IMG/VR virus record: IMGVR_UViG_3300031951_000061
Length of the DNA stretch: 64,000 nt
Direction: 5' to 3' (one strand)
From: an uncultured virus (IMG/VR IMGVR_UViG_3300031951_000061)
Lineage: Duplodnaviria; Heunggongvirae; Uroviricota; Caudoviricetes
Shown: positions 1-64,000 of the stretch, piece by piece
Layout of the letters: the number at the start of each line of letters is the position of its first letter
Numbering within the stretch: the stretch's first letter is position 1
Position numbers and translations under genes: made by a program
Notes under the pieces: model-generated
Database searches by the model: none
Seen by the model: the letters and a program-made list of their open reading frames with translations, nothing else
Told to the model about the DNA's origin: nothing

Positions 1-126
1 GGATTTTACCTAGCAAAAACTTCTCCACACATTATTTATTCAAGGGCTAATGAAGTATTAGAAGCCATGCAGTATAATAAAGAGGTTGAGCAATTAGATA
101 GGGGAAACTACAATGGCAGAAGGTAA
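1..126 (+). CDS. hypothetical protein, 3' fragment
   Basis: Frame 1 is open from the window edge (GFYLAKTSPH...NGRR*) and overlaps the next gene start. Confidence 0.55.
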   Translation, partial: GFYLAKTSPHIIYSRANEVLEAMQYNKEVEQLDRGNYNGRR

Positions 127-379
127 TGTCTTTCAGAATAAAATAACTATTCTTTCTGAGTTATGGATGAACTATCGTGATGACCAAGAGTTAGAGGATT
201 TTATAAACTACAACGACCTTGGTTTGCCATTGGCATATTTTTTAATGAACGAAATTGTTTTGCCAACTGAGCAAGCAGAGGTTTATATTAACGAAACTTA
301 TGACTTATTAATTGCTTCTCTTACTGTTGAGGATAAGCGGTGGGAAAGTCTTGACGAAATGTTAGGCTCCCAAATCTAG
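113..379 (+). CDS. hypothetical acidic protein
   Basis: 88-aa ORF with AGGGG SD-like site upstream. Confidence 0.7.
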   Translation: MAEGNVFQNKITILSELWMNYRDDQELEDFINYNDLGLPLAYFLMNEIVLPTEQAEVYINETYDLLIASLTVEDKRWESLDEMLGSQI

Positions 380-504
380 GCGCTGCCTCGGGACCCACAT
401 GTCCAAACCACCAAACCATTTTTCTAAAAAACATTAAGAACCCTTTCAAAAAAATCCCAGATTGTGGGAGATTACGTAATCTGTAGAATTTTCCAGATTC
501 ATAC

Positions 505-865
505 CAAACCTTCAAACCTTCCTATCTAACAAACCTTCAAACCTTTATATCCCAAACCTTTGTATCAGGAATCCTATGTGTCTTATACTAGTGATATGGT
601 GTATATCTTTTTATCCCCGCCTTTTTTGCAGCCCCGCCTAGCGCTGAATCACAGTACTATTAGACATTACGAAGCGGGAATTTAAATCTACAAATAATTA
701 AAACTTTCCCTATAGTTATCAAACCTTTCTAGATTTTTTCCTGGTGTTTTAAAAGATTTTATAACTTTTTTGTTATGTTTTTATGGGGTTTTTGGGCTAT
801 CAAGGTTTGACAATATGAAGGTTTGGGAGTATAATCCATGCGAGATATGGGGATAGGAAGGTTTG
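505..865. repeat. CAAACCTT octamer array, direct and inverted copies
   Basis: + copies at 505, 513, 530, 538, 553, 720; inverted copies (AAGGTTTG) at 802, 818, 858. Confidence 0.85.
807..835 (+). promoter_or_regulatory. consensus sigma70/SigA promoter
   Basis: TTGACA (807-812), N17, TATAAT (830-835). Confidence 0.75.
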
Positions 866-1036
866 GGATAGGGGGTTTGGGCGCCAGGACATTACGACGC
901 CATCTATAAAAACGCTCAATCACCCACTATCCTCCACTTTCCTCCACCAAAACTATATCTAAAAAATATCAGTAAGATTTATTTTGGATTTACATCAGTA
1001 TGTATAGATGATATACTTGTATGATTAGGGGAGAAA

Positions 1037-1759
1037 ATGTCAAAAAATATAAATTTTAGGGCTAGAAGTAAAACTGAATTTGAGATACAACTTAAGCCAT
1101 ATCCAGCAGTAAAACAACTTCCCGAATGGTTTGTAAAGTCATCACCACATTGGGGATCACACATTTTCCCACAAGATGGTAAACTTCATTTTAGAAATAG
1201 AGAAGCAAATAATACATATAAAAAATGTGTTCCATTGCTTGACAGTTTAAGCGCTGGGTATATAATTCCATTATGGGCAGATGTAATGGTTGAACAAAGA
1301 GATGGATTTCCTGAAATATATTGGAAAACCCAAAAAGATATATTTCAATTACATGGACAGCCATCTAGAGAAATTCCAGCACCAGTGGGATATGATCAGA
1401 TAGTCTACAAATATAATAACTGCTGGATACCACAAACACCTAAAGGATATTCATGTTTAATAATATCTCCAGTTGGCTATAATGACCTACCATTTTATGC
1501 AGTTTCAGCAATTGTAGATACTGATAAATCAACACTTGAATTAGTTTTTCCAATGTGGGTTAAAACTGGTTTTGAAGGTGTGGTTGAAAAAGGTACTCCA
1601 ATAGTACAAATTATTCCTTTTAAACGAGATGATTGGGATTCCACATTTGATTATTATGAAGATGGAGAATATGTAAATGTTATTGAAGAAAGAAACTTTA
1701 ATAGCACTATGATAGGACACTATCTAAAAAACCATCACTCCAAGAAAAAATTCAAATAA
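1037..1759 (+). CDS. dUTPase-fold-like uncharacterised protein, paralog A
   Basis: Motifs PEWF, KKCVPLLD..SAGY, TPKGYS, DLPF, SAIVDTD, GTPIVQIIPFKR. Confidence 0.75.
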   Translation: MSKNINFRARSKTEFEIQLKPYPAVKQLPEWFVKSSPHWGSHIFPQDGKLHFRNREANNTYKKCVPLLDSLSAGYIIPLWADVMVEQRDGFPEIYWKTQKDIFQLHGQPSREIPAPVGYDQIVYKYNNCWIPQTPKGYSCLIISPVGYNDLPFYAVSAIVDTDKSTLELVFPMWVKTGFEGVVEKGTPIVQIIPFKRDDWDSTFDYYEDGEYVNVIEERNFNSTMIGHYLKNHHSKKKFK

Positions 1760-1767
1760 TCGCAGGG

Positions 1768-1901
1768 TATCAAACCATCGCCCTGGTCTCATATTGTCCA
1801 TATCAAACCTTCTGATCAGAGATATTGGACATACTATCAAACCTTGATATGGGGGATATCAAGCACATTCTGTGTCTGGGATATCTGGGATACAAGGTTT
1901 G
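1768..1901. repeat. second cluster of TATCAAACC/CAAACCTT motifs
   Basis: TATCAAACC at 1768, 1801, 1835; inverted AAGGTTTG at 1894; GGGGATATC twice. Confidence 0.7.
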
Positions 1902-1918
1902 TTATTACACTAGGGGGA

Positions 1919-2056
1919 TTACGGTCTTTCTTTGTATTCCCGCCGATTTTCTAATTCTAGAATACGTTTCTTAAGGGGTTTAAGCATATGCAACACTAAG
2001 ACAAAATCCAAGGCTAATCCCACAACAAGTCCAACAAAAAACCAAAACACTCCCAT
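1919..2056 (-). CDS. small membrane protein, 45 aa (not in ORF track)
   Basis: MGVFWFFVGLVVGLALDFVLVLHMLKPLKKRILELENRREYKERP; AAGGAG SD. Confidence 0.7.
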   Translation of the reverse strand: MGVFWFFVGLVVGLALDFVLVLHMLKPLKKRILELENRREYKERP

Positions 2057-2196
2057 ACCCACTCCTTATCTATATAATCCATTATATCGCATAGGCAGGA
2101 TATTAACCGATATTGCCCATGTTGGGCAGAGGAAGGTTTGTTAGTTCTATTTTGCGCCGAACTCTATACCAGCCAAAAATAGTGTTATTATAATTT

Positions 2197-2294
2197 TCTG
2201 CACCACCTCATCGTGGAGTCGCAGATATGTCGTGGGAAGACAGCGACATTAAAAAAATGGGATAGTCCTGAGCATGACTGTAAAAAACTGCTTA
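2197..2294 (+). ncRNA. candidate structured RNA: two hairpins plus 3' pseudoknot
   Basis: Follows TATAAT at 2189-2194. Stems TCTGC/GCAGA with CCAC/GTGG, ATGTCG/CGACAT, then TAGTC-CTGAGCAT-GACTG..AAACTGCTTA. Confidence 0.5.
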
Positions 2295-2295
2295 T

Positions 2296-2324
2296 TTGAC
2301 TTATACCCAGAAAGATGATAAGAT
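2296..2324 (+). promoter_or_regulatory. promoter for a leaderless gene at 2331
   Basis: TTGACT, N17, TAAGAT preceded by TG; ATG 7 nt after the -10. Confidence 0.6.
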
Positions 2325-2330
2325 TTATAA

Positions 2331-2522
2331 ATGAACTTAAATGAAATAATTGAAGAATCCATGAATGAAACACCTACAAACCTTACCTGGGATGAACCAG
2401 AAAATGGTGTATGGAAAGGCTGGACTTATAGCCAAACCAAAAATCGTTATTACTTTGATGATATAGGAAATGAGTCTCTTACAGACTTATGGTCGGAGGC
2501 ATTCTTAAGGCAGGCAGAATAG
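2331..2522 (+). CDS. hypothetical protein
   Basis: 63-aa ORF directly behind a promoter. Confidence 0.7.
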   Translation: MNLNEIIEESMNETPTNLTWDEPENGVWKGWTYSQTKNRYYFDDIGNESLTDLWSEAFLRQAE

Positions 2523-2525
2523 TGT

Positions 2526-2642
2526 ATGATTGAAGTACTTTGCTTTAATTGTGGACTTATGTTTACCGTGCCAAATATGACAAATTACCCTACAAAACAT
2601 TGTCCTAAATGTAATAATAAACCTTTAAGAATGGTACAATGA
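2526..2642 (+). CDS. micro zinc-ribbon protein, 38 aa (not in ORF track)
   Basis: MIEVLCFNCGLMFTVPNMTNYPTKHCPKCNNKPLRMVQ: two CxxC. Confidence 0.6.
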   Translation: MIEVLCFNCGLMFTVPNMTNYPTKHCPKCNNKPLRMVQ

Positions 2643-3346
2643 TAAATATGTTTAAAAAAAAACCAATTCTTCAATATGAATCTGCTGTAAAAATATATCC
2701 AAATATTCTTATTCCAGCAAAAAATAACATTCCAGAATGGTATAAAGAAATCCCTGTGTGGAAAAACAATGAAATTTTTACAGTTAATAAAGGTTTTAAT
2801 GTTACAGTTAAGCACTGTATGCCATTTTTGGATTCTTTAATTACTGGATACTTAGTTGTTTTACCAAATGATATTTATATTAAAAATAATAATGGGCTAC
2901 CGCTTATTACGTGGAACAAAAGTGAGTTTCCACCACTTAATAGAGAAGAGCCTTCAATATTAAAATCTGTTCCATTTGGTCATTCTCCGATAGAATTTGT
3001 TTGGCAATTTGGTGTTGCAAATGCTGTTCCAAAAAACTACAGCATGCTAATTACTCATCCACTTAATAGATATGATCTTCCGTTTACAACTTTAAGTGGT
3101 ATTGTTGATGGTGGACTGGTTATGAATCCTAAAGGAAAAATTCCATTTTTTATTAAAGAGGGATTTGAAGGTATAATTCCACAAGGAACCCCCATAGCAC
3201 AAATTATTCCATTTCGTCAAGAAAACTGGGAAAGCGTAAACACAAAAGGATTATTGGAAAAATCCGATGAACACGGATCAAAAACTTCGTCTTTAATATA
3301 TGGTTGGTATAAAAAAACATTTTGGACACGTAAAAAATATAATTAA
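2639..3346 (+). CDS. dUTPase-fold-like uncharacterised protein, paralog B (start may be 2648)
   Basis: PEWY, KHCMPFLD..TGY, YSMLITHPLNRYDLPF, SGIVD, GTPIAQIIPFR. Confidence 0.75.
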   Translation: MINMFKKKPILQYESAVKIYPNILIPAKNNIPEWYKEIPVWKNNEIFTVNKGFNVTVKHCMPFLDSLITGYLVVLPNDIYIKNNNGLPLITWNKSEFPPLNREEPSILKSVPFGHSPIEFVWQFGVANAVPKNYSMLITHPLNRYDLPFTTLSGIVDGGLVMNPKGKIPFFIKEGFEGIIPQGTPIAQIIPFRQENWESVNTKGLLEKSDEHGSKTSSLIYGWYKKTFWTRKKYN

Positions 3347-3387
3347 TTTTTTATATTTTAAATGTAACATTTTTAAAAAACAAAGTT

Positions 3388-3564
3388 TTAAAGTTTAATA
3401 TCAAAACTTTCTTCACACTTCCTGCAATATGAAGCAGGACTATTTTTTGTGTGATAGGTTGTAGATACTAAAAATACCAAACCTTCTTTATGCATATCCA
3501 CATACTTGGGATTAGCATAGCCGTAGAGTATAGGGATTAGTTTATTACCACAATGAGGGCACAT
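3388..3564 (-). CDS. small zinc-binding protein, 58 aa (not in ORF track)
   Basis: MCPHCGNKLIPILYG...SYCRKCEESFDIKL. Confidence 0.65.
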   Translation of the reverse strand: MCPHCGNKLIPILYGYANPKYVDMHKEGLVFLVSTTYHTKNSPASYCRKCEESFDIKL

Positions 3565-3565
3565 T

Positions 3566-3913
3566 TCAAGGTACCGTCCTCATTATCTTATAAGAGTATG
3601 GGTTAAGTGGGTCATAGTTATATCCACCAGTGCTTTTGTTATACCGTGCCACAAGGGCGTTATATCTATCAATAATATCAGAAATTACAGTATTCGCTTT
3701 ATCAATATCCCGCCCATGTGCATCTTGTTCTCTTATTAAATCAAGACGGCTGCTTGCAATAATGTCACTGGTATAACGAATACAATAATTAGATTGATCT
3801 AAGGTCATCTTGCGAGATTGTTTTAAATCCCCTCCCATAAAAAGCAAGACGGTTGCAAGAATTACGATCAAGGTGGATTGCACCCAGATTATGCTTTTAA
3901 GTTTAAAACTCAT
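3566..3913 (-). CDS. membrane-anchored hypothetical protein
   Basis: N-terminal hydrophobic helix followed by a helical region. Confidence 0.65.
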   Translation of the reverse strand: MSFKLKSIIWVQSTLIVILATVLLFMGGDLKQSRKMTLDQSNYCIRYTSDIIASSRLDLIREQDAHGRDIDKANTVISDIIDRYNALVARYNKSTGGYNYDPLNPYSYKIMRTVP

Positions 3914-3935
3914 ATAATTATATTATATACTATTC

Positions 3936-3965
3936 TTGACAATTAAGCAACCCAAACAGTATAAT
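3936..3965 (+). promoter_or_regulatory. sigma70-type promoter
   Basis: TTGACA, N18, TATAAT. Confidence 0.6.
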
Positions 3966-3974
3966 AGAATAACG

Positions 3975-4085
3975 ATGAATAATTTAAAAAGATATGTTAT
4001 TTGCCCAAACTGTAGTAAAGAAATTGAACTTAGATGGGGCATATTTGGTCATAATACGTTAGCAAGACACTTAAAGCAACATTAA
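3975..4085 (+). CDS. micro C2H2-type zinc finger, 36 aa (not in ORF track)
   Basis: MNNLKRYVICPNCSKEIELRWGIFGHNTLARHLKQH. Confidence 0.6.
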   Translation: MNNLKRYVICPNCSKEIELRWGIFGHNTLARHLKQH

Positions 4086-4107
4086 ACCCTTATGATACAA
4101 TATAAAT

Positions 4108-4863
4108 ATGCGTAAAAAAGTATTTATTTTTGGAGACTCTTGTACCGCCGACATAGCAAGTGCTCAAATTCCAGACTTACAGGATATATGGGATGGGAAA
4201 AGGGTTAAACATGAAGATTATAAAAAAATTATAATTGATGATTTAGATTTTACCTTCTGTTGGCAAATTGGAGCACCCGCAGCAAAAACTTATAAAGACC
4301 ATACATTTTTAGACTCAATGATAAATATTTTACCAACAAAAATTGATGAAGAGTCATTAGTATTTTTATATTATGGTGGAATGGATGTAGAGCAACAATT
4401 TTCCCCAGACAATGATGCATCAATAGTGGTTGATAATTATTTTAATTCTACACAAAACTTTTTTAAAAAAATTACACCAAATGTTTTTTATATTGAGGTC
4501 TCTGGTCTTGCAGAAGTTACTCATGGGGCATTAAAAAAATTACTACCAAAAATTCCAAATGAACAAAGAACAAAAAATTGGATGGATTTTACTACAAAAC
4601 TAAAAGAAAAATGCATAGATAATAATATTTTAGAGCCATTTAGTATTGGGTTAGAAACTTTTGGTTCATTAACTAGAATAACTGGCATAGATACACCAGA
4701 TGGATATCACTTTTATAGACATAAAAGCGAATTAATAAGGCTTGATTTAGCCAAATGGATTAAAAAAAATAAACAAAAATTTGCAAAAACTACATTAGAA
4801 ACTTGGTCATCTATGAAACATAATGGACCATATGATGAAGACTTAAGCATATATGAAATTTAA
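4108..4863 (+). CDS. SGNH/GDSL-like hydrolase
   Basis: N-terminal FIFGDS (block I) and C-terminal PDGYH (DxxH). Confidence 0.65.
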   Translation: MRKKVFIFGDSCTADIASAQIPDLQDIWDGKRVKHEDYKKIIIDDLDFTFCWQIGAPAAKTYKDHTFLDSMINILPTKIDEESLVFLYYGGMDVEQQFSPDNDASIVVDNYFNSTQNFFKKITPNVFYIEVSGLAEVTHGALKKLLPKIPNEQRTKNWMDFTTKLKEKCIDNNILEPFSIGLETFGSLTRITGIDTPDGYHFYRHKSELIRLDLAKWIKKNKQKFAKTTLETWSSMKHNGPYDEDLSIYEI

Positions 4864-4965
4864 TAATTTTTGTATTACTTGTGGCAATAAATTGGTAAAT
4901 GAAGACTGTAACTATTGTTTAAATAATTCAAATACATTAAAAATTTTTGAAAAGGAGCCAGACTA

Positions 4966-6282
4966 ATGTTACCCAATGGTCCTAGATCAAAACTTTTATT
5001 TTTATCTTTCAAAAAAAATCCACCATTGTTTTTATTAAATAATAAAAATAAATATGGAGATGTATTTTCTTTTTTATATAACAAAAAACCAATTGTTTGT
5101 TTCTTTTCTCCCAAAGCAGTAAATGAAATTACAGTAACTAAACATGAAAACTTTATAAAAGTTGGCCCAACCGTTAAATTAAAAGAACTGCTTGGTGATG
5201 GATTAATTACAAGTGAAGAGCCAATACATATGGAGCATAAAAGAATTGTATCTCCTTCATTTCATTCAAAAAATATATTAAGTTATTCGCAAGAAATGTT
5301 AGATATAACAAGAACATATACAGAAAAATGGTTAAATAATGATAAGGTAAACATAAATTTAGAGGTTATGTCTCTTACTTTTGATATTACAACAAAAGTT
5401 TTATTTAATTCAGACCTTTCCAAAGATACTGAAAAGGTTAAAAAAAATATGGACATGGTTACTCTAGGCACTACACAACTTTTACCATTTAAACTAAATA
5501 AATTAAGAAAATATAATATTCCATATTTTAACAGATATACAAAATCTACTAAAATTTTAAGGGCTATTGCAAAAGAAATTTTTGAAAATAAAGTAAAAGA
5601 TAAAAAACATAATCTAACAAAATTAGTTGAAGCATTAAACTTAGCAGTTAAAAATAAAAAAATTAAAAAACAAGATGCATATGATGAAACATTGACAATG
5701 ATTACTGCTGGCCACGAAACCACTTCAAACTCAGTAATGTGGGCATTTTCTTATTTATCTAATAGGCCAGATCTTTGGAATTTATTAAAAGAGGAATCTA
5801 AGGAAATATTTAAGTATGAAAATACTCCTGAGTTTGGACAAAAAATATTAAATTCAAAGATAGCAACCTCAATCATTAATGAGTCATTAAGGCTTTGTCC
5901 ACCAGTATGGTCAAACACCAGAAGAACAATTAAAGATGTGGAAATTGATGGATTTTTTTTAAAAAAAGGAACAACCGTATTAATAAGTTCTTATGTAACA
6001 CATAGAGATTTAAATTATTTTTATCAACCAGAAGAATTTATTCCAGAAAGATGGTATGATGGACTTGAAAAACAATTGCCAAATGGATCATACTTTCCAT
6101 TTAGTCTTGGATCACGAAGATGTATAGGTGATCAATTTGCAATAATGGAAGCAAAAATAATACTTCTTGAAACAGCAAATAAAATGAAATTATTATTAGA
6201 TTCAGGTTTTCCAAAAGCATCTGCAGAATTAACACTAAGAACTAAAAAAAATGTATTAATGAATGTTGTTAAGGAGAAATAA
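4966..6282 (+). CDS. cytochrome P450
   Basis: I-helix AGHETT, ExxR (ESLR), FIPERW, heme motif FSLGSRRCIG; AAAGGAG SD. Confidence 0.96.
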   Translation: MLPNGPRSKLLFLSFKKNPPLFLLNNKNKYGDVFSFLYNKKPIVCFFSPKAVNEITVTKHENFIKVGPTVKLKELLGDGLITSEEPIHMEHKRIVSPSFHSKNILSYSQEMLDITRTYTEKWLNNDKVNINLEVMSLTFDITTKVLFNSDLSKDTEKVKKNMDMVTLGTTQLLPFKLNKLRKYNIPYFNRYTKSTKILRAIAKEIFENKVKDKKHNLTKLVEALNLAVKNKKIKKQDAYDETLTMITAGHETTSNSVMWAFSYLSNRPDLWNLLKEESKEIFKYENTPEFGQKILNSKIATSIINESLRLCPPVWSNTRRTIKDVEIDGFFLKKGTTVLISSYVTHRDLNYFYQPEEFIPERWYDGLEKQLPNGSYFPFSLGSRRCIGDQFAIMEAKIILLETANKMKLLLDSGFPKASAELTLRTKKNVLMNVVKEK

Positions 6283-6495
6283 ATGTCTAACTGGACAGAG
6301 CAAGTAACAGATGAACAAAAAGAACAGATTTGGCATTTCATTGTAGAAACAGTTAAAGAGATACGTGAACAAATTGCTCAAGATATTGAGGGCACCAGTG
6401 ATTTATGGAAAGTAAAAGGTTTAAATAAATCCCGTCGTACAACCAAAGCATTTCAAATATCTGCTGCAATTGCCAGAGGACAGAATGAAATTTAA
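6283..6495 (+). CDS. hypothetical protein
   Basis: 70-aa ORF with AAGGAG SD, abutting the P450 stop. Confidence 0.7.
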   Translation: MSNWTEQVTDEQKEQIWHFIVETVKEIREQIAQDIEGTSDLWKVKGLNKSRRTTKAFQISAAIARGQNEI

Positions 6496-6513
6496 ATCAA
6501 ATTTGGATATTTT

Positions 6514-7296
6514 ATGCGTTATAATAAACTTTTAGTTGCAAAACACACACAATCATTAGAGCATCCATATTATTTTTGGACTGGATATTTTATTCCAATA
6601 GCAAACGAATTAAGAAAACAAAAATATGATGACACCATGTTTGTAGTTAGAGAATGTGGACCAATGACTCCTTGGTTAGAATCTTTACAAAAAATGTATC
6701 CAATTACTATAAAAAGTTCAGGTTTAATTTTAAAATATTATTTAATTGGTATGCCAAGTATTGTTTTTGATTATTGGGACAACTCTGATAAATTTGTTAA
6801 TGATGAATTTCAAGAAACCATAAAATTTTTAAAAAATATATATAATTTACCAACAAATAACAATAAAAATAATATTGGAATTTTAAATAGAAACAATAAT
6901 TTTGATTTTAAAAAAATAGAAATACCAAAAATAAAAGATATGCCAGTGCGTTCAATTAAAAATATTAACGAATTACACAGCGCTATTTCTAATTTTTATA
7001 ATTCTGAATTAATTGATACATCAGATACCAATCCAGAAGATGCTATTCAAATTTATTCTAATTTAAAAGTATTAATTGGTCAATGGGGTGCTGGATTAAC
7101 CAATATGATCTGGATGGATAAGGGAAGTTTAATTATTGAAATATGCGCTAGACCAATGGTCAGTAACGATGCTTTTGAACTTTTAGCAAATGCACTAGGC
7201 CATAAATTTATAAGAATTTTTGCACAAAACTCATGGACTGAAGATGTAAATATAGATTTAATTATGGATATATTAAAAAAAGAAAAGGTAGCATAA
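6514..7296 (+). CDS. glycosyltransferase family 61-like
   Basis: LIGQWGAGLTNMIWM..GSLIIEI matches the HGAGLTN-type motif. Confidence 0.75.
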   Translation: MRYNKLLVAKHTQSLEHPYYFWTGYFIPIANELRKQKYDDTMFVVRECGPMTPWLESLQKMYPITIKSSGLILKYYLIGMPSIVFDYWDNSDKFVNDEFQETIKFLKNIYNLPTNNNKNNIGILNRNNNFDFKKIEIPKIKDMPVRSIKNINELHSAISNFYNSELIDTSDTNPEDAIQIYSNLKVLIGQWGAGLTNMIWMDKGSLIIEICARPMVSNDAFELLANALGHKFIRIFAQNSWTEDVNIDLIMDILKKEKVA

Positions 7297-7297
7297 T

Positions 7298-7972
7298 ATG
7301 ATTGGTTTAATTCCTGCTGCTGGAGATGCAAAAAGAATGTTAGAAATTCCTAAATTTCTTTTACCAATTTTTAAAACAGAAAAAACATTAATATCTTGGC
7401 ATATAGAAAATCAATTAAAATTTTGTGAAAGAGTTGTTATAATTACAAAACCAGAAAATGCAATATTTTTTAGACATTTAGCACAAAATGAAAAAATAAG
7501 TATTTTAGTTGTTGAAACTAAAACCATGTCTGAAAGCATATTAAGAGCAGTTGAATCATTTCCATCAGACCAATATATCTTGGGTATGCCAGATACTTAC
7601 ACTGTTGGAGAAAACCCTTATGAGATTTTAATTAAAAATATAGATAATTCAAATATGTTACTTGCACTATGGGATATAAAAAAGGATCAATTTGGAACCC
7701 TTGGTCAAGTTTTACTTAGAGGTGATAACACAGTTGCTGATGTAAAAGATAAAGATATTGACTGTAAATATCCAGTTTTTTGGGGATTAATAAAGTTTGA
7801 TAATCAAATAATAAAGCATATAAAAAAAGAAGATGAGCATATTGGGTTTTCTATTATGCCAGCAGCAAATTCTGGACTAATAGTAAAAGGCTTAATTGTT
7901 GGCGGTAGATATTTTGACTGTGGAACAATGGGAAAATATGAAAAATTGATTGAATTTTTATATAAACATTAG
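7298..7972 (+). CDS. sugar-phosphate nucleotidyltransferase-like protein
   Basis: GLIPAAGDAKRM..PKFLLP; C-terminal YFDCGT. Confidence 0.75.
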   Translation: MIGLIPAAGDAKRMLEIPKFLLPIFKTEKTLISWHIENQLKFCERVVIITKPENAIFFRHLAQNEKISILVVETKTMSESILRAVESFPSDQYILGMPDTYTVGENPYEILIKNIDNSNMLLALWDIKKDQFGTLGQVLLRGDNTVADVKDKDIDCKYPVFWGLIKFDNQIIKHIKKEDEHIGFSIMPAANSGLIVKGLIVGGRYFDCGTMGKYEKLIEFLYKH

Positions 7973-8005
7973 ATAGTGTATACTGATATAAACAAAGGGG
8001 TAATC

Positions 8006-8965
8006 TTGGCTAACATAGTATTTCTTGGCAACTTTGAAGTGCCTTATAGTAGTGAGAATCATCATGCTAAGTCTTTAGAATCTCTTGGGCATACCGTTGA
8101 AAAATTGCAAGAAAAAAAAGCAGGCAGCACAGAAATATTAAATGCAGCATTAAAGTCTGATCTATTCATATGGGTACACACACATAGATGGCAAACCCCA
8201 GGATCTAGAACAATGACAGATGTATTAAAAGAATTAAAGGCTGCTGGCGTACCAACTATGACCTATCATTTAGATTTATGGTTTGGCATTGAGCGTGAAA
8301 AAGATTTAAAGGGTGATGATTTTTATACAAGCATAGGTCATTTTTTTGCTACAGATAAGTTAATGTGTGATTGGTTTAATGAAAACACACAGGTTAAAGG
8401 ACACTTCTTGCCTGCTGGTGTATATGATAAAGAGTGTTATGTCCATGAAGACTATGATCCACATAACTTTGAAAACGATATTATCTTTGTTGGTAGTAAG
8501 GGTTATCATCCTGAACATAAATACCGTCCACAACTAATAGATTTCTTACGAAAAACATACGGCAAAAGATTTCTACATGTTGGTGGCGATGGAGACACTG
8601 GCACAGTTCGTGGAGATGCGCTTAATCGTATATATGCAAAAAGCAAAGTAGCAATAGGTGATAGTCTTAACATAAACTTTAACTATCCATACTACACTAG
8701 CGATAGGTTGTTTGAAAGCACTGGTCGTGGTGGTTTTACTATCTACCCTCGTATTAAAGGACTTGAAGAATATTTTAAAGATGAGATTGAAATTGTATTT
8801 TATGAACACGGTAATCTTGAAGATCTAAAAAATAAAATAGATAGATATTTATTAGACGGAGTATCAAGAGAATCAATAAGACTTAATGGACATGAAAGAA
8901 CTAAAAAAGAACATACATATGTTCATAGATGGGCAACTATATTAAAAGAATTAAACATTAGTTAG
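8006..8965 (+). CDS. GT-B glycosyltransferase, CgeB-like
   Basis: DIIFVGS, RPQLIDFL, SDRLFESTGRGGF, HTYVHR; TTG start after AAGGGG. Confidence 0.8.
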   Translation: MANIVFLGNFEVPYSSENHHAKSLESLGHTVEKLQEKKAGSTEILNAALKSDLFIWVHTHRWQTPGSRTMTDVLKELKAAGVPTMTYHLDLWFGIEREKDLKGDDFYTSIGHFFATDKLMCDWFNENTQVKGHFLPAGVYDKECYVHEDYDPHNFENDIIFVGSKGYHPEHKYRPQLIDFLRKTYGKRFLHVGGDGDTGTVRGDALNRIYAKSKVAIGDSLNINFNYPYYTSDRLFESTGRGGFTIYPRIKGLEEYFKDEIEIVFYEHGNLEDLKNKIDRYLLDGVSRESIRLNGHERTKKEHTYVHRWATILKELNIS

Positions 8966-9601
8966 TTTTATAACGTCATTACTAAACTTGTTTTGTTTAT
9001 AAAGCAAATAATTTTCTTTATCTTGTGACTGGCTAGACCATCCACGTAAATATGTTTCATCAACTTCTGTTTTTTTATTATCTGGATGTATGTGTTCCCA
9101 AACTACATCTTCAAAATAGTTTAAGTTATTAACTGCAAGCCCAAGATCTAGCCAAAACTTATCAATGTATGAATGTTTTAACTCTGGCGGAGCCATATAC
9201 CCAAGATGTTTAATAATACTAGAACTTAAGACTGCACATGTTGGAAGTTCTTCTTTTTTATAAAGATCATTTCCATAGGATATTCCAATCCTATCTAATA
9301 ACGGTTTAGTTAATGTTTTATCCCAGGCATAAGTTTTTAACAAGTGGTCATCTCCTATAAAAGCAATAAATTTATAATCATTACAATATTTGCTTGAGAT
9401 AATGTTTAACTTTTCGTTTAACATTAAGGGCTCTAATAGTTCATAAATAACCTTATCAAATCTGGGATAGTTAGACTCATCGTCAGTATCTAATACAAAA
9501 CATAAATCACTAATAACGGAATTTTTAAAAAAATATTCTAAAAATCTTTCCTGATTTTTTGGTCTTCCTCTGGATGGCACTATAACCAACATTTCATTCA
9601 T
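8951..9601 (-). CDS. GT-A (GT2-like) glycosyltransferase
   Basis: LVIVPSRGRP, FIGDDH, WEHIHP. Confidence 0.75.
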   Translation of the reverse strand: MNEMLVIVPSRGRPKNQERFLEYFFKNSVISDLCFVLDTDDESNYPRFDKVIYELLEPLMLNEKLNIISSKYCNDYKFIAFIGDDHLLKTYAWDKTLTKPLLDRIGISYGNDLYKKEELPTCAVLSSSIIKHLGYMAPPELKHSYIDKFWLDLGLAVNNLNYFEDVVWEHIHPDNKKTEVDETYLRGWSSQSQDKENYLLYKQNKFSNDVIKLTNV

Positions 9602-9607
9602 TTAACC

Positions 9608-9637
9608 ATTTTAGCATAAACATTATCATGCTATAAT
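9608..9637. promoter_or_regulatory. divergent extended -10 promoters
   Basis: TGCTAAAAT on - strand (9608-9616) and TGCTATAAT on + strand (9629-9637). Confidence 0.6.
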
Positions 9638-9662
9638 ATTATAAGAGTAAATGGGGAGAACC

Positions 9663-10664
9663 ATGAATATATTAATTACTGGGGTCGCTGGTCTTTTAGG
9701 AAGCAACCTTGCAAGAAGTCTTTCCGATCATAGCATTACTGGCATTGATAGTTTAATTGGTGGGTATGTAGATAACATTCCATCTGAAATTAACTTTATA
9801 AAAAAAGATTGTAATGATTTAACAAAAGAAGATTTTAAAGATATTGAAGTTGTAGTCCATGCAGCATGTACTGCCCATGAGGGTCTTTCTGTATTTTCTC
9901 CTAAGTTTATAACAGACAATACATATGGAAATTCTATGAATGTATTAAGTTGTGCAATTCAGGCTGGTGTAAAAAAGTTTATATTTACATCAAGCATGGC
10001 TAGGTACGGAACACAAGATACCTTGCCATTTACAGAAAACATGACGCCTAAACCACAAGATCCTTATGGAATTGCAAAGCATGCTTTTGAATTAACGTTA
10101 AAAAATCTTTCAAAAACTCATGGTATGGAGTTTGTTATTCTTGTACCACATAATGTTGTGGGTAGTGGACAGAACTATACTGATCCATTTAGAAATGTTG
10201 CTGGCATTATGATTAATAGAATGCTTCAAGGAAAACAGCCAATTATTTATGGAGATGGTAATCAAAAAAGATGTTTTTCTGATATGAGAGATATCATTGA
10301 TCCATTTCACAAAGTTATTTTTTCTGATGTCGCCAATGGAGAAGTAATTAATATTGGTCCAGATGATAATTTTATAACTATTAATGAGTTAGCAAAAGAA
10401 ATAGCCTCTATTATTGGATTTGACTTAGATCCAATTTACTTAGATGCAAGACCTTCTGAAGTAAGATTAGCACATTGTTCTGCTGATAAAGCAAGAAAAT
10501 TGCTTGGATATGAAACAAAGTATGAATTAAAAGAAATATTAACATCAATGATTGAATGGGTAAAACAAAGAGGAACTGGGCCATTTAATTTTAATATACC
10601 AGTTGAAATTCAAAATAACCTAACTCCAAAAACTTGGGTAAATCAAGATATATTTAACAAATGA
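9663..10664 (+). CDS. NAD-dependent sugar epimerase/dehydratase (extended SDR)
   Basis: ITGVAGLLGS, TSS, YGIAK, HNVVG, GDGNQKRCF. Confidence 0.92.
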   Translation: MNILITGVAGLLGSNLARSLSDHSITGIDSLIGGYVDNIPSEINFIKKDCNDLTKEDFKDIEVVVHAACTAHEGLSVFSPKFITDNTYGNSMNVLSCAIQAGVKKFIFTSSMARYGTQDTLPFTENMTPKPQDPYGIAKHAFELTLKNLSKTHGMEFVILVPHNVVGSGQNYTDPFRNVAGIMINRMLQGKQPIIYGDGNQKRCFSDMRDIIDPFHKVIFSDVANGEVINIGPDDNFITINELAKEIASIIGFDLDPIYLDARPSEVRLAHCSADKARKLLGYETKYELKEILTSMIEWVKQRGTGPFNFNIPVEIQNNLTPKTWVNQDIFNK

Positions 10665-11494
10665 AGTATGTAGTTGGTCTTCCTTATAGAATTAAATCTT
10701 TTAAAGATGAACTTATGGAAACTTGTAAGTTAGAAAATGTTTTTGAAATTGATAATACTGAAAACAATATAGGGTTTGCTGCAAGTCATAATTTAGGAAT
10801 TCAAAAAATGTATGATGAAGATGCAGACTGGTATATAGTTATGAGTGCTGCAGTTCGTTTTGGAGAACCTGGTGGCTTAGACTTTATAGAAATATTAGAA
10901 AATACCGACTATGTAATTATTGAGGCCCTTGGAGTTTTTGGATGGCACTTTATTGCTTTTCATAAAACATTAATTGATAAGGTTGGATTTTGGGATACAA
11001 ACTTTACGCCATATGGATATGAAGATTTAGATTATAGTATGAGAATACAAAGAGCATTTTTATTAGATTATAATGATCATTGGAAAAAAATAAAAGAAGA
11101 AAAAACTACATGGAAAAAAGTTAAGATTGATATTAAAGATACAATAATGGGGCATAGCCATAAACTTGGTGGTGTTGATCCAAACATGGGAGAAACAAAA
11201 GAATACTATAATAAAAAATGGGGTAGGTATCCGTCAACTAATGAAGACCCATACAACTCTTACTTTTACCCTTTCAATAATCCAGAAAATGGTTTAAAAT
11301 ATTTTACTAATGACTATTACAATCAGTGGATAAATAATGAATCTAAAAAAGACAAACAAGTCTTTTTTGAAGTAAAAGTTGAATGTAAATGTGGTAATAA
11401 TTTTAAGACGATGTCTGTAAGTGGGGATCTTCAGGTTGATAGTTGTGCTGCCTGCGACTCTTCTGAATTTATGCAGGATGGTACAAAAAAATGA
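10661..11494 (+). CDS. GT2-like glycosyltransferase with C-terminal bL31-like zinc ribbon
   Basis: NIGFAASHNLG, VGFWDTNF..YGYEDLDYSMR; tail VECKCGNNFKTMS..LQVDSCAAC. Confidence 0.75.
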   Translation: MKYVVGLPYRIKSFKDELMETCKLENVFEIDNTENNIGFAASHNLGIQKMYDEDADWYIVMSAAVRFGEPGGLDFIEILENTDYVIIEALGVFGWHFIAFHKTLIDKVGFWDTNFTPYGYEDLDYSMRIQRAFLLDYNDHWKKIKEEKTTWKKVKIDIKDTIMGHSHKLGGVDPNMGETKEYYNKKWGRYPSTNEDPYNSYFYPFNNPENGLKYFTNDYYNQWINNESKKDKQVFFEVKVECKCGNNFKTMSVSGDLQVDSCAACDSSEFMQDGTKK

Positions 11495-12351
11495 ATGAAG
11501 TAAAAGCATTTTTATATTCTGTTAAAGAAGAAGATTGTGCTTCCGACAAATGGGATTATGGATTATTAAAAGAAATCTTTAATAAAAATAAAATTAAACA
11601 AATCAAAACAACAGAACTGCCAGAAATAGAAAAAGCCTTTGTCGTAATTCCTGGCCCACAAAACATTGATTATGAAGAACAGATATCAAATGAATTAAAT
11701 AAAATAAAAAGAGTAGTTCTATTTATCACTGGAGATGAATCTGCTACGTTCAATGTTGATAAAATAAATCATAATAATATTGAGATTTGGGTACAATATC
11801 CTCATAAAAAACATATAAAATATAATAAGTTAGCGCTTGGTGTACCACAACATTTTTCTAAAAACTTGCCACAATATCAAAACAAATCTTACGATGTGTT
11901 TTTTTCTGGTCAAATAACACATCAAAGAAGACAAGAACTTGCAAACGTTATGCCTCAAATAGAAAATTCTTTTTATAATCCAACTAATGGATTTGCTGAA
12001 GGATTAAAACCCAAAAATTATTACGACAAGATGAGTTTATCAAAAATTGTTCCTTGTCCAAGCGGGGCTGAAGTAATAGATTCTTTTAGATTTTATGAGG
12101 CAATTGAAACACTTTGTTTGCCAATAGGTGATAGAATAGATTCAAAGGGTATAAATCCAGATTTTTATAATTTTGTTTTTGGAGATATTCATCCAATAAA
12201 AACTCTTGAAAACTGGAATCACCTGTCAGAATTATTACCAAACTTATTAGAAACATATATGAGCAATATGCATAAAACTGTCTGTTGGTGGATAAAATAT
12301 AAAAGAGATTTATCAATTGAGATTATGAGGCAAGTAAATGCAAAAGTCTGA
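11491..12351 (+). CDS. exostosin/GT47-like glycosyltransferase
   Basis: YDVFFSGQ, KIVPCPSG, SFRFYEA. Confidence 0.65.
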   Translation: MNEVKAFLYSVKEEDCASDKWDYGLLKEIFNKNKIKQIKTTELPEIEKAFVVIPGPQNIDYEEQISNELNKIKRVVLFITGDESATFNVDKINHNNIEIWVQYPHKKHIKYNKLALGVPQHFSKNLPQYQNKSYDVFFSGQITHQRRQELANVMPQIENSFYNPTNGFAEGLKPKNYYDKMSLSKIVPCPSGAEVIDSFRFYEAIETLCLPIGDRIDSKGINPDFYNFVFGDIHPIKTLENWNHLSELLPNLLETYMSNMHKTVCWWIKYKRDLSIEIMRQVNAKV

Positions 12352-13210
12352 TGTAACAATTATTGTTCCAACATCTTATATTCCTAGCCATCCCAGTACA
12401 AAGGTTATAGAAACAACTATAAACAATACAAGATTTCATTTTCCAGACAGTGAGATAATATTACAAATAGATGGAATAAGATCAGAGCAATCAAACTATA
12501 AAAAAGACTATGACGAATATAAAAATAGAGTTTTATGGAAATGCTTACACGAATGGAAAAATGTATTACCAATTATATTTGATGAACATAGCCATCAGAG
12601 CACTATGATGAAAAAAACTATTAACTTGGTTCAAACACCACTAATTCTTTATATTGAAGGAGATTTACCATTAAGAACCGATAGAGATATTGACTGGAAT
12701 AAATGTTTGGATATGTTTGAATATAACAAGGCAAACACAATAAGGTTTTATTTAAGAGAAGAGATGCCACAAGAACATGTTCATATGATGTGTGGTCAAG
12801 AAGATATCTTTATAAAGACTGTTCAGTGGAGTCAAAATCCACATTTAAGTTTTACTAGTTACTATAAGAATATTATTTTGCCAAATATTGGTGAAAGAAA
12901 TTATATTGAAGATGAGTTTTATGGAAAGGCTCAAACTGATTGTGAGTACTTGCCAAACGAAGAAAGAATTGTAGATACTCCATATGTTTTTAAAATTAGA
13001 AACTGGGAAGCGCATAAGATGTTTATTTATTACCCAGATAATGGTCAAAACGTAAGCAGGGTTTTACATTTAGATGGAAGACAAAGCACTAGAAAGTTTA
13101 CCCAAGATGATGAGTTTTGGTCATATACGAGTATTGAAGATGCAAAAAAAATATTAAGTCAGTCTGAGTTATTTAAAGATGATAAAGATATTTTAAGGTC
13201 AATAGAGTGA
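12338..13210 (+). CDS. putative GT-A glycosyltransferase
   Basis: VTIIVPT, ILQIDG, LYIEGD, HLDGR; sits in the glycosylation cluster. Confidence 0.6.
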   Translation: MQKSDVTIIVPTSYIPSHPSTKVIETTINNTRFHFPDSEIILQIDGIRSEQSNYKKDYDEYKNRVLWKCLHEWKNVLPIIFDEHSHQSTMMKKTINLVQTPLILYIEGDLPLRTDRDIDWNKCLDMFEYNKANTIRFYLREEMPQEHVHMMCGQEDIFIKTVQWSQNPHLSFTSYYKNIILPNIGERNYIEDEFYGKAQTDCEYLPNEERIVDTPYVFKIRNWEAHKMFIYYPDNGQNVSRVLHLDGRQSTRKFTQDDEFWSYTSIEDAKKILSQSELFKDDKDILRSIE

Positions 13211-14244
13211 GACTGGGAATTATAGCAAGATCTGACAATACTGGACTTGGCAATCAGACTAAAGAATTGGTTAATATGCTTAATCCAGATAAGATTCTTT
13301 TAATTGACTCTACATCATTTAATAAAAATAAGCAGCATCCAGAATGGTATGAAAAATATAGTTGCATTAGAAGTAATGGTTTTCCATCTATTCAACAGAT
13401 TAAAATGTTTTTAGGGGATGTAGATGTTGTATTAAGTTGTGAAACATTTTATGATCAAAACTTTATAAATTTTGCAAACAAAAGAAATGTAAAAACCATA
13501 CTTCAATATAACTATGAACTATTTGGTCATTTATCAAACCCTAATCTACCACTACCAACAGTACTTTTATCTCCAAGTGTATGGCAAATTGAACATATAA
13601 AAAAAATGTTTGGTGGTCAAACCAAAGTTATCCATCTTCCACCACCAACAAATGAGGAATTATTTAGTAAAGTAAAAGAAAACAATTTATCTAAATCACA
13701 TAACAGAATATTACACATTGCTGGTAAAAAAGCAGCAAAAGATAGAAACGGTACTGAGACTGTAATTAATATGCTTAAGTATTCTAAAGCAGATTATGAG
13801 TTAGTAATTAGAAGTCAAAGTGAAATAGAGACAAATATTAAGGATTCAAGGCTTAAGATTGAAGTAGGCAATCCAGACAATAGGGAAGATATGTATAATA
13901 GTTTTGACGCTATGGTATTGCCAAGACGCTATGCTGGATTATGTTTGCCAATGAATGAAGCCCTATTAAGTGCCCTGCCAGTTTTTATGACTAACATATC
14001 TCCCAATAATTATATTTTACCTTCAGAGTGGTTGGTCAAAAGCGATTCAATCGGAACAATTAGAACTAAGGTTAGACTTGAATTGTTTGAAGCAGATCCG
14101 ATGGCTTTAGCAAAAACAATTGATGACTATATTAATATTAAAGATAAGGTATCTTATAAAGAACAAGCATATAATATTGGAGTTGCAAACTTTTCTCCAG
14201 TTATTTTAAAAGAAAAATATTTAGAACTTATCTCTCAAATTTAG
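13207..14244 (+). CDS. GT4-like glycosyltransferase
   Basis: TGLGNQ; DAMVLPRRYAGLCLPMNEAL..LPV. Confidence 0.8.
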   Translation: MRLGIIARSDNTGLGNQTKELVNMLNPDKILLIDSTSFNKNKQHPEWYEKYSCIRSNGFPSIQQIKMFLGDVDVVLSCETFYDQNFINFANKRNVKTILQYNYELFGHLSNPNLPLPTVLLSPSVWQIEHIKKMFGGQTKVIHLPPPTNEELFSKVKENNLSKSHNRILHIAGKKAAKDRNGTETVINMLKYSKADYELVIRSQSEIETNIKDSRLKIEVGNPDNREDMYNSFDAMVLPRRYAGLCLPMNEALLSALPVFMTNISPNNYILPSEWLVKSDSIGTIRTKVRLELFEADPMALAKTIDDYINIKDKVSYKEQAYNIGVANFSPVILKEKYLELISQI

Positions 14245-14920
14245 TTTTTTGTTTAAACTGAATCTTAAGTATGTTATTCCAAATAATATCAAAAGAACTA
14301 TCTGCGCTAGATAAATATGTGTGATTATCTATATCTAAATTATAAGACTTAAAAACTAAAGGACCTCTAGTATAAACCTTAACATCTTGCATCTCTGACC
14401 CACCAACCTTAAATATATTTCCATACATGGATCTCCATAAAAACTGGTCATTTTTATCTAACACATCTTGCAATTTTTGTTTCTCCATAATCATAGGTAC
14501 GTGCAGTTCATAGTCTAGTGGATCATCAATTCCAATGGCTTTTAATCTTTTGTATGTGGCATTAAGTTTTCTAGTATAGTTAGAATTACCATTTAGTTTT
14601 TGATATAAGTTTATTTTATTTAATAGATATCCGCCATGAAAAGTGTTTATGCTATCTATTTTTTTAATAATATAAAAATCGTCATTCATCAAAACAAATT
14701 CATTAGATATTTGTGGTGAAGAACAGATCATTTTTAAATTCTCTACAGCATTTTTATACTTAGTATATACCTGATGAACCTCAATATAGTTTCCTATGTA
14801 CCAATCAGGCTTACCACCAACAACCCATATATTTGAGTCTGGAAAACTTTCAACGACAGATCTAATAGAATACTTTAACTCTTCGTTAACGCCTTCTTTA
14901 CATATGTATACAAAGTCCAT
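14228..14920 (-). CDS. Stealth-like protein (putative sugar-phosphotransferase)
   Basis: MDFVY, EELKYSIRSV, FVLMNDDFY, LHVP. Confidence 0.6.
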   Translation of the reverse strand: MDFVYICKEGVNEELKYSIRSVVESFPDSNIWVVGGKPDWYIGNYIEVHQVYTKYKNAVENLKMICSSPQISNEFVLMNDDFYIIKKIDSINTFHGGYLLNKINLYQKLNGNSNYTRKLNATYKRLKAIGIDDPLDYELHVPMIMEKQKLQDVLDKNDQFLWRSMYGNIFKVGGSEMQDVKVYTRGPLVFKSYNLDIDNHTYLSSADSSFDIIWNNILKIQFKQKTKFER

Positions 14921-14934
14921 AATTACCCAGTTAT

Positions 14935-14970
14935 AAAAAATAAAGAGGGCAAGTTTTTAAGTTTGCCCTC
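14935..14970 (-). terminator. intrinsic terminator
   Basis: GAGGGCAA/TTGCCCTC stem followed by TTTATTTTTT on the - strand. Confidence 0.8.
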
Positions 14971-14985
14971 CTTATTAAAAACAAA

Positions 14986-15264
14986 CTACTTTTTCTTAGC
15001 AGCCTTTTTTGCTGGAGCCTTTTTAGCAGGTACAATCTTGCTAAGTGCATCTGAAACAGCACCAGTGTCTGGCAATACGCCAAACGCCTTGTCATTAGGA
15101 TTAAGCGCTCTTAATGCGACGGGCGCTAGAGCAGCAACTAATGCAGCCCATAAATCTTTTGGATCTGTTACGCCAGCCATATAAAGTGCAATTACTGAAC
15201 CAAGAACAGATCGTCCGTATGATGCTAGCATTGCCTTTGTCTTATCATTTAGTAAGTTATTCAT
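14986..15264 (-). CDS. small membrane protein, holin-like, with PAKKA-rich tail
   Basis: Two hydrophobic segments, RALNPND..FG; AGGAGG SD before MNNLL. Confidence 0.6.
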   Translation of the reverse strand: MNNLLNDKTKAMLASYGRSVLGSVIALYMAGVTDPKDLWAALVAALAPVALRALNPNDKAFGVLPDTGAVSDALSKIVPAKKAPAKKAAKKK

Positions 15265-15272
15265 TATTCCTC

Positions 15273-15431
15273 CTAGGATATAATTTGTGTTAGTATTGTA
15301 AAACCAATCCACAGCCCAATAATTCCTGCGACTCCCGCAAAAACTGGTGGTGCTGGTACTGGCAATTTGAATGCAGCAAACACGGCACCGCATCCAAAAC
15401 CTGTTAATGTTGATAATAAAACATCTCTCAT
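15273..15431 (-). CDS. XapX/DUF1427-like small membrane protein (not in ORF track)
   Basis: MRDVLLSTLTGFGCGAVFAAFKLPVPAPPVFAGVAGIIGLWIGF. Confidence 0.75.
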   Translation of the reverse strand: MRDVLLSTLTGFGCGAVFAAFKLPVPAPPVFAGVAGIIGLWIGFTILTQIIS

Positions 15432-15432
15432 G

Positions 15433-15792
15433 CTATTTATCTCCTACTGCTGGTGGCAAAAGTGCTAAAAGTTTTTCAGAATACCCATTCAAACCTTTAC
15501 TTTTAAGTTCTTCTGATACTTCTTTAATAGTTTTTTGTGATGTTTCAATATATTCAAAAGCCCAATCTCTAGAATCAGAAAGAAATTTTATAAAATTTTC
15601 TTTATGTATTGCATCATCTGAAAGTGTTATATTATTTTTAACTTGAGAAGCAATTTCCTCTAGTGCTCTATTTTTTATAAAAAGTTCTGCAAGTAAAATG
15701 TTTGATTTTTTTAACTTATCAAATACTGACCAATAGGCTATGCCAAAAGAAAATGAGAGGGTAGCAAAAAATATTATAAACATCATTTCCAT
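15433..15792 (-). CDS. membrane-anchored hypothetical protein
   Basis: N-terminal TM; FIKFLSDSRDWAFEYIE. Confidence 0.7.
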   Translation of the reverse strand: MEMMFIIFFATLSFSFGIAYWSVFDKLKKSNILLAELFIKNRALEEIASQVKNNITLSDDAIHKENFIKFLSDSRDWAFEYIETSQKTIKEVSEELKSKGLNGYSEKLLALLPPAVGDK

Positions 15793-15797
15793 ACTAA

Positions 15798-16286
15798 CTA
15801 TTGTACTCCATCTCTAATGGCATGGGTTGCCCAATAATATAAACATTTATCGCAACAAGGTTTGTTGTGTTCATTTTTAATGTCTTTGTAAAACTCAGCA
15901 TAATAGATAGGATCTTTACGGTATAAGTTAGCCCTATGAGTGATATTTACACGGTCTATGTGAGAGGGCTTGTTCCAGACTGGCTTATCAGTACCCCAAA
16001 TCTGCCCACAAACAGCCTCTAGAGCCTCTATATTGGCTTCGTTCTTATCTGTCCTTATACCCCTTGCCTTAGCCTCTTTAATCATGGCTTTAGCGTATGT
16101 GCGTAATGAATGCTCTGCATTTTTCCACATCAATACCGCTGGATGATTGCGCCAAGCCCCTGATGGGGATTTACCAGACAAAACCTTGAGTATCTGATAG
16201 GCTTCTAATATCTGTTTATTTAATCTTTTATTATCTAATATTTCTGCACACTGATCATAATCTTTATAAGGTAGGAAGGTTTGCAT
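15798..16286 (-). CDS. pyrimidine-dimer DNA glycosylase-like (MSMEG_6728 family)
   Basis: MQTFLPY, LDNKRLNKQILEAYQI, WRNHPAVLMW, HRANLYRKD. Confidence 0.8.
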   Translation of the reverse strand: MQTFLPYKDYDQCAEILDNKRLNKQILEAYQILKVLSGKSPSGAWRNHPAVLMWKNAEHSLRTYAKAMIKEAKARGIRTDKNEANIEALEAVCGQIWGTDKPVWNKPSHIDRVNITHRANLYRKDPIYYAEFYKDIKNEHNKPCCDKCLYYWATHAIRDGVQ

Positions 16287-16411
16287 TAATTTTCTTCTAT
16301 ATCAAAAATGTTTAATTCAGATATTTTTTTTAAATTGGATGCTACCCAAAGTGTCATGGCAGTTAACAAAGATAAGATTATTAGTATTAATATTTTTGTT
16401 TTCTTTTTCAT
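16286..16411 (-). CDS. small membrane protein, 41 aa (not in ORF track)
   Basis: MKKKTKILILIILSLLTAMTLWVAS..; stop/start overlaps on both sides. Confidence 0.55.
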   Translation of the reverse strand: MKKKTKILILIILSLLTAMTLWVASNLKKISELNIFDIEEN

Positions 16412-16539
16412 ATTGTTATCATTGTTCCACATCTTATACAGGCGTTATAACTTTTCCCAGTATATGGGCATGCTCCAGCAGTAATTAATACATGATCTTT
16501 AATTTTACATATAATAATTTTAATTAATTGTTTAATCAT
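16408..16539 (-). CDS. small Cys/His protein, 43 aa (not in ORF track)
   Basis: ICKIKDH..AGACPYTGKSYNACIRCG; overlaps both neighbours. Confidence 0.6.
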   Translation of the reverse strand: MIKQLIKIIICKIKDHVLITAGACPYTGKSYNACIRCGTMITI

Positions 16540-16766
16540 TTAATTGCCTCTCTAGTTATCAAAACAATTGCTCCACAATCTTCTAGTGCTTTTTTAAGTT
16601 TTACAACATATTGAAGTGCTGATATTTTATCATCGTGCCCCATATGTAAAAACTTTTTTTCATCTAATTTTACCGTAAGAAAATGATCGTTGTCAATAAT
16701 CTGCACTCCAAAACCTTTTGGCGCAGGTATAGAATGAACGGCATATCTCATTAAATCTGTATACAT
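16536..16766 (-). CDS. hypothetical protein
   Basis: 76-aa ORF, translationally coupled. Confidence 0.7.
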   Translation of the reverse strand: MYTDLMRYAVHSIPAPKGFGVQIIDNDHFLTVKLDEKKFLHMGHDDKISALQYVVKLKKALEDCGAIVLITREAIK

Positions 16767-17491
16767 TATTTATTAAACCAATTATCATTATCAGAACAAA
16801 CATATTTAATATATTGATTTTTAAACAAACTATACTTTGTATAATATTTAGTTTCTGCAATATTTATAAGCCATTCTTTTACATCTTGTTTAATTTTAAG
16901 ATTTTTAAAATTTTCCATATCTTCTTTACAAGCACTTGCAACATTTTTTGTAATATCTGTACGAATAATATTTTTAAATAAATGAAAAAAATCAGGAAAA
17001 GCATGAATTGCTGGGCCATTATCAGTATAAAGAAAAATACCATTTGGTTTTAAAATTCTTTTTACCTCATAAAAAAACAATGGAAAATTTTGATAGCAAT
17101 GAGAAGATTCTACACTGACGACTATATCAAAATAATTATCTTCGTAGTCTAAACTTTCTGCATTTGAAACTTTAAAATTAATATTTTTATTATTTTTATT
17201 ACAATACTCTATATTTTTTTTATTTAAATCACAAGCATAAATTTCTGTAAAATTAAAGTATTTATTTAAACCTTTTATTCCACCACCTCTACCGCAACCA
17301 ACCTCAAGTATGTTTTTATTTGTAAATTTTAAATTATCAAATAAAGATAAATAAAGACTAAGTTGATTTTTAAAATCTTGATCTTCTTTTTTTATAAAAT
17401 TATATGATGGGTAGTACCCATGATTCATAAAATCAACATTTGTTGATTCAAAAAATGTGTTTAAATCACTATAAAAGTTGTCGTTAGCCAT
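16766..17491 (-). CDS. class I SAM-dependent methyltransferase
   Basis: FMNHGY, ILEVGCGRGGG, FDIVVSVESSHCY, RILKPNG. Confidence 0.9.
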   Translation of the reverse strand: MANDNFYSDLNTFFESTNVDFMNHGYYPSYNFIKKEDQDFKNQLSLYLSLFDNLKFTNKNILEVGCGRGGGIKGLNKYFNFTEIYACDLNKKNIEYCNKNNKNINFKVSNAESLDYEDNYFDIVVSVESSHCYQNFPLFFYEVKRILKPNGIFLYTDNGPAIHAFPDFFHLFKNIIRTDITKNVASACKEDMENFKNLKIKQDVKEWLINIAETKYYTKYSLFKNQYIKYVCSDNDNWFNK

Positions 17492-17495
17492 AATT

Positions 17496-17777
17496 TTATT
17501 CCATTGTTAATGACTGCCAAGTTTCAGACCAGTCTTTTTTAGTTTTATGTTTATTAAATTCTTTTGAAATTTCTCCACCTTCTAAGTATACGCCACCCCA
17601 AACACCCCACTCTTTTCCAGAAATTCCGTTGGCAAAACATATTTTTTTTACTGGACATTGTTTGCAAAGTGCGTCAACATTATACCTAGAATTTTCTTCG
17701 TCTTCATATTTATCAAAATAAATATTTGTATCAAGGCCTAAACATACAGCCTGATCTTTCCATAAATGTTGCTTCAT
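17496..17777 (-). CDS. whiB: WhiB-family Fe-S transcription factor
   Basis: W...AVC, CKQCPVKKIC, WGVWGG. Confidence 0.9.
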   Translation of the reverse strand: MKQHLWKDQAVCLGLDTNIYFDKYEDEENSRYNVDALCKQCPVKKICFANGISGKEWGVWGGVYLEGGEISKEFNKHKTKKDWSETWQSLTME

Positions 17778-18481
17778 TATTTAAATTTCTTTTCTTGTCT
17801 TATAAATTTTTTATAAAATCCAAAAAAATATTTATTTTTTTCCATACTTTTATTTTGTGCTTCTTTAATTAAATCTACCCTTAATTCAGAATCCCAATTT
17901 TCTCTTTTAAATGGTATTATTTGTGCTATAGGAGTTCCTTGTGGAATTAAACCAGTAAAATCTTTTTTTATCCAAAATGAAAATTGTCCAGGCCATGGAA
18001 CACCTTCGTCAACAATTCCACTACTTGAAATAAAGGGTAAATCATTTCTATTAAGTGGATGAGTAATTAGCATGCTATATCCTTTTGGGAGAAGTATTCC
18101 AAAATTTCCTCTCCAAGCATAATGCACTTCACTGCAACCATCTGGAGTTGGTAGTGTACTTAAAACTTTTCCATTATCCCTTACTGCTATTGGATCTGGT
18201 CCAACGTTCCAATTAAAAAAATGTATATTATTTTGTTTTGACACGTAAATATCTTGATGTGTAGATAGCATATATCCAGTAGTTAAAGAATCTAAAAATG
18301 GCATACAGCCTTTAAAAGATATTTGGGGTGGTATAAAATCTTCTTTATTTTCATTTTTTAAAGTTAATTCTTGTTCTTTCCACCAAATTGGTAAAAAATT
18401 TTTTGCTGGTTTTGGCTTTTCTAAATTAAAACTATTGTTTAAATCTATTGATATTGGAACAAACAATATTTTATTTTTCAT
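17777..18481 (-). CDS. dUTPase-fold-like uncharacterised protein, paralog C
   Basis: KGCMPFLD..TGY, PKGYSMLITHPLNRNDLPF, SGIVD, GTPIAQIIPFKR; GGAG SD before MKNKILF. Confidence 0.75.
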   Translation of the reverse strand: MKNKILFVPISIDLNNSFNLEKPKPAKNFLPIWWKEQELTLKNENKEDFIPPQISFKGCMPFLDSLTTGYMLSTHQDIYVSKQNNIHFFNWNVGPDPIAVRDNGKVLSTLPTPDGCSEVHYAWRGNFGILLPKGYSMLITHPLNRNDLPFISSSGIVDEGVPWPGQFSFWIKKDFTGLIPQGTPIAQIIPFKRENWDSELRVDLIKEAQNKSMEKNKYFFGFYKKFIRQEKKFK

Positions 18482-18692
18482 TTTTATCTCCATATTTATT
18501 TGGTATATTCCAACCAATACGGGTAGGTTTATAAATTCTATGCAAATACCACTTATCTTTTACTCTAATTCCTAAAGGAGAGGTTCTTGCTATATCAGAT
18601 TCTTTTAAATCAACGACATCCCAACCACTCCAAAATAAGTTTTTGTTTTTATTTACAATTTTTTCCATTGTATTTAAACTTTTAATTATCAT
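18471..18692 (-). CDS. hypothetical protein
   Basis: MIIKSLNTMEKIV..WSGWDVV; AGGAG SD. Confidence 0.7.
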   Translation of the reverse strand: MIIKSLNTMEKIVNKNKNLFWSGWDVVDLKESDIARTSPLGIRVKDKWYLHRIYKPTRIGWNIPNKYGDKNEK

Positions 18693-18699
18693 TTTTCTC

Positions 18700-19050
18700 C
18701 TAATATCTAAAAAGACCGACGTCAATATTATTTGCTTCTGCAGTTAAAACCAATTTTGATTTTAGTTCTTTTGGACGACTTAAAAAAACAAAGTAATTAA
18801 TTTGATTTATATTTTCATTTAACCATGCAGGAGCAGCATTATAGAATTTAATTTTTTTGCCTCTTGCTTTCATCCCACGTTCTGACAAATTGCAAAATTC
18901 TGAAACAAAATTATTAATTTTTAATGGTCCAGCAGAATAAATAATGAAGTCATTATCTCCATTTTTCATTCCAGACAAAGCAACGCTCATAGCACGTAAA
19001 AATACGCTATAATCATTAAACTCTTTTGTTCCCTGCACTGCCACTATCAT
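18700..19050 (-). CDS. SLOG/YspA-like protein
   Basis: MIVAVQGTKEFNDY N-terminus. Confidence 0.5.
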   Translation of the reverse strand: MIVAVQGTKEFNDYSVFLRAMSVALSGMKNGDNDFIIYSAGPLKINNFVSEFCNLSERGMKARGKKIKFYNAAPAWLNENINQINYFVFLSRPKELKSKLVLTAEANNIDVGLFRY

Positions 19051-19444
19051 TTGGTCTTACCCCTTGCTTTAAGTCATCAAGTATTGATAACATTTTGTCT
19101 AACTCTGTTTTTGACATATTTTCAAAATTTAATTGTTTTATTGTGTTTTCATCTACTCTGCCATTAATAGCATCAGCAGTATAAAAAATGTTATCCAATA
19201 TCCAATATGCCTTGCCTTCGGTTATTACTACCTTTAACATATTTTTTTGAATATGTTTTTCAGATTGCGTAATAAGTCTAGGCTTATCAAATTTTTGTTT
19301 TGGAACAACATCTTTAATCATTTCATATATGTCACTTTGTTTATATTTAATTTTTTTTAAAAATGTTATTCTTTTTTTATTTGATATCTTAATTATAGAC
19401 CAAGAGACAATCAATGTCAAGCCTATAACTAATAAATATTCCAT
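19016..19444 (-). CDS. membrane-anchored hypothetical protein
   Basis: N-terminal TM; KAYWILDNIFY. Confidence 0.7.
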   Translation of the reverse strand: MEYLLVIGLTLIVSWSIIKISNKKRITFLKKIKYKQSDIYEMIKDVVPKQKFDKPRLITQSEKHIQKNMLKVVITEGKAYWILDNIFYTADAINGRVDENTIKQLNFENMSKTELDKMLSILDDLKQGVRPNDSGSAGNKRV

Positions 19445-19445
19445 A

Positions 19446-19607
19446 CTATTTAGATTTTTTTGTTGATTCTTTTGTTAAACCTAAAATCATAGAATTAAGT
19501 TTATTAATCTCAAGTTGTAACTTTAATGAATCTAACTCTGTATCAGATAGTTTTTGTTTATAAAATCCTATTAATTGAATTAACTCATTTTTTTCTAAAT
19601 TATCCAC
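19446..19607 (-). CDS. small coiled-coil protein, 53 aa (not in ORF track)
   Basis: GTG start after AGGGGG; MDNLEKNELIQLIGFYKQKLSD.. Confidence 0.55.
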   Translation of the reverse strand: MDNLEKNELIQLIGFYKQKLSDTELDSLKLQLEINKLNSMILGLTKESTKKSK

Positions 19608-19617
19608 ATTTCCCCCT

Positions 19618-19986
19618 TTATTTTTTTAGATCAAATGCAGTTCCCTGCCAAACCTTTTCTACTTGTTTCTTTTCTCTTTCAACAATAGCACGACTCCATG
19701 CAAATCCTGCATCTCCACCCCAAGCATCCCACATAATTCTTCCATTAGATGGGAACTCTGGACCATCGTAAAAACCTTTTCCCTTTTTATCTACTTCGTG
19801 ACGGGAAAAGAAAGAGAACATTCTTTTAACAGTACTAAGAGACATTGCTGATCCATTTACAATATCTGTTGCTCTACCCCAACCTACTGGAGTCCCAGCA
19901 CCTGTTGCTTTACCGTCTTCTTTCCATTTTAAAGCACGACGAGCAGCAGCCTTCATGCCAGCATTTGGTGTATATGTATCAGCCAT
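19618..19986 (-). CDS. phage protein with a module typical of head-morphogenesis proteins
   Basis: GAGTPVGWGRA, RMFSFFSRHE, GRIMWDAWGGDAG. Confidence 0.6.
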   Translation of the reverse strand: MADTYTPNAGMKAAARRALKWKEDGKATGAGTPVGWGRATDIVNGSAMSLSTVKRMFSFFSRHEVDKKGKGFYDGPEFPSNGRIMWDAWGGDAGFAWSRAIVEREKKQVEKVWQGTAFDLKK

Positions 19987-20179
19987 CTTGTCTTACCTTA
20001 TTTTTTTCATATGACTTACCCCAAAAAAATGATCCAATCATTAATAAACCTATTACTAGTGAGTGCCAAAAATAAAACATGCTCATTTTTTACCGTCTTT
20101 CTTTTTTTGTTTTTCAATACGTTTTTCTTTAAGAGTCATCTTTGGCTCTTTCTTTTTATTGGTATTACCCTTTTGTTCT

Positions 20180-20347
20180 TTATTGGCCACTTGCTACCAC
20201 CCTTATTTTATTTTTTCCTGGTCTATATGGACCAAGATCTGCTTTTATTCTACCGTCTTTTCTTAAACGGACTATTCTTCCATCTTTAATTTGTAATGGA
20301 TTAAAACCATGATCTTTAAAATATGAACCTGAAGATTTTTTAGACAT
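20180..20347 (-). CDS. small basic protein, 55 aa (not in ORF track)
   Basis: MSKKSSGSYFKDHGFNPLQIKDGRIVRLRKDGRIKADLG; TAATG overlap. Confidence 0.6.
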   Translation of the reverse strand: MSKKSSGSYFKDHGFNPLQIKDGRIVRLRKDGRIKADLGPYRPGKNKIRVVASGQ

Positions 20348-21408
20348 TATTTTTTAAACGGATTTAAATCAAATATAGATCCGCCCCAACTAGTCATACC
20401 TTTACGAGCCATATTGTTCCAATCTTCTGGCAACATATCTGTTGCATTTAATTCTTTTGCACGACGAACAATATGTGCTTTTGCTTTTTCATAATCTTTT
20501 GCACGACCGACAGAACGAATTGCATTCATAAGGTCTGCACGATTTGAGATTGGGAATGATCCATCAGGCATTGCATTTCCAGATTCTGCCATTCTTTCAC
20601 GGGACGCTGTAGAATAATCACGTTTTTCTGATTTATAAGTTCCGCCACGACGTTTATATTCTTGAACTACCCAAGAATTAGCAACTGCAGATGGATACAC
20701 ATCAAATTTATCTTTTGCTTCTTGAATAATACGTGCATAAAGTCTAGCATTTGCTGGCTCACCTTTACGTGGCTTAATAAATTCATCATAGTTTGGTTTT
20801 TTTGCTTTATCAATTTCATTTGACTTACTTACTGGAACACAATTAGGAACCATACGTCCGTCTTTTTCTTTCATACCACGTTGCTCATATCCAACCCAAC
20901 ATGCTTTTGTCATGTTGTCCCATTTATCTTCATCCTCATTATCAGACTCGTATGAATCATCTTCTTTATCATTATTGTCCATAGATTTATCCATACCAAC
21001 ATTAGATTCAAGAGATGGCATTGCCATAACTTCAGATGCTTTTTTACCAATAAAATATTCTGTTTCTTCTAATCCGCCTTCTTCCATTTCAAAAAGTTGA
21101 ATTAATACTGCAGGTTCTGTAGCGGATGCTGCAAGTGCATATTCTGATCCAGGAAAACCTAGCATTCCTTCTGTCATTACATGAACAACACGACCAACAT
21201 AAACTTCGTCGTCATTTGGTGCCATTACCATGTCGCCTTCTTTAACCATGCTTTTACCTATGTTCCCCTCTGATCTATTAATTGCATAAATTTGTGCTGC
21301 TGCCTGTCCTCGTGTTTTGTGACAGCCCATAACTTCGTTGGTACCCTCTTTTAAAGCAGGGTAGCCAGAACAACCGTATGAACCTTTAGCACCTACACGA
21401 TATGGCAT
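20347..21408 (-). CDS. multi-module phage protein, putative head-associated
   Basis: Short modules CWVGYEQRGMK..VPNCVP, YPSAVANSWVVQEYKRRGG, AMPDGSFPISN; acidic linkers. Confidence 0.6.
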   Translation of the reverse strand: MPYRVGAKGSYGCSGYPALKEGTNEVMGCHKTRGQAAAQIYAINRSEGNIGKSMVKEGDMVMAPNDDEVYVGRVVHVMTEGMLGFPGSEYALAASATEPAVLIQLFEMEEGGLEETEYFIGKKASEVMAMPSLESNVGMDKSMDNNDKEDDSYESDNEDEDKWDNMTKACWVGYEQRGMKEKDGRMVPNCVPVSKSNEIDKAKKPNYDEFIKPRKGEPANARLYARIIQEAKDKFDVYPSAVANSWVVQEYKRRGGTYKSEKRDYSTASRERMAESGNAMPDGSFPISNRADLMNAIRSVGRAKDYEKAKAHIVRRAKELNATDMLPEDWNNMARKGMTSWGGSIFDLNPFKK

Positions 21409-21427
21409 TTTACTATTATATCAGGGT

Positions 21428-21814
21428 TTAGTTGTTTGGATGCTTGCCAGACAGCCTTTTAAGTTCTTCAATAGACCATTTTTCACGCTTGGTTAACTTA
21501 GACATTTCTGTTTTATCAAATGATTTTAATGCTAATGTAACTACTGGATCTTTAGATAAAAAGTCTATGTCTACATACCCTCTTTCCCACAAAGACAATA
21601 TCTCAGCGTTTACAGCATTCATGTGGTCATCATATAATTCTGGCATTAACTGTTTAATTTTAGGAGTAAATGAATATAGCAATGACCCATCTTCAGAGTC
21701 AATACCAGCAACCTCTAGACCACCTTCAAGAATTAATTTTTCAATCATTTCATTTTCATCTGAAGTCATGCTTTTCCCATCTGGATTAAATATTCTCTTG
21801 AATAGTTTTTTCAT
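21428..21814 (-). CDS. hypothetical protein
   Basis: 128-aa ORF; LEVAGIDSEDGSLLY. Confidence 0.7.
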   Translation of the reverse strand: MKKLFKRIFNPDGKSMTSDENEMIEKLILEGGLEVAGIDSEDGSLLYSFTPKIKQLMPELYDDHMNAVNAEILSLWERGYVDIDFLSKDPVVTLALKSFDKTEMSKLTKREKWSIEELKRLSGKHPNN

Positions 21815-22064
21815 AATTAATAAAATTTTCCAATTCTTCCCTTGTTTTTACACCAGTGGTACGATTTATTTCCTTACCTTCTTTTAATAAAACAAATGTT
21901 GGAACAGATTTAATTTCAAAATTTTTAGCCATTTCATTTTCTATATCAACATCAACCATTTGAAAAATTCCAGGAACGTAGTCCCTGTTTAATTCTTTAA
22001 CGATGGGTTTTACTTTTTTGCACGGCTGACACCAATCTGCAGTAAAGTAAAGTATTGTTTTCAT
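21786..22064 (-). CDS. thioredoxin
   Basis: FTADWCQPCK, IKSVPTF. Confidence 0.92.
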   Translation of the reverse strand: MKTILYFTADWCQPCKKVKPIVKELNRDYVPGIFQMVDVDIENEMAKNFEIKSVPTFVLLKEGKEINRTTGVKTREELENFINYEKTIQENI

Positions 22065-22468
22065 TTTCCAGACTTTGCTCTAGCCTTTTTAAGAACTTCA
22101 AAATCCTTAACTTTAGTTTCTCCAAGATATCCCCAAGCATATCCATCATTAATCATCTTATCATTTAATGATTCTGTATCTCCATTAACATATAACCAGC
22201 CCAAAATGCGACCATACTTTTCTGATGAGTTCATCTTTTCAGTTTTAATAACAACAGATTTTGCATCTTTAAGATGTTTCTTTAAATACTCTTTAGATTC
22301 AAGACCAAGTGCTTTTTCAACTTTATCTGTTGTGCGTGACTCTGGTGTATCAATACCCGCTAAACGAACACGGGAAGAAAACAAAATATCAAACCCTAAA
22401 TCAATAATTACATCAATGGTATCTCCATCAACCACATTTTTAACTTCTTTTACAAAATATTGATACAT
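22061..22468 (-). CDS. thermonuclease (SNase-like)
   Basis: VVDGDTID, RLAGIDTPE, EKYGRILG. Confidence 0.9.
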   Translation of the reverse strand: MYQYFVKEVKNVVDGDTIDVIIDLGFDILFSSRVRLAGIDTPESRTTDKVEKALGLESKEYLKKHLKDAKSVVIKTEKMNSSEKYGRILGWLYVNGDTESLNDKMINDGYAWGYLGETKVKDFEVLKKARAKSGK

Positions 22469-22725
22469 TATATTGCTCCAATTGCTCTATTTTCTATTAG
22501 TTTTTCACGTTCATCAACAACCTCTAACATAAAAGCCATCATTTTATTATGTGACTCAGGGTCATTCATTATTTTTTCATAGTGGTGTCCACAAAACATT
22601 AACTCTCCAGAAACACCTTTTACTTTAATTAATGCTTGTGCTAGACACTTATCACAACGATCATTAGCATTTAGTATATACTTTTTTGAAACTACACTGG
22701 GATGTTCTTTAACAATGCTAGTCAT
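22468..22725 (-). CDS. small zinc-finger protein
   Basis: DRCDKC..FCGHH; leaderless start 7 nt after TATAAT. Confidence 0.7.
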   Translation of the reverse strand: MTSIVKEHPSVVSKKYILNANDRCDKCLAQALIKVKGVSGELMFCGHHYEKIMNDPESHNKMMAFMLEVVDEREKLIENRAIGAI

Positions 22726-22740
22726 AGTGTTATTATACAT

Positions 22741-22914
22741 CTACTTTCTGTTGTCAGTTGAATAAAATCCGCTACCGTTAAAAATTGCAGCAGGAGCACT
22801 CCAAAGCCTTTGCATTGATTGATTACAACAGACTGGATATTTATCTTCATTAATTGTTTTTTCAAATTCAACTTGTCCAGAACAAACAGAACACTTATAG
22901 TCATATCTTGGCAT
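22741..22914 (-). CDS. FmdB-family zinc-ribbon protein, 57 aa (not in ORF track)
   Basis: MPRYDYKCSVC..PVCC..FNGSGFYSTD; AAGGAG SD. Confidence 0.85.
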   Translation of the reverse strand: MPRYDYKCSVCSGQVEFEKTINEDKYPVCCNQSMQRLWSAPAAIFNGSGFYSTDNRK

Positions 22915-22942
22915 TTAGTTACTCCTTTCTTTTAATAAGTAG

Positions 22943-22969
22943 TGAGCAGTTTATGGACATGCTCAGGTC
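22943..22969 (-). ncRNA. small pseudoknot motif, copy 2, in the 5' UTR of the FmdB gene
   Basis: GAC-CTGAGCAT-GTC-CATAAAC-TGCTCA, just downstream of TATAAT (22978-22983). Confidence 0.55.
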
Positions 22970-22992
22970 TTATATATATTATACAACGTTAG

Positions 22993-23424
22993 TTACTTTT
23001 TTGCAACTTTGATTGCAATTTCTTTTGGCTTTTTATCCTCTGGAATAATGCGATCAATGTCAATATATAACATACCATCTTTCATTTCGGCACCAGTTAC
23101 TTCCATATATTCACCAAGTGCAAATGTGCGGGTAAATTTTCTACCAGCAATGCCTTTATGAACAACTTCTGCATCTGTTGCTTCAACAAGTTCTCCCCTA
23201 ATGATTAATGTTCCATTATCTACAGATACATTAATGTCATCTTTAGAGAATCCAGCAACTGCTAAAGATAATTTATATTTATCTTCGTTTAATTTAATAA
23301 TGTCATATGGCGGATATGCCTGACGAGTTGCTAGGTTATGTATTGCATTTAAACGGTCCAACTCTCTGTTGAAACCAATAAAAAATGGATCCTTAAAAAG
23401 ATCCAATGTCAATGAACTTACCAT
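22993..23424 (-). CDS. hsp20: Hsp20 small heat-shock protein (IbpA-like)
   Basis: YPPYDI, LAVAGF, GIAGRKFTRTF, A.MKDGML, IPEDKKPKEI. Confidence 0.95.
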   Translation of the reverse strand: MVSSLTLDLFKDPFFIGFNRELDRLNAIHNLATRQAYPPYDIIKLNEDKYKLSLAVAGFSKDDINVSVDNGTLIIRGELVEATDAEVVHKGIAGRKFTRTFALGEYMEVTGAEMKDGMLYIDIDRIIPEDKKPKEIAIKVAKK

Positions 23425-23432
23425 GTTATGTT

Positions 23433-23494
23433 CTCCTTTTCAGCGAGTTTCATTTTTTGTACCCCCATTTGGCAGGTACAATATTATTATACCA
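23433..23494 (-). promoter_or_regulatory. extended -10 promoter and ROSE-like thermometer 5' UTR of hsp20
   Basis: TGGTATAAT; hairpin TGTACC/GGTACA; then CTC(G)CT-GAAA-AGGAG sequestering the SD. Confidence 0.6.
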
Positions 23495-23498
23495 TATG

Positions 23499-24203
23499 CT
23501 AGTCTATTAAGTTTTGTTTAATTTGATTTAAAATATATTTTTTTCCTTTAAATTTATTGTAGTATACTTGCATACTTGCCCCCCTTTTATTACCGCTATT
23601 TGCCTTTCTAACATCTGCTAGCATTTGTTTTAAATTTTCATTATATCTAAATTGTTTAAATTTTATTTTTTCTTCAGTATGAAATTTTAAATAATATAAA
23701 ACATCTTCATTATTAACTATAAATTCATCATACTCTTTTTTTAAAATAAATGGAAATTCTAAATTACGAAAATATTTTCCTATATTAAAATCTCCAGGAA
23801 TTATCATACATCTTTTAGTAATTTCATTATCTTCAAAAAATGGATACTGATAAGCACTCATATTTAAATCATCTTCTTCTGTAAAAAAAATATATCTTAC
23901 ATTAAAAGAAAAAAATTTTTTTTCAAGCAATCTTATAAAAACATGTTCATCAAAAAATTTTTGGTCATGGTCTGATGAAACACATTGGCCGTTTTCAACT
24001 TTAAAAGAATAATCATATATTGATTTTACTGCATAAGTATTTGTCAATGATCCATTAAAAACAGGACAGTGATTAATTGCTATTGGAGATGATCTATTGT
24101 CATCTTTAATGCCCATAGAATAAAATCTTTTACTTACTTTTTCTGGCTCAACTGCTTTTATCCACTCATCTTCAATACAAGCCCAATAAATAGTTATTGC
24201 CAT
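23499..24203 (-). CDS. uncharacterised protein, possible distant relative of paralogs A-E
   Basis: Similar length; HCPVF, IIPGDFNIGKYFR, EDVLYYLKF. Confidence 0.55.
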   Translation of the reverse strand: MAITIYWACIEDEWIKAVEPEKVSKRFYSMGIKDDNRSSPIAINHCPVFNGSLTNTYAVKSIYDYSFKVENGQCVSSDHDQKFFDEHVFIRLLEKKFFSFNVRYIFFTEEDDLNMSAYQYPFFEDNEITKRCMIIPGDFNIGKYFRNLEFPFILKKEYDEFIVNNEDVLYYLKFHTEEKIKFKQFRYNENLKQMLADVRKANSGNKRGASMQVYYNKFKGKKYILNQIKQNLID

Positions 24204-24234
24204 TTTTTCTCCTTTATTTTATTGTAACATATTG

Positions 24235-24306
24235 TACCCCCAAGGGGAATTGAACCCCTGTTACCACCGTGAAAGGGTGATGTCCTAACCACTAGACGAT
24301 GAGGGC
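24235..24306 (-). tRNA. tRNA-Glu(TTC)
   Basis: GCCCTCATCGTCTAGTGGTTAGGACATCACCC-TTTCA-CGGTGG..GTTCAATTCCCC; no encoded CCA. Confidence 0.95.
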
Positions 24307-24307
24307 G

Positions 24308-24382
24308 TGGAGCGGAAGACGGGATTTGAACCCGCAACATCTACCTTGGCAAGGTAGTACTCTACCGTTGAGTTACTTCCGC
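24308..24382 (-). tRNA. tRNA-Gly(GCC)
   Basis: GCGGAAGTAACTCAACGGTAGAGTACTACCTTGCCAAGGTAG..GTTCAAATCCCGTCTTCCGCTCCA. Confidence 0.96.
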
Positions 24383-24394
24383 AACACTAAATTA

Positions 24395-25042
24395 TTACTT
24401 TTTTACCCAATTATCAATAAGTACTAACAGTCTGTCAATCTTTGCTCGTAATAAACTAAGATTTTGTAATGCAACACTATATGATACTTCCGCTGCTGTC
24501 TTTCTTTCATCAAAAGATGCTGATTCTGTTTTTGATTTTGTAGTAGCAGATATTTCTGCTTTAGTCTTTTGACTTAAATCAGCAGGTTTTTCTATTTTAC
24601 CCATATCTCTAAATCCGTTTATAACCCAATCAGTTCCTAATGTATCGCCATAAGTAAATGTATATGTGCTGCCAAAAATAGTACCTGCTAAAGTTACAGG
24701 TTCTTCATTTTCATCTTCTGAAACAACACTCTCTTCAGTTTGTGTAATTGTGATAGGTCTATTTACGGTAAATGTAGCAGTATTATCATTATACGTTGTT
24801 GTTCCTGGACCATTCCAAATACCGCCACGATTGGCATTAGTAGTTGGGTCTGCTGCTACCTGTAAAACCACCCTATCTCCACCAAATGTACCACTGGCAC
24901 ATGCTTCTCCACAAACAATTATATTTTTAACATTTCCATTTGCATCAAGAACAGCATATGTTGGATCAGCAACTGCTGGAGAAATACTAAATAACAATAT
25001 TGCTGCTGAAATAAAACTTATACTTTTAATATTTTTTTTCAT
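24395..25042 (-). CDS. secreted hypothetical protein
   Basis: Signal peptide ending PAVA; NIIVCGEAC. Confidence 0.7.
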   Translation of the reverse strand: MKKNIKSISFISAAILLFSISPAVADPTYAVLDANGNVKNIIVCGEACASGTFGGDRVVLQVAADPTTNANRGGIWNGPGTTTYNDNTATFTVNRPITITQTEESVVSEDENEEPVTLAGTIFGSTYTFTYGDTLGTDWVINGFRDMGKIEKPADLSQKTKAEISATTKSKTESASFDERKTAAEVSYSVALQNLSLLRAKIDRLLVLIDNWVKK

Positions 25043-25054
25043 CTTACCCCTTTA

Positions 25055-25273
25055 TTAGTTGTTTTTTATTTTAATTACTACCTGACAAGGGTCTCCGCCC
25101 TCTTCCCACTCTTGTGCCTCTTCGTCACTCATATAGGGATCTCCCTCATGAGTATTGCAGAACGGTTCTGTTACCCAGCCCCGCTCAATTCCATTAGTTA
25201 GCCAAATCTCAAACTCGTCAAGATTTGATGCCTCACTTTGAATGTCTTTTAATATGTCATCAAAATTTGCCAT
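25055..25273 (-). CDS. hypothetical acidic protein
   Basis: GIERGWVTEPFCNTHEG..DPC; leaderless promoter. Confidence 0.75.
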   Translation of the reverse strand: MANFDDILKDIQSEASNLDEFEIWLTNGIERGWVTEPFCNTHEGDPYMSDEEAQEWEEGGDPCQVVIKIKNN

Positions 25274-25279
25274 ATATAA

Positions 25280-25308
25280 ATTATACTGTAGTTAACTATA
25301 AAAGTCAA
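25280..25308 (-). promoter_or_regulatory. sigma70-type promoter, leaderless
   Basis: TTGACT, N17, TATAAT; ATG 7 nt downstream. Confidence 0.7.
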
Positions 25309-26093
25309 CTTTTCTTTTTTTTAGGTAATTGATGGTCTTTAAATTTATTTCCTTTAATATCTTTTCCAAGATAGTATATTCTATCTGGTTTAAACTTATC
25401 ATTCTGTGAATGTGTTCTAAAATCGGCATGTTGGTTGGCTACATTAATTTCTTCTTCTACTATATTTTTATCAAAAATATCATAAGCATTTTTTAATTCA
25501 AAAGAATCACAAAAATATCTTGGTATTGGTAATAATCCAACCAATGGCGTATTCTTATCAATAACTAGTTCTATGTTTGGCAAATCTATTTTTATGTTTA
25601 ATGTAAAAGAAAACCTAAGATTATCAGACTCTACAACTCCAGTCATAGGGCTTAATCCAACTAATGGAAAGTTTGGTGGAGCAATTGTCATTAAATTAAT
25701 CCCTGGCGGTGTTTTTAAAGTTAATGGAAAATGTAATGTTAAAATTCCATTTCCAAATTCTGATTTTGGATAAATAAAATTAATATTTTTATATTTTTCA
25801 AAATCTTCAAAATATTTTATGGATATATCTTCTGGAAAATTTCCACCATTCCAAAAAACACTAATTTTATATGGTAAACTAAAAATAAAACCCTGCATAT
25901 TTCCAATTGCTAATGGCAAACATTTATAAAAAAAGGGATTAAACCAACTTCTTTGATGATTTATATTTAACGGATTTAAAAATAAGTTTATGTCTTTTAA
26001 ATCAAATTGTTTTAATCCATCTTCTGCTACAATTGGGAAAAATGCAATTGTTTTATCTGGAACAACAAGCCCATCATCTTGATTAATTATCAT
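25305..26093 (-). CDS. DUF6065-like protein (dUTPase-fold-like, distant paralog)
   Basis: FYKCLPLAIGNMQGF, FGNGILT, TPPGINL..PPN, GVVESD, TPLVGLLPIPR. Confidence 0.65.
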   Translation of the reverse strand: MIINQDDGLVVPDKTIAFFPIVAEDGLKQFDLKDINLFLNPLNINHQRSWFNPFFYKCLPLAIGNMQGFIFSLPYKISVFWNGGNFPEDISIKYFEDFEKYKNINFIYPKSEFGNGILTLHFPLTLKTPPGINLMTIAPPNFPLVGLSPMTGVVESDNLRFSFTLNIKIDLPNIELVIDKNTPLVGLLPIPRYFCDSFELKNAYDIFDKNIVEEEINVANQHADFRTHSQNDKFKPDRIYYLGKDIKGNKFKDHQLPKKKKS

Positions 26094-26101
26094 TTAATTA
26101 A

Positions 26102-26626
26102 TTATATACTTACCACGTCAATAGGCCCCATACAGGATGGGCTAAATTTAATGGCAGCATTTACTGCTCCAACCACTCTTTTGCGAGGGTCTTTAGATTT
26201 TTCTGTAGCATTTAAATAACCATAGGCATACTCAGCCCCAGAACCCATTGCCAAATAATCTAAATTATATTTAGATAAAGACATATCAACTGCATTATGC
26301 TCATATATTTGTCCTTTAATACAAATAATTAAACCAAGGTCAGCCTCTTTGCCAGTATCAACCCACCAATCACTGTAAAAATTTCTTAATTGTTTAATAA
26401 ATTTAGTTTGCATAAACTTATCCACGTCTTTTATATCTGGAACGTATGGATTAAAGTTATATCTAATTCGTTCTCCATCCAATGCCCCTGCATATCCAAG
26501 CAAATATGGGCCAAGTTTCCAAACTTTTGGGGCTGTTAAAGAAAGTATTGTATTATCATCGGAAGCACCACGATCACCAGCCATATATATTTTATTTTCA
26601 TGACGAACTACAGCCAAGACTGTCAT
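26102..26626 (-). CDS. proteasome beta/HslV-like Ntn hydrolase
   Basis: After Met removal: Thr1, Asp17, Lys33; AMGSG. Confidence 0.8.
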   Translation of the reverse strand: MTVLAVVRHENKIYMAGDRGASDDNTILSLTAPKVWKLGPYLLGYAGALDGERIRYNFNPYVPDIKDVDKFMQTKFIKQLRNFYSDWWVDTGKEADLGLIICIKGQIYEHNAVDMSLSKYNLDYLAMGSGAEYAYGYLNATEKSKDPRKRVVGAVNAAIKFSPSCMGPIDVVSI

Positions 26627-26654
26627 ATAAAAATCCCCTCAGAGTATACATTTA

Positions 26655-26683
26655 AGTATACCAAACCCTTTTTACTTAGTCAA
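26655..26683 (-). promoter_or_regulatory. sigma70-type promoter
   Basis: TTGACT, N17, TATACT preceded by TGG. Confidence 0.65.
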
Positions 26684-26689
26684 AGACCT

Positions 26690-27265
26690 TTATTTGATGG
26701 TTTGACCACATGCTGAGCATGTTTTAGGCTTGGCAGCAGCCTTTTTAGCAGTACCCGCAGGGGCAGAGCCAAACTTAGGTCTACCAAACCCTACAATAGA
26801 AACCATAATGCCTTTTTTATTTTTTTTAAAGGCACGAAGTTTTTTACAAACCTCTCCACCATTACGTTGGCTACCTTTAGGATCTCCAGAAGTATTGCCT
26901 TCTATGCACCATACAGTACCGTCGCCATTATCAGCAACGACAATACCTACGTGAGAAATTCTATCTACTCCATCAGATGGAAAATCAAAGTATGCAACAT
27001 CTCCTAGTTCTGGATCTGCTACATCTCCATCAATCCAATTACCTGCTTTTTTAAATGCTGCTGCACCACCTGGGGTAAAAACAGTATTAGGAATTTTTAC
27101 TCCTGCTTCATTAGCACACCAGTTAACAAATGATCCACACCAAGGCTGAAAATCTGCCTTAGTAAATTTACCATACTTGGTTTCATTATCTTTTGGACCC
27201 TCTATAGTACCAATTTCTGCTGTAGCAACTTCAATAAATCTTTCTGCTGTGCCTTGTGCTGCCAT
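26690..27265 (-). CDS. CHAP-domain peptidoglycan hydrolase (endolysin)
   Basis: PWCGSFVNWC, SHVGIV, CIEGNT. Confidence 0.85.
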   Translation of the reverse strand: MAAQGTAERFIEVATAEIGTIEGPKDNETKYGKFTKADFQPWCGSFVNWCANEAGVKIPNTVFTPGGAAAFKKAGNWIDGDVADPELGDVAYFDFPSDGVDRISHVGIVVADNGDGTVWCIEGNTSGDPKGSQRNGGEVCKKLRAFKKNKKGIMVSIVGFGRPKFGSAPAGTAKKAAAKPKTCSACGQTIK

Positions 27266-27267
27266 TT

Positions 27268-27675
27268 TTATTTATCCCAATCGGTATCAACTGGTTGTTC
27301 TTCTGGCATTGCACCATCTGGCTTAGAAAGTCTACGTGCTTTTGCTTCATCAATTTCTGACTCTAATTTTTTATCTGCCATTGTATTTTTAGCATCAACT
27401 TCTTTGTTTGCAATCTGTGCTGCCATAACATCTTTAGCACCAGATGAGCCAATTAATAAACCAGCAAGTGTTCCTGTAATAAATGTTGCTACGCTACCAA
27501 GAACATTAAAAAACATTTTATCGTTTTCTGATTGTCCTGTAATTGGCTGTGTAACAAATATAAGGGCATACATGATGCCTGTTGCAGTTATAAATAAAAT
27601 TGATCCTAGTGTGATACCTAAGATAAACTTAAGTCTTGCATCTAACTCTTGAGGAGTTAATCTTTCTTTAGCCAT
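27268..27675 (-). CDS. two-TM membrane protein, holin candidate
   Basis: Two TM helices and a charged tail, directly upstream of the endolysin. Confidence 0.55.
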   Translation of the reverse strand: MAKERLTPQELDARLKFILGITLGSILFITATGIMYALIFVTQPITGQSENDKMFFNVLGSVATFITGTLAGLLIGSSGAKDVMAAQIANKEVDAKNTMADKKLESEIDEAKARRLSKPDGAMPEEQPVDTDWDK

Positions 27676-28138
27676 TTATTTTCTCCTTTGCTTCTTTGGA
27701 ATAAAATTCAATTTGTTTTTGACATGTTTTAGTAAGATTGTTTTTTATTTTATTAATTATATTAATGTCTGAACCTTGTTCTAAAAGATTAGCATATTCT
27801 AAAACATAAAGATCTCTTTGAATATTTTTGCTAAATTGGTTTTGTAAAATTTTTTCTGTTCTATTTTCTGTAGTACAAAAAATATATACTAGGTTTTCTG
27901 CTTTTTCTCCTATTAAAGACTTAACTTCTGACCTTGAAATTTCTAAATTAGCATTATAATAGTAAGTTCCATATATTGAGTGAAAAAGTCCAGCATCTAT
28001 GAGATATTGCTTTGTTGGATAAAGTTTTTTAATTATATTAGATGTGCCTACTAAATGATCAAAAAGACTTCTTCCACTATGAGAACTATCTTGTGTTTTT
28101 TCGTAAAGATATATAATTTTCTTATCAAGCATTTCCAT
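27668..28138 (-). CDS. HD-like protein (DUF6817-like)
   Basis: HSGRSLFDHLVGT, AGLFHSIYGT, IGEKAENLVYIF. Confidence 0.7.
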   Translation of the reverse strand: MEMLDKKIIYLYEKTQDSSHSGRSLFDHLVGTSNIIKKLYPTKQYLIDAGLFHSIYGTYYYNANLEISRSEVKSLIGEKAENLVYIFCTTENRTEKILQNQFSKNIQRDLYVLEYANLLEQGSDINIINKIKNNLTKTCQKQIEFYSKEAKEKING

Positions 28139-28159
28139 TATCTTTTTATCCCCCTTTTA

Positions 28160-28336
28160 TTATTTTGTTAAATCTTCTGGACATGCCCCGTTAGCAGTAC
28201 AAATTGGTGGTTTGCATTCTGCTGATTCCCAGTTTACTGGGTCTTGGCATGGATATCTATAATGACCATCATATCCACAGCCAGACAATCCTAATGCTAG
28301 GATGCTTGATAGTAGGAGTATGCGTAGTTTTGACAT
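28160..28336 (-). CDS. small Cys-rich lipoprotein, 58 aa (not in ORF track)
   Basis: Lipobox LSGC; YRYPCQDPVNW..CKPPIC..GACP; leaderless promoter. Confidence 0.8.
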   Translation of the reverse strand: MSKLRILLLSSILALGLSGCGYDGHYRYPCQDPVNWESAECKPPICTANGACPEDLTK

Positions 28337-28354
28337 ACTCCCATTATATCAAAC

Positions 28355-28531
28355 TTATTCGTCTTCTTTACGAATCCCTATGGTTGCAAACCATATGGCT
28401 ACTGATGCTAGGGTTACATACCCTACTACCGTCTTTGCGCTACCCTCTAAAACCACCCATGCTACAAAGAAGCCAAGAAATGTAAAGTTTTCATTGAGGA
28501 TTGCCATACCCCATTGCTTTAACTTATTCAT
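28355..28531 (-). CDS. small membrane protein
   Basis: Two hydrophobic segments; AAGGAG SD. Confidence 0.7.
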   Translation of the reverse strand: MNKLKQWGMAILNENFTFLGFFVAWVVLEGSAKTVVGYVTLASVAIWFATIGIRKEDE

Positions 28532-28532
28532 T

Positions 28533-31121
28533 TTATCTCCTTCTTCTAGGTGCAGTAGCAACAATTAATTGACCAGCAATAATTGTTACAACCACAATAT
28601 CTTCTGCTTTTTCACGTTCTGGAATAGACATATCAGCACCCATGCTAAGTAGTGCTTTGCCTAATTCACATTTTTGCTCTTCTGTCAAACCTTCAATTGC
28701 TTCATCTGGATTAAAACAAGTAGCAACCGCATCTAATAATGCTGCTGGACTTTCTAATACAAGCAATGCTGAAGCCACTTCTGCAGTAATAACCACAGGG
28801 TTACCACTAGCATCTTCTCTTACCTCTACTGGAATTAATGGTGGAAGGTCACGATATTCAAGTCCCGCCGCCTCTATGGCTCCTGCTTCAACTGGAGCAC
28901 CTTCTGCTGATGTTACTAAAACATCTGCAACTAAATCTTTTTCTACTAAAGTAAACTTACCATCTTCAGATAATGCCTCTGATAAATTTACAACTTCTGC
29001 AGTTGTTATTTCTCCATCTGCTGATAACATTTCTGTAATAAATTCTGCCTCTGATTCTGTTAATCCACCTTCCGATAATGTAGATGAAACTTCTGCAGCA
29101 ATTTCTTCAGATACTTCTCCACCATTAGCAATTGCCTCTAAAACTTCGGTAACTTCAGAAGCACCTAAACCACTATCTGAAACTAAATCACTAACTATAT
29201 CTTGAACTTCTTCTACGGATAAGGTATCATTATCTTGTGCAATTTCTTCAAAAGAATCCTGACTTTCTTCAAGAATATTTTCTAGTTCATCGCTGGATGA
29301 AGATTCATCAGATTCAGGTGTATCCGTTTCAGGAGATTCAGTTTCTTCGGAAGGCACTTCTTCAGCAGGAGTCTCTTCCACAGGAGTTTCTTCTATCTCT
29401 GTACTTTCCTCTTCAGTCGGAGTGGTTAAGTCTGGTAAGTTTTGTTCAGGAGCATAGATAAATACTGGCTCTGGTGCTGGAGACACAACAACTTCTTCTG
29501 CGGGTATAGAAACAACAACCTCTGTATACTCACTTACAGGTCCAGACCAGTTAGCAATTCTAATAGTATAAGTAGTGCCTTCTGTTAAACCAGTTAGTTC
29601 AATAGACTCTGGAGCGCCGTCTGTATTATAGGTGCCACCCTCATATGGGTTTTCTGCATCTGGGTCATCTGTTATTACTTGATAAAACCAAGTGTTTGCT
29701 GTGTACCCTTCTGGTAGTTCTGGTGCAATAACAACTGTTGTTCCTTCAATTACTGGTTCTGATAACACTGGTGCTGGAGTAGGAATATGACTATTAATTG
29801 CTGTAATTAATTCTTGAGCATTTGTATTTAATTGTGTTTGTAAATTTGTTTTAGTAGATACCGTTGAATTTAAAGCATTTGTCAATGAAGTTGTATTAAT
29901 AGCATTTATTGCTGATGTGTTTATAGTATTTTGAGAAACTACTGGAGTAAGACTTTGATTTAATTGTGTAATGGCAGCATTTGCTGCATCTACTGCTGCT
30001 TGTACAGTTGCTGTACTAGTGTCTACAATTGGAGTAAATGCAGGACCTTGACTTATTTGTCCAGAAAATCCTGATCCCACATTTGTATCTACAATAGGAG
30101 TAATATCTCCATTAGTTGTTTCTCTAACATTAAATCTTGCCTGATCTGGTATTGGTCCGACTGCAGTTACATTTGCCATCCAAGCACCATTATTTGGATT
30201 AACATCAGCATTAAATCTAATTTGAACCATTTGTGTTGATGCATCTTGTTGTGGAAATGGTCTTAAATCCCAAGCAATATCTAGACTTGATCCAGTTGTT
30301 GCGTATGTAATTCCTGTTCCTGTACTCCAAGTTGTCCAGTCCCATCCAGCAATAGAAACTGATGGAGCATTTGGAGTTTGATAATAAATCCATCCTTCAT
30401 CCACACCAAATGTAATTGTTGCATTAGATCCTACATAAACATTATTATAAAGAGTTCCGCCCATTAATAAACTAAATGGAAGATTCATTCTTATGCCAGC
30501 ATCATCAACTCCAGCCAAAACGTTAGTGCTAGTTCCAATAGTTGCTTGTAAATTATTGACTGCTGTTTGAGCATTATCAATTGCAATGTTGGCTTGAGTT
30601 AATTCTGTTTGAGCAGTTGTTTGTGCTGTTGCTGCTTCAGTTTTTGCTGTAATAGCCTCAGATATTTGAACCTGTGCTGTTGAAGTATCAATATTATTTA
30701 TAGAGGTTTGGGCTGTAACAATAGTATCTTTAGCATCTTGAACTACTTGCGAACTTTGATCTATTGGTGTAACAGATAAATTTATAGCACTGATTGTTGC
30801 TGTGGCTGTGTCTACTAAGGCTACATTTGATTGTGCTACCGAAACTGTTGCAGTCAATGTTTCTACTGCTTCCTGAGCCTCTACCCTTTCAGCAACTGCT
30901 ACTGCTATAGTGGCTGTGGCAGTATCCGTGGCTGCAATAGCCTGCTGGACCTCTGTAGTGGCTGTTGCAAGGGCTGTATTAACTGCTTGTTGAGCAGGGC
31001 TAATAACAACTTGTTCTTGATTTTCTGTAGCATGAGCACGATCAGGAGCCATTATTCCAAAAATTGTTAAGCACAGTCCCACCCCAAAGGCTAATATTAG
31101 TCTTCGTTTGAGATTGGTCAA
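28533..31121 (-). CDS. large exported acidic surface protein
   Basis: Signal peptide, Ala/Thr coiled region, FN3-like LTGLTEGTTYTIRI, Glu/Pro linker, C-terminal hydrophobic anchor plus RRRR. Confidence 0.7.
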   Translation of the reverse strand: MTNLKRRLILAFGVGLCLTIFGIMAPDRAHATENQEQVVISPAQQAVNTALATATTEVQQAIAATDTATATIAVAVAERVEAQEAVETLTATVSVAQSNVALVDTATATISAINLSVTPIDQSSQVVQDAKDTIVTAQTSINNIDTSTAQVQISEAITAKTEAATAQTTAQTELTQANIAIDNAQTAVNNLQATIGTSTNVLAGVDDAGIRMNLPFSLLMGGTLYNNVYVGSNATITFGVDEGWIYYQTPNAPSVSIAGWDWTTWSTGTGITYATTGSSLDIAWDLRPFPQQDASTQMVQIRFNADVNPNNGAWMANVTAVGPIPDQARFNVRETTNGDITPIVDTNVGSGFSGQISQGPAFTPIVDTSTATVQAAVDAANAAITQLNQSLTPVVSQNTINTSAINAINTTSLTNALNSTVSTKTNLQTQLNTNAQELITAINSHIPTPAPVLSEPVIEGTTVVIAPELPEGYTANTWFYQVITDDPDAENPYEGGTYNTDGAPESIELTGLTEGTTYTIRIANWSGPVSEYTEVVVSIPAEEVVVSPAPEPVFIYAPEQNLPDLTTPTEEESTEIEETPVEETPAEEVPSEETESPETDTPESDESSSSDELENILEESQDSFEEIAQDNDTLSVEEVQDIVSDLVSDSGLGASEVTEVLEAIANGGEVSEEIAAEVSSTLSEGGLTESEAEFITEMLSADGEITTAEVVNLSEALSEDGKFTLVEKDLVADVLVTSAEGAPVEAGAIEAAGLEYRDLPPLIPVEVREDASGNPVVITAEVASALLVLESPAALLDAVATCFNPDEAIEGLTEEQKCELGKALLSMGADMSIPEREKAEDIVVVTIIAGQLIVATAPRRRR

Positions 31122-31157
31122 TTGAGTGGTGGTCTCCTATGTGTAATTATATTAGTA

Positions 31158-31166
31158 ATTATACCA
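31158..31166 (-). promoter_or_regulatory. extended -10 promoter
   Basis: TGGTATAAT upstream of an AGGAG SD. Confidence 0.55.
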
Positions 31167-31175
31167 TTTTTATTC

Positions 31176-31208
31176 AATAAAAAAGAGGGTAGAAATTAAT
31201 CTACCCTC
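31176..31208 (-). terminator. intrinsic terminator
   Basis: GAGGGTAGA/TCTACCCTC stem followed by TTTTTTATT. Confidence 0.8.
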
Positions 31209-31226
31209 AATTTTTATAAGGAGTTG

Positions 31227-32825
31227 TTAAGCCTTAACCTTTTTCTGAATCTTTAATACAAGATTAGTTAAGGTTGTAATTAATGTCTTAAGTTGTGCAA
31301 CGGTTACAGCCAATGCAGCCACTGCAGCAAGTGCTTGTGATGCTGAATCGGTTACTGTTGCAGTTGCAGACACTTTTACTTGACCTGCTGCTGGCAAATC
31401 AGTTCCACCAGTTGCACTGATAGTAACTGCACCTGCAGATAATGGCATGAAAACTTTGTAAGTCTTTACACCATTTGCGTCAGTTGTAATAGATGTTGCA
31501 GTAATTGTGTCGCTTGATCCACCAAAGGAATAACTTGTAGTAATTCCTGTAGAAGCAAGTAGGTTAGCATATGTCTTTCCAGACAATACTGCACCTGTTG
31601 CATCAACTGGTGAAAGAGTAATTGTGGCTTGCTCTCCTGCTACGTAGTTTGCTTTATCAAAAGCCAACTTAATAGAAGCAACTGCAGCCTCTACACGCAC
31701 AGTTACTGTGTCTGCAGAGATTGTTCCACTCTTTACTACTACACCTGCTGAACCAGTTTTAACACCAGCCAAAGAAAACAATGCTTCACCATTAGAGATA
31801 GAAGCAGTTGTTGCCGAATTGCTGATTACTGTTAAGTCTGCTGATGTTGCTGTTAATGTTCCTGCTCCTACAACTACGCCAGCAGCATCATATGCTACGG
31901 CAGAAATTGCATCTGCATTAGAACCTAAAGCAATTGTTGGCTTCTTGACAGTTGTAACAACTTTAGCAATGTCGCCATAGAATGTTACCTTTTCTGTTGC
32001 CAAGATTACGCCAGATGCTGAGGTAAGTGTAATTGCTCCTACGCCAGATGTTCCATCAGAGAATACTCCGATATAACTTCCTGCAGGAATAACTAATGAT
32101 CTACCTAAAGCAGAAATAGTTGCATGGTTTGTACCATGTCCTAACATACCTGCACCTGAAACAGTTGCTGTAATTGATTCTGAAGCAGAACCGTTGGCAG
32201 CATTCTTTTGAGTTAATACAATAACTGCTGCAGCATCAGAAGACACAGCCTTTGAAGCATATACAGTTGCGTCTGTTGTTGCTGAAATTGTTTCACCAGC
32301 ATTTAAAATAGATGTTGTATAAGCAGTTGATGCCTTAAGATCTGGAGCGGTAACAGTAACTGTCCATGTAAGGGCAGCAGATGTAACTGAACCAGATGCG
32401 CTAGTTAATGTAGGAATAAATCTAACTACATATGTTCCAGCAACGCTAGGCACATGAAGTGATGCTGTCAATTTTGCAGTAACATAACCAGTAGTGTTAG
32501 TTGCTGGTGAAATTGATGCTGTTTTTGTATCTGATGATAGCGCCACTGTTGCACTAGATGTTTCTGTAACAGCAAACTGTGGAACGCTAGCAGTAGATGG
32601 GGCAGACAACACTGCAGATATTACCGAAACGGTATCTCCAATTGATGTTCCCAAAAATGATACTGACACAACTGCTGTTGCAGTCTCGCCAGGATTAATT
32701 GTGTCTGCTACGGCATCAATGCTAACAACGTCAGCATATACTGTAGCCTGTGTCGGAAGTGCCGACATCACGCCAAGTGTCAAGGCTGCAGCCAAGACTG
32801 TGGCAAGTTTCTTAAATGAATTCAT
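31227..32825 (-). CDS. Ala/Thr/Ser/Val-rich Ig-like surface (S-layer-like) protein
   Basis: MNSFKKLA signal peptide; beta-rich body; C-terminal amphipathic helix LITTLTNLVLKIQKKVKA. Confidence 0.7.
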   Translation of the reverse strand: MNSFKKLATVLAAALTLGVMSALPTQATVYADVVSIDAVADTINPGETATAVVSVSFLGTSIGDTVSVISAVLSAPSTASVPQFAVTETSSATVALSSDTKTASISPATNTTGYVTAKLTASLHVPSVAGTYVVRFIPTLTSASGSVTSAALTWTVTVTAPDLKASTAYTTSILNAGETISATTDATVYASKAVSSDAAAVIVLTQKNAANGSASESITATVSGAGMLGHGTNHATISALGRSLVIPAGSYIGVFSDGTSGVGAITLTSASGVILATEKVTFYGDIAKVVTTVKKPTIALGSNADAISAVAYDAAGVVVGAGTLTATSADLTVISNSATTASISNGEALFSLAGVKTGSAGVVVKSGTISADTVTVRVEAAVASIKLAFDKANYVAGEQATITLSPVDATGAVLSGKTYANLLASTGITTSYSFGGSSDTITATSITTDANGVKTYKVFMPLSAGAVTISATGGTDLPAAGQVKVSATATVTDSASQALAAVAALAVTVAQLKTLITTLTNLVLKIQKKVKA

Positions 32826-32841
32826 TCTTCTCCTTATTATT

Positions 32842-34626
32842 TTATATTAAGTTTAATTTATCCAGAAAGTCCTTAACATCGTTAGGCATTTCCCGATTAT
32901 CCAATTCTACCATACGTTGCTGCTTCTCAGCAAGTCGTGTTGCAGAACTCCATGTGTGAATCTCTATCTCTGTATTATTATTCTTCTGTGTATGAGATAT
33001 TGCTCCAAATACCGCCCCACATACAGCATCAGCCAAGTCTTTTGACTTTTTACGGGGATGGTCAACTCTATTTCCTTTCATTATTTTTAATTCTGACATT
33101 TCTTCTAACAAAATTGGAATCATTGGGATAGCAACACGCTCTTCATAAATCATCATAGCCAAATCTTCATAATGTTTTTTTGCAACTGAAACAGTTTCTG
33201 TTCTAATTCCAACAGCCTGTAACTCATTTTGAATATCAAATGATTGCCAACGGTCAAAAGAAACCATGCCAATATTAAAACCTTCTCTACGCAAGTTAAT
33301 AATCCATTGCTTTACTTCTGATAAATTAACTGGTCCCTCTGCCCTTGGCTCCCACCAAGCAACGGCATCAACAACAACAATAGGGGCTACCTGTTCATAA
33401 TCTTTAATAACCTGAATGTTGACCCACTTATCAACGTGGGCAATAGCAACAGCACACTTGTCATGTTTTTGTGCAAGGTCTGCATGAACATAATATGTTT
33501 TTTCTGGATCTGGTTTAAATGTTTCATCAAACCTTCTAAAAGAGTCTAATGGGTTTCTAGTGTTCATACATTTTTCTAATTTATCTTTTTGTTTAAAAAA
33601 TGCGTCAGATGCAAATGTTGGCATGCATGCAAAACGCATCATTGCATCACCTAAGTCTGTATAGAATGCTAACTTAAAATCATCTATTTTACGAGTAGGA
33701 TTTACTTCCCAAGTTGGTTTTTTAAAAGCCAAAATTTTTGGAACTTTATAAGAAATAATATTATCTTCTTCCCAATTAATTTCAAATTGATTATTTGGAT
33801 CATCGTGTGGTAAGTCTTCATTCATAATAAAAACATGTTTTTTTTCTATTGTTTCTTTTTCTGCAATTACATCTTCATATCTTTTAGAAATAAAATCTCC
33901 TTGATATCGTGGAAAAGAAAGTAAAACTACTTTACCAAGATCTGGAAAACGAGAATCTACAGACCCACGAAATGCTTTATAAATGTTTTCTGCAGTTTTG
34001 CCTTGCTCATTTCCAGTGCCGACCTCAGATGCAAAACCAGAAATTTCATCAAGCACGGCAAGCAATAAGTTTAAACCTTCGTGTGATTCTCTTTCTGAAT
34101 GACCAGAATAAACTGTGATTGATTTATCAAACTCTACAGAGTCTGCTTTAGCATTATATTTGCCAGCAAACCATGGTGACTTTTCAATCTTTGTTTTAAA
34201 GCCTTTAAAGAAAACATTTTTTGCTTGTTGTGCGTTTATAGCAACGTTAATTAAATCTATTGCATCTCCACTTGGTTTCCCGAAATATCTTGCAGGGTCT
34301 TTAAGACATAATAACTTATAAACAATATAAGCACAAGCAACAGTAGAGGTAAAGTCTTTACCAGAGCCTTTGCCCAACTGTAAAATAATCTCATTTTTAG
34401 TATATTTATCATAGTACCTTGCTCCTTCTACAGACCCATACAGTTCTTGCAAATCTTCTCTTTTATATATTTGACTCATTGCTTCTACAATGTCATACTG
34501 AATAGAGGATAATGGTGGCTGCCCCAAATAATCAGAAGACTCAACAAAAGTTTTTGCGTCTACTGGTTTTTCTTCAAATTGATTTTCTTTTAATACCTCA
34601 AGAAAATCATTGAACATCGTGGACAA
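32842..34626 (-). CDS. terL: terminase large subunit
   Basis: Walker A LGKGSGKD, Walker B AVLDE, nuclease motifs HADLA, FDRWQ, DLADA. Confidence 0.88.
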   Translation of the reverse strand: MSTMFNDFLEVLKENQFEEKPVDAKTFVESSDYLGQPPLSSIQYDIVEAMSQIYKREDLQELYGSVEGARYYDKYTKNEIILQLGKGSGKDFTSTVACAYIVYKLLCLKDPARYFGKPSGDAIDLINVAINAQQAKNVFFKGFKTKIEKSPWFAGKYNAKADSVEFDKSITVYSGHSERESHEGLNLLLAVLDEISGFASEVGTGNEQGKTAENIYKAFRGSVDSRFPDLGKVVLLSFPRYQGDFISKRYEDVIAEKETIEKKHVFIMNEDLPHDDPNNQFEINWEEDNIISYKVPKILAFKKPTWEVNPTRKIDDFKLAFYTDLGDAMMRFACMPTFASDAFFKQKDKLEKCMNTRNPLDSFRRFDETFKPDPEKTYYVHADLAQKHDKCAVAIAHVDKWVNIQVIKDYEQVAPIVVVDAVAWWEPRAEGPVNLSEVKQWIINLRREGFNIGMVSFDRWQSFDIQNELQAVGIRTETVSVAKKHYEDLAMMIYEERVAIPMIPILLEEMSELKIMKGNRVDHPRKKSKDLADAVCGAVFGAISHTQKNNNTEIEIHTWSSATRLAEKQQRMVELDNREMPNDVKDFLDKLNLI

Positions 34627-35143
34627 TTGTAATCACTTCTCCTTCTTTAGCAATCTGAGAAAGACGTTGCATAATTAAATCACGTACTTCTGGATGACTT
34701 GAAGCAATATCTCTAAGTATTTCAACTAAGACCTCTTGCCTTCTTTCAATCTGAATCATTTCTTCTGCAAGTTCTTTATTTTCTAATAGTCCAGCCTTTT
34801 GTAACATCTCAATTCTAGATTTTTCAATATCCATAACCAATTTAATTGCTTGAGTTTTTGCACTAAGATTATTTGTCATTGATGCCTCATCAATAACTTC
34901 GTAGGACTTTGTAATTAATTTACTGTAATGTGCATCTGCACCAGCAAGTGCTTCTTTAGCACGAGCACGAATAGCGTCATTGGCAGATGCCATAACTTTC
35001 CATTCATTAATTAATGAAACAACACGAGTTCTTGGCATATCTAAATCTTTAGAAATTTTTGTAGGGTCTTGACCTTTAAGATATTCTGCAACAACCTTAT
35101 TTACTTCGTCAAGGTGTTGAATTAATTCTGTTTCAGTTGACAT
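34607..35143 (-). CDS. HTH/coiled-coil protein, terminase small subunit candidate
   Basis: N-terminal HTH-like segment; directly upstream of terL. Confidence 0.5.
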   Translation of the reverse strand: MSTETELIQHLDEVNKVVAEYLKGQDPTKISKDLDMPRTRVVSLINEWKVMASANDAIRARAKEALAGADAHYSKLITKSYEVIDEASMTNNLSAKTQAIKLVMDIEKSRIEMLQKAGLLENKELAEEMIQIERRQEVLVEILRDIASSHPEVRDLIMQRLSQIAKEGEVITIVHDVQ

Positions 35144-35468
35144 GTTTTTCCTTTGCTACTTTTAATAAAATTAAATATCCAATTAAGTCATCAATGTCAT
35201 TGTCCCCCACCATATCAGTGCCTTTCATTAGACGACTTAATTTATCATCTATTCTGACATGAAGTTGTTCTATTGGATTTGCCTTACTAAAAATTCTTAC
35301 TGGATCTAATGCAGAATCTCCATATGAAATATTTTTTTCAATTAACATTTGTGCAATTCCTAAACAATTCATCAATATTTCATTGCCAGATGGCGCAGAT
35401 AATGAATGTAGATATAGGTCATTATAAACAAAGTGATCAATATCTTTATATACTGGAACTGGCTTCAT
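35133..35468 (-). CDS. nucleotide modification-associated domain protein (DUF1599-like)
   Basis: EKNISYGDS, RIDDKLSRL, DDLIGYLIL. Confidence 0.7.
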   Translation of the reverse strand: MKPVPVYKDIDHFVYNDLYLHSLSAPSGNEILMNCLGIAQMLIEKNISYGDSALDPVRIFSKANPIEQLHVRIDDKLSRLMKGTDMVGDNDIDDLIGYLILLKVAKEKHVN

Positions 35469-35620
35469 CGTTTTGACTTCCTTAATCCAAATTTTGCAAG
35501 GTATACATAGATAGTTTCAACACTAGTTCTACATTCCTTAGCAATGTCTTGCGGAGACTTTTTGTCCATAACAAACCTTTTACGGAGCCAAGCCTCGCTT
35601 GTATATAGTTTAGCAGTCAT
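35465..35620 (-). CDS. small HTH protein, 51 aa (not in ORF track)
   Basis: WLRKRF..KSPQDIAKECRTSVETIYVYLAKFGL. Confidence 0.75.
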   Translation of the reverse strand: MTAKLYTSEAWLRKRFVMDKKSPQDIAKECRTSVETIYVYLAKFGLRKSKR

Positions 35621-35624
35621 AAGA

Positions 35625-36278
35625 TTATTTGTCAATCTCTGTTTCTTTATTTATAATATCATAAAAATAACTATCGGAATCTTCAGTTATCCATTTAGAG
35701 GCATCTTCTACATCCCATTTATAGGTATTTATTAAACGATTTATTAATGGCTTCCCTGGTTTTGTAGTAAATGAAGGCTCTAAAGCAAAAACACGGTTAT
35801 TTGGCTGTATTGCAAAATTTCCATCATCTCTTTGTATTACATGACCACATTTATGTTGCCCTGGATTTTCTGAATAGCCATCGTCAAGTCTATTAGAATC
35901 AGGATTGTGCCAATCAAGAGTAAATAAATATTTACCAGAAATTTTTGTTTTTGTTCTATCAATATAGGTCATGCGTATGTTTGTAAGGTTAGCAAATTTA
36001 GTTACAGTTATAAAAGGGCTAAACGAATTCCATAAAACAAGATTATGAAGATCTTCTTCCGCTACATCTGGCTTAGTACAAAAAGCATTAATAGGCATTC
36101 TCCACCAGATACCGCCATCTTCCATTAAAAAATGAAATAATGGGCTACGGTTTTGCACACTTGAAACTCCAAAAATTACACAAGGAAAATATTGATCATG
36201 ACTATCAAGTTGATTTCTTAAAAAATTACCACGAACATAGCATTCAATTGGTGGTATATTTGCATTTAATTCTGGCAT
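35625..36278 (-). CDS. hypothetical phage protein
   Basis: LNANIPP, WRMPINAF, YLFTLDW, QHKCGH, GNFAIQPNNR. Confidence 0.75.
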   Translation of the reverse strand: MPELNANIPPIECYVRGNFLRNQLDSHDQYFPCVIFGVSSVQNRSPLFHFLMEDGGIWWRMPINAFCTKPDVAEEDLHNLVLWNSFSPFITVTKFANLTNIRMTYIDRTKTKISGKYLFTLDWHNPDSNRLDDGYSENPGQHKCGHVIQRDDGNFAIQPNNRVFALEPSFTTKPGKPLINRLINTYKWDVEDASKWITEDSDSYFYDIINKETEIDK

Positions 36279-36451
36279 TACACACTACCCCTTGTCATTG
36301 TTTTAAGTTTATCCCAAAAACCCCCAGGATTTCCTTGATAAACTTGTCCAGTTTCACGATCTATTAATAACCATTTTTCTGGAGATAGTGTTTTTACAAT
36401 TAAAGAAATTTCAGTTTTTTCTTCTTTAAAAATAAAACTATTTCTATTCAT
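36278..36451 (-). CDS. hypothetical protein, 57 aa (not in ORF track)
   Basis: KTLSPEKWLLIDRETGQVYQG; fills the gap with overlaps. Confidence 0.65.
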   Translation of the reverse strand: MNRNSFIFKEEKTEISLIVKTLSPEKWLLIDRETGQVYQGNPGGFWDKLKTMTRGSV

Positions 36452-37025
36452 TATAACCTACTGCTTTATTCCAATTATTAATAGCCCAGTGACCGATACC
36501 ACAAGCATCAGCAACGTCATTATCGTTAATAGTTTTATTATAATTGATTTCAATTAATTTTATAGTTCTTTCTTTTCTAATTTGTCTTTCATATGTTTTA
36601 TACCAAGAGTCTGACTTTCCAGGATTTTTTGATCTAATTATAACTTGTTCTTCTTTTGTTATTTTTTTATTTCCTAAATAATTTTGCCAAGTTATTGGCG
36701 CTACAGTTCCTATGACCTTTGTTCCAGTCAATCCTGCTGCACCTAATAATGCACCTTGCACTAATGCTAAATCTGCAGCAGTTTTAGGACTATTCATAAA
36801 TACTGTGTGCTCAATTACAATTGCTTCAAGTCCACCATAATATTCAAAAAATGCTTTTGTTTTAGCACAAGCATCCATAACTTTTTCATAATTTGTCTTT
36901 CCTTCAAATTTAATTTTACCAATACTACCTAAAACATTATTATTAAAAATAGCAAAAGCAAGACTGTTTGTGCTTGCATCAATAGCACAAATTGTTTTTG
37001 GATTACCATTGTTGTTCATAGTCAA
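36444..37025 (-). CDS. RuvC-like Holliday junction resolvase
   Basis: AIDAST, IVIE, DNDVADA acidic residues. Confidence 0.75.
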   Translation of the reverse strand: MTMNNNGNPKTICAIDASTNSLAFAIFNNNVLGSIGKIKFEGKTNYEKVMDACAKTKAFFEYYGGLEAIVIEHTVFMNSPKTAADLALVQGALLGAAGLTGTKVIGTVAPITWQNYLGNKKITKEEQVIIRSKNPGKSDSWYKTYERQIRKERTIKLIEINYNKTINDNDVADACGIGHWAINNWNKAVGYNE

Positions 37026-37296
37026 TAAATCCTTTTATTTGTTTTAGCATTTTATCTACTTCTTTTTTGTTTACATTACAGTTAGAGCAAAATCCAGAGT
37101 CATTGTATATTGATAGTTGTTCTCCACAACCACCAAGGCAAAGTCTTTTTTTTCCTTTTCTTTTTTGTCTACGAGTTATTTGATACCTTTCGGCTATCTT
37201 TATCTTAGTTGCGTGCCCTCTACAAACATCTCCACAATAGATTTGATAACTTACTTTTGGTTTAAATGGCGTCTCGCATCTTTCACATAGTCTCAC
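37003..37296 (-). CDS. Cys-rich zinc-binding protein
   Basis: CERC, YCGDVC, CLGGC, FCSNC. Confidence 0.7.
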   Translation of the reverse strand: MRLCERCETPFKPKVSYQIYCGDVCRGHATKIKIAERYQITRRQKRKGKKRLCLGGCGEQLSIYNDSGFCSNCNVNKKEVDKMLKQIKGFIDYEQQW

Positions 37297-38162
37297 ATTA
37301 AGGAATCCTCTTCATCCTTTAATAATACTAGTGGCTTGATTTTTATTGTTCCTGTACCTGCTTCAGCACAGGCTTTTTGAATTGGACATACTTTACAAAT
37401 TTTTGAATTTGAACGATATGGAATTTCTGGCAAATTTTGATCTTGCCAATTCTTATAAACTACTCTCATCCATTCAAAAGCCTGCTCTACCCAATTACGA
37501 TAATGCTCATTTACTACTACAGGCAATGTAAGTAGTTCATGATTATTTTTATTTTCATAAATCATAACGCCTTTACGAATCTTTAAAACCTTCATATACA
37601 TTAACAACTGCATTAGGTGACCCATCTTAGGTCGTCTACTTATTTTTTTGTATTGAAATCCATCGTTTGGCATTGTCTTTATTTCACCAACAAGTCTTTC
37701 ACCCTTATAGTCAAGCATTACATCGCCATATCCATCAAATGGTGGATCATCAGTTTTAACTCTAAACTCCATTGCTGGATGAGTTTGCTTATTATATTTT
37801 CTTGGAAGTGGATCAAATTCCATATCTTCTGCAAGTAATCCAGACGATGCTATTGCCTCTTGAATTCTTTCATGCCCAAGACTTCCTTGTGTTCTATTTG
37901 CTACACCAAAAGCATCTGCATTATCATAAAATATTTGACCCTCAAATGCTAAATGCCAGTACCTTGGGCATTCTCCAGAACCATAAGTTAGGTTAGATGC
38001 AGAAAAATTACTCTTTTTTGTAAACTTTGGTTTTGTTTTAGCAAGATATCCAGAGTTAATTGCATCTACCAAACCTTCAACAAAACTCTCATCCTCTTTA
38101 CTATTTTTAACGTTCTTTTTAGTATCTTTAACCATAATCTGTTTTAATAAATTTTTAGCCAC
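37293..38162 (-). CDS. Cas4-like PD-(D/E)xK exonuclease
   Basis: CPRY, GYGD..GEIKT, QLLMY, C-terminal CKVCPIQKAC. Confidence 0.8.
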   Translation of the reverse strand: MAKNLLKQIMVKDTKKNVKNSKEDESFVEGLVDAINSGYLAKTKPKFTKKSNFSASNLTYGSGECPRYWHLAFEGQIFYDNADAFGVANRTQGSLGHERIQEAIASSGLLAEDMEFDPLPRKYNKQTHPAMEFRVKTDDPPFDGYGDVMLDYKGERLVGEIKTMPNDGFQYKKISRRPKMGHLMQLLMYMKVLKIRKGVMIYENKNNHELLTLPVVVNEHYRNWVEQAFEWMRVVYKNWQDQNLPEIPYRSNSKICKVCPIQKACAEAGTGTIKIKPLVLLKDEEDSLM

Positions 38163-38194
38163 TTTTATCCTTTGTTTGTATTAAGTATAGCAGG

Positions 38195-38509
38195 TTAGCG
38201 CATTATGTATTTAAGCGCTGATACCAAATCGTTAATTGCTTGGGCTGCCGTGAAATATATGTTTTTCTTTGCCCTATCTGACTTATCAACATTGGCCATC
38301 CAAGTTGCTTTAAATGACATTTTTGCAGCAATGGCCTGAAGCCTTACAATCTCCATGCTAGCAACTTGAAGAGGAATATCTGGTTTAATAATAATTTTTG
38401 CAATCATGGTTAGGGCTGTAGTAAGTTCTTCATCTTGCATATAATCTGCGATTTCTGTCAAACCATTTACCATGTCCAAAGTTGTTTTTTGCGGTACCTC
38501 ATTAGTCAT
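38195..38509 (-). CDS. hypothetical protein
   Basis: 104-aa helical ORF in the operon. Confidence 0.7.
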   Translation of the reverse strand: MTNEVPQKTTLDMVNGLTEIADYMQDEELTTALTMIAKIIIKPDIPLQVASMEIVRLQAIAAKMSFKATWMANVDKSDRAKKNIYFTAAQAINDLVSALKYIMR

Positions 38510-38801
38510 TTATTTTCTCCTCTGTTAATTGTTCTAGCATATTCATTTCAATTATAGCAAGTCTTACCTTTGTATTACCTTTTCCAAGTATGACAATAAT
38601 TGCTGGAGATTTATCTCTACCCGCCTGGATTGAGTCAGTAACCACCTTAGCCCAAACATCCTTATTTAAAGTAAATGATTTTTCGGCTTCTTTAAAATCA
38701 ACAACAAAATTTCTCCAAGTAGCATCACCTTTTTTAGTATTACGTCCAGAGTTCTTGTGTTGCTTTGCACCAATTCTTTTAGACTCATTTTTTTCACTCA
38801 T
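38502..38801 (-). CDS. small PD-(D/E)xK nuclease, resolvase-like
   Basis: HKNSGR..KGDA..VVDFK. Confidence 0.6.
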   Translation of the reverse strand: MSEKNESKRIGAKQHKNSGRNTKKGDATWRNFVVDFKEAEKSFTLNKDVWAKVVTDSIQAGRDKSPAIIVILGKGNTKVRLAIIEMNMLEQLTEEKIND

Positions 38802-38979
38802 TTATAAAGTCCTTTTTCTTTCTTTTGGGTGGCACTAATCCAACTTTTGATATATGTTTTTTAGAACACATCCAAGTTGCATCTCCAGTTTCTTTCCAAT
38901 ATCTTAAAGTTGTTACAATTTCTTGACAAGTTTTACAAGGCCACTTACCAGGGTATGTTGAAAATTTAGGTTCAAGCAT
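38794..38979 (-). CDS. small zinc-binding protein
   Basis: CKTC..WMCSKKH. Confidence 0.65.
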   Translation of the reverse strand: MLEPKFSTYPGKWPCKTCQEIVTTLRYWKETGDATWMCSKKHISKVGLVPPKRKKKDFINE

Positions 38980-39985
38980 TAATTATTTTTGCCTTAAGTT
39001 GTTCCTGTAAATCTAAATCTTCTTTGACACGATTAATAAATCCATCACGACCTTGGACCTTAGTCCCATCATCTAATTGATACCATGCACCAGTTCTATT
39101 AACTAAGCCCATCGTTTCAGCAGTATCAACTAAATCTCCTATTGCATCAACACCAAGATCGTCACCTCTAAAATAAAAATCATACTCACCAGATTGGAAA
39201 CCTGGAGAAGTTTTAGAAAACTGTAGTTCCCAACGAATTTTTCTACCAGTTTTTTCTTCAATTAATTTATCTCCTATTTTAATTTTTCCTTTAATTGCTT
39301 GATTGTCTGACTCAGAAGAAAATAATTTTATAACGCAAGATGAATAAAATTTTGTAGCCTGACCACCAGATGGCTGTTGGCTAGTATACATAGCGTTAAT
39401 ATTATTTCTAGATTGAGATATTAAAACTAGTAATGTTGGTTTTACTTTGTTGTTTGCATAATTAAGCATTTTCCAAGCATTGCTAAAGTCTCTAGATTCT
39501 GCACCAATTTGTTTAGTATTTTCAAGAGCCTTCATTTCATCTGAATCTTTTTCAAAATAAATAGCAGGAAGTAAAGAAGTAATTGAGTCAACAACAATTA
39601 AATCAACTCCAGCGTTCATTAATCCAACGCCAACATCTACCATATCGCTAATGGTTCTTGCCTGTGAGTATATTAGTTTAGTTGGATCTACTCCCAACTT
39701 TCGTGCCCAGTCTTCAGAATAAGACATTTCAGAATCAATCCATGCACAAACCTTACCTTCTTTTTGTGCTAAAGCAATCATCTGTAAACACATAGATGAT
39801 TTTGCTGAAGACTTACTTCCCCAAATTAATACCTGTCTACCATATGGCAAGCCTCCACCTAATGCACGGTTTAATCCAAAACTTGGGGTTGGCTGATATT
39901 CAAAGGTAACTCCTTCGCCTGTTCCTAAACGTTTACGTATTCTTGGGTCTAACTGTGATAATACATCTTCTATGCTAACTGACAT
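38972..39985 (-). CDS. recA: RecA-family recombinase
   Basis: GGGLPYGR, GSKSSAKS, WIDSE, IVVDS, SGGQATKFYSS, GAWY. Confidence 0.93.
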   Translation of the reverse strand: MSVSIEDVLSQLDPRIRKRLGTGEGVTFEYQPTPSFGLNRALGGGLPYGRQVLIWGSKSSAKSSMCLQMIALAQKEGKVCAWIDSEMSYSEDWARKLGVDPTKLIYSQARTISDMVDVGVGLMNAGVDLIVVDSITSLLPAIYFEKDSDEMKALENTKQIGAESRDFSNAWKMLNYANNKVKPTLLVLISQSRNNINAMYTSQQPSGGQATKFYSSCVIKLFSSESDNQAIKGKIKIGDKLIEEKTGRKIRWELQFSKTSPGFQSGEYDFYFRGDDLGVDAIGDLVDTAETMGLVNRTGAWYQLDDGTKVQGRDGFINRVKEDLDLQEQLKAKIINA

Positions 39986-42900
39986 TTACATCCTCCATTA
40001 TAACTGTTCCATCTTTGGTTTTACCAAAACTAAATTTATAAGCATTTCCTTCTTGAACATGCATATAGGCTTTTGGAAATGCTGTTGGAAATACTGTGAC
40101 TGAATGCAGATCTCGTGAAGTATCTGCTAGTGTAAGCGAAGCCATCTTTTTACCAGTTTTTGTAATTCTTGATTTAAAAGATACAACAAACATTTCATCT
40201 TCTTTATAAGGAAGTTGTTTATAACTTAAAAACTTAATCAATGCATTTGAAGATCCTTTTATTTCATCCACAGGAACTGCAGACACAATCCTGTTATCAT
40301 TAGCAAGAATAATATAAGTACGACCAGTCTCAATAGTGGTACTTTCATCATCAAATATACCAACAGACCCAGTCTTGTCCAAAATTTCAACTCTTGACCA
40401 TCCCTTTCCTCGTTTAATTGCTTTAGCCATTCCCAATAAAACAAAAGAACCTTTTTCTTCAAAGTCACAAACATCTTGAATAAATGCATAATAGTGTGAA
40501 GGTATTGTTATATTGAACTCTGGAAGATTTAAATACTCATAAATATTTTCTTTAATTTCTGCATCATTTCTAGGATTATCTGGAAAGGTCGCTGCACCAA
40601 TTACCTTTAAAGCATTTAATGCTCTGCTATTTACTCCATTACCCTTTGTAAATGTAAACTCCTCTAACTCTTTATAATTGTTAAATGGTCTTGCATTAAT
40701 ATATTTTTGTGCAATATTATCTGAAATAAACTTAATTCCAGTGAGACCAAAACGAATTCCTTTACCTTCAATTTTAAAATCTAAATCAGAATCATTAATA
40801 TGAGGAAGTTTAATTGAAATTCCCATACGCTTTGCTTCAATCAAATATTCTGTACGACCATCTTTATCTTTTTCATTTTTAAGAAGAGCAAACATAAACT
40901 CAAGCGGATAATAATATTTTAACCACGCCGTCCAATACGAGAGCGTAGAATAAGCAACCGCATGAGACTTGTTGAACGAATAACCCGCATGCGCTTCAAA
41001 GTCATGCCATAGATCAAGGGCTTGATTAGGAGAGATGAACTTGCTCGCCCCAGCAACAAACCTGTCTTGAAAAATATTGAACTCTTTTGCATCTTTCTTT
41101 TTACCAATAATCTTTCTTACTTTGTCTGCCTCTGCCATTGTCATCCCACCAAGATAAACGCAAGCCTGCATAACCTGTTCCTGATATAGAATACACCCAT
41201 ATGTATCATCAGTAAATTCTTTCATAATTTGATGGGTATATGAAACATTTTGTTTACCATGTTTACGAGCAATATAGTCTTTACCAATAGTGTTCATGGC
41301 TCCTGGACGAACAAGGGCATTTGATGCTGCAAGTTCATTAAAGTTTTTTACGCCCATCTTAACTAATAGGTTTGTATATGGTGTTGCTTCACATTGAAAT
41401 ACGCCTTTTGTATACCCGTCTGAAAGCATCTCATAAACTTTAGGATCTGATAAATCTAAAGATAATAAATCTATTTCTTTATAGTGATTTTCTTTTATCA
41501 TTGCAATTGCATCTTGAATTACGCTTAATGTTTTTAAACCAAGCGCATCAATCTTGATAAGACCAATCTTTTCAGCCTCTTCCATGTCAACACCAACCAC
41601 AGGTATGCGATCATCGGATCCAGGAGAAGAGCGAGTTTCCAACGGTGCAAACCTAAAGATTGGATCCTTACTAGTAACCACACCAGCAGCATGAATGCCA
41701 GTACCTCTAATACGACCTCGTAGTTGTTCCCCATAAATTTCTACCTCTGGATATTTCTCTCTAAACCATTCTGTGGTTTTTGATCTACAAAACTCATCCC
41801 AAGTATCAACTAATTTTAAAACCTTGTTAACATCTGTTAATGGAATATCTAATACTCTTGCAACATCTCTTACAACACCTTTATCTTTAAATTCTAAAAA
41901 GGTTGCAATAGAGGCAACGTGTCTATATTGTCTAACTAAATAATCTTTTACTTCGTCACGACGTGTATCTTGAATATCTGTATCAATGTCAGGAAAGTCA
42001 TTACGATCTGGATTAATAAAACGGAAAAACAATAAGCCATGCTCTATTGGATCAATTGTTGTAATACCAAGTAAATAACATACTAAAGAACCAGCAGATG
42101 ATCCACGACCTGGACCAACAAGAATTCCTTCTTTCTTTGCCCAATTAATCATGTTGCTAACTACCAAAAAATAAGGTGCAAACTTTTTATTGCGAATAAT
42201 CTCTAACTCTTCATCAAGTCTTTGTTCATAAACATCATTGCCAATCCAATTGCTATTAAGTCTATACTTTTCAAGTCCTGCAAATGCTAAGTTTGCTAAC
42301 TCTTGATCTGGATTTTTATATTGAACGGGAAGAAGATTTAATCCATCCTGAATGTTATAGTCTTCTACTGTATCTGCTAATAGTAATGTGTTTGAGTATA
42401 TATCTTCTCTATCAATACCTTGCTTTTGCATATCTGCTTTAATTTCTTCATAAGACATTAAATGAATATTAAATTTATTAAATGTTATATTACGATCAGC
42501 CCCGTAAAGATAGTCAAGTCTTTCCATCATATCTTTTTTCTTTTTAGATTTTTCGTATGATGCCTCTTTATCAATTTTTGCATGTGTATTTAAAAGTAAT
42601 TTAAATTCTTGTATCTCTCTTTGAGACGTATCTGAATGATGACAATCTGGAGTTACAACAACCTTTATGTTAAACTCGTCTGCAAGTTCAAGCAAATATT
42701 TATTTATTTCAGGAGTGTTGTGTGGCATTACCTCAATATAGTAATCGCTACCAAAGTTATCTTTAAACCATTTTATGTGTTTTTTAGCAAGAGCAAACTC
42801 TTGTTCTTCTAATGCTTTAACCAAAACGCTACTTGGACAGGCAGACGTTACAATAATACCTTCTTTATATTTTTGCAGTATCTCAAAGTCAAACCTTGGT

Positions 42901-43271
42901 TTTTTAAAGAATCCATCTGTCCATGCAATCTCACTAATTTTATTAAGATTTTCTAAACCTTTTTGGTTCTTGGCTAGAAGAATAATGTGGTTGTAGACAA
43001 GATCTTGTTGACCTTCTCTTTCAGACTTATCTCTTTTATCAGATATGTCTGCACACATGTATCCTTCTAAGCCAAGAATAGGCTTTACGCCTTTTGCTTT
43101 TGCAATTCGGTACAGTTCCCGATGCCCAGATAAGGTTCCGTGATCTGTGATAGCCAATGCTGGCATACCAAGTTCAACTGCTCGGTCTATATATTCTTCT
43201 GGAGTAGCAACACCATCAAATAATGAATAATGAGTGTGTACATGTAAGCCTACATATTTACTATTCATCAT
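39975..43271 (-). CDS. dnaE: DNA polymerase III alpha subunit
   Basis: PHP HVHTHYS/TDHG, GRGSSAGS, PDIDTD, HAAG, KIDALGL, YSFNKSH. Confidence 0.97.
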   Translation of the reverse strand: MMNSKYVGLHVHTHYSLFDGVATPEEYIDRAVELGMPALAITDHGTLSGHRELYRIAKAKGVKPILGLEGYMCADISDKRDKSEREGQQDLVYNHIILLAKNQKGLENLNKISEIAWTDGFFKKPRFDFEILQKYKEGIIVTSACPSSVLVKALEEQEFALAKKHIKWFKDNFGSDYYIEVMPHNTPEINKYLLELADEFNIKVVVTPDCHHSDTSQREIQEFKLLLNTHAKIDKEASYEKSKKKKDMMERLDYLYGADRNITFNKFNIHLMSYEEIKADMQKQGIDREDIYSNTLLLADTVEDYNIQDGLNLLPVQYKNPDQELANLAFAGLEKYRLNSNWIGNDVYEQRLDEELEIIRNKKFAPYFLVVSNMINWAKKEGILVGPGRGSSAGSLVCYLLGITTIDPIEHGLLFFRFINPDRNDFPDIDTDIQDTRRDEVKDYLVRQYRHVASIATFLEFKDKGVVRDVARVLDIPLTDVNKVLKLVDTWDEFCRSKTTEWFREKYPEVEIYGEQLRGRIRGTGIHAAGVVTSKDPIFRFAPLETRSSPGSDDRIPVVGVDMEEAEKIGLIKIDALGLKTLSVIQDAIAMIKENHYKEIDLLSLDLSDPKVYEMLSDGYTKGVFQCEATPYTNLLVKMGVKNFNELAASNALVRPGAMNTIGKDYIARKHGKQNVSYTHQIMKEFTDDTYGCILYQEQVMQACVYLGGMTMAEADKVRKIIGKKKDAKEFNIFQDRFVAGASKFISPNQALDLWHDFEAHAGYSFNKSHAVAYSTLSYWTAWLKYYYPLEFMFALLKNEKDKDGRTEYLIEAKRMGISIKLPHINDSDLDFKIEGKGIRFGLTGIKFISDNIAQKYINARPFNNYKELEEFTFTKGNGVNSRALNALKVIGAATFPDNPRNDAEIKENIYEYLNLPEFNITIPSHYYAFIQDVCDFEEKGSFVLLGMAKAIKRGKGWSRVEILDKTGSVGIFDDESTTIETGRTYIILANDNRIVSAVPVDEIKGSSNALIKFLSYKQLPYKEDEMFVVSFKSRITKTGKKMASLTLADTSRDLHSVTVFPTAFPKAYMHVQEGNAYKFSFGKTKDGTVIMEDVNVS

Positions 43272-44011
43272 TTAAAACTTTTTTTATTCCAATAATTTTT
43301 TTTATATCCACCATAAAAAGTAGAAAAAATATTATTTTTTTGAATTTCTAAAGATTTTAAAATTTTATTTTTATTACTAAGTTTTTTGGTTTCCCATGAT
43401 TCTTTTTTAAAGGGAACTATTTGATACATAGGAGTTCCTTTTGGTATTAATCCAGTAAATCCATCTTTTATAAAAAATCCTACTTTTCCAGGAGAAAAAT
43501 ATCTATCAGAATCAATAATTCCAGATAAACACTTAAATGGTAAGTCGTCTCTATTAAGTGGATGAGTAATTATTGAACTATAACCTTTTGGTAAAATTGG
43601 ATTCCAAACCCTTGGCCAATTAAAAAAAATATCTCCTCTAAAACCAACTGGAACTGGTATTTTACCTAAAAGTTCTAATGGTCTTTCCTGAATAATTGGA
43701 AACTCTGGTTCTGGACTATAGGCATAATGATAAATAACCTTATTGTTTTTATATTCTATAAAAATATCAGACCAAGTTTCTTGTATGTATCCAAAAGAAA
43801 AAGTATCTAAAAATGGCATACACATTTTCATAGTAGTAGAAGGAACCCCATAATTTGAAAAAGATAACTTATTTACATAAGAATTATTTTCAAAATTAAA
43901 AAACGAATGAGATTCCTTATACCATTCTGGAATATATAGTTTTGCTGGTTTTGGCATAGGTATATTATTTTCTACCCTTGCATTAACTGGAACAAAACTA
44001 ATTTTTTTCAA
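43268..44011 (-). CDS. dUTPase-fold-like uncharacterised protein, paralog D
   Basis: PEWY, KMCMPFLD..GY, PKGYSSIITHPLNRDDLPF, SGIIDSD, GTPMYQIVPFKK. Confidence 0.75.
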   Translation of the reverse strand: MKKISFVPVNARVENNIPMPKPAKLYIPEWYKESHSFFNFENNSYVNKLSFSNYGVPSTTMKMCMPFLDTFSFGYIQETWSDIFIEYKNNKVIYHYAYSPEPEFPIIQERPLELLGKIPVPVGFRGDIFFNWPRVWNPILPKGYSSIITHPLNRDDLPFKCLSGIIDSDRYFSPGKVGFFIKDGFTGLIPKGTPMYQIVPFKKESWETKKLSNKNKILKSLEIQKNNIFSTFYGGYKKNYWNKKSFK

Positions 44012-44017
44012 GTATTT

Positions 44018-44674
44018 TTACCAATCTGCATTACTTGATGAAGTTAAAGATGGAGTATCAAACCCTAAATAAAATGCCTCTTGTTCAGCATAAGGAATTT
44101 TCTTTAGTGCTAACTCAAGCGGATAAGGCTTAACTGCTGACCAATCATATGGTTCTGTATCTGGTGCAGATGGAATTAATGTATAACTTGTTTCAGTACC
44201 CTGACCATTACGCTTTAATTTCCAGTTTACATTTGAGATGCTGCCTGTTTCAAGAGCATACTCACGAATTGTATTAAATGCTGATTGCTTGCTAACACCC
44301 ATTGACCAAATAGCGGTATATGGTGCCTCAATGCCGTCGTCTACTAGAACATTGCAGTAAAAACGAAGACGTGCTCTCCAGCCAGCCTTTGGATCTTTAC
44401 GGTGCATTTCTTCTGCCCAGTCACGACCTTCTGTTTCCATTGTGTCTACAGCCTTGCGTTTATAGTCTTTTGGATTTACGTGTTCTTTTACAACAAGTGC
44501 TAACCCTCTTTCGGGATTATAGTTTGCAGAATCTTCATCAAGTTCTTCAATGAATCTGATTTTTGCTGATTGTCCGTCGGCAAGTTTTAACCATCTTACC
44601 TTTGGAGAGTTTTCATCATATTTTGGTTTGTCAACTAGGGCATTAATGTTTTTTAGTCCCTTTACTATAGTCAT
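44018..44674 (-). CDS. single-stranded DNA-binding protein (gp32-like)
   Basis: WLKLADGQSAKIRF, KLKRNGQGTETSYTL; position in the replication operon. Confidence 0.65.
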   Translation of the reverse strand: MTIVKGLKNINALVDKPKYDENSPKVRWLKLADGQSAKIRFIEELDEDSANYNPERGLALVVKEHVNPKDYKRKAVDTMETEGRDWAEEMHRKDPKAGWRARLRFYCNVLVDDGIEAPYTAIWSMGVSKQSAFNTIREYALETGSISNVNWKLKRNGQGTETSYTLIPSAPDTEPYDWSAVKPYPLELALKKIPYAEQEAFYLGFDTPSLTSSSNADW

Positions 44675-44703
44675 ATTATTTTTTTCTCCTTGTATGCTTT
44701 TAT

Positions 44704-45627
44704 CTATTTTAACATGCCGATGATAGAATTGTCAAACTGAAACTCCAATTTTTTAATTGCCTCATCATCCATATCGCCTATATCTTTATATTTTTTATCT
44801 ATATAAACAGAAGTAACAATGGGTCCAAGTTTTTCAATCAACTTGTCTCTCATGATTACTCCTGCATCATCGTTATCTGCAATTAAAACAATACTATTAA
44901 AATATTTTTCTAATAGTCTTATCTGTGCTGCAGAAACATTAGCCCCCAACGTAGCAACGGCAGGGAAACCTACTTGATCCAATCTTATTGCATCAAAAGA
45001 TGATTCTACTACATAAACAATATTTGACGTCTTAATTCTATGTAAATTAAAAAGAATCTTTCCTTTTGGCAAGCCTGGTGTATTTTTAAATTCTTTGCCT
45101 TCAACAGTTCTAGCAACAAACCCTATGCACATTCCGTCTGGAGAATGAATTGGAATAGTTACAGAATCCTGCTTTTCAGAATATCCAAGACTAAATTTAT
45201 CTATTGAGTCTTTAGTGATTTTTCTTCCTTCAAAATATCTAATTGCCCTAGGAGATTCTAATGCTTGATTATTTAATCTTTTAATTAATAACTCGTCATA
45301 TTGAATAAACTCTGGTTTATTTATTAATGTTTTGTTAATAGATTCTTCAATACTTGTTTCTTGTTCTTTGCTTTTAATATATCTAACTGCTTCAAAGTAT
45401 GTTCTATTTGATGTATACATTACAAATTCAATTAAAGTTTTTGTGGTTTGACATCCAAAACAAAAAAACATTCCGTGATCTTTTGACACTTCTCCAGCAG
45501 GAGTTCTATTATTATTGTGATACGGACAAAAAATAATATAATCAGTTCCGTACTCTGCTTCAATATCAATACCAGAGCCAGTTAAGATACGTTTAACTTG
45601 TTCTGCTGTATATGAATCTTTAATCAT
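44704..45627 (-). CDS. dnaG: DNA primase
   Basis: CPYH..CFGC zinc finger; TOPRIM VVESSFD, ADNDDAG. Confidence 0.88.
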   Translation of the reverse strand: MIKDSYTAEQVKRILTGSGIDIEAEYGTDYIIFCPYHNNNRTPAGEVSKDHGMFFCFGCQTTKTLIEFVMYTSNRTYFEAVRYIKSKEQETSIEESINKTLINKPEFIQYDELLIKRLNNQALESPRAIRYFEGRKITKDSIDKFSLGYSEKQDSVTIPIHSPDGMCIGFVARTVEGKEFKNTPGLPKGKILFNLHRIKTSNIVYVVESSFDAIRLDQVGFPAVATLGANVSAAQIRLLEKYFNSIVLIADNDDAGVIMRDKLIEKLGPIVTSVYIDKKYKDIGDMDDEAIKKLEFQFDNSIIGMLK

Positions 45628-46353
45628 TTACGTATACTTTTTTCTAGTCCAAATTTTATTTTTATAAGTTCTTGCAAAATTTAATTTAATAAAATTATCA
45701 TAAAATATAGTTGTTTCATTTTTAAATGATTTTTTTTCTGATTTCCAATTATTTCTTTTAAAAGGCATAATTTGTGCAATTGGAGTTCCTTCTTGAATTA
45801 TACCTTCAAAACCCTTTTTAACAAAAAATGGCAATAACAATTTATTAGGGTGTTTGTCTGCATCAACTATTGCACTTAATGTAAAAAATGGCAAATCATG
45901 TCTATGTAATGGATGTGTAATAAATAAACTATATCCATTTGGAGTTGTTACTTTCCAATCATTCATCCATCTAAAAGATTCCGAACTAAATCCTACTGGT
46001 ATTGGATAGTTTGCAACTGCCTCTGGTGGCTGCAAATCAACAACTTCAAAAGTTGTTTTCCAGTTAATATATGGAACATAGTGTGTTTCATTTCCAACAT
46101 TTTCTATAAGTATATCTGCTGGGCTTAACATCATATATCCACTAGTTATGCTGTCTGTTATTGGAACACACATTTTATATGTACTAAAATTATTTCTTTT
46201 TTTATGTGCTTTTAATATATTGTTTTCATCATTTGAGTAATTTTTTTGTTTTTTAAACCATTCAGGCACAACATTAGTTGCAGGAGTTGGTGGACTTAAT
46301 AAAATTTCTGAATGTTGGCTTGATGCTTCAAAAATAATTTTTTTATTTTTCAT
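45628..46353 (-). CDS. dUTPase-fold-like uncharacterised protein, paralog E
   Basis: PEWF, KMCVPITD..SGY, PNGYSLFITHPLHRHDLPF, SAIVDAD, GTPIAQIMPFKR. Confidence 0.75.
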   Translation of the reverse strand: MKNKKIIFEASSQHSEILLSPPTPATNVVPEWFKKQKNYSNDENNILKAHKKRNNFSTYKMCVPITDSITSGYMMLSPADILIENVGNETHYVPYINWKTTFEVVDLQPPEAVANYPIPVGFSSESFRWMNDWKVTTPNGYSLFITHPLHRHDLPFFTLSAIVDADKHPNKLLLPFFVKKGFEGIIQEGTPIAQIMPFKRNNWKSEKKSFKNETTIFYDNFIKLNFARTYKNKIWTRKKYT

Positions 46354-47573
46354 GCTTTATCCTCATAGTCTTTATATCTATAATATCCTCTATCAAAGTC
46401 TACTTGAACTAAAAAGTCTCCCATAAAACCATTTCTATTTTTTCTAAATACACATTCAATAATATCACTATTCGTAGCACGACCAAGTGCCATTACCCAA
46501 TCAGCATCATAAGCAATTTGTCTAGACCATGCAGTTTGTCCTAAAGTTGGCGGTGTAGAAAGATCTTTAACATCATCAGGCGTAGCAGAAGAAATAGCAA
46601 TAATAGGAACCTCTTCACTAATTGACATTAATTTAAGTTCACGAGATAAGTTTTTCATACGTACTGTTTCATTATCAGATTTTTGGTTTGGAGACATAAG
46701 TTGTAAATAGTCTACGATAACAAAGTCTGGTCTATATTGATCAATTTTTCCACGTATAACAGATGGAGTTACATCTCCGCCATTATCATTTGAGATGATG
46801 TGAAATTCTGGTTTACCCGCTAACTTTTCAGCATGCCATTTTTTAAGCATATCAATTTCTACTTCTCCATTGCTAAGTTTGCGGTGAGACCATAAGCCTT
46901 CACCCATAATTGCAAATACACGATTACGAACTTCCGTTTCAGACATTTCAAGACTTATAACAAGTGGACTGCGACCTTGTTTCCATGCTTGTACTGCGAA
47001 ATATAATGCTAGCCAAGATTTACCAATACCTGGGTATGCTAAGAACACACCAAGTTGTCCTGGCATAATTCCAGAAGGTAAATAGTTATCAAATCCTGGT
47101 AAACCTGTCTTAATACCAATATGTCCAAGATCTTGCATTTTCTTTACATTTTCAAAATATGCAACTGCTGACTCTAAATCCGTAACTTCAATATCTCTAA
47201 TTGCAGCAGTATTCTTTTTTAACTCTGATGTTTTTGTAATTAAATGTTCAAGAGCATTTGAGCCATTGCCAACCTGAACTTCAGATGCTGCATTACGCAA
47301 AATATCTTTTAGGCTATCATTTAAATATTCTGCTTGTAGTTCTTCAAGGTGATGCTTTGTTGCTCCAACGCCATCTACTGGAACAAAATCTCTAAATTTT
47401 TCTACTACCAAAGATGCTGGTGGAACTGATTGGTTGTTTTCTGAATACAATCTAATAAAATTCCATACATCATTGTGAGTTCTTAAAAGATTGTCAATGT
47501 TGGCTTGCAGCAAAACATGAATTTGTTTATCATTTAATACGGCACTAATTAATTTTGCTTCTGTATTATTCAC
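46350..47573 (-). CDS. dnaB: DnaB-like replicative helicase
   Basis: AYPGIGKS, SLEMS, VIVDYLQLM, AYDAD, KNRNG. Confidence 0.93.
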   Translation of the reverse strand: MNNTEAKLISAVLNDKQIHVLLQANIDNLLRTHNDVWNFIRLYSENNQSVPPASLVVEKFRDFVPVDGVGATKHHLEELQAEYLNDSLKDILRNAASEVQVGNGSNALEHLITKTSELKKNTAAIRDIEVTDLESAVAYFENVKKMQDLGHIGIKTGLPGFDNYLPSGIMPGQLGVFLAYPGIGKSWLALYFAVQAWKQGRSPLVISLEMSETEVRNRVFAIMGEGLWSHRKLSNGEVEIDMLKKWHAEKLAGKPEFHIISNDNGGDVTPSVIRGKIDQYRPDFVIVDYLQLMSPNQKSDNETVRMKNLSRELKLMSISEEVPIIAISSATPDDVKDLSTPPTLGQTAWSRQIAYDADWVMALGRATNSDIIECVFRKNRNGFMGDFLVQVDFDRGYYRYKDYEDKA

Positions 47574-47874
47574 TAATCCACCTTCTTGCTAATTTTCTTC
47601 TTTCCTGTCTTTCTTTAATATCTTGTTCTACTTCTAATTTTGCTTCCAATATTTTTTCCGCATTGTATGCAAAGTAATTCCAAGAAGGGGAAGAAGCAAT
47701 ATTAAAATAATAATCCAATAAGTCATAACATATTCCTATTCCATAAGATTCAACAAGTGCATCTGCAGCCCATTGCTCAACATTGAGATTCATGTTGCTT
47801 TTGGCTTCGTACTTTTGTAGATGTAGTTTGTTATATCTACTTAGCAAAGCCATTCGGTCTTTGCGTTCAGCCAT
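47566..47874 (-). CDS. hypothetical protein
   Basis: 102 aa, overlaps the helicase start. Confidence 0.7.
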   Translation of the reverse strand: MAERKDRMALLSRYNKLHLQKYEAKSNMNLNVEQWAADALVESYGIGICYDLLDYYFNIASSPSWNYFAYNAEKILEAKLEVEQDIKERQERRKLARRWISE

Positions 47875-48086
47875 TATTCTTTGCTATCAGACTCTGCTTC
47901 TGCCTCTTTAACTTTTTCTGTTAATTTGTCTTCAACAAATTTGTATATTCTTTCAAAGGCCTGTTCTGTATTTTCGCCATCACGCTTAGAGTCAACTATT
48001 CCAAAGTCAAACCTTAGTGATTGAAAATTTCCTAAATTAAGAGTATATCCAAGTGCTACTGATATTTTTGTGTTTTCGTTTTCCAT
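47874..48086 (-). CDS. hypothetical protein
   Basis: LGYTLNLGNFQSLRFD. Confidence 0.7.
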   Translation of the reverse strand: MENENTKISVALGYTLNLGNFQSLRFDFGIVDSKRDGENTEQAFERIYKFVEDKLTEKVKEAEAESDSKE

Positions 48087-48105
48087 TACCCCACCATTTC
48101 TGCTA

Positions 48106-48648
48106 TTAAATATTCTCTGCCCAAACAGGAATAAATCTACCATCTTCTGTCTTTGTATATGTAAGTATACCGTCTCCCATTCGCCGTGTCAATTCTTGGC
48201 TTGTGGGTGTCATATTATTTGTTATAAGTCCATCTTTTCTTGGTTGTCCTATATGTATAGTAGCCAGTATAGCACGGATCTCTCTTACCATGCTTTCTGA
48301 ATAATAAGATCTAATTTGCCAACCTCTTTCACCATTTAGCCTTGCACCAACTGGTGGTGGAATCATTCCAGTTTTAATTAATTTTGGCATATATTTTCTA
48401 TGACGATTAATTAATTTAGCAGTCTCTGCAACTGTATATGCTCTTTCTCTTTTTTTTCTAAAATCTGAACGTAAACAAGTTTCAATTCTATCTTTGGTTA
48501 TGTTATAAACAGAAACCATTCCAGTAGATCGTGAACTATGGTGAAGCCTTACCAAGTCATTATTTAGAAACCATATTTTTTTATTTCCTTTTATTACAGT
48601 TTCGTTATTGTAAATTTCGCCCTGGATAATTCCTTTGCTAGTAACCAT
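48106..48648 (-). CDS. MerR-like HTH DNA-binding protein
   Basis: YTVAETAKLINRH..GMIPPP..RSYYSE. Confidence 0.6.
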   Translation of the reverse strand: MVTSKGIIQGEIYNNETVIKGNKKIWFLNNDLVRLHHSSRSTGMVSVYNITKDRIETCLRSDFRKKRERAYTVAETAKLINRHRKYMPKLIKTGMIPPPVGARLNGERGWQIRSYYSESMVREIRAILATIHIGQPRKDGLITNNMTPTSQELTRRMGDGILTYTKTEDGRFIPVWAENI

Positions 48649-48785
48649 TTTCCTTCTTCACTTTCTGTCGGAGGATGAAAAAATCTTCTTAATCCACACA
48701 CAACACAATATGTTTCCATATGTTGAATACTGCTGTATTGTCTATCAACAAAAGTTCTACCCCTACATTTTTTACAAAAAATCAT
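48594..48785 (-). CDS. zinc-ribbon protein
   Basis: CKKCRGR..YCVVCG. Confidence 0.7.
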   Translation of the reverse strand: MIFCKKCRGRTFVDRQYSSIQHMETYCVVCGLRRFFHPPTESEEGKWLLAKELSRAKFTITKL

Positions 48786-48795
48786 AAGTTTATTA

Positions 48796-49236
48796 TTAGT
48801 TTGGAATTCCAACAATAATCAAATGTACTGCTAAAGATAAGTCGCCAGAAGCCCCAAATCTCACAATGCCTTCAACTCTTGTTTCTGTAACACTCTTTAA
48901 AATAACATTTACGTTTTGTCCTGCTGGTGTTTGTCCAATATTTACTGGAGTAGCCGAAACAATTGGTGGATACTTAAAGTCTTTAAAGTCATATGTAAAA
49001 GTTTTTTCATTTCCAGCAGAAACTGTTGAGTTATTAGCAACTTCAACATAGCCACCAATTATTCTTGAATTAGAAGTTTTAATTTCTTGTTTGCCAGCGC
49101 TAGTTGTATCTATAACAGTTTTGTTAGTAGTTGTAGACGCAACCTGTGTAGAAAGGTCATTTACAGCATCAACTAAACTATATAAATATGTAACATCAAG
49201 AGGTTGTCCTCTTTCTGGTAGTGGTACCTTAGCCAT
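48796..49236 (-). CDS. putative virion protein
   Basis: End of the tail operon; beta-rich, FKYPPIVSAT. Confidence 0.55.
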   Translation of the reverse strand: MAKVPLPERGQPLDVTYLYSLVDAVNDLSTQVASTTTNKTVIDTTSAGKQEIKTSNSRIIGGYVEVANNSTVSAGNEKTFTYDFKDFKYPPIVSATPVNIGQTPAGQNVNVILKSVTETRVEGIVRFGASGDLSLAVHLIIVGIPN

Positions 49237-49261
49237 TATTTCCTCCTATTAAAGTATATCA

Positions 49262-49762
49262 TTAAACGGTGTGTGGACCATCTTCATAGACTAATAAAAA
49301 AGAAGAATCTCTAGTGATTGGTGTTCCTTTTAAATATACTTCTATTGAAAGTTTATTAGGTGCAGAACCTTGAACTACTCCATTTATTGTATATGTACTT
49401 GGAATTGGAAAAGAAGCATTGGTGCCATCAATTCTTTGTTTATAAATCCAATCTCCCCCATCGCTTCTATCCCATTTTAACCATATATCAAATTCATGTG
49501 ATCTTCTAATTTGATTTCCATCTATTTGTATTGAAACAGAATCCCAAGCAAAGGTTGCAACTTGTCCTGATTTGTTAAAAGATATATCACCACCAACATA
49601 TGTATATCCTGGTTGAATGACTGATATTGGTGACCATTGAGATGTTCTATTTTTGTCTTCGGAAACTACCCTGTACTTTAAAACATATCCTTCTTCATTC
49701 ACATTTATTGTAGGAAGATTTCCTTGTTTTATTCTTATCTTTTTAATTCCTGCATCCGCCAT
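49262..49762 (-). CDS. putative minor tail protein
   Basis: YRVVSEDKNRTSQWSP; tail operon. Confidence 0.55.
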   Translation of the reverse strand: MADAGIKKIRIKQGNLPTINVNEEGYVLKYRVVSEDKNRTSQWSPISVIQPGYTYVGGDISFNKSGQVATFAWDSVSIQIDGNQIRRSHEFDIWLKWDRSDGGDWIYKQRIDGTNASFPIPSTYTINGVVQGSAPNKLSIEVYLKGTPITRDSSFLLVYEDGPHTV

Positions 49763-50907
49763 TATGTTACACCAACTGAAAATCTAAACTCAATATAATT
49801 GCTAGTATTAGGACTTTTTACAATAGTTGATGCGTCTATGTTTTGAACTACTGAATATCCAGTTAAACCATAAAGTGGATTTACTGTACCAATATTTTCT
49901 AGTCTTAAAGCATCCAGCGCCACATAATAGTTGCCAGATGGATTGACTCCATCAATAACACACGCATATATTTTGACCACTGAAACTGCATTCCAATCAA
50001 ATTCAGATGTTCTATATAGTTGTTGAAGTTGCTTTGTTACAACAAAATATCTTTCTGTTGCAAAATCATATTGTCCACCACTACTATCATCAATAACCTC
50101 TGCTTCAAGTCTTGCAAACTGTGTTCCGTTTGTATTTTCAAATGAAACCAAAACTCTAGCCCTTTCTGGCTGTGTGCCAGATCCGTAAGTTCCATCCCTG
50201 TTTACTATTGAAAACGCCAATCTTAGTTCATCTGTTGGAGAGTTTCTTGTAAAATCAACTGTTGCACCGCTTAGTTTAATATAATTTGATCCTGCACTTA
50301 TTTCAAAAGTATCTTGCGCTGGACCACTATCAGACTCTATGTCAAGATCTGACTCATTACCCTTTATTAAAATTGTATTATTTAAAAATCTTGGTCTTTC
50401 ATATCTTTCTACTCTTGGAGATTTAAAAAATATTGGATTATCTGCGCTTGTTTGAAAAACTGGATCTGCAACTGCAATAATATTATCATACTCAGGCTCA
50501 TCTAATGCACTAGAAAATGTGTCAATTGCTACTGCTGATCCACCAGTAACGTATTGCCAATTTTCTGTTTGTGTAAAAGCAAATACTGTTTTGCTATCAT
50601 ATGCTCCAGCAGATGGATTTGATCCTGCAGAATAAATTCCAATTTCTGAAATTTCATACCTTTCTTCTGTTGGAAGTTCTGCGGTTAAAACAATTTTATC
50701 TAATCCACCCTCATTTACGAATCCCCTTGAAGAGATTGGAACACGAAACATTTCAAAATCTAAATTTTGTTTTGCTGAATAATTTCCAAGAGGATCTCCA
50801 GTAGTTAATGGTGTAGCACCACAACCAATAGCAAGATAAGAGGCATAGGCTGGTGCTTGACCAAGCAAATATTTTGCAATAATGGTTTTGCCAGTATTAG
50901 TTATCAT
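49762..50907 (-). CDS. putative tail-tip/baseplate protein
   Basis: MITNTGKTIIAKYL, YLAIGCG, ISEIGIY. Confidence 0.6.
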   Translation of the reverse strand: MITNTGKTIIAKYLLGQAPAYASYLAIGCGATPLTTGDPLGNYSAKQNLDFEMFRVPISSRGFVNEGGLDKIVLTAELPTEERYEISEIGIYSAGSNPSAGAYDSKTVFAFTQTENWQYVTGGSAVAIDTFSSALDEPEYDNIIAVADPVFQTSADNPIFFKSPRVERYERPRFLNNTILIKGNESDLDIESDSGPAQDTFEISAGSNYIKLSGATVDFTRNSPTDELRLAFSIVNRDGTYGSGTQPERARVLVSFENTNGTQFARLEAEVIDDSSGGQYDFATERYFVVTKQLQQLYRTSEFDWNAVSVVKIYACVIDGVNPSGNYYVALDALRLENIGTVNPLYGLTGYSVVQNIDASTIVKSPNTSNYIEFRFSVGVT

Positions 50908-51737
50908 GAGGCTATTTCTCCAAGATCTGCTTCATATATTGTACCATCTGTGGTAATTTGTAATTCAATCTGCTCATCACTGTTTATATTAATAAACTCA
51001 ATAATCAAGTCTCCCGTGCTTTCCTCAATATAGATATTTTCTCCATTTATACCATTTCCTTGGTTTGGAATTTTGTCTTCTAGTTTTATTGAAAATCCAG
51101 CAAAATATTTATCTGAGGTTTGTTGAAGACTAAGAATATTATTAGGATTATATCGCTGCTGTATTGATGATAAATTTTTAATAGGTTGGTATGATATTTT
51201 TTGACCATTCACAATATCAGACCTTGTAATATTAATTAATTCTTGTCCACCAATATTTTCAAATATTAAATCTGCCATTGTATCTATTGGCGTTGTTTCA
51301 TCATCAAATAAAATAATATCTAAGGTTGCAGTTTTAACTGGTGGTGGTGGAGTAGAAATTATTACTGGCAAAGTTGGCGTTGATGGTGTTGCAACTATGC
51401 TACTTGTTATAAAACTAGTTGGTCCTGCACCTGTAATTATAACCTCTTCTGTAATTGGTTCTTTTTTATATCCAGTTTCTGTACGAACAGTTCCTAATGG
51501 TATTGGTCCAATAAATAATCCATTTGAAACTGCTGGCTGAAAAGCATCTGCGATTGCTTTATAAGAAACAGAAGATTTTTTAGGTGGTTCTGATTTAACT
51601 ACAGGCGGAACGTATGGACTATATTTTGAAGGACCAGTAAATTCGGGTTCTTTTTTTGTTGTAGATATAACTCTGTCTTCTCTTGTATTAGCCCTAATTA
51701 TTTTGGATGTACCACCACCTGAATTTTCGCTTGCCAC
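50904..51737 (-). CDS. putative minor tail protein
   Basis: Pro/Thr-rich N-half, FENIGGQELI; tail operon. Confidence 0.55.
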   Translation of the reverse strand: MASENSGGGTSKIIRANTREDRVISTTKKEPEFTGPSKYSPYVPPVVKSEPPKKSSVSYKAIADAFQPAVSNGLFIGPIPLGTVRTETGYKKEPITEEVIITGAGPTSFITSSIVATPSTPTLPVIISTPPPPVKTATLDIILFDDETTPIDTMADLIFENIGGQELINITRSDIVNGQKISYQPIKNLSSIQQRYNPNNILSLQQTSDKYFAGFSIKLEDKIPNQGNGINGENIYIEESTGDLIIEFININSDEQIELQITTDGTIYEADLGEIAS

Positions 51738-51738
51738 T

Positions 51739-54700
51739 TTACACCTCCGCCAAATAAAGAGTCATATCTGGACCATTTATTTTTCTTGCATATTCAATAT
51801 TATATACTACAAACCTAGAAGTATTTTTTGTGACTAAGTCTAAATTATTAGAGTCTTTATAATTAATTGTTACAATATCTCCAAGTTGAATAGTTGGAGT
51901 TGCAAATATTTTTATACCAACTGATTTTTTAGGTTCCATTAACTTATCTATAATCCAGCCCATCAAACTTTCAGCATCGTCTTGTGTTTGAATATATGGA
52001 GTGTCTAGAGTAAATTCATTATTTCCATAAATCATTCTACTTAATTTTATATTATCAAATTTTTCTTTTTCAACAAGCGGAGAAATAATTTGAGAAGAAC
52101 TAGTTAGTTGTGGATTAGAAAAATTGCTACGTTTTTTAAAATACTCATCAACAGTTAGTTCGTGAGTTGTGTCCTGTGTAAAAGTAATTCCCTGAATTCT
52201 TAAATAGTTGCCACTGGTTTCGTCAAGATTAATTGCTGTATCTGTAGCATTAAAAACTAAAAACTCTGCGCCGTATGAATCAGCATAAAATCCAGATGTG
52301 ATATATCCTTTTATTTTATTAAAAGTTGGAGATAGTTGAGCGTAAAGAGCAGGATATGCACGATCATATTTAATATCAAAATAAGAACACTCTCTCATAA
52401 TTGAGCCAAATTCTTCAAAATACATATTATATTTAGGTGGTTGTTGAGAACTAATTCCTGATAAATACGTTGACTGAACAATGCCACTCATTGCATATTT
52501 TCTAAAAGACTCACTAGCATTTATTTCTTTATCGCCAAATGCTGATGAAAGTGTTTCTCCAACTGTAAACACGCTATTTTGAGAATAGTTTTCAGATAGT
52601 GCGTAAATATTTTCAAACATAACTCTAGAAGATCCACGAACAAATAGAGCCATATTGTTATATACTGGTAGCGGATCTGTATCGTCTACAACCTGAATTA
52701 GTTGATTATTTATATATAAGAAAAATCTTCTAATTTTTCCTATATCTTGATATTCTACTGCTAGATCATATACTGTTGGATTTTCTTCACTAGACATTCT
52801 ATATTGTCCAGTAAATCTACCGTCGTCAACTGTAATTTTTGATAGCCCTCCCCAAAGTTTTACTGGAATGGCTTCTGTATTTGAAGAATTTTTTTTGATT
52901 TTATAAAATACTACGTTATTAATTGAAATACTAGATTTGTTATTTTTATCTAATTTTAAATATGATTCTATATTTTGTTCTGTTAAGGCAGCAATTTCAA
53001 AATAATATCCATTATTTGTTTCTGGATTAAGCAATACTGCTAAACCTCCAGAACCACCACCAATGTTTACATTTTGATCTGGTTTAACTCCAGCGACCTG
53101 GTAGTATGTTACGCTTCCTGTTGGAGTCTGACTACGACTTTCGTTGTTTTCAATTTTACCAATAATTCTTATTCTAGTTCCAAAATGTTTATATGCATTA
53201 TTTAATTCTTTATAAACATATGAAACTAAGTCAATTGGTTTTTCTGTTGTTGTAAATGATGGACCATTCATAACCAAAGCAGATGACTGGATTGTTCCAG
53301 ATTGTGTTGACGTTGTATTATTAACTGGTGTTTCAGTTGAATAACTTGAGGACATGAAGTTTTTTATAGTTCCATTTCTTGATGTCTGTCTTGCTTTAGT
53401 GTTGTTAACGCCTGCTGCTCCAGTTGATGTTGATGGAAGGGATATGTCTTCAAGTAGTGTGGTTGTAAACAAATACTCTGTTTTCATCTCACATCCTTTG
53501 ACATAATCATTGTTGGACCAATATGAATTTATACCTGCAGAATGTGTCGTAACCTGTGTTCCAAATTGTGCACGCCCATGTTCGTAAACTGAACCATTTT
53601 GTAAACGAGTAATTCCATCAATTGTTTCATAAAATGGAACGGTATAAATTCTAACTAATCCTGTAGGATATATTTTTCCATTAAATGGTAATGACTTAAA
53701 ATAGTTTTGATACTCTTGATTATTTGTAATCCAAACATTACTACTACCCTGTCTATGTGATGTTCTCCAACCCTGGATTGCTTCACCTTTTTGTGCTTCT
53801 GTAATTTCGCCATTTGCAACTTTTTTATCTAAATTGTCAATAATACTAGTTGGCGCTAGTCTTCCAGGCAAGACAATTTGTGGAGAGGAATCTAGCAATG
53901 AGCCATCTGATTGAATAGGATACCAAATTGCAAGGGTAACATTAAATTGAGCAGCATCATATCTAATAATTTCTCCGTTAGAATAAAAATAACCTTGATA
54001 TCTGGTAAGCCAATAAACATTTTCTCCAAGATCTATTACGTTATTTTGAATTTGATGATTAACCACTGTTGGAACACTATTGGATAAGTCTGAATTTATT
54101 GGCATTGCTCCAAGAACATATTTTGATTGTTTAGATGCAACCTCATTAATTGTTTTTGTTGAGTCTGTTCCAGAAACTTCCCAAAGTAAGGCTGGTTTAT
54201 ATATCCAAGTTTTTTCTTTATCAATCATACTTGCCTGACGAACGTTGCCATATGATCTTTGAATATATCTAGTTGTATAATTAATTTTTCCATTATTATA
54301 AACTTTTTTATCTTCAGATGCTATTGATAAAATGTTTGGCAGTGTTCCAGAGGTTTGATTTTCAATTATTCCACTAGCAGACTGATTATTTGAACCAGAT
54401 AAAATAATATTGGTGCTTCTATCATCTATTGTTGGCAACATATAATCTTTACTCATTACTATAAAGTTATTATATTCATCAAAAAACATTGCAGTTTGTG
54501 TTGATACTGCCAGTTGATTTAAAACTTCTGCTACGGTTTGATCTGGTGCAATAAAAAAATATGGAATTATTGGTTCTGGCTCATTTGTTGTTCTATAAAA
54601 AGCGTAGTTGCTAAATCCAATATAGTCAAGAATTAATGTAATAGCATAACTAAGTGATACTTCTGTTACTAACATTCTTGGTGCTGGCATAGATTCTAAA

Positions 54701-56244
54701 AAGAAATAAAAATCTCTTAGGGATAAATCTAATGTTCCAGCAGTTACATTTGCTTGCGGGAATCCGTCTGAATATAAAGTTTTAATTGGTACCCAATAAT
54801 CATATCCGCTTACATTTAATATTTTTTCATAAAAATTAAATTTTATATTTTTACGAATATAATCACTAATAATGCTATTAGTATTATTGTCATTAAATGC
54901 TTGGTCATCGTCAAATATGGACAAATTTCCAGTTGAAGCCAGCAATTGTCCCACTGGTAAAGCAGAGTTTCCTAAGTCTGAAAGTATTTTTTTAATACTA
55001 TATTCTATAACTTTGTCAGATATATTAACAACAAGCCTTGGAGACATTTCAATTAAATCAAAAGTAGAATCAAACTTATTCATTCTTTCTACAACAATCC
55101 TTAATCCACGAATATCTTGAAATTCCCTATATATTGTCTTTCCATTTGTTGTTTCTATAAAAGATAACGGAGATGTTAAATCTGTTACAAAACTTGTTTT
55201 ATTGTCAATTTTTTCACTTCCTAAAATCCAACCATAGGCGGGTACAAATGTTTCATATTCCTCTGTGGTTGAATTCCAAACATGAAATGTTCCAACACTA
55301 CCCTCATTTTCAATAACTAAATATGCATATCCATTAATTGATTCTGTTGGTAAAAGTGTTGAGGAAGAGATTGTTTCTGCTATAACAAAAGTATCTTTAA
55401 AATTGTCTGGAATATTTTTTAACGCATACTGTAATTCAACGTATCCATCATTAGAAATAATTGCAGAGCCATCTTCTCTTAAATCGTTTTCATTAAAAAT
55501 ATATGCATCAGTCCAGTTATTTTCTTCAAGATATTGAACTCTCCATCTTGTTGGAGTTGTTTTATTTGCATTGCCATAAAGTGGATCTGGAAACGTTCTA
55601 GAGATATCTGTAAAATCTCCAAGGTCTATATCACCAACATTTGTTTGCATTTTTACAATAATTCTATTTGTTGGGACATTTTTTTTATACACAACAAATG
55701 GCACAGCATCATCTATATAATAGTTTCCATTAACTATTGTTTTAGCAATACCTCTTTCAATACCGTTTTCAGTTCTAAAAGAAGTCCAATATTTAAATTG
55801 ATCATATCTAGATGGCATATAATATCTTGGCCTTCTTGCAATATCCTTGCCAGAATTTGCTAAATATCTACCGTTAAAAAATGCTGCCTTATTAATACCA
55901 GATCTTGGTCTAAATGGTTTTATACAATCTTCTAAAGAATATAATAATTTAACTTTTTCTTTTGTTGAAGTAAAAAGTTGTGGTGTTCCATTATTTTCAA
56001 ACCCTCCATCAATAACAACATCAGCATCTGTTGCACCTGTATAGAACAAACCAATATCTGCTGGATCAAAAGTATTTATTAGCGTTAAAAATTGAGAATT
56101 TTGTTCTTGAGGCCTATACCTATAGTTACCAAGTTTGGATATGTTATCTGGCATATTCATATTCCACTCAGCCAGAACTAGTGACTCTGTTTGTATTGTT
56201 GCAGATGTTTCAAAGTGATCTTTTAATTCGGTACTTTCAAACAT
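51739..56244 (-). CDS. large tail-tip/hub protein
   Basis: 1501 aa, two genes after the TMP; MFFDEYN, PTIQLGDIVTI. Confidence 0.65.
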   Translation of the reverse strand: MFESTELKDHFETSATIQTESLVLAEWNMNMPDNISKLGNYRYRPQEQNSQFLTLINTFDPADIGLFYTGATDADVVIDGGFENNGTPQLFTSTKEKVKLLYSLEDCIKPFRPRSGINKAAFFNGRYLANSGKDIARRPRYYMPSRYDQFKYWTSFRTENGIERGIAKTIVNGNYYIDDAVPFVVYKKNVPTNRIIVKMQTNVGDIDLGDFTDISRTFPDPLYGNANKTTPTRWRVQYLEENNWTDAYIFNENDLREDGSAIISNDGYVELQYALKNIPDNFKDTFVIAETISSSTLLPTESINGYAYLVIENEGSVGTFHVWNSTTEEYETFVPAYGWILGSEKIDNKTSFVTDLTSPLSFIETTNGKTIYREFQDIRGLRIVVERMNKFDSTFDLIEMSPRLVVNISDKVIEYSIKKILSDLGNSALPVGQLLASTGNLSIFDDDQAFNDNNTNSIISDYIRKNIKFNFYEKILNVSGYDYWVPIKTLYSDGFPQANVTAGTLDLSLRDFYFFLESMPAPRMLVTEVSLSYAITLILDYIGFSNYAFYRTTNEPEPIIPYFFIAPDQTVAEVLNQLAVSTQTAMFFDEYNNFIVMSKDYMLPTIDDRSTNIILSGSNNQSASGIIENQTSGTLPNILSIASEDKKVYNNGKINYTTRYIQRSYGNVRQASMIDKEKTWIYKPALLWEVSGTDSTKTINEVASKQSKYVLGAMPINSDLSNSVPTVVNHQIQNNVIDLGENVYWLTRYQGYFYSNGEIIRYDAAQFNVTLAIWYPIQSDGSLLDSSPQIVLPGRLAPTSIIDNLDKKVANGEITEAQKGEAIQGWRTSHRQGSSNVWITNNQEYQNYFKSLPFNGKIYPTGLVRIYTVPFYETIDGITRLQNGSVYEHGRAQFGTQVTTHSAGINSYWSNNDYVKGCEMKTEYLFTTTLLEDISLPSTSTGAAGVNNTKARQTSRNGTIKNFMSSSYSTETPVNNTTSTQSGTIQSSALVMNGPSFTTTEKPIDLVSYVYKELNNAYKHFGTRIRIIGKIENNESRSQTPTGSVTYYQVAGVKPDQNVNIGGGSGGLAVLLNPETNNGYYFEIAALTEQNIESYLKLDKNNKSSISINNVVFYKIKKNSSNTEAIPVKLWGGLSKITVDDGRFTGQYRMSSEENPTVYDLAVEYQDIGKIRRFFLYINNQLIQVVDDTDPLPVYNNMALFVRGSSRVMFENIYALSENYSQNSVFTVGETLSSAFGDKEINASESFRKYAMSGIVQSTYLSGISSQQPPKYNMYFEEFGSIMRECSYFDIKYDRAYPALYAQLSPTFNKIKGYITSGFYADSYGAEFLVFNATDTAINLDETSGNYLRIQGITFTQDTTHELTVDEYFKKRSNFSNPQLTSSSQIISPLVEKEKFDNIKLSRMIYGNNEFTLDTPYIQTQDDAESLMGWIIDKLMEPKKSVGIKIFATPTIQLGDIVTINYKDSNNLDLVTKNTSRFVVYNIEYARKINGPDMTLYLAEV

Positions 56245-56880
56245 TTAAACTTCTTCCAGTGTTACCGATATGTTCCAAAGATCATGATTTGTTGCTCCAC
56301 GCTTTACGACGGAATAGTTAAAATCTGCAAAATAAACTTGAATTATTTGATTGTATCTATTTAAACCAGTATACTCATAACCTTGTCCTTCTAGGTTTGT
56401 ATATTTATCATAAGCAAGATACATCCAGAAAGGCCCCTGATGTGTTTCATACCAGTCAAGCAGTTCTACTCCACCTGCACCACCATCTGCTGTATATTCT
56501 AGTTGAGACCCTTCATTTGGTGCTATACCTGTTGCTTCATCAAAATTGGCTAGTCCTGAATATCCTCGTGAAGGTAGCATATTCCAAGATACAGACATGT
56601 TTAGTTTATCTGCAATATGATATGAACGCATACGACCATTAATCGTTCTTTGTCTTTGTTCAATTCTTTGGGTATTAAATTGCATATCCCCTCTATTATG
56701 GTCAGATAAAATAATAAACTGATCTAATAGGTCTGGGTTTGTTTCTTGTGTGTCTGCCCCTACCTCTATGCCATTAGGCACATAAAGGCCATTAGAGAGG
56801 GTTCCAGGGTTGTTTGCCCATAATATACCCTGGGGTCTTGTATATCTACGTCTACCCGCTAAATAGGCACTAGTAGCCAT
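56245..56880 (-). CDS. distal tail protein candidate
   Basis: Directly after the TMP; RTINGRMR, WNISVTLEEV. Confidence 0.6.
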   Translation of the reverse strand: MATSAYLAGRRRYTRPQGILWANNPGTLSNGLYVPNGIEVGADTQETNPDLLDQFIILSDHNRGDMQFNTQRIEQRQRTINGRMRSYHIADKLNMSVSWNMLPSRGYSGLANFDEATGIAPNEGSQLEYTADGGAGGVELLDWYETHQGPFWMYLAYDKYTNLEGQGYEYTGLNRYNQIIQVYFADFNYSVVKRGATNHDLWNISVTLEEV

Positions 56881-59800
56881 TATACTCTTTGCCCCCTAAT
56901 TCTTTGTGAGTCAACATTTTTAATTTCTCTCATTACTGCTCTAGCAATATCATTTGGATTTGAGTTAGTTCCACTAATATTAAAGCCTAAGTTATAATTA
57001 TACACTGCCGTTGAGTTATCGCTCATAGATGTTGAAACATTATTAACTGGAACTTGTGCACCAACCCTGTTACCAATCATTGATGGATATTTTGACTCGT
57101 TTAACATTGATAGCAATGGACCAAATTGCTCAGTTGCTCTTCTATTCATTACAAACTCTCCAGGAGTAAGCATTGCTGGCACGGTATCAGAACCTATACC
57201 ACCACCACGAGCAAGGTATTTAGGAACCATTCCACCCATGTTCATTGACTTAATTTTGCCACCATACATTTTTCCTGGTATTTTAATTATTTGTCCTGGT
57301 TTAATTAAATTAGGATTAGTAATTTGTGGATTGGCTTTAATTACATCTGAAAGGCTAACTCCTGCTGCCTTTGCAATTCCACTTAATGTATTACCAGACT
57401 TTACAGTGACGGTTGATCCCGCACCTGTACCAGTGACTGTGCCAGTTCCTGTGCCAGTTCCTGTGCCAGGTCCTGCTCCAGACACAAGACCTGATAATGA
57501 GGCTAAAGACTTTTGAGCGGTAACAGCATCTGAAAGTGATTTTGCAAGTGCTGCAGCAGATCCTGCTTGACTTAAAAGTTGATTGCTAAATGGAATGCCT
57601 GCTTTTTCTGCTGCATCAATAAGTCCAGCAAGACTATCTATCTCTGTTCTGGTTTGTCCAGCATAGTAAGCGCCATTTTTTAATGCATCAACTTGAGAAT
57701 TTAATGCTTGAATGTTTCTATTAATTGAATCAATAGTGCTTTCAATTGTGTCTTTCTTTTGTTGTAAGGTTAGTAATGATCCTCTTTCAATTGTATTAAT
57801 TTCTAATTGAAGTTTTTTATTTTGCTTTTCAATTTCAACTCTTCCAAGTGCTTTTATTTGAGCATCACGAGTAATAGTTAAAGCCTCTTTTTGTCCAGTT
57901 ACAGCAGAGGCTGCATTTTCTGCTCTTGCTTCTTGAGCAAGTTGTGCAGCAGCAGATATATCTCCACGAGTAAGTGCATCAGCAATAGAAAGTCTTTGTT
58001 TTTGAATATTTGCAATATTTTGATTAAGGGTTGCAATTTTATCTAAAGATTCTATTTGTGTATTATATTTTTCATTAATTGCATCTTCTTGTAAAGATAT
58101 TGATTCAAGAGCAAAGTTATTTGCATCAATAACAGCCTGAATTGGTTTAATTTGAGAATCTGTAATTTTTTGAATTTCATTATTTACGTTTTGCAAATTT
58201 TGTTCTTGAACCTTTAAAGCATCATTTTCTGCCTTTATTCTTGATGCAAACTGAACATCAATTAATTTTTCTCTAAGTTCTGCCTGTGCTTGATACTGCT
58301 CCAATTGCTTTTTAAACAAATTTGGCTTTTCCATATATTTTAATTCAGCATCAGTTTGTCCCTTGATTGCTGCTTTATATTCGTTAATTAATGCAATAAT
58401 TTGTGTTAACGATTTACCTTTACTATTTGCAATAACAAGAGATGCTATTTCTGCATCATTTGCTAATTCTGTTGCAGTTGCCTCATCAACTTTTGCATTA
58501 CGTAATATAATATATGCCTTAGTTTGATTTTGAATTGCTTTAATTCTTTCTTTTAATGGATTTGTTTTTCCATCAGCAGCGGCTGCTGCTTCGCTAGCCT
58601 TTACTGCGTCATAAACTGCCTTTGTTGATTTTTTAGCAGCCTCAATTAAAGCATTTATTCTTGCTTCTGTTTGTCCTGAAGCATATAGGTTGGGGTTTCC
58701 ACTATCTGTTCTTAAATATTCATTAAGTAACTCTACAGGAATTATTGCACCAAACATTGCAGCCTCTAATAATTTTGTCTTTTTGGCTAAATTTTCAGTT
58801 TGCATTGCTGCAATTGCAACAGGATCTTTTAAGTCTTTTAATGCGCTATTTAATAAAGCAATTTTAACTCGTGAATCTGGTGTGCTGGTATTAATTGTAT
58901 ACATTAATGAGTTATATGATTTTTCTACGTCTTGTACACTTATTTTTCCATTTTCTCTTAATAATGTAACACTCTTTAAAAATGAATTAATTCCTGCTGC
59001 AACATTGTCAACTGCTGTCTGAAAACCTTTTAATGGAACAACTGATATAATTTGATCAAATTTTTGAGTGTCGGGATTAAACACTTCTGTAATTATTTTT
59101 CTAAACCTTTTACTTTCAGCAAATTTTCCTAAATCAGCCAATTGTTCTTTTAGGCCATCCATAATATTTTTATTCAAAGCGTCAATTTTGATATCTTTAA
59201 ATAATAAATTTAAATTTTGCTTTCCTGCTTGTTGCTGAAGTGCTGAAATAATAATATTTATTTGTTCTTCAGAATAACCTGTAGCCAATAATTCTTGTGC
59301 TCTAATAAATAATGCTGTTCTTGCTGCATTGTCTGTTTGTTCACTTAAACTTTTTATACTACTTTCATAATTATTCTTAAACTCGTCAGAATCTATAAAC
59401 TGATTAACCTTATCTCTAAAATTTGGAGTCTTTGCTGTTGCTGCAGTTGCTCTAGAGCCAGTTTCTAAAGCACCCTTTTTACGAACAACTCCAAAATAAT
59501 CAGCAGTGGCTTTTGCTTGTTTTTCGGTTATTGTTAATGCATCTTTAAATGATAAAAGTTTTCTTCTTGTTTCTTCTTGTGATTTTCTATACATTGAAAA
59601 TCCAGTAACTAGTGCGGTTATGCCAACAGAAATAAGTCCAAATTTAAGTTTACCAAAATTTGAAATAATTTGTAATATTTTTGATCCAGTTAGCAATTGA
59701 AGTATTGACGATAAAGCAAATAATGGACCAGTTAAAGTAAATATTATTTGAGAGAATTTTCCTAGGTTTCCGCCAGCCATTGAAGCAACACCAGATAAAG

Positions 59801-62800
59801 CAGATAGTGCAAATGTGCCACTCATAAATGCTTTATTTAATGAATTCATTCTTTGATTAGTAATTGCTATTTTTTGTTGTTGTTTTTTCATTAAATCTCT
59901 CATAGCATCTTCTTCATACGCTGCATTTAAAACAGACATTGGAACACCTGGTTTTGGTGCATTTGCTGCTACGAATCCTGGTTGTCCTGCTGATTGAAAT
60001 GTAACTGGTGGGACTGCGCCTTTAACTCCACCTATTGCAGCATTTCCTAATTGAGATCCAACTAAAGCAACGTCGTCTTGCCTGCTCTTCATTCCTTCTT
60101 CAAGACCACGACCAACATCTTCGCCAATTCTTCTTGTTTTTCTTGATGCTGATGCAGTTCCTGCTGCCTTGGCAGTTGCGTTAACTGCTGATGTACCAAC
60201 CATCTCTCCAACTTTGGCTGCTTCTATAATAAATTCTTTTTTAAATGCTGTAAGGTCATTTCTCATTCTTGACAAAGTTACTTTAGCATCTGCAGACATC
60301 TTGTTATATATATCTGCTGCTTGTTTACTGCTGAGGTCTAATTCTTTAGCAATACTATTTGTAACAACAAATCTACTAGATTGTGCATATGGAATGTTTT
60401 CAGCACCAACCATCTGCCCTTGCATTTTTCTATATTGACTTGGAGTTCTTTGCGTACTCTTTTTTTGTTTGATATAAGATTCTTCTGTTATTGGAATTCT
60501 TGATCCTCTAACTCCTGCTCTATCTGGACTAAAGACACTTGAGACCTGCTTCATGTTGTTGTATGCTTTTTCAACACGAGCATCTGTTTTTGCTACTTCT
60601 TCATAAGCCTTTCTTAAAAGATTATTTAGTTCTTCAGAGGTAATTTCTGTTTTATCTCCTAAAGCATCAAAACCTATAATAATTTCATCTGTTATTTGTT
60701 TATTTATTAATTTAAATTCATCAATAGATGTTCCAGACTGTACTAATTGTCTTTGTAACTCTATGTCTCGTGTTTCAGCAAATCCTGCACCAACTAAATT
60801 TTGTTTAACTTTTTGTGTGCTTGCTTTTCCTTGTGTTTGCATTAATCTATTTATTTCAGTAAACTGTGCAACCACCTGATTGTCAAAAGTTGTGAATACT
60901 CTAGTTAATCCATTTTCAAAAGACGCAACCATTTTTCTAATATTTCTAGCAGCGGATGTTTCTAGTCCTTCAACCATTGAAAATAGTTCTGCACCAGTTC
61001 TAGAACTTTTTGTTCCAAAGTGTGATACATCCATTCCACCTGGAACATCAACCGCTGTTCCTAAACTTCTTCCTTTTTGATATCCAGGAATATTGTCTGC
61101 AATCATTCCTTGAATTAGTGGAGCATATTTCTTTGTCATGTCTGCTGGAATAACTGATTCTCCTGGAGATAGCATTGCTGGAACTATATCCCCTGCTCCT
61201 TTTGGTCCAGGAACTGAAACAATACCACTTGCTAATTTTCTAGCACCTCTTCCTGGCATCATCATTCCAGGATTATTCATTGCAAAGTTTCTTGCTGCTC
61301 CTGCTGCAGAGTTATATGCTGCAATAAGTTTAGTGATTTGTGCCGTTTCTGCTGTAAAGGTTTGAGTTAGTGTAGCGTGTGTTTGATTAAGAGAATGGGC
61401 TGCTGCTGCTGCATCTAACTGCTCACTTGTCATATACTGGGTTTGCTCTCCAAGTATTTGTGTTTGACCAGTTAATCTTTGATACCCGCCACGTAATGTT
61501 AAAAATAGTTTAATGATATTTGCTATACCGTTTGCAAGCAAACCAAATGTCATAAGAAGGACAGGGCCTACTGCTCCAATACCTACTGTTAGTAAAGTAA
61601 TAAGTCTTTTAGTTCCATCTGAAAGATTAGAAAATTTTTCTAATATATTTCCAACAAATTCTACAATTGGTGTTACTGCTTCTAAAAATGCCTTGCCAAC
61701 TGGTATAAGGGAAACCTTTAAGTCTTCAACTGTTTTTCTAAATTTATTCATTGCAGAGTCTGCTGTCATGCCTAATTCTTGCTCAGACAGAGCAGATAGT
61801 TCTTCTACTGAGGCATTTGCTAAATCAAGAACACGGGCAGCCTGGTTTCCATCTCTGGCTACGTTAGCAAACAATGTTGACAAACGAGCAAATTGAAACT
61901 TACCAAACATTTGTTCAATTGCTCTTGCTCTAGAAAGTGGATCTAAAGCATTTAAAGCATTTGCAAATTCTACAACTGTTGCTTTTAAATTTCCTTTATT
62001 TTTTTCAACAATTGCAGTTGCATTAATACCGAACCTTGCAAGCATGTCTGATGCTTTTTCAGTTGGATTAATTAATGCTGCAAGACCTGACTTTAATGCG
62101 TTAGCGCCTTCTGATGCATTAATACCGCCTTCTTTCATAGCAGCCATAAAGAATGTTAAGTCTTTTACATCTCCACCCAATTGTTGAATAACTGGTGCTA
62201 CCTTTGGAATAGCAGTAGTGATATCATCAAGAGATACAACTGTTTGGTTTTCTACTGCGTTTAAAAAGTTAATAGAATCTGCAAGTCTGTCAGATGACAT
62301 ACCAAAGGCATTTTGTAAAGAAATAGTTGTTTCAAGTGCTTTTTGACTATCAACTTGACCAAGAATAGAAAGTCGTGTTGCTTCTGTTGTTTGACGTTGT
62401 AAATCTAGTCCTTGGAAGCCTGCTGCTGCAGCCTCTGCTGCTAATCCAACAGTAGTAGAAACTGCTACGCCATACTTTGTAAACTGCTTTCCTAATTCTG
62501 TAATATTATCTAGTGCTGCCTGTGTTTCTGCCTGTGGTGTAAATAAGTCTCCATAAACTTTTCTAAATCTAAGTGCCTGTGCTTCCATGTCCATAAATGT
62601 TTTGGTTGCTGCTGTGCCTACTGCCATCAATGGTAATGTAAAACCAACCATTAACTGACGACCAGCCCATTGTGTATTCTTACCAAAATTTAAAAGATTG
62701 GTGGAACCCTGCTTCATTAATTGATTAAATAATGCCTGCTTCTGTGCTGCTATTTGAACTCTAGTTGTATAATCATCCATGTTCAACTGAGTTGGCATAA

Positions 62801-63230
62801 CAGCCATTGCTTTCATTGCACCGTTAGTATCACGGCCCATCTTAATATATTGTGTTTGTAGTCTTTTTACACGTTCTTCGGCTACCTTGCCAATTGTGTC
62901 AAACTCTGACCTAAATAATCTACCAAATGTTTTTGTAGATGCTCCCGCATAGCGGAAGTATTCCCGCATTGAAAATTTATTTTTTTCTAATGAGTCGGTA
63001 AATGATTCTGCAGATGTTTTAACTGTACGCATTTCGGCAGTAAATGAACCGATAGCGTTAATACTATTTAAAAGATTTTTCTGTAAGCCTCTTTGAGCAA
63101 GGGCTGCTGCTTCACTTGATTTGGCTATTGAGGTGTGAAACTGTGATATCTGACGTTGTAATGCTTTTAACTGTGCTAATGCATTAGACGAATCAATATT
63201 AATGTCAATATTAGCATTAACATCAGCCAT
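56880..63230 (-). CDS. tail tape measure protein with C-terminal LysM domain
   Basis: 2116 aa, Ala-rich helical TP901-like core; LysM VKSGNTLSGIA..NPNLIKPGQIIKIP. Confidence 0.92.
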   Translation of the reverse strand: MADVNANIDINIDSSNALAQLKALQRQISQFHTSIAKSSEAAALAQRGLQKNLLNSINAIGSFTAEMRTVKTSAESFTDSLEKNKFSMREYFRYAGASTKTFGRLFRSEFDTIGKVAEERVKRLQTQYIKMGRDTNGAMKAMAVMPTQLNMDDYTTRVQIAAQKQALFNQLMKQGSTNLLNFGKNTQWAGRQLMVGFTLPLMAVGTAATKTFMDMEAQALRFRKVYGDLFTPQAETQAALDNITELGKQFTKYGVAVSTTVGLAAEAAAAGFQGLDLQRQTTEATRLSILGQVDSQKALETTISLQNAFGMSSDRLADSINFLNAVENQTVVSLDDITTAIPKVAPVIQQLGGDVKDLTFFMAAMKEGGINASEGANALKSGLAALINPTEKASDMLARFGINATAIVEKNKGNLKATVVEFANALNALDPLSRARAIEQMFGKFQFARLSTLFANVARDGNQAARVLDLANASVEELSALSEQELGMTADSAMNKFRKTVEDLKVSLIPVGKAFLEAVTPIVEFVGNILEKFSNLSDGTKRLITLLTVGIGAVGPVLLMTFGLLANGIANIIKLFLTLRGGYQRLTGQTQILGEQTQYMTSEQLDAAAAAHSLNQTHATLTQTFTAETAQITKLIAAYNSAAGAARNFAMNNPGMMMPGRGARKLASGIVSVPGPKGAGDIVPAMLSPGESVIPADMTKKYAPLIQGMIADNIPGYQKGRSLGTAVDVPGGMDVSHFGTKSSRTGAELFSMVEGLETSAARNIRKMVASFENGLTRVFTTFDNQVVAQFTEINRLMQTQGKASTQKVKQNLVGAGFAETRDIELQRQLVQSGTSIDEFKLINKQITDEIIIGFDALGDKTEITSEELNNLLRKAYEEVAKTDARVEKAYNNMKQVSSVFSPDRAGVRGSRIPITEESYIKQKKSTQRTPSQYRKMQGQMVGAENIPYAQSSRFVVTNSIAKELDLSSKQAADIYNKMSADAKVTLSRMRNDLTAFKKEFIIEAAKVGEMVGTSAVNATAKAAGTASASRKTRRIGEDVGRGLEEGMKSRQDDVALVGSQLGNAAIGGVKGAVPPVTFQSAGQPGFVAANAPKPGVPMSVLNAAYEEDAMRDLMKKQQQKIAITNQRMNSLNKAFMSGTFALSALSGVASMAGGNLGKFSQIIFTLTGPLFALSSILQLLTGSKILQIISNFGKLKFGLISVGITALVTGFSMYRKSQEETRRKLLSFKDALTITEKQAKATADYFGVVRKKGALETGSRATAATAKTPNFRDKVNQFIDSDEFKNNYESSIKSLSEQTDNAARTALFIRAQELLATGYSEEQINIIISALQQQAGKQNLNLLFKDIKIDALNKNIMDGLKEQLADLGKFAESKRFRKIITEVFNPDTQKFDQIISVVPLKGFQTAVDNVAAGINSFLKSVTLLRENGKISVQDVEKSYNSLMYTINTSTPDSRVKIALLNSALKDLKDPVAIAAMQTENLAKKTKLLEAAMFGAIIPVELLNEYLRTDSGNPNLYASGQTEARINALIEAAKKSTKAVYDAVKASEAAAAADGKTNPLKERIKAIQNQTKAYIILRNAKVDEATATELANDAEIASLVIANSKGKSLTQIIALINEYKAAIKGQTDAELKYMEKPNLFKKQLEQYQAQAELREKLIDVQFASRIKAENDALKVQEQNLQNVNNEIQKITDSQIKPIQAVIDANNFALESISLQEDAINEKYNTQIESLDKIATLNQNIANIQKQRLSIADALTRGDISAAAQLAQEARAENAASAVTGQKEALTITRDAQIKALGRVEIEKQNKKLQLEINTIERGSLLTLQQKKDTIESTIDSINRNIQALNSQVDALKNGAYYAGQTRTEIDSLAGLIDAAEKAGIPFSNQLLSQAGSAAALAKSLSDAVTAQKSLASLSGLVSGAGPGTGTGTGTGTVTGTGAGSTVTVKSGNTLSGIAKAAGVSLSDVIKANPQITNPNLIKPGQIIKIPGKMYGGKIKSMNMGGMVPKYLARGGGIGSDTVPAMLTPGEFVMNRRATEQFGPLLSMLNESKYPSMIGNRVGAQVPVNNVSTSMSDNSTAVYNYNLGFNISGTNSNPNDIARAVMREIKNVDSQRIRGQRV
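57423..57477 (-). repeat. 12-nt tandem repeat encoding a Gly-Thr linker
   Basis: CCAGTTCCTGTG-type units encoding GPGTGTGTGTGTVTGTG. Confidence 0.7.
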
Positions 63231-63252
63231 TTAGTTTCACACCTCTTTTAAA

Positions 63253-63582
63253 TTATTCAGCCATAGTTACGCCAAGAACGTCTGAAACTTCAGCAAGTTT
63301 AATACCTGATGCTGCTTCTACGATCTTGTAAACAGTTGGGAGATCAATATTCTCCTCTAGTTTCTTTACGTCTTCAGAGAGTTCTGGCTTGTATTGTTTC
63401 ATTGCAATCTGTACACATTCCATAAGAATGTCCATAGATTTCCCGTTATCTTCCGCCACTGCTCCCACACCCTCAAACTTCTTCATAAACGGACGAAGTA
63501 GAGAGATTTTTAGAGGACGTACTGTAACCTTTGTGCCATCAATCAATGTAAGAGTATTTTCCTCATACGTAGTTGTTGCCAT
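63253..63582 (-). CDS. tail assembly chaperone (G-like)
   Basis: Directly upstream of the TMP; VRPLKISLLRPF. Confidence 0.6.
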   Translation of the reverse strand: MATTTYEENTLTLIDGTKVTVRPLKISLLRPFMKKFEGVGAVAEDNGKSMDILMECVQIAMKQYKPELSEDVKKLEENIDLPTVYKIVEAASGIKLAEVSDVLGVTMAE

Positions 63583-63639
63583 TATTTCCTCCTATAGGTT
63601 ATGTCAATTATAGCACGGAGGTGCTAATTTTTTATTGTA

Positions 63640-63999
63640 TTATTTTGTTAAATCTTCGTACTCTAAGCCCATGCCAATACCAAACCCTGCACTCTTGGCA
63701 TTTTGACCTTGAAGAGCCAATATGTCTTTACTATCACTTGTTTTACCTTTACTAAATACCCTGGCTTTCATGTCTTCCCATTCTTTTTGACCCCTTGAAG
63801 ATCCAGACTGTTTATCTAAGTCTACCCCTTGAATTGCAGCAAGAAACTTTTTTTCTTCATAGTCAAGTTCTCTACGACTAGAAAGGGTTGCCATAAGTTC
63901 TGGCATAGATAGTGATTCTTCTAACTCTTTGTAATCTTTCCAAATACCTATTAGAAATACCTCAGCCTCAATTTTTGCTAAATCCAAGTCTGACCATGT
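63640..63999 (-). CDS. tail assembly chaperone-like protein (T-like), 5'-truncated by the window edge
   Basis: Frame open to the edge; WKDYKELEESLSMPEL; position before the TMP. Confidence 0.55.
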   Translation of the reverse strand, partial: TWSDLDLAKIEAEVFLIGIWKDYKELEESLSMPELMATLSSRRELDYEEKKFLAAIQGVDLDKQSGSSRGQKEWEDMKARVFSKGKTSDSKDILALQGQNAKSAGFGIGMGLEYEDLTK

Positions 64000-64000
64000 G

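Follow-up and report, generated by a model that had tools for sequence, protein, structure and literature searches.

A recurrent small RNA pseudoknot between phage genes with a possible role as a directional roadblock

Two intergenic copies and their surroundings

The window analysed here is a 64-kb stretch of DNA from an uncultured Caudoviricetes virus, and two copies of a small motif lie between its genes. Copy 1 (2262..2294, + strand) is located between an ORF at 1932-2144 and a 63-aa ORF at 2331..2522 (+ strand) that has no family match. Copy 2 (22969..22943, - strand) is flanked upstream by an Hsp20 gene (22993..23424, - strand; phrog_432; Pfam HSP20, 67.5 bits), whose stop codon ends 25 nt ahead of the CC of the copy, and downstream by a gene for a 57-aa zinc-ribbon protein of the FmdB type (22741..22914, - strand), whose start codon comes 28 nt after the last P2 base, A22943. 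The zinc-ribbon protein matches Pfam Zn_ribbon_8 with 26.5 bits (E 6.3e-6), which is under the cut-off of 34.4.

Both copies were read from the sequence as a hairpin (P1) whose loop pairs with a downstream strand (P2). On the + strand, copy 1 has P1 strands at 2262-2267 and 2276-2281 (A2262-T2281, T2263.G2280, A2264-T2279, G2265-C2278, T2266-A2277, C2267-G2276) and P2 strands at 2269-2274 and 2289-2294 (T2269-A2294, G2270.T2293, A2271-T2292, G2272-C2291, C2273-G2290, A2274-T2289), with L1 at C2268, L2 at T2275 and an A-rich L3 at 2282-2288. On the - strand, the P1 strands of copy 2 are 22969-22967 and 22958-22956 (G22969-C22956, A22968-T22957, C22967-G22958) and those of P2 are 22965-22960 and 22948-22943 (T22965-A22943, G22964-C22944, A22963-T22945, G22962-C22946, C22961-G22947, A22960-T22948), while L1 is C22966, L2 is T22959 and L3 spans 22955-22949. 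A preliminary description of this DNA had reported two intergenic copies with compensatory changes. The letters it quoted are present at both places, P1 is indeed swapped from GTC/GAC in copy 1 to GAC/GTC in copy 2, and a G.U in P2 of the first copy is a G-C in the second.

A covariance model (R1) built solely from other phages' copies was run on the 64-kb window. Copy 1 (30.1 bits, E 1.8e-6) and copy 2 (46.3 bits, E 7.9e-11) were its sole matches, the next best reaching at most 10.5 bits, and a shuffled window would hold the full pattern 0.14 times by expectation. Chance is excluded by this low expectation together with R1 scores far above the rest of the 64 kb. The constituent 8-mers are not rare by themselves, since CTGAGCAT occurs 3 times versus 1.83 expected and AAACTGCT 6 times versus 3.36; the significance rests on their combination and on the pairing, not on the 8-mers alone.

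Copy 1 stands at the end of a conserved leader RNA (2198..2261, + strand). In 7 other phage loci this leader is again found ahead of the knot, flanked by an Hsp20 gene and by a gene of the FmdB or SNase type. The leader contains two hairpins on the + strand. The first (2198-2224; CTGC-A-CCAC ... GTGG-AGTC-GCAG) is kept in 8/8 sequences including the window, with one compensatory pair (RNAalifold), and the second lies at 2227-2249. A -10-like hexamer, TATAAT, can be read 3 nt before the leader (2189..2194, + strand), and the 7 relatives have a TATAAT 6 nt ahead of theirs; the consensus promoter scan did not list the hexamer of the window because it has no -35 match. Two further promoter-like sites were found as consensus matches only: TTGACT-17-TAAGAT (2296-2324, + strand) between copy 1 and the ATG of the 63-aa ORF, and TTGCAA-17-TATAAT (22978..23006, - strand; 10/12 consensus matches), whose end lies 8 nt ahead of P1 in copy 2. 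The earlier proposals that copy 2 starts a transcript and that copy 1 ends a candidate ncRNA are therefore plausible, the former given the site just before P1 and the latter given a leader that ends in the knot in all 8 sequences.

An RNA-level pseudoknot with two covarying stems

The fold is a real H-type pseudoknot, as had been claimed, with both stems covarying in hundreds of relatives. For P1, 132 unique phage instances were counted. The first and second pairs beyond the fixed C-G closing pair were Watson-Crick in 132/132 and 131/132 of them, the third was paired in 110/132 when G.U is counted, and all four pair types were found. Mean stem length was 3.33, compared with 0.85 when partners were shuffled. 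In alignment A1, the P1 covariation score was 0.358 versus 0.093, with 192 cells changed on both sides, and 0 of 500 shuffles reached 0.358. P2 was tested by mutating the loop in the search pattern while leaving the partner position free. A loop change of G>A was accompanied by partner U in 70 of 87 matches, A>G by partner C in 80 of 83 and, in the third scan, another G>A by partner U in 36 of 39; this third scan also had 50 matches with almost no P1 pairing, and in those both the partner base and the gap length are scattered. Changes on both sides were seen for four P2 pairs in alignment A3 (score 0.622 versus 0.195, which 0/500 shuffles reach).

The closing pair is C-G in 140/140 (A1) and 148/148 (A3), although the search patterns fixed this pair; it is also retained in nearly all full-length rows found by the model, which is biased toward C-G. 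Many core positions of the alignments were preset in the same way, so the "invariance" of the core is partly by construction. Conservation of C8 and of AAA is strong and exceeds pairing needs; AAA is invariant in A3, although partly pattern-fixed. One copy with a flipped G-C closing pair was spotted by eye upstream of L016.

The preliminary description had named a DNA operator as the alternative should homologs lack covariation in P1 and P2; both stems covary, and a reading at the level of RNA is supported. G.U pairs are present in P1 and P2 (132 instances; alignment A3), with 14 G.U against 5 A/C at P1 pair 3 among the pair types listed. The pseudoknot is co-oriented with genes, equal occurrence on both strands relative to genes having been checked and found not to be the case. 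Its linker varies from 4 to 12 nt (132 instances), and no fixed -10 element was found at any offset in 390 instances, where TAnnnT never rose above 7%. A sigma-70 promoter or DNA operator was rejected on these grounds, there being no fixed hexamers at fixed spacing. Any DNA-level role, whether as promoter, operator or single-strand DNA hairpin, appears scarcely credible: it would suit the position of copy 2 just after a promoter-like site, but complementarity between variable sequences is unreadable by a double-strand DNA binder, and wobble pairs, co-orientation with genes and a ribosome-sized gap after stop codons all speak for RNA.

Distribution and placement

The pseudoknot represents a very large family, located between genes of many unrelated phages and also on some bacterial contigs. 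Among cultured phages it is present in Synechococcus phage S-CRM01, Methylophilales phage Melnitz-3 and Phage C48C1. Knot-bearing phages infect cyanobacteria and methylotrophs, and copies also lie on contigs assigned to Firmicutes, Saccharibacteria and possibly methanogens. Up to 9 matches per 37 kb occur, ahead of unrelated genes, and the flanking genes are very diverse. RNase J was found in 4/5 genomes whose contigs carry the pseudoknot; it was not found in a Polynucleobacter MAG holding a copy, a genome that is incomplete and in which absence is not proven.

The gap from the upstream stop codon has a sharp lower edge, with 16 cases at 8 nt and 3 below among 106 instances with an upstream ORF. 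A gap of 8 nt leaves 5 nt before P1, roughly the point at which, by ribosome geometry, a terminating ribosome ceases to unwind RNA. Downstream, an SD-preceded start codon lies 10-45 nt from the pseudoknot in 51/132 instances, often at 20-30 nt, and a same-strand tRNA begins 3-12 nt away in 10/207. In S-CRM01 and C48C1 the knot abuts the 3' end of a tRNA, and a gene begins 25-30 nt further on (tRNA-Tyr and 25 nt in S-CRM01). The stretch after the pseudoknot is G-poor and U-rich; its first 10 nt contain 5-15% G and are less folded than upstream sequence. Mean MFE is -2.1 downstream versus -3.6 kcal/mol upstream (373 instances). Of 77 bacterial-contig instances, 6 have a terminator-like hairpin within 6-18 nt of the pseudoknot on its downstream side.

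Ribozymes occur in the same kind of surroundings. Twister-like matches were found in 3/51 knot-bearing contigs and pistol in 1/51, and both also lie beside the pseudoknot on bacterial contigs. On one contig a twister-like ribozyme begins 3 nt after the pseudoknot, and on one a genuine pistol is located about 580 nt upstream, separate from it. No match to an Rfam ribozyme (pistol, twister or others) overlaps the pseudoknot itself.

Relation to known RNAs and proposed function

PreQ1-I riboswitches are very small H-type pseudoknots with an A-rich 3' tail. The phage knot has both features, but its P2 is longer, it has no expression platform, and no queuosine genes are among the downstream genes seen. 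As the preliminary description held, it is not preQ1-I despite the similar plan: a scan of both copies against Rfam 15, a check proposed in that description, gave no family at E<=10, preQ1 included. Two ribozymes can also be compared. The 5' domain of pistol likewise has a short P1 hairpin whose loop pseudoknots with downstream sequence in phage spacers; however, the phage knot is without the P2, P3 and cleavage site of pistol (PMC4604425). The theta (minimal HDV-like) ribozyme is similarly a small pseudoknotted RNA a few bases from phage tRNA genes, but it has another fold and roughly twice the size, its self-cleavage is proven, and it is sited at tRNA 3' ends only (PMC10879173).

In plan the core equals the coremin xrRNA-C of eukaryotic RNA viruses, especially its Watson-Crick variant, and much of the sequence is common to both. 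Coremin is described from BNYVV, cucumoviruses and other RNA viruses, with an hp1 of 3-5 bp whose pairs can be swapped, a C-G closing pair whose flipping abolishes function, and a spacer, GUUAAACUAC, of which the AAACU part is essential (PMC6546385; PMC10520033). Xrn1 halts at coremin one base ahead of hp1, scanning ribosomes are blocked by it as well, and it stimulates frameshifting (PMC6546385; PMC10520033; PMC10321173). In the phage knot, too, pairing and not sequence counts in the short P1 (all pair types occur), a C-G pair, preset in the search patterns, closes the loop, the first loop base is a pyrimidine (C here) and the second-last is A. The last loop base, U of CUGAGCAU, fits the coremin consensus YGAD / YGNNAD, and the phage loop of 8 nt is within the up to 8 nt that coremin tolerates (PMC6546385; PMC10520033). 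The UUAAACU linker lies at the same distance from hp1, with the consensus Gnnn-UU-AAACU against G-ACG-UU-AAACU in BNYVV (PMC6546385), and coremin, too, occurs in intergenic regions, besides UTRs.

There are also differences. Loop position 2 must be G in YGAD / YGNNAD and is U in the phage knot; C as last loop base is not tolerated in coremin (PMC10520033), whereas phage variants with it exist; the essential A20 is replaced by G27, paired with C13; the loop-spacer contact of coremin is non-canonical; and its hosts are eukaryotes with Xrn1. The Watson-Crick variant, xrRNA-WCC, is closer in its pairing. Its loop bases pair with bases right after AAA across a one-base L1 bridge, and function was lost and then restored by compensatory changes (Dilweg et al. 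2023, RNA Biol, PMC10321173). The short hp1, the one-base L1 and antiparallel Watson-Crick loop pairing after AAA are shared, and covariation of P2 here parallels the compensatory rescue there. By contrast, S2 has 3 bp there and 5-6 bp in the phage knot, the loop 4 nt against 8, and the L1 base is G against C; xrRNA-WCC has come to light in a screen and in two RNA viruses, as opposed to DNA phages. Both coremin and xrRNA-WCC need an hp2 after the spacer for Xrn1 resistance, which the phage knot is without. A hairpin of at least 4 bp 0-3 nt after the motif was found in 34% of 373 instances versus 38% in the upstream control, and one at the coremin hp2 position in only 12%. The preliminary description had named membership of an already characterised family as a refuting condition; this applies only insofar as eukaryotic RNA viruses have a relative, and Rfam 15 contains no matching family. 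A full-text literature search linking coremin with phages found nothing relevant.

Of the explanations considered, the most likely, at about even odds, is that the pseudoknot is a directional roadblock that shields the message behind it from 5'-to-3' nucleases or ribosomes. Structure, RNA-level features, placement, the likeness to coremin and RNase J in 4/5 genomes speak for it. Each copy would be transcribed within a phage message and fold into a compact H-type pseudoknot. As sequence and covariation show, P1 has 3-6 bp and is closed by C-G, and a single C (L1) crosses to a P2 of 5-6 bp, which joins the hairpin loop UGAGCA to the strand just past the conserved UUAAAC linker; the A-rich linker would lie along P1. 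RNase J where the host has it, 5'-end-scanning RNase E, or sliding and scanning ribosomes are candidates for stalling at the 5' edge of the knot. What lies behind the knot, either an mRNA leader whose start codon is about 20-30 nt away or the precursor of a tRNA, would be protected and kept apart from upstream events. In the window, copy 2 would sit as a cap at the 5' end of the zinc-ribbon and SNase message, and copy 1 would close the conserved leader RNA, 97 nt in all. Several observations speak against such a roadblock. Three defining coremin features fail (loop U for G, G for A20, no hp2), and to our knowledge bacteria are without Xrn1. RNase P would sever the copies that lie 3-12 nt before tRNAs, and where a terminator-like hairpin follows, as in 6/77 bacterial copies, little downstream is left to shield.

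The copies just before tRNAs and the one 3 nt before a twister-like ribozyme fit equally well with protection of an upstream 3' end, an explanation that we regard as unlikely overall. In that case the knot would be part of the upstream RNA and, once the transcript had been cut a short way downstream, would keep 3'-to-5' exonucleases out. RNase P acting on a following tRNA, a following ribozyme, or RNase E attacking the U-rich linker could make this cut, and a short unusable tail would remain. The MALAT1 triple helix together with a tRNA-like cut provides a parallel, and the knot lies as near to the upstream stop codon as the ribosome allows; the terminators and the G-poor, U-rich stretch after it are also consistent. 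However, the S-CRM01 and C48C1 knots right after tRNA 3' ends would hinder 3' trimming, the knots of the Hsp20-to-FmdB leaders stand 49-103 nt from the upstream gene but precede the next start codon by about 20 nt, and the nearest characterised relative blocks from the 5' side (PMC10520033). A processing site, at which polycistronic phage RNA is cut by the knot's own chemistry or by a universal RNase, is quite improbable. A pseudoknot with many highly conserved bases, present on contigs assigned to several phyla, does correspond to the criteria for sophisticated RNAs in Weinberg et al. 2017, ribozymes occupy the same kind of phage spacers, and theta ribozymes lie within 5 nt of phage tRNAs (PMC10879173). 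Yet the element has only about 27 nt and matches no Rfam ribozyme model, a second cutter directly beside tRNAs or a twister would be redundant, and there is no CCA-like tail to suit an RNase P mimic, ACCA being present in only 12/373.

The preliminary description had offered ligand binding, protein binding or nuclease blocking as functions. Of these, nuclease blocking is now the best supported, because of the resemblance to coremin xrRNA, and no dedicated protein partner was found. An operator read by a phage or host protein that recognises the conserved loop and linker, and so regulates translation or decay of flanking genes, is very doubtful. The conservation beyond pairing needs (C8, AAA), the recurrence of an FmdB-type zinc-ribbon gene downstream and the precedent of the T4 gene 32 pseudoknot operator favour it, but that gene is present in only 4/9 near-complete knot-bearing genomes, flanking genes are very diverse, and a lineage-specific partner is argued against by a knot that spans phages and contigs of many phyla. 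A small ligand-sensing riboswitch of the preQ1-I type is highly improbable; the shared plan and A-rich tail make a pocket between P1 and P2 conceivable, but a 6-bp P2 should form without ligand, the SD is outside the fold, roughly 10-20 nt downstream, and the lack of an expression platform, the diversity of downstream genes and the tRNA genes or terminators after some copies make ligand sensing unlikely, as does the number of matches per genome segment.

Eukaryotic RNA viruses have been thoroughly studied for directional nuclease roadblocks, and we know of none described for bacteria or their phages. The coremin-type minimal fold serves RNA viruses of plants, fungi and insects against Xrn1. 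It is possible, though somewhat short of probable, that the phage knot is the first prokaryotic class of exoribonuclease- or translocase-blocking RNA (xrRNA), a coremin-like fold used as a general punctuation mark by DNA phages. By halting RNase J, scanning RNase E or ribosomes, such a mark would give stable 5' ends to messages and tRNA precursors, and the likeness would reflect either very ancient shared ancestry or striking convergence upon a single solution of about 27 nt. The roadblock idea is testable now because the motif is present in the cultured phages S-CRM01, Melnitz-3 and C48C1. If it is true, a host-independent shielding module of about 27 nt would explain how phages stabilise and separate parts of long transcripts, would offer a very compact part for synthetic operons, and would let 5'-to-3' RNA decay and RNase E scanning be approached directly in many phyla.

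Two copies of the pseudoknot and their surroundings

The preliminary description had reported a small H-type pseudoknot present twice in the window, with compensatory changes and a preQ1-I-like architecture. The letters it quoted for both copies are present at the positions it gave, and its placement of both between genes is borne out by gene positions and family matches. Copy 1 (2262-2294, + strand) has a P1 stem of six pairs, one of them a wobble, running from A2262-T2281 to C2267-G2276. A single base, C2268, forms loop L1, and P2 extends from T2269-A2294 to A2274-T2289, with G2270.T2293 among its pairs. The linker (2282-2288) is seven bases long and A-rich. Copy 2 (22969-22943, - strand) shares the loop of copy 1; its P1 is three pairs long and its P2 consists entirely of Watson-Crick pairs. 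A covariance model trained solely on the copies of other phages scored copy 2 at 46.3 bits (E 7.9e-11) and copy 1 at 30.1 bits (E 1.8e-6). No third site was found in the 64-kb window, where the next model match reached only 10.5 bits.

The window is a piece of a tailed-phage genome (32.9% G+C) encoding a DNA polymerase, a DnaB-type helicase, a UvsX-type recombinase, a terminase and a tape-measure protein. Both copies also occur in the nearest available record, G001, together with a third, in which the 3′ strand of P2 stops 4 nt ahead of a tRNA-Asp gene. BLAST searches of a phage collection with both copy regions were negative in near mode and in distant mode alike.

Copy 2 lies 25 nt downstream of the Hsp20 stop codon, and a TTGCAA-17-TATAAT match ends 8 nt upstream of it. 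The start codon of a gene for a 57-aa zinc-ribbon protein follows 28 nt past the last P2 base; after this gene come genes for a DUF7455 protein and an SNase-type nuclease. Two adjoining tRNA genes (24235-24382, -; 71.4 and 61.4 bits) share the strand of the Hsp20 gene and lie upstream of it.

Copy 1 forms the 3′ end of a 97-nt leader (2198-2294). The same leader was found in seven other phage loci, each time with an Hsp20 gene on one side, a gene of FmdB or SNase type on the other, and TATAAT directly upstream; in the window it is relocated to the front of an unrelated 63-aa ORF. The leader exists in two forms (window 2198-2261, +; L047, L065, L068, L081, L085, L091 and L096), with TATAAT upstream in every case. 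The first hairpin, CTGC-A-CCNC...GNGG-AGTC-GCAG, is common to both, and the second is one of two alternatives, both of which are carried by L085. Copy 1 is flanked by two of the three paralogues of phrog_7084, a family of unknown function (1037-1759, +; 2639-3346, +; 25305-26093, -). Directly 3′ of it is a promoter-like TTGACT-17-TAAGAT with TG (2296-2324, +), ending 6 nt before an ATG at 2331, so that the message would be leaderless or nearly so.

Covariation in both stems across a large family

Viral contigs were scanned for exact matches to two conserved blocks separated by a free gap of 3-12 nt, which yielded at least 134 instances at a minimum of 128 loci. Among the matches listed (132 unique instances), counting away from the C-G closing pair, the first P1 pair is Watson-Crick in all 132 and the second in 131, and the third is paired in 110, including 14 G.U pairs. 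All four pair types are seen in P1 in this set, and its mean length is 3.33, compared with 0.85 when the 5′ and 3′ flanks are taken from different instances. In an alignment of 140 sequences, three P1 pairs change on both sides (192 cells), and none of 500 shuffles reached the P1 covariation score.

The same scan of prokaryote contigs returned 124 instances. P1 is paired in 80 of them, with a gap mostly of 5 nt. The other 44, which serve as an internal control, have an unpaired P1 and random gap lengths; by eye they lie in GC-rich sequence and match chance expectation. The P1-paired contigs are labelled Saccharibacteria, Anaerolineae, Clostridia, Selenomonadaceae, Weissella, Polynucleobacter, Segatella and Methanobrevibacter, among others. 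Many of the contigs bearing the knot come from MAGs and may be phage DNA. Two loci on Methanobrevibacter-binned contigs (L161, L196) hold well-formed knots, which could reflect archaeal viruses using the knot or misbinning. One Selenomonadaceae MAG contig (L190-L192) carries five knots in about 4 kb; terminator-like hairpins follow several of these, and 3 nt past one of them begins a twister-like ribozyme that scores 40.6 bits, short of the cut-off of 67.2.

Since the first scan pattern fixed P2, this stem was probed separately with a mutated loop and a free partner position, counting only matches with a P1 of at least three pairs. When loop G2 was changed to A, the compensating U was present in 70 of 87 matches (C in 7, A in 9, G in 1). 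A3 to G was accompanied by C in 80 of 83 (U in the other 3), and G4 to A by U in 36 of 39 (C in 2, G in 1). A further 50 matches from the G4-to-A scan had almost no P1 pairing, and in these the partners were scattered and the gap lengths evenly spread. In a mixed alignment comprising 148 distinct sequences, two-sided changes affect four P2 pairs. The P2 covariation score in this alignment is 0.622 against 0.195 when shuffled, and 0/500 shuffles reach it; P1 is 100% paired there by construction, as the alignment was built from P1-filtered pattern sets. The outermost pair, U9-A31, is not reliable, being unpaired in 46/148. Covariation, the absence of which from relatives would have spoken against an RNA, is thus present in both stems.

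A model search of 50 contigs picked as motif-bearing gave 1-9 matches per contig. The variants recovered included C5 to U, with G or A as partner, and a P2 made wholly of wobble pairs. A second class of knot, at L287, L300, L309, L311, L315 and L318, has AAAAGGCUCA as its 3′ strand instead of AAACUGCUCA. In this class, a U-A pair and an A.G mismatch would replace a U.C mismatch and an A-U pair at the stem junction. Three loci (L016, L111, L211) have a diverged extra knot about 20 nt upstream of the canonical one, in which the closing pair is flipped to G-C and a G-C pair of P2 has become U-A; tRNA-like sequence follows the canonical knot at these loci.

Variant knots were also detected by the covariance model in three of five phage records picked by Hsp20 similarity, and two Pelagibacter phages gave no match. 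Synechococcus phage S-CRM01 has two, one directly 3′ of tRNA-Tyr and 25 nt before gene g172, the other directly after a stretch (L696, record about 130250-130333) that is tRNA-like by eye. The latter shows acceptor-stem and T-arm features and is unannotated in the record. In phage C48C1 the knot follows tRNA-Tyr about 30 nt before a gene, and in Methylophilales phage Melnitz-3 it is separated by 8 nt from a stop codon upstream and by 16 nt from the start codon that comes next.

Position relative to genes and evidence for an RNA-level element

The evidence places the knot at the level of RNA, not DNA. G.U pairs occur in both P1 and P2, linker lengths among the matches listed range between 4 and 12 nt, and the knot shares the coding strand of its two flanks in 101/204 cases and is on the opposite strand in 20/204. 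A promoter was rejected, as no -10-like hexamer was found at any fixed offset in 390 instances. Two metatranscriptome runs contain small shares of the region, as assembled contigs without starts, ends or strand.

Among the 132 matches listed, the distance from the stop codon to the conserved CC has a sharp lower limit, being exactly 8 nt in 16 cases and shorter in 3, with a tail beyond; the upstream ORF was required to have at least 60 open codons, and 26 of the 132 lacked one. The 8-nt spacing leaves five unpaired bases ahead of P1, which is about the minimum for a structure to escape unwinding by a terminating ribosome. This spacing had suggested a readthrough or frameshift signal, a candidate set aside on the immediate in-frame stops seen by eye in several of the cases listed. 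An SD-preceded start codon lies 10-45 nt downstream, mostly at 20-30 nt, in 51 of the 132 matches listed. A same-strand tRNA begins 3-12 nt downstream of the knot in 10/207, and one tRNA lies upstream. Of 77 copies on bacterial contigs, 6 have a terminator-like hairpin after them. The ten bases 3′ of the knot contain little G and much U and are less folded than the upstream sequence, and the genes on either side are diverse.

Relation to known RNAs and possible functions

The comparison with Rfam that the preliminary description had called for gave only chance-level matches to both copies in E-value scans. The best, freshwater-2, reached 16.6 bits where the cut-off is 49.9 and owed its score to the SD and ATG. 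At the gathering threshold, the whole window yielded two tRNAs and nothing more, and no family matching the knot was found in Rfam 15. Topical literature searches found no description of the motif in phages and no link between coremin and phages, and searches with its sequence strings returned primers and unrelated matches only. Recent genome-language-model preprints do not mention it in the passages checked. The motif may be listed under a number among the 8,495 IMG/VR candidate RNAs of Fremin et al. 2023.

The closest plan is that of coremin (xrRNA-C), an Xrn1-resistant RNA of eukaryotic RNA viruses. As described in two reports (PMC6546385, PMC10520033), coremin has a 3-5 bp hairpin (hp1) in which pairs may be exchanged, except that the C-G closing pair does not tolerate flipping, and a YGAD or YGNNAD loop that still functions at up to eight bases. 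Its spacer, GUUAAACUAC, has an essential AAACU part, and a second hairpin (hp2) is required. It halts Xrn1 one base ahead of hp1 and also blocks scanning ribosomes. In a Watson-Crick variant, according to PMC10321173, loop bases 6-8 pair with spacer bases 20-18 via a one-base L1, and frameshifting is promoted too. The phage knot likewise presents, in order, the closing G, three stem bases, UU, AAAC, U and the pairing strand. However, it has U for the loop G and G for A20, its S2 (the loop-spacer stem) is 5-6 bp, and it lacks hp2. Because the plan is shared but these four differences exist, we class the knot as a probable functional counterpart of coremin-type roadblocks rather than as an established member of that family.

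Several other functions were considered. Protection of 3′ ends, or a more general insulating role, is kept alive because some copies are followed by a terminator, tRNA or twister and because RNase J, present in four of five genomes holding the knot, was not seen in the fifth. Self-cleavage is a weaker explanation: ribozymes occupy the same spacers (twister-like on 3/51 contigs, pistol on 1/51) and both kinds adjoin the knot on contigs of bacteria, but the knot itself is matched by none of the ribozyme models. Equally graded as weaker are ligand sensing, for which the knot has no platform, and binding of a dedicated protein partner, none of which was found. The FmdB zinc-ribbon protein was rejected as an obligatory partner, as it is encoded in only 4/9 near-complete genomes. 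A TnpB/IscB guide RNA, an idea prompted by a paper on RAGATH-18, was dismissed since the ORFs upstream are ordinary phage genes of many kinds, and an RNase P or tRNA-acceptor mimic with a CCA tail was discarded with ACCA downstream in only 12/373.

We infer that the knot is a roadblock. Such a role would fit the short, fixed spacing between knot and start codon, the tRNA-knot-gene order and the promoter-proximal site of copy 2.
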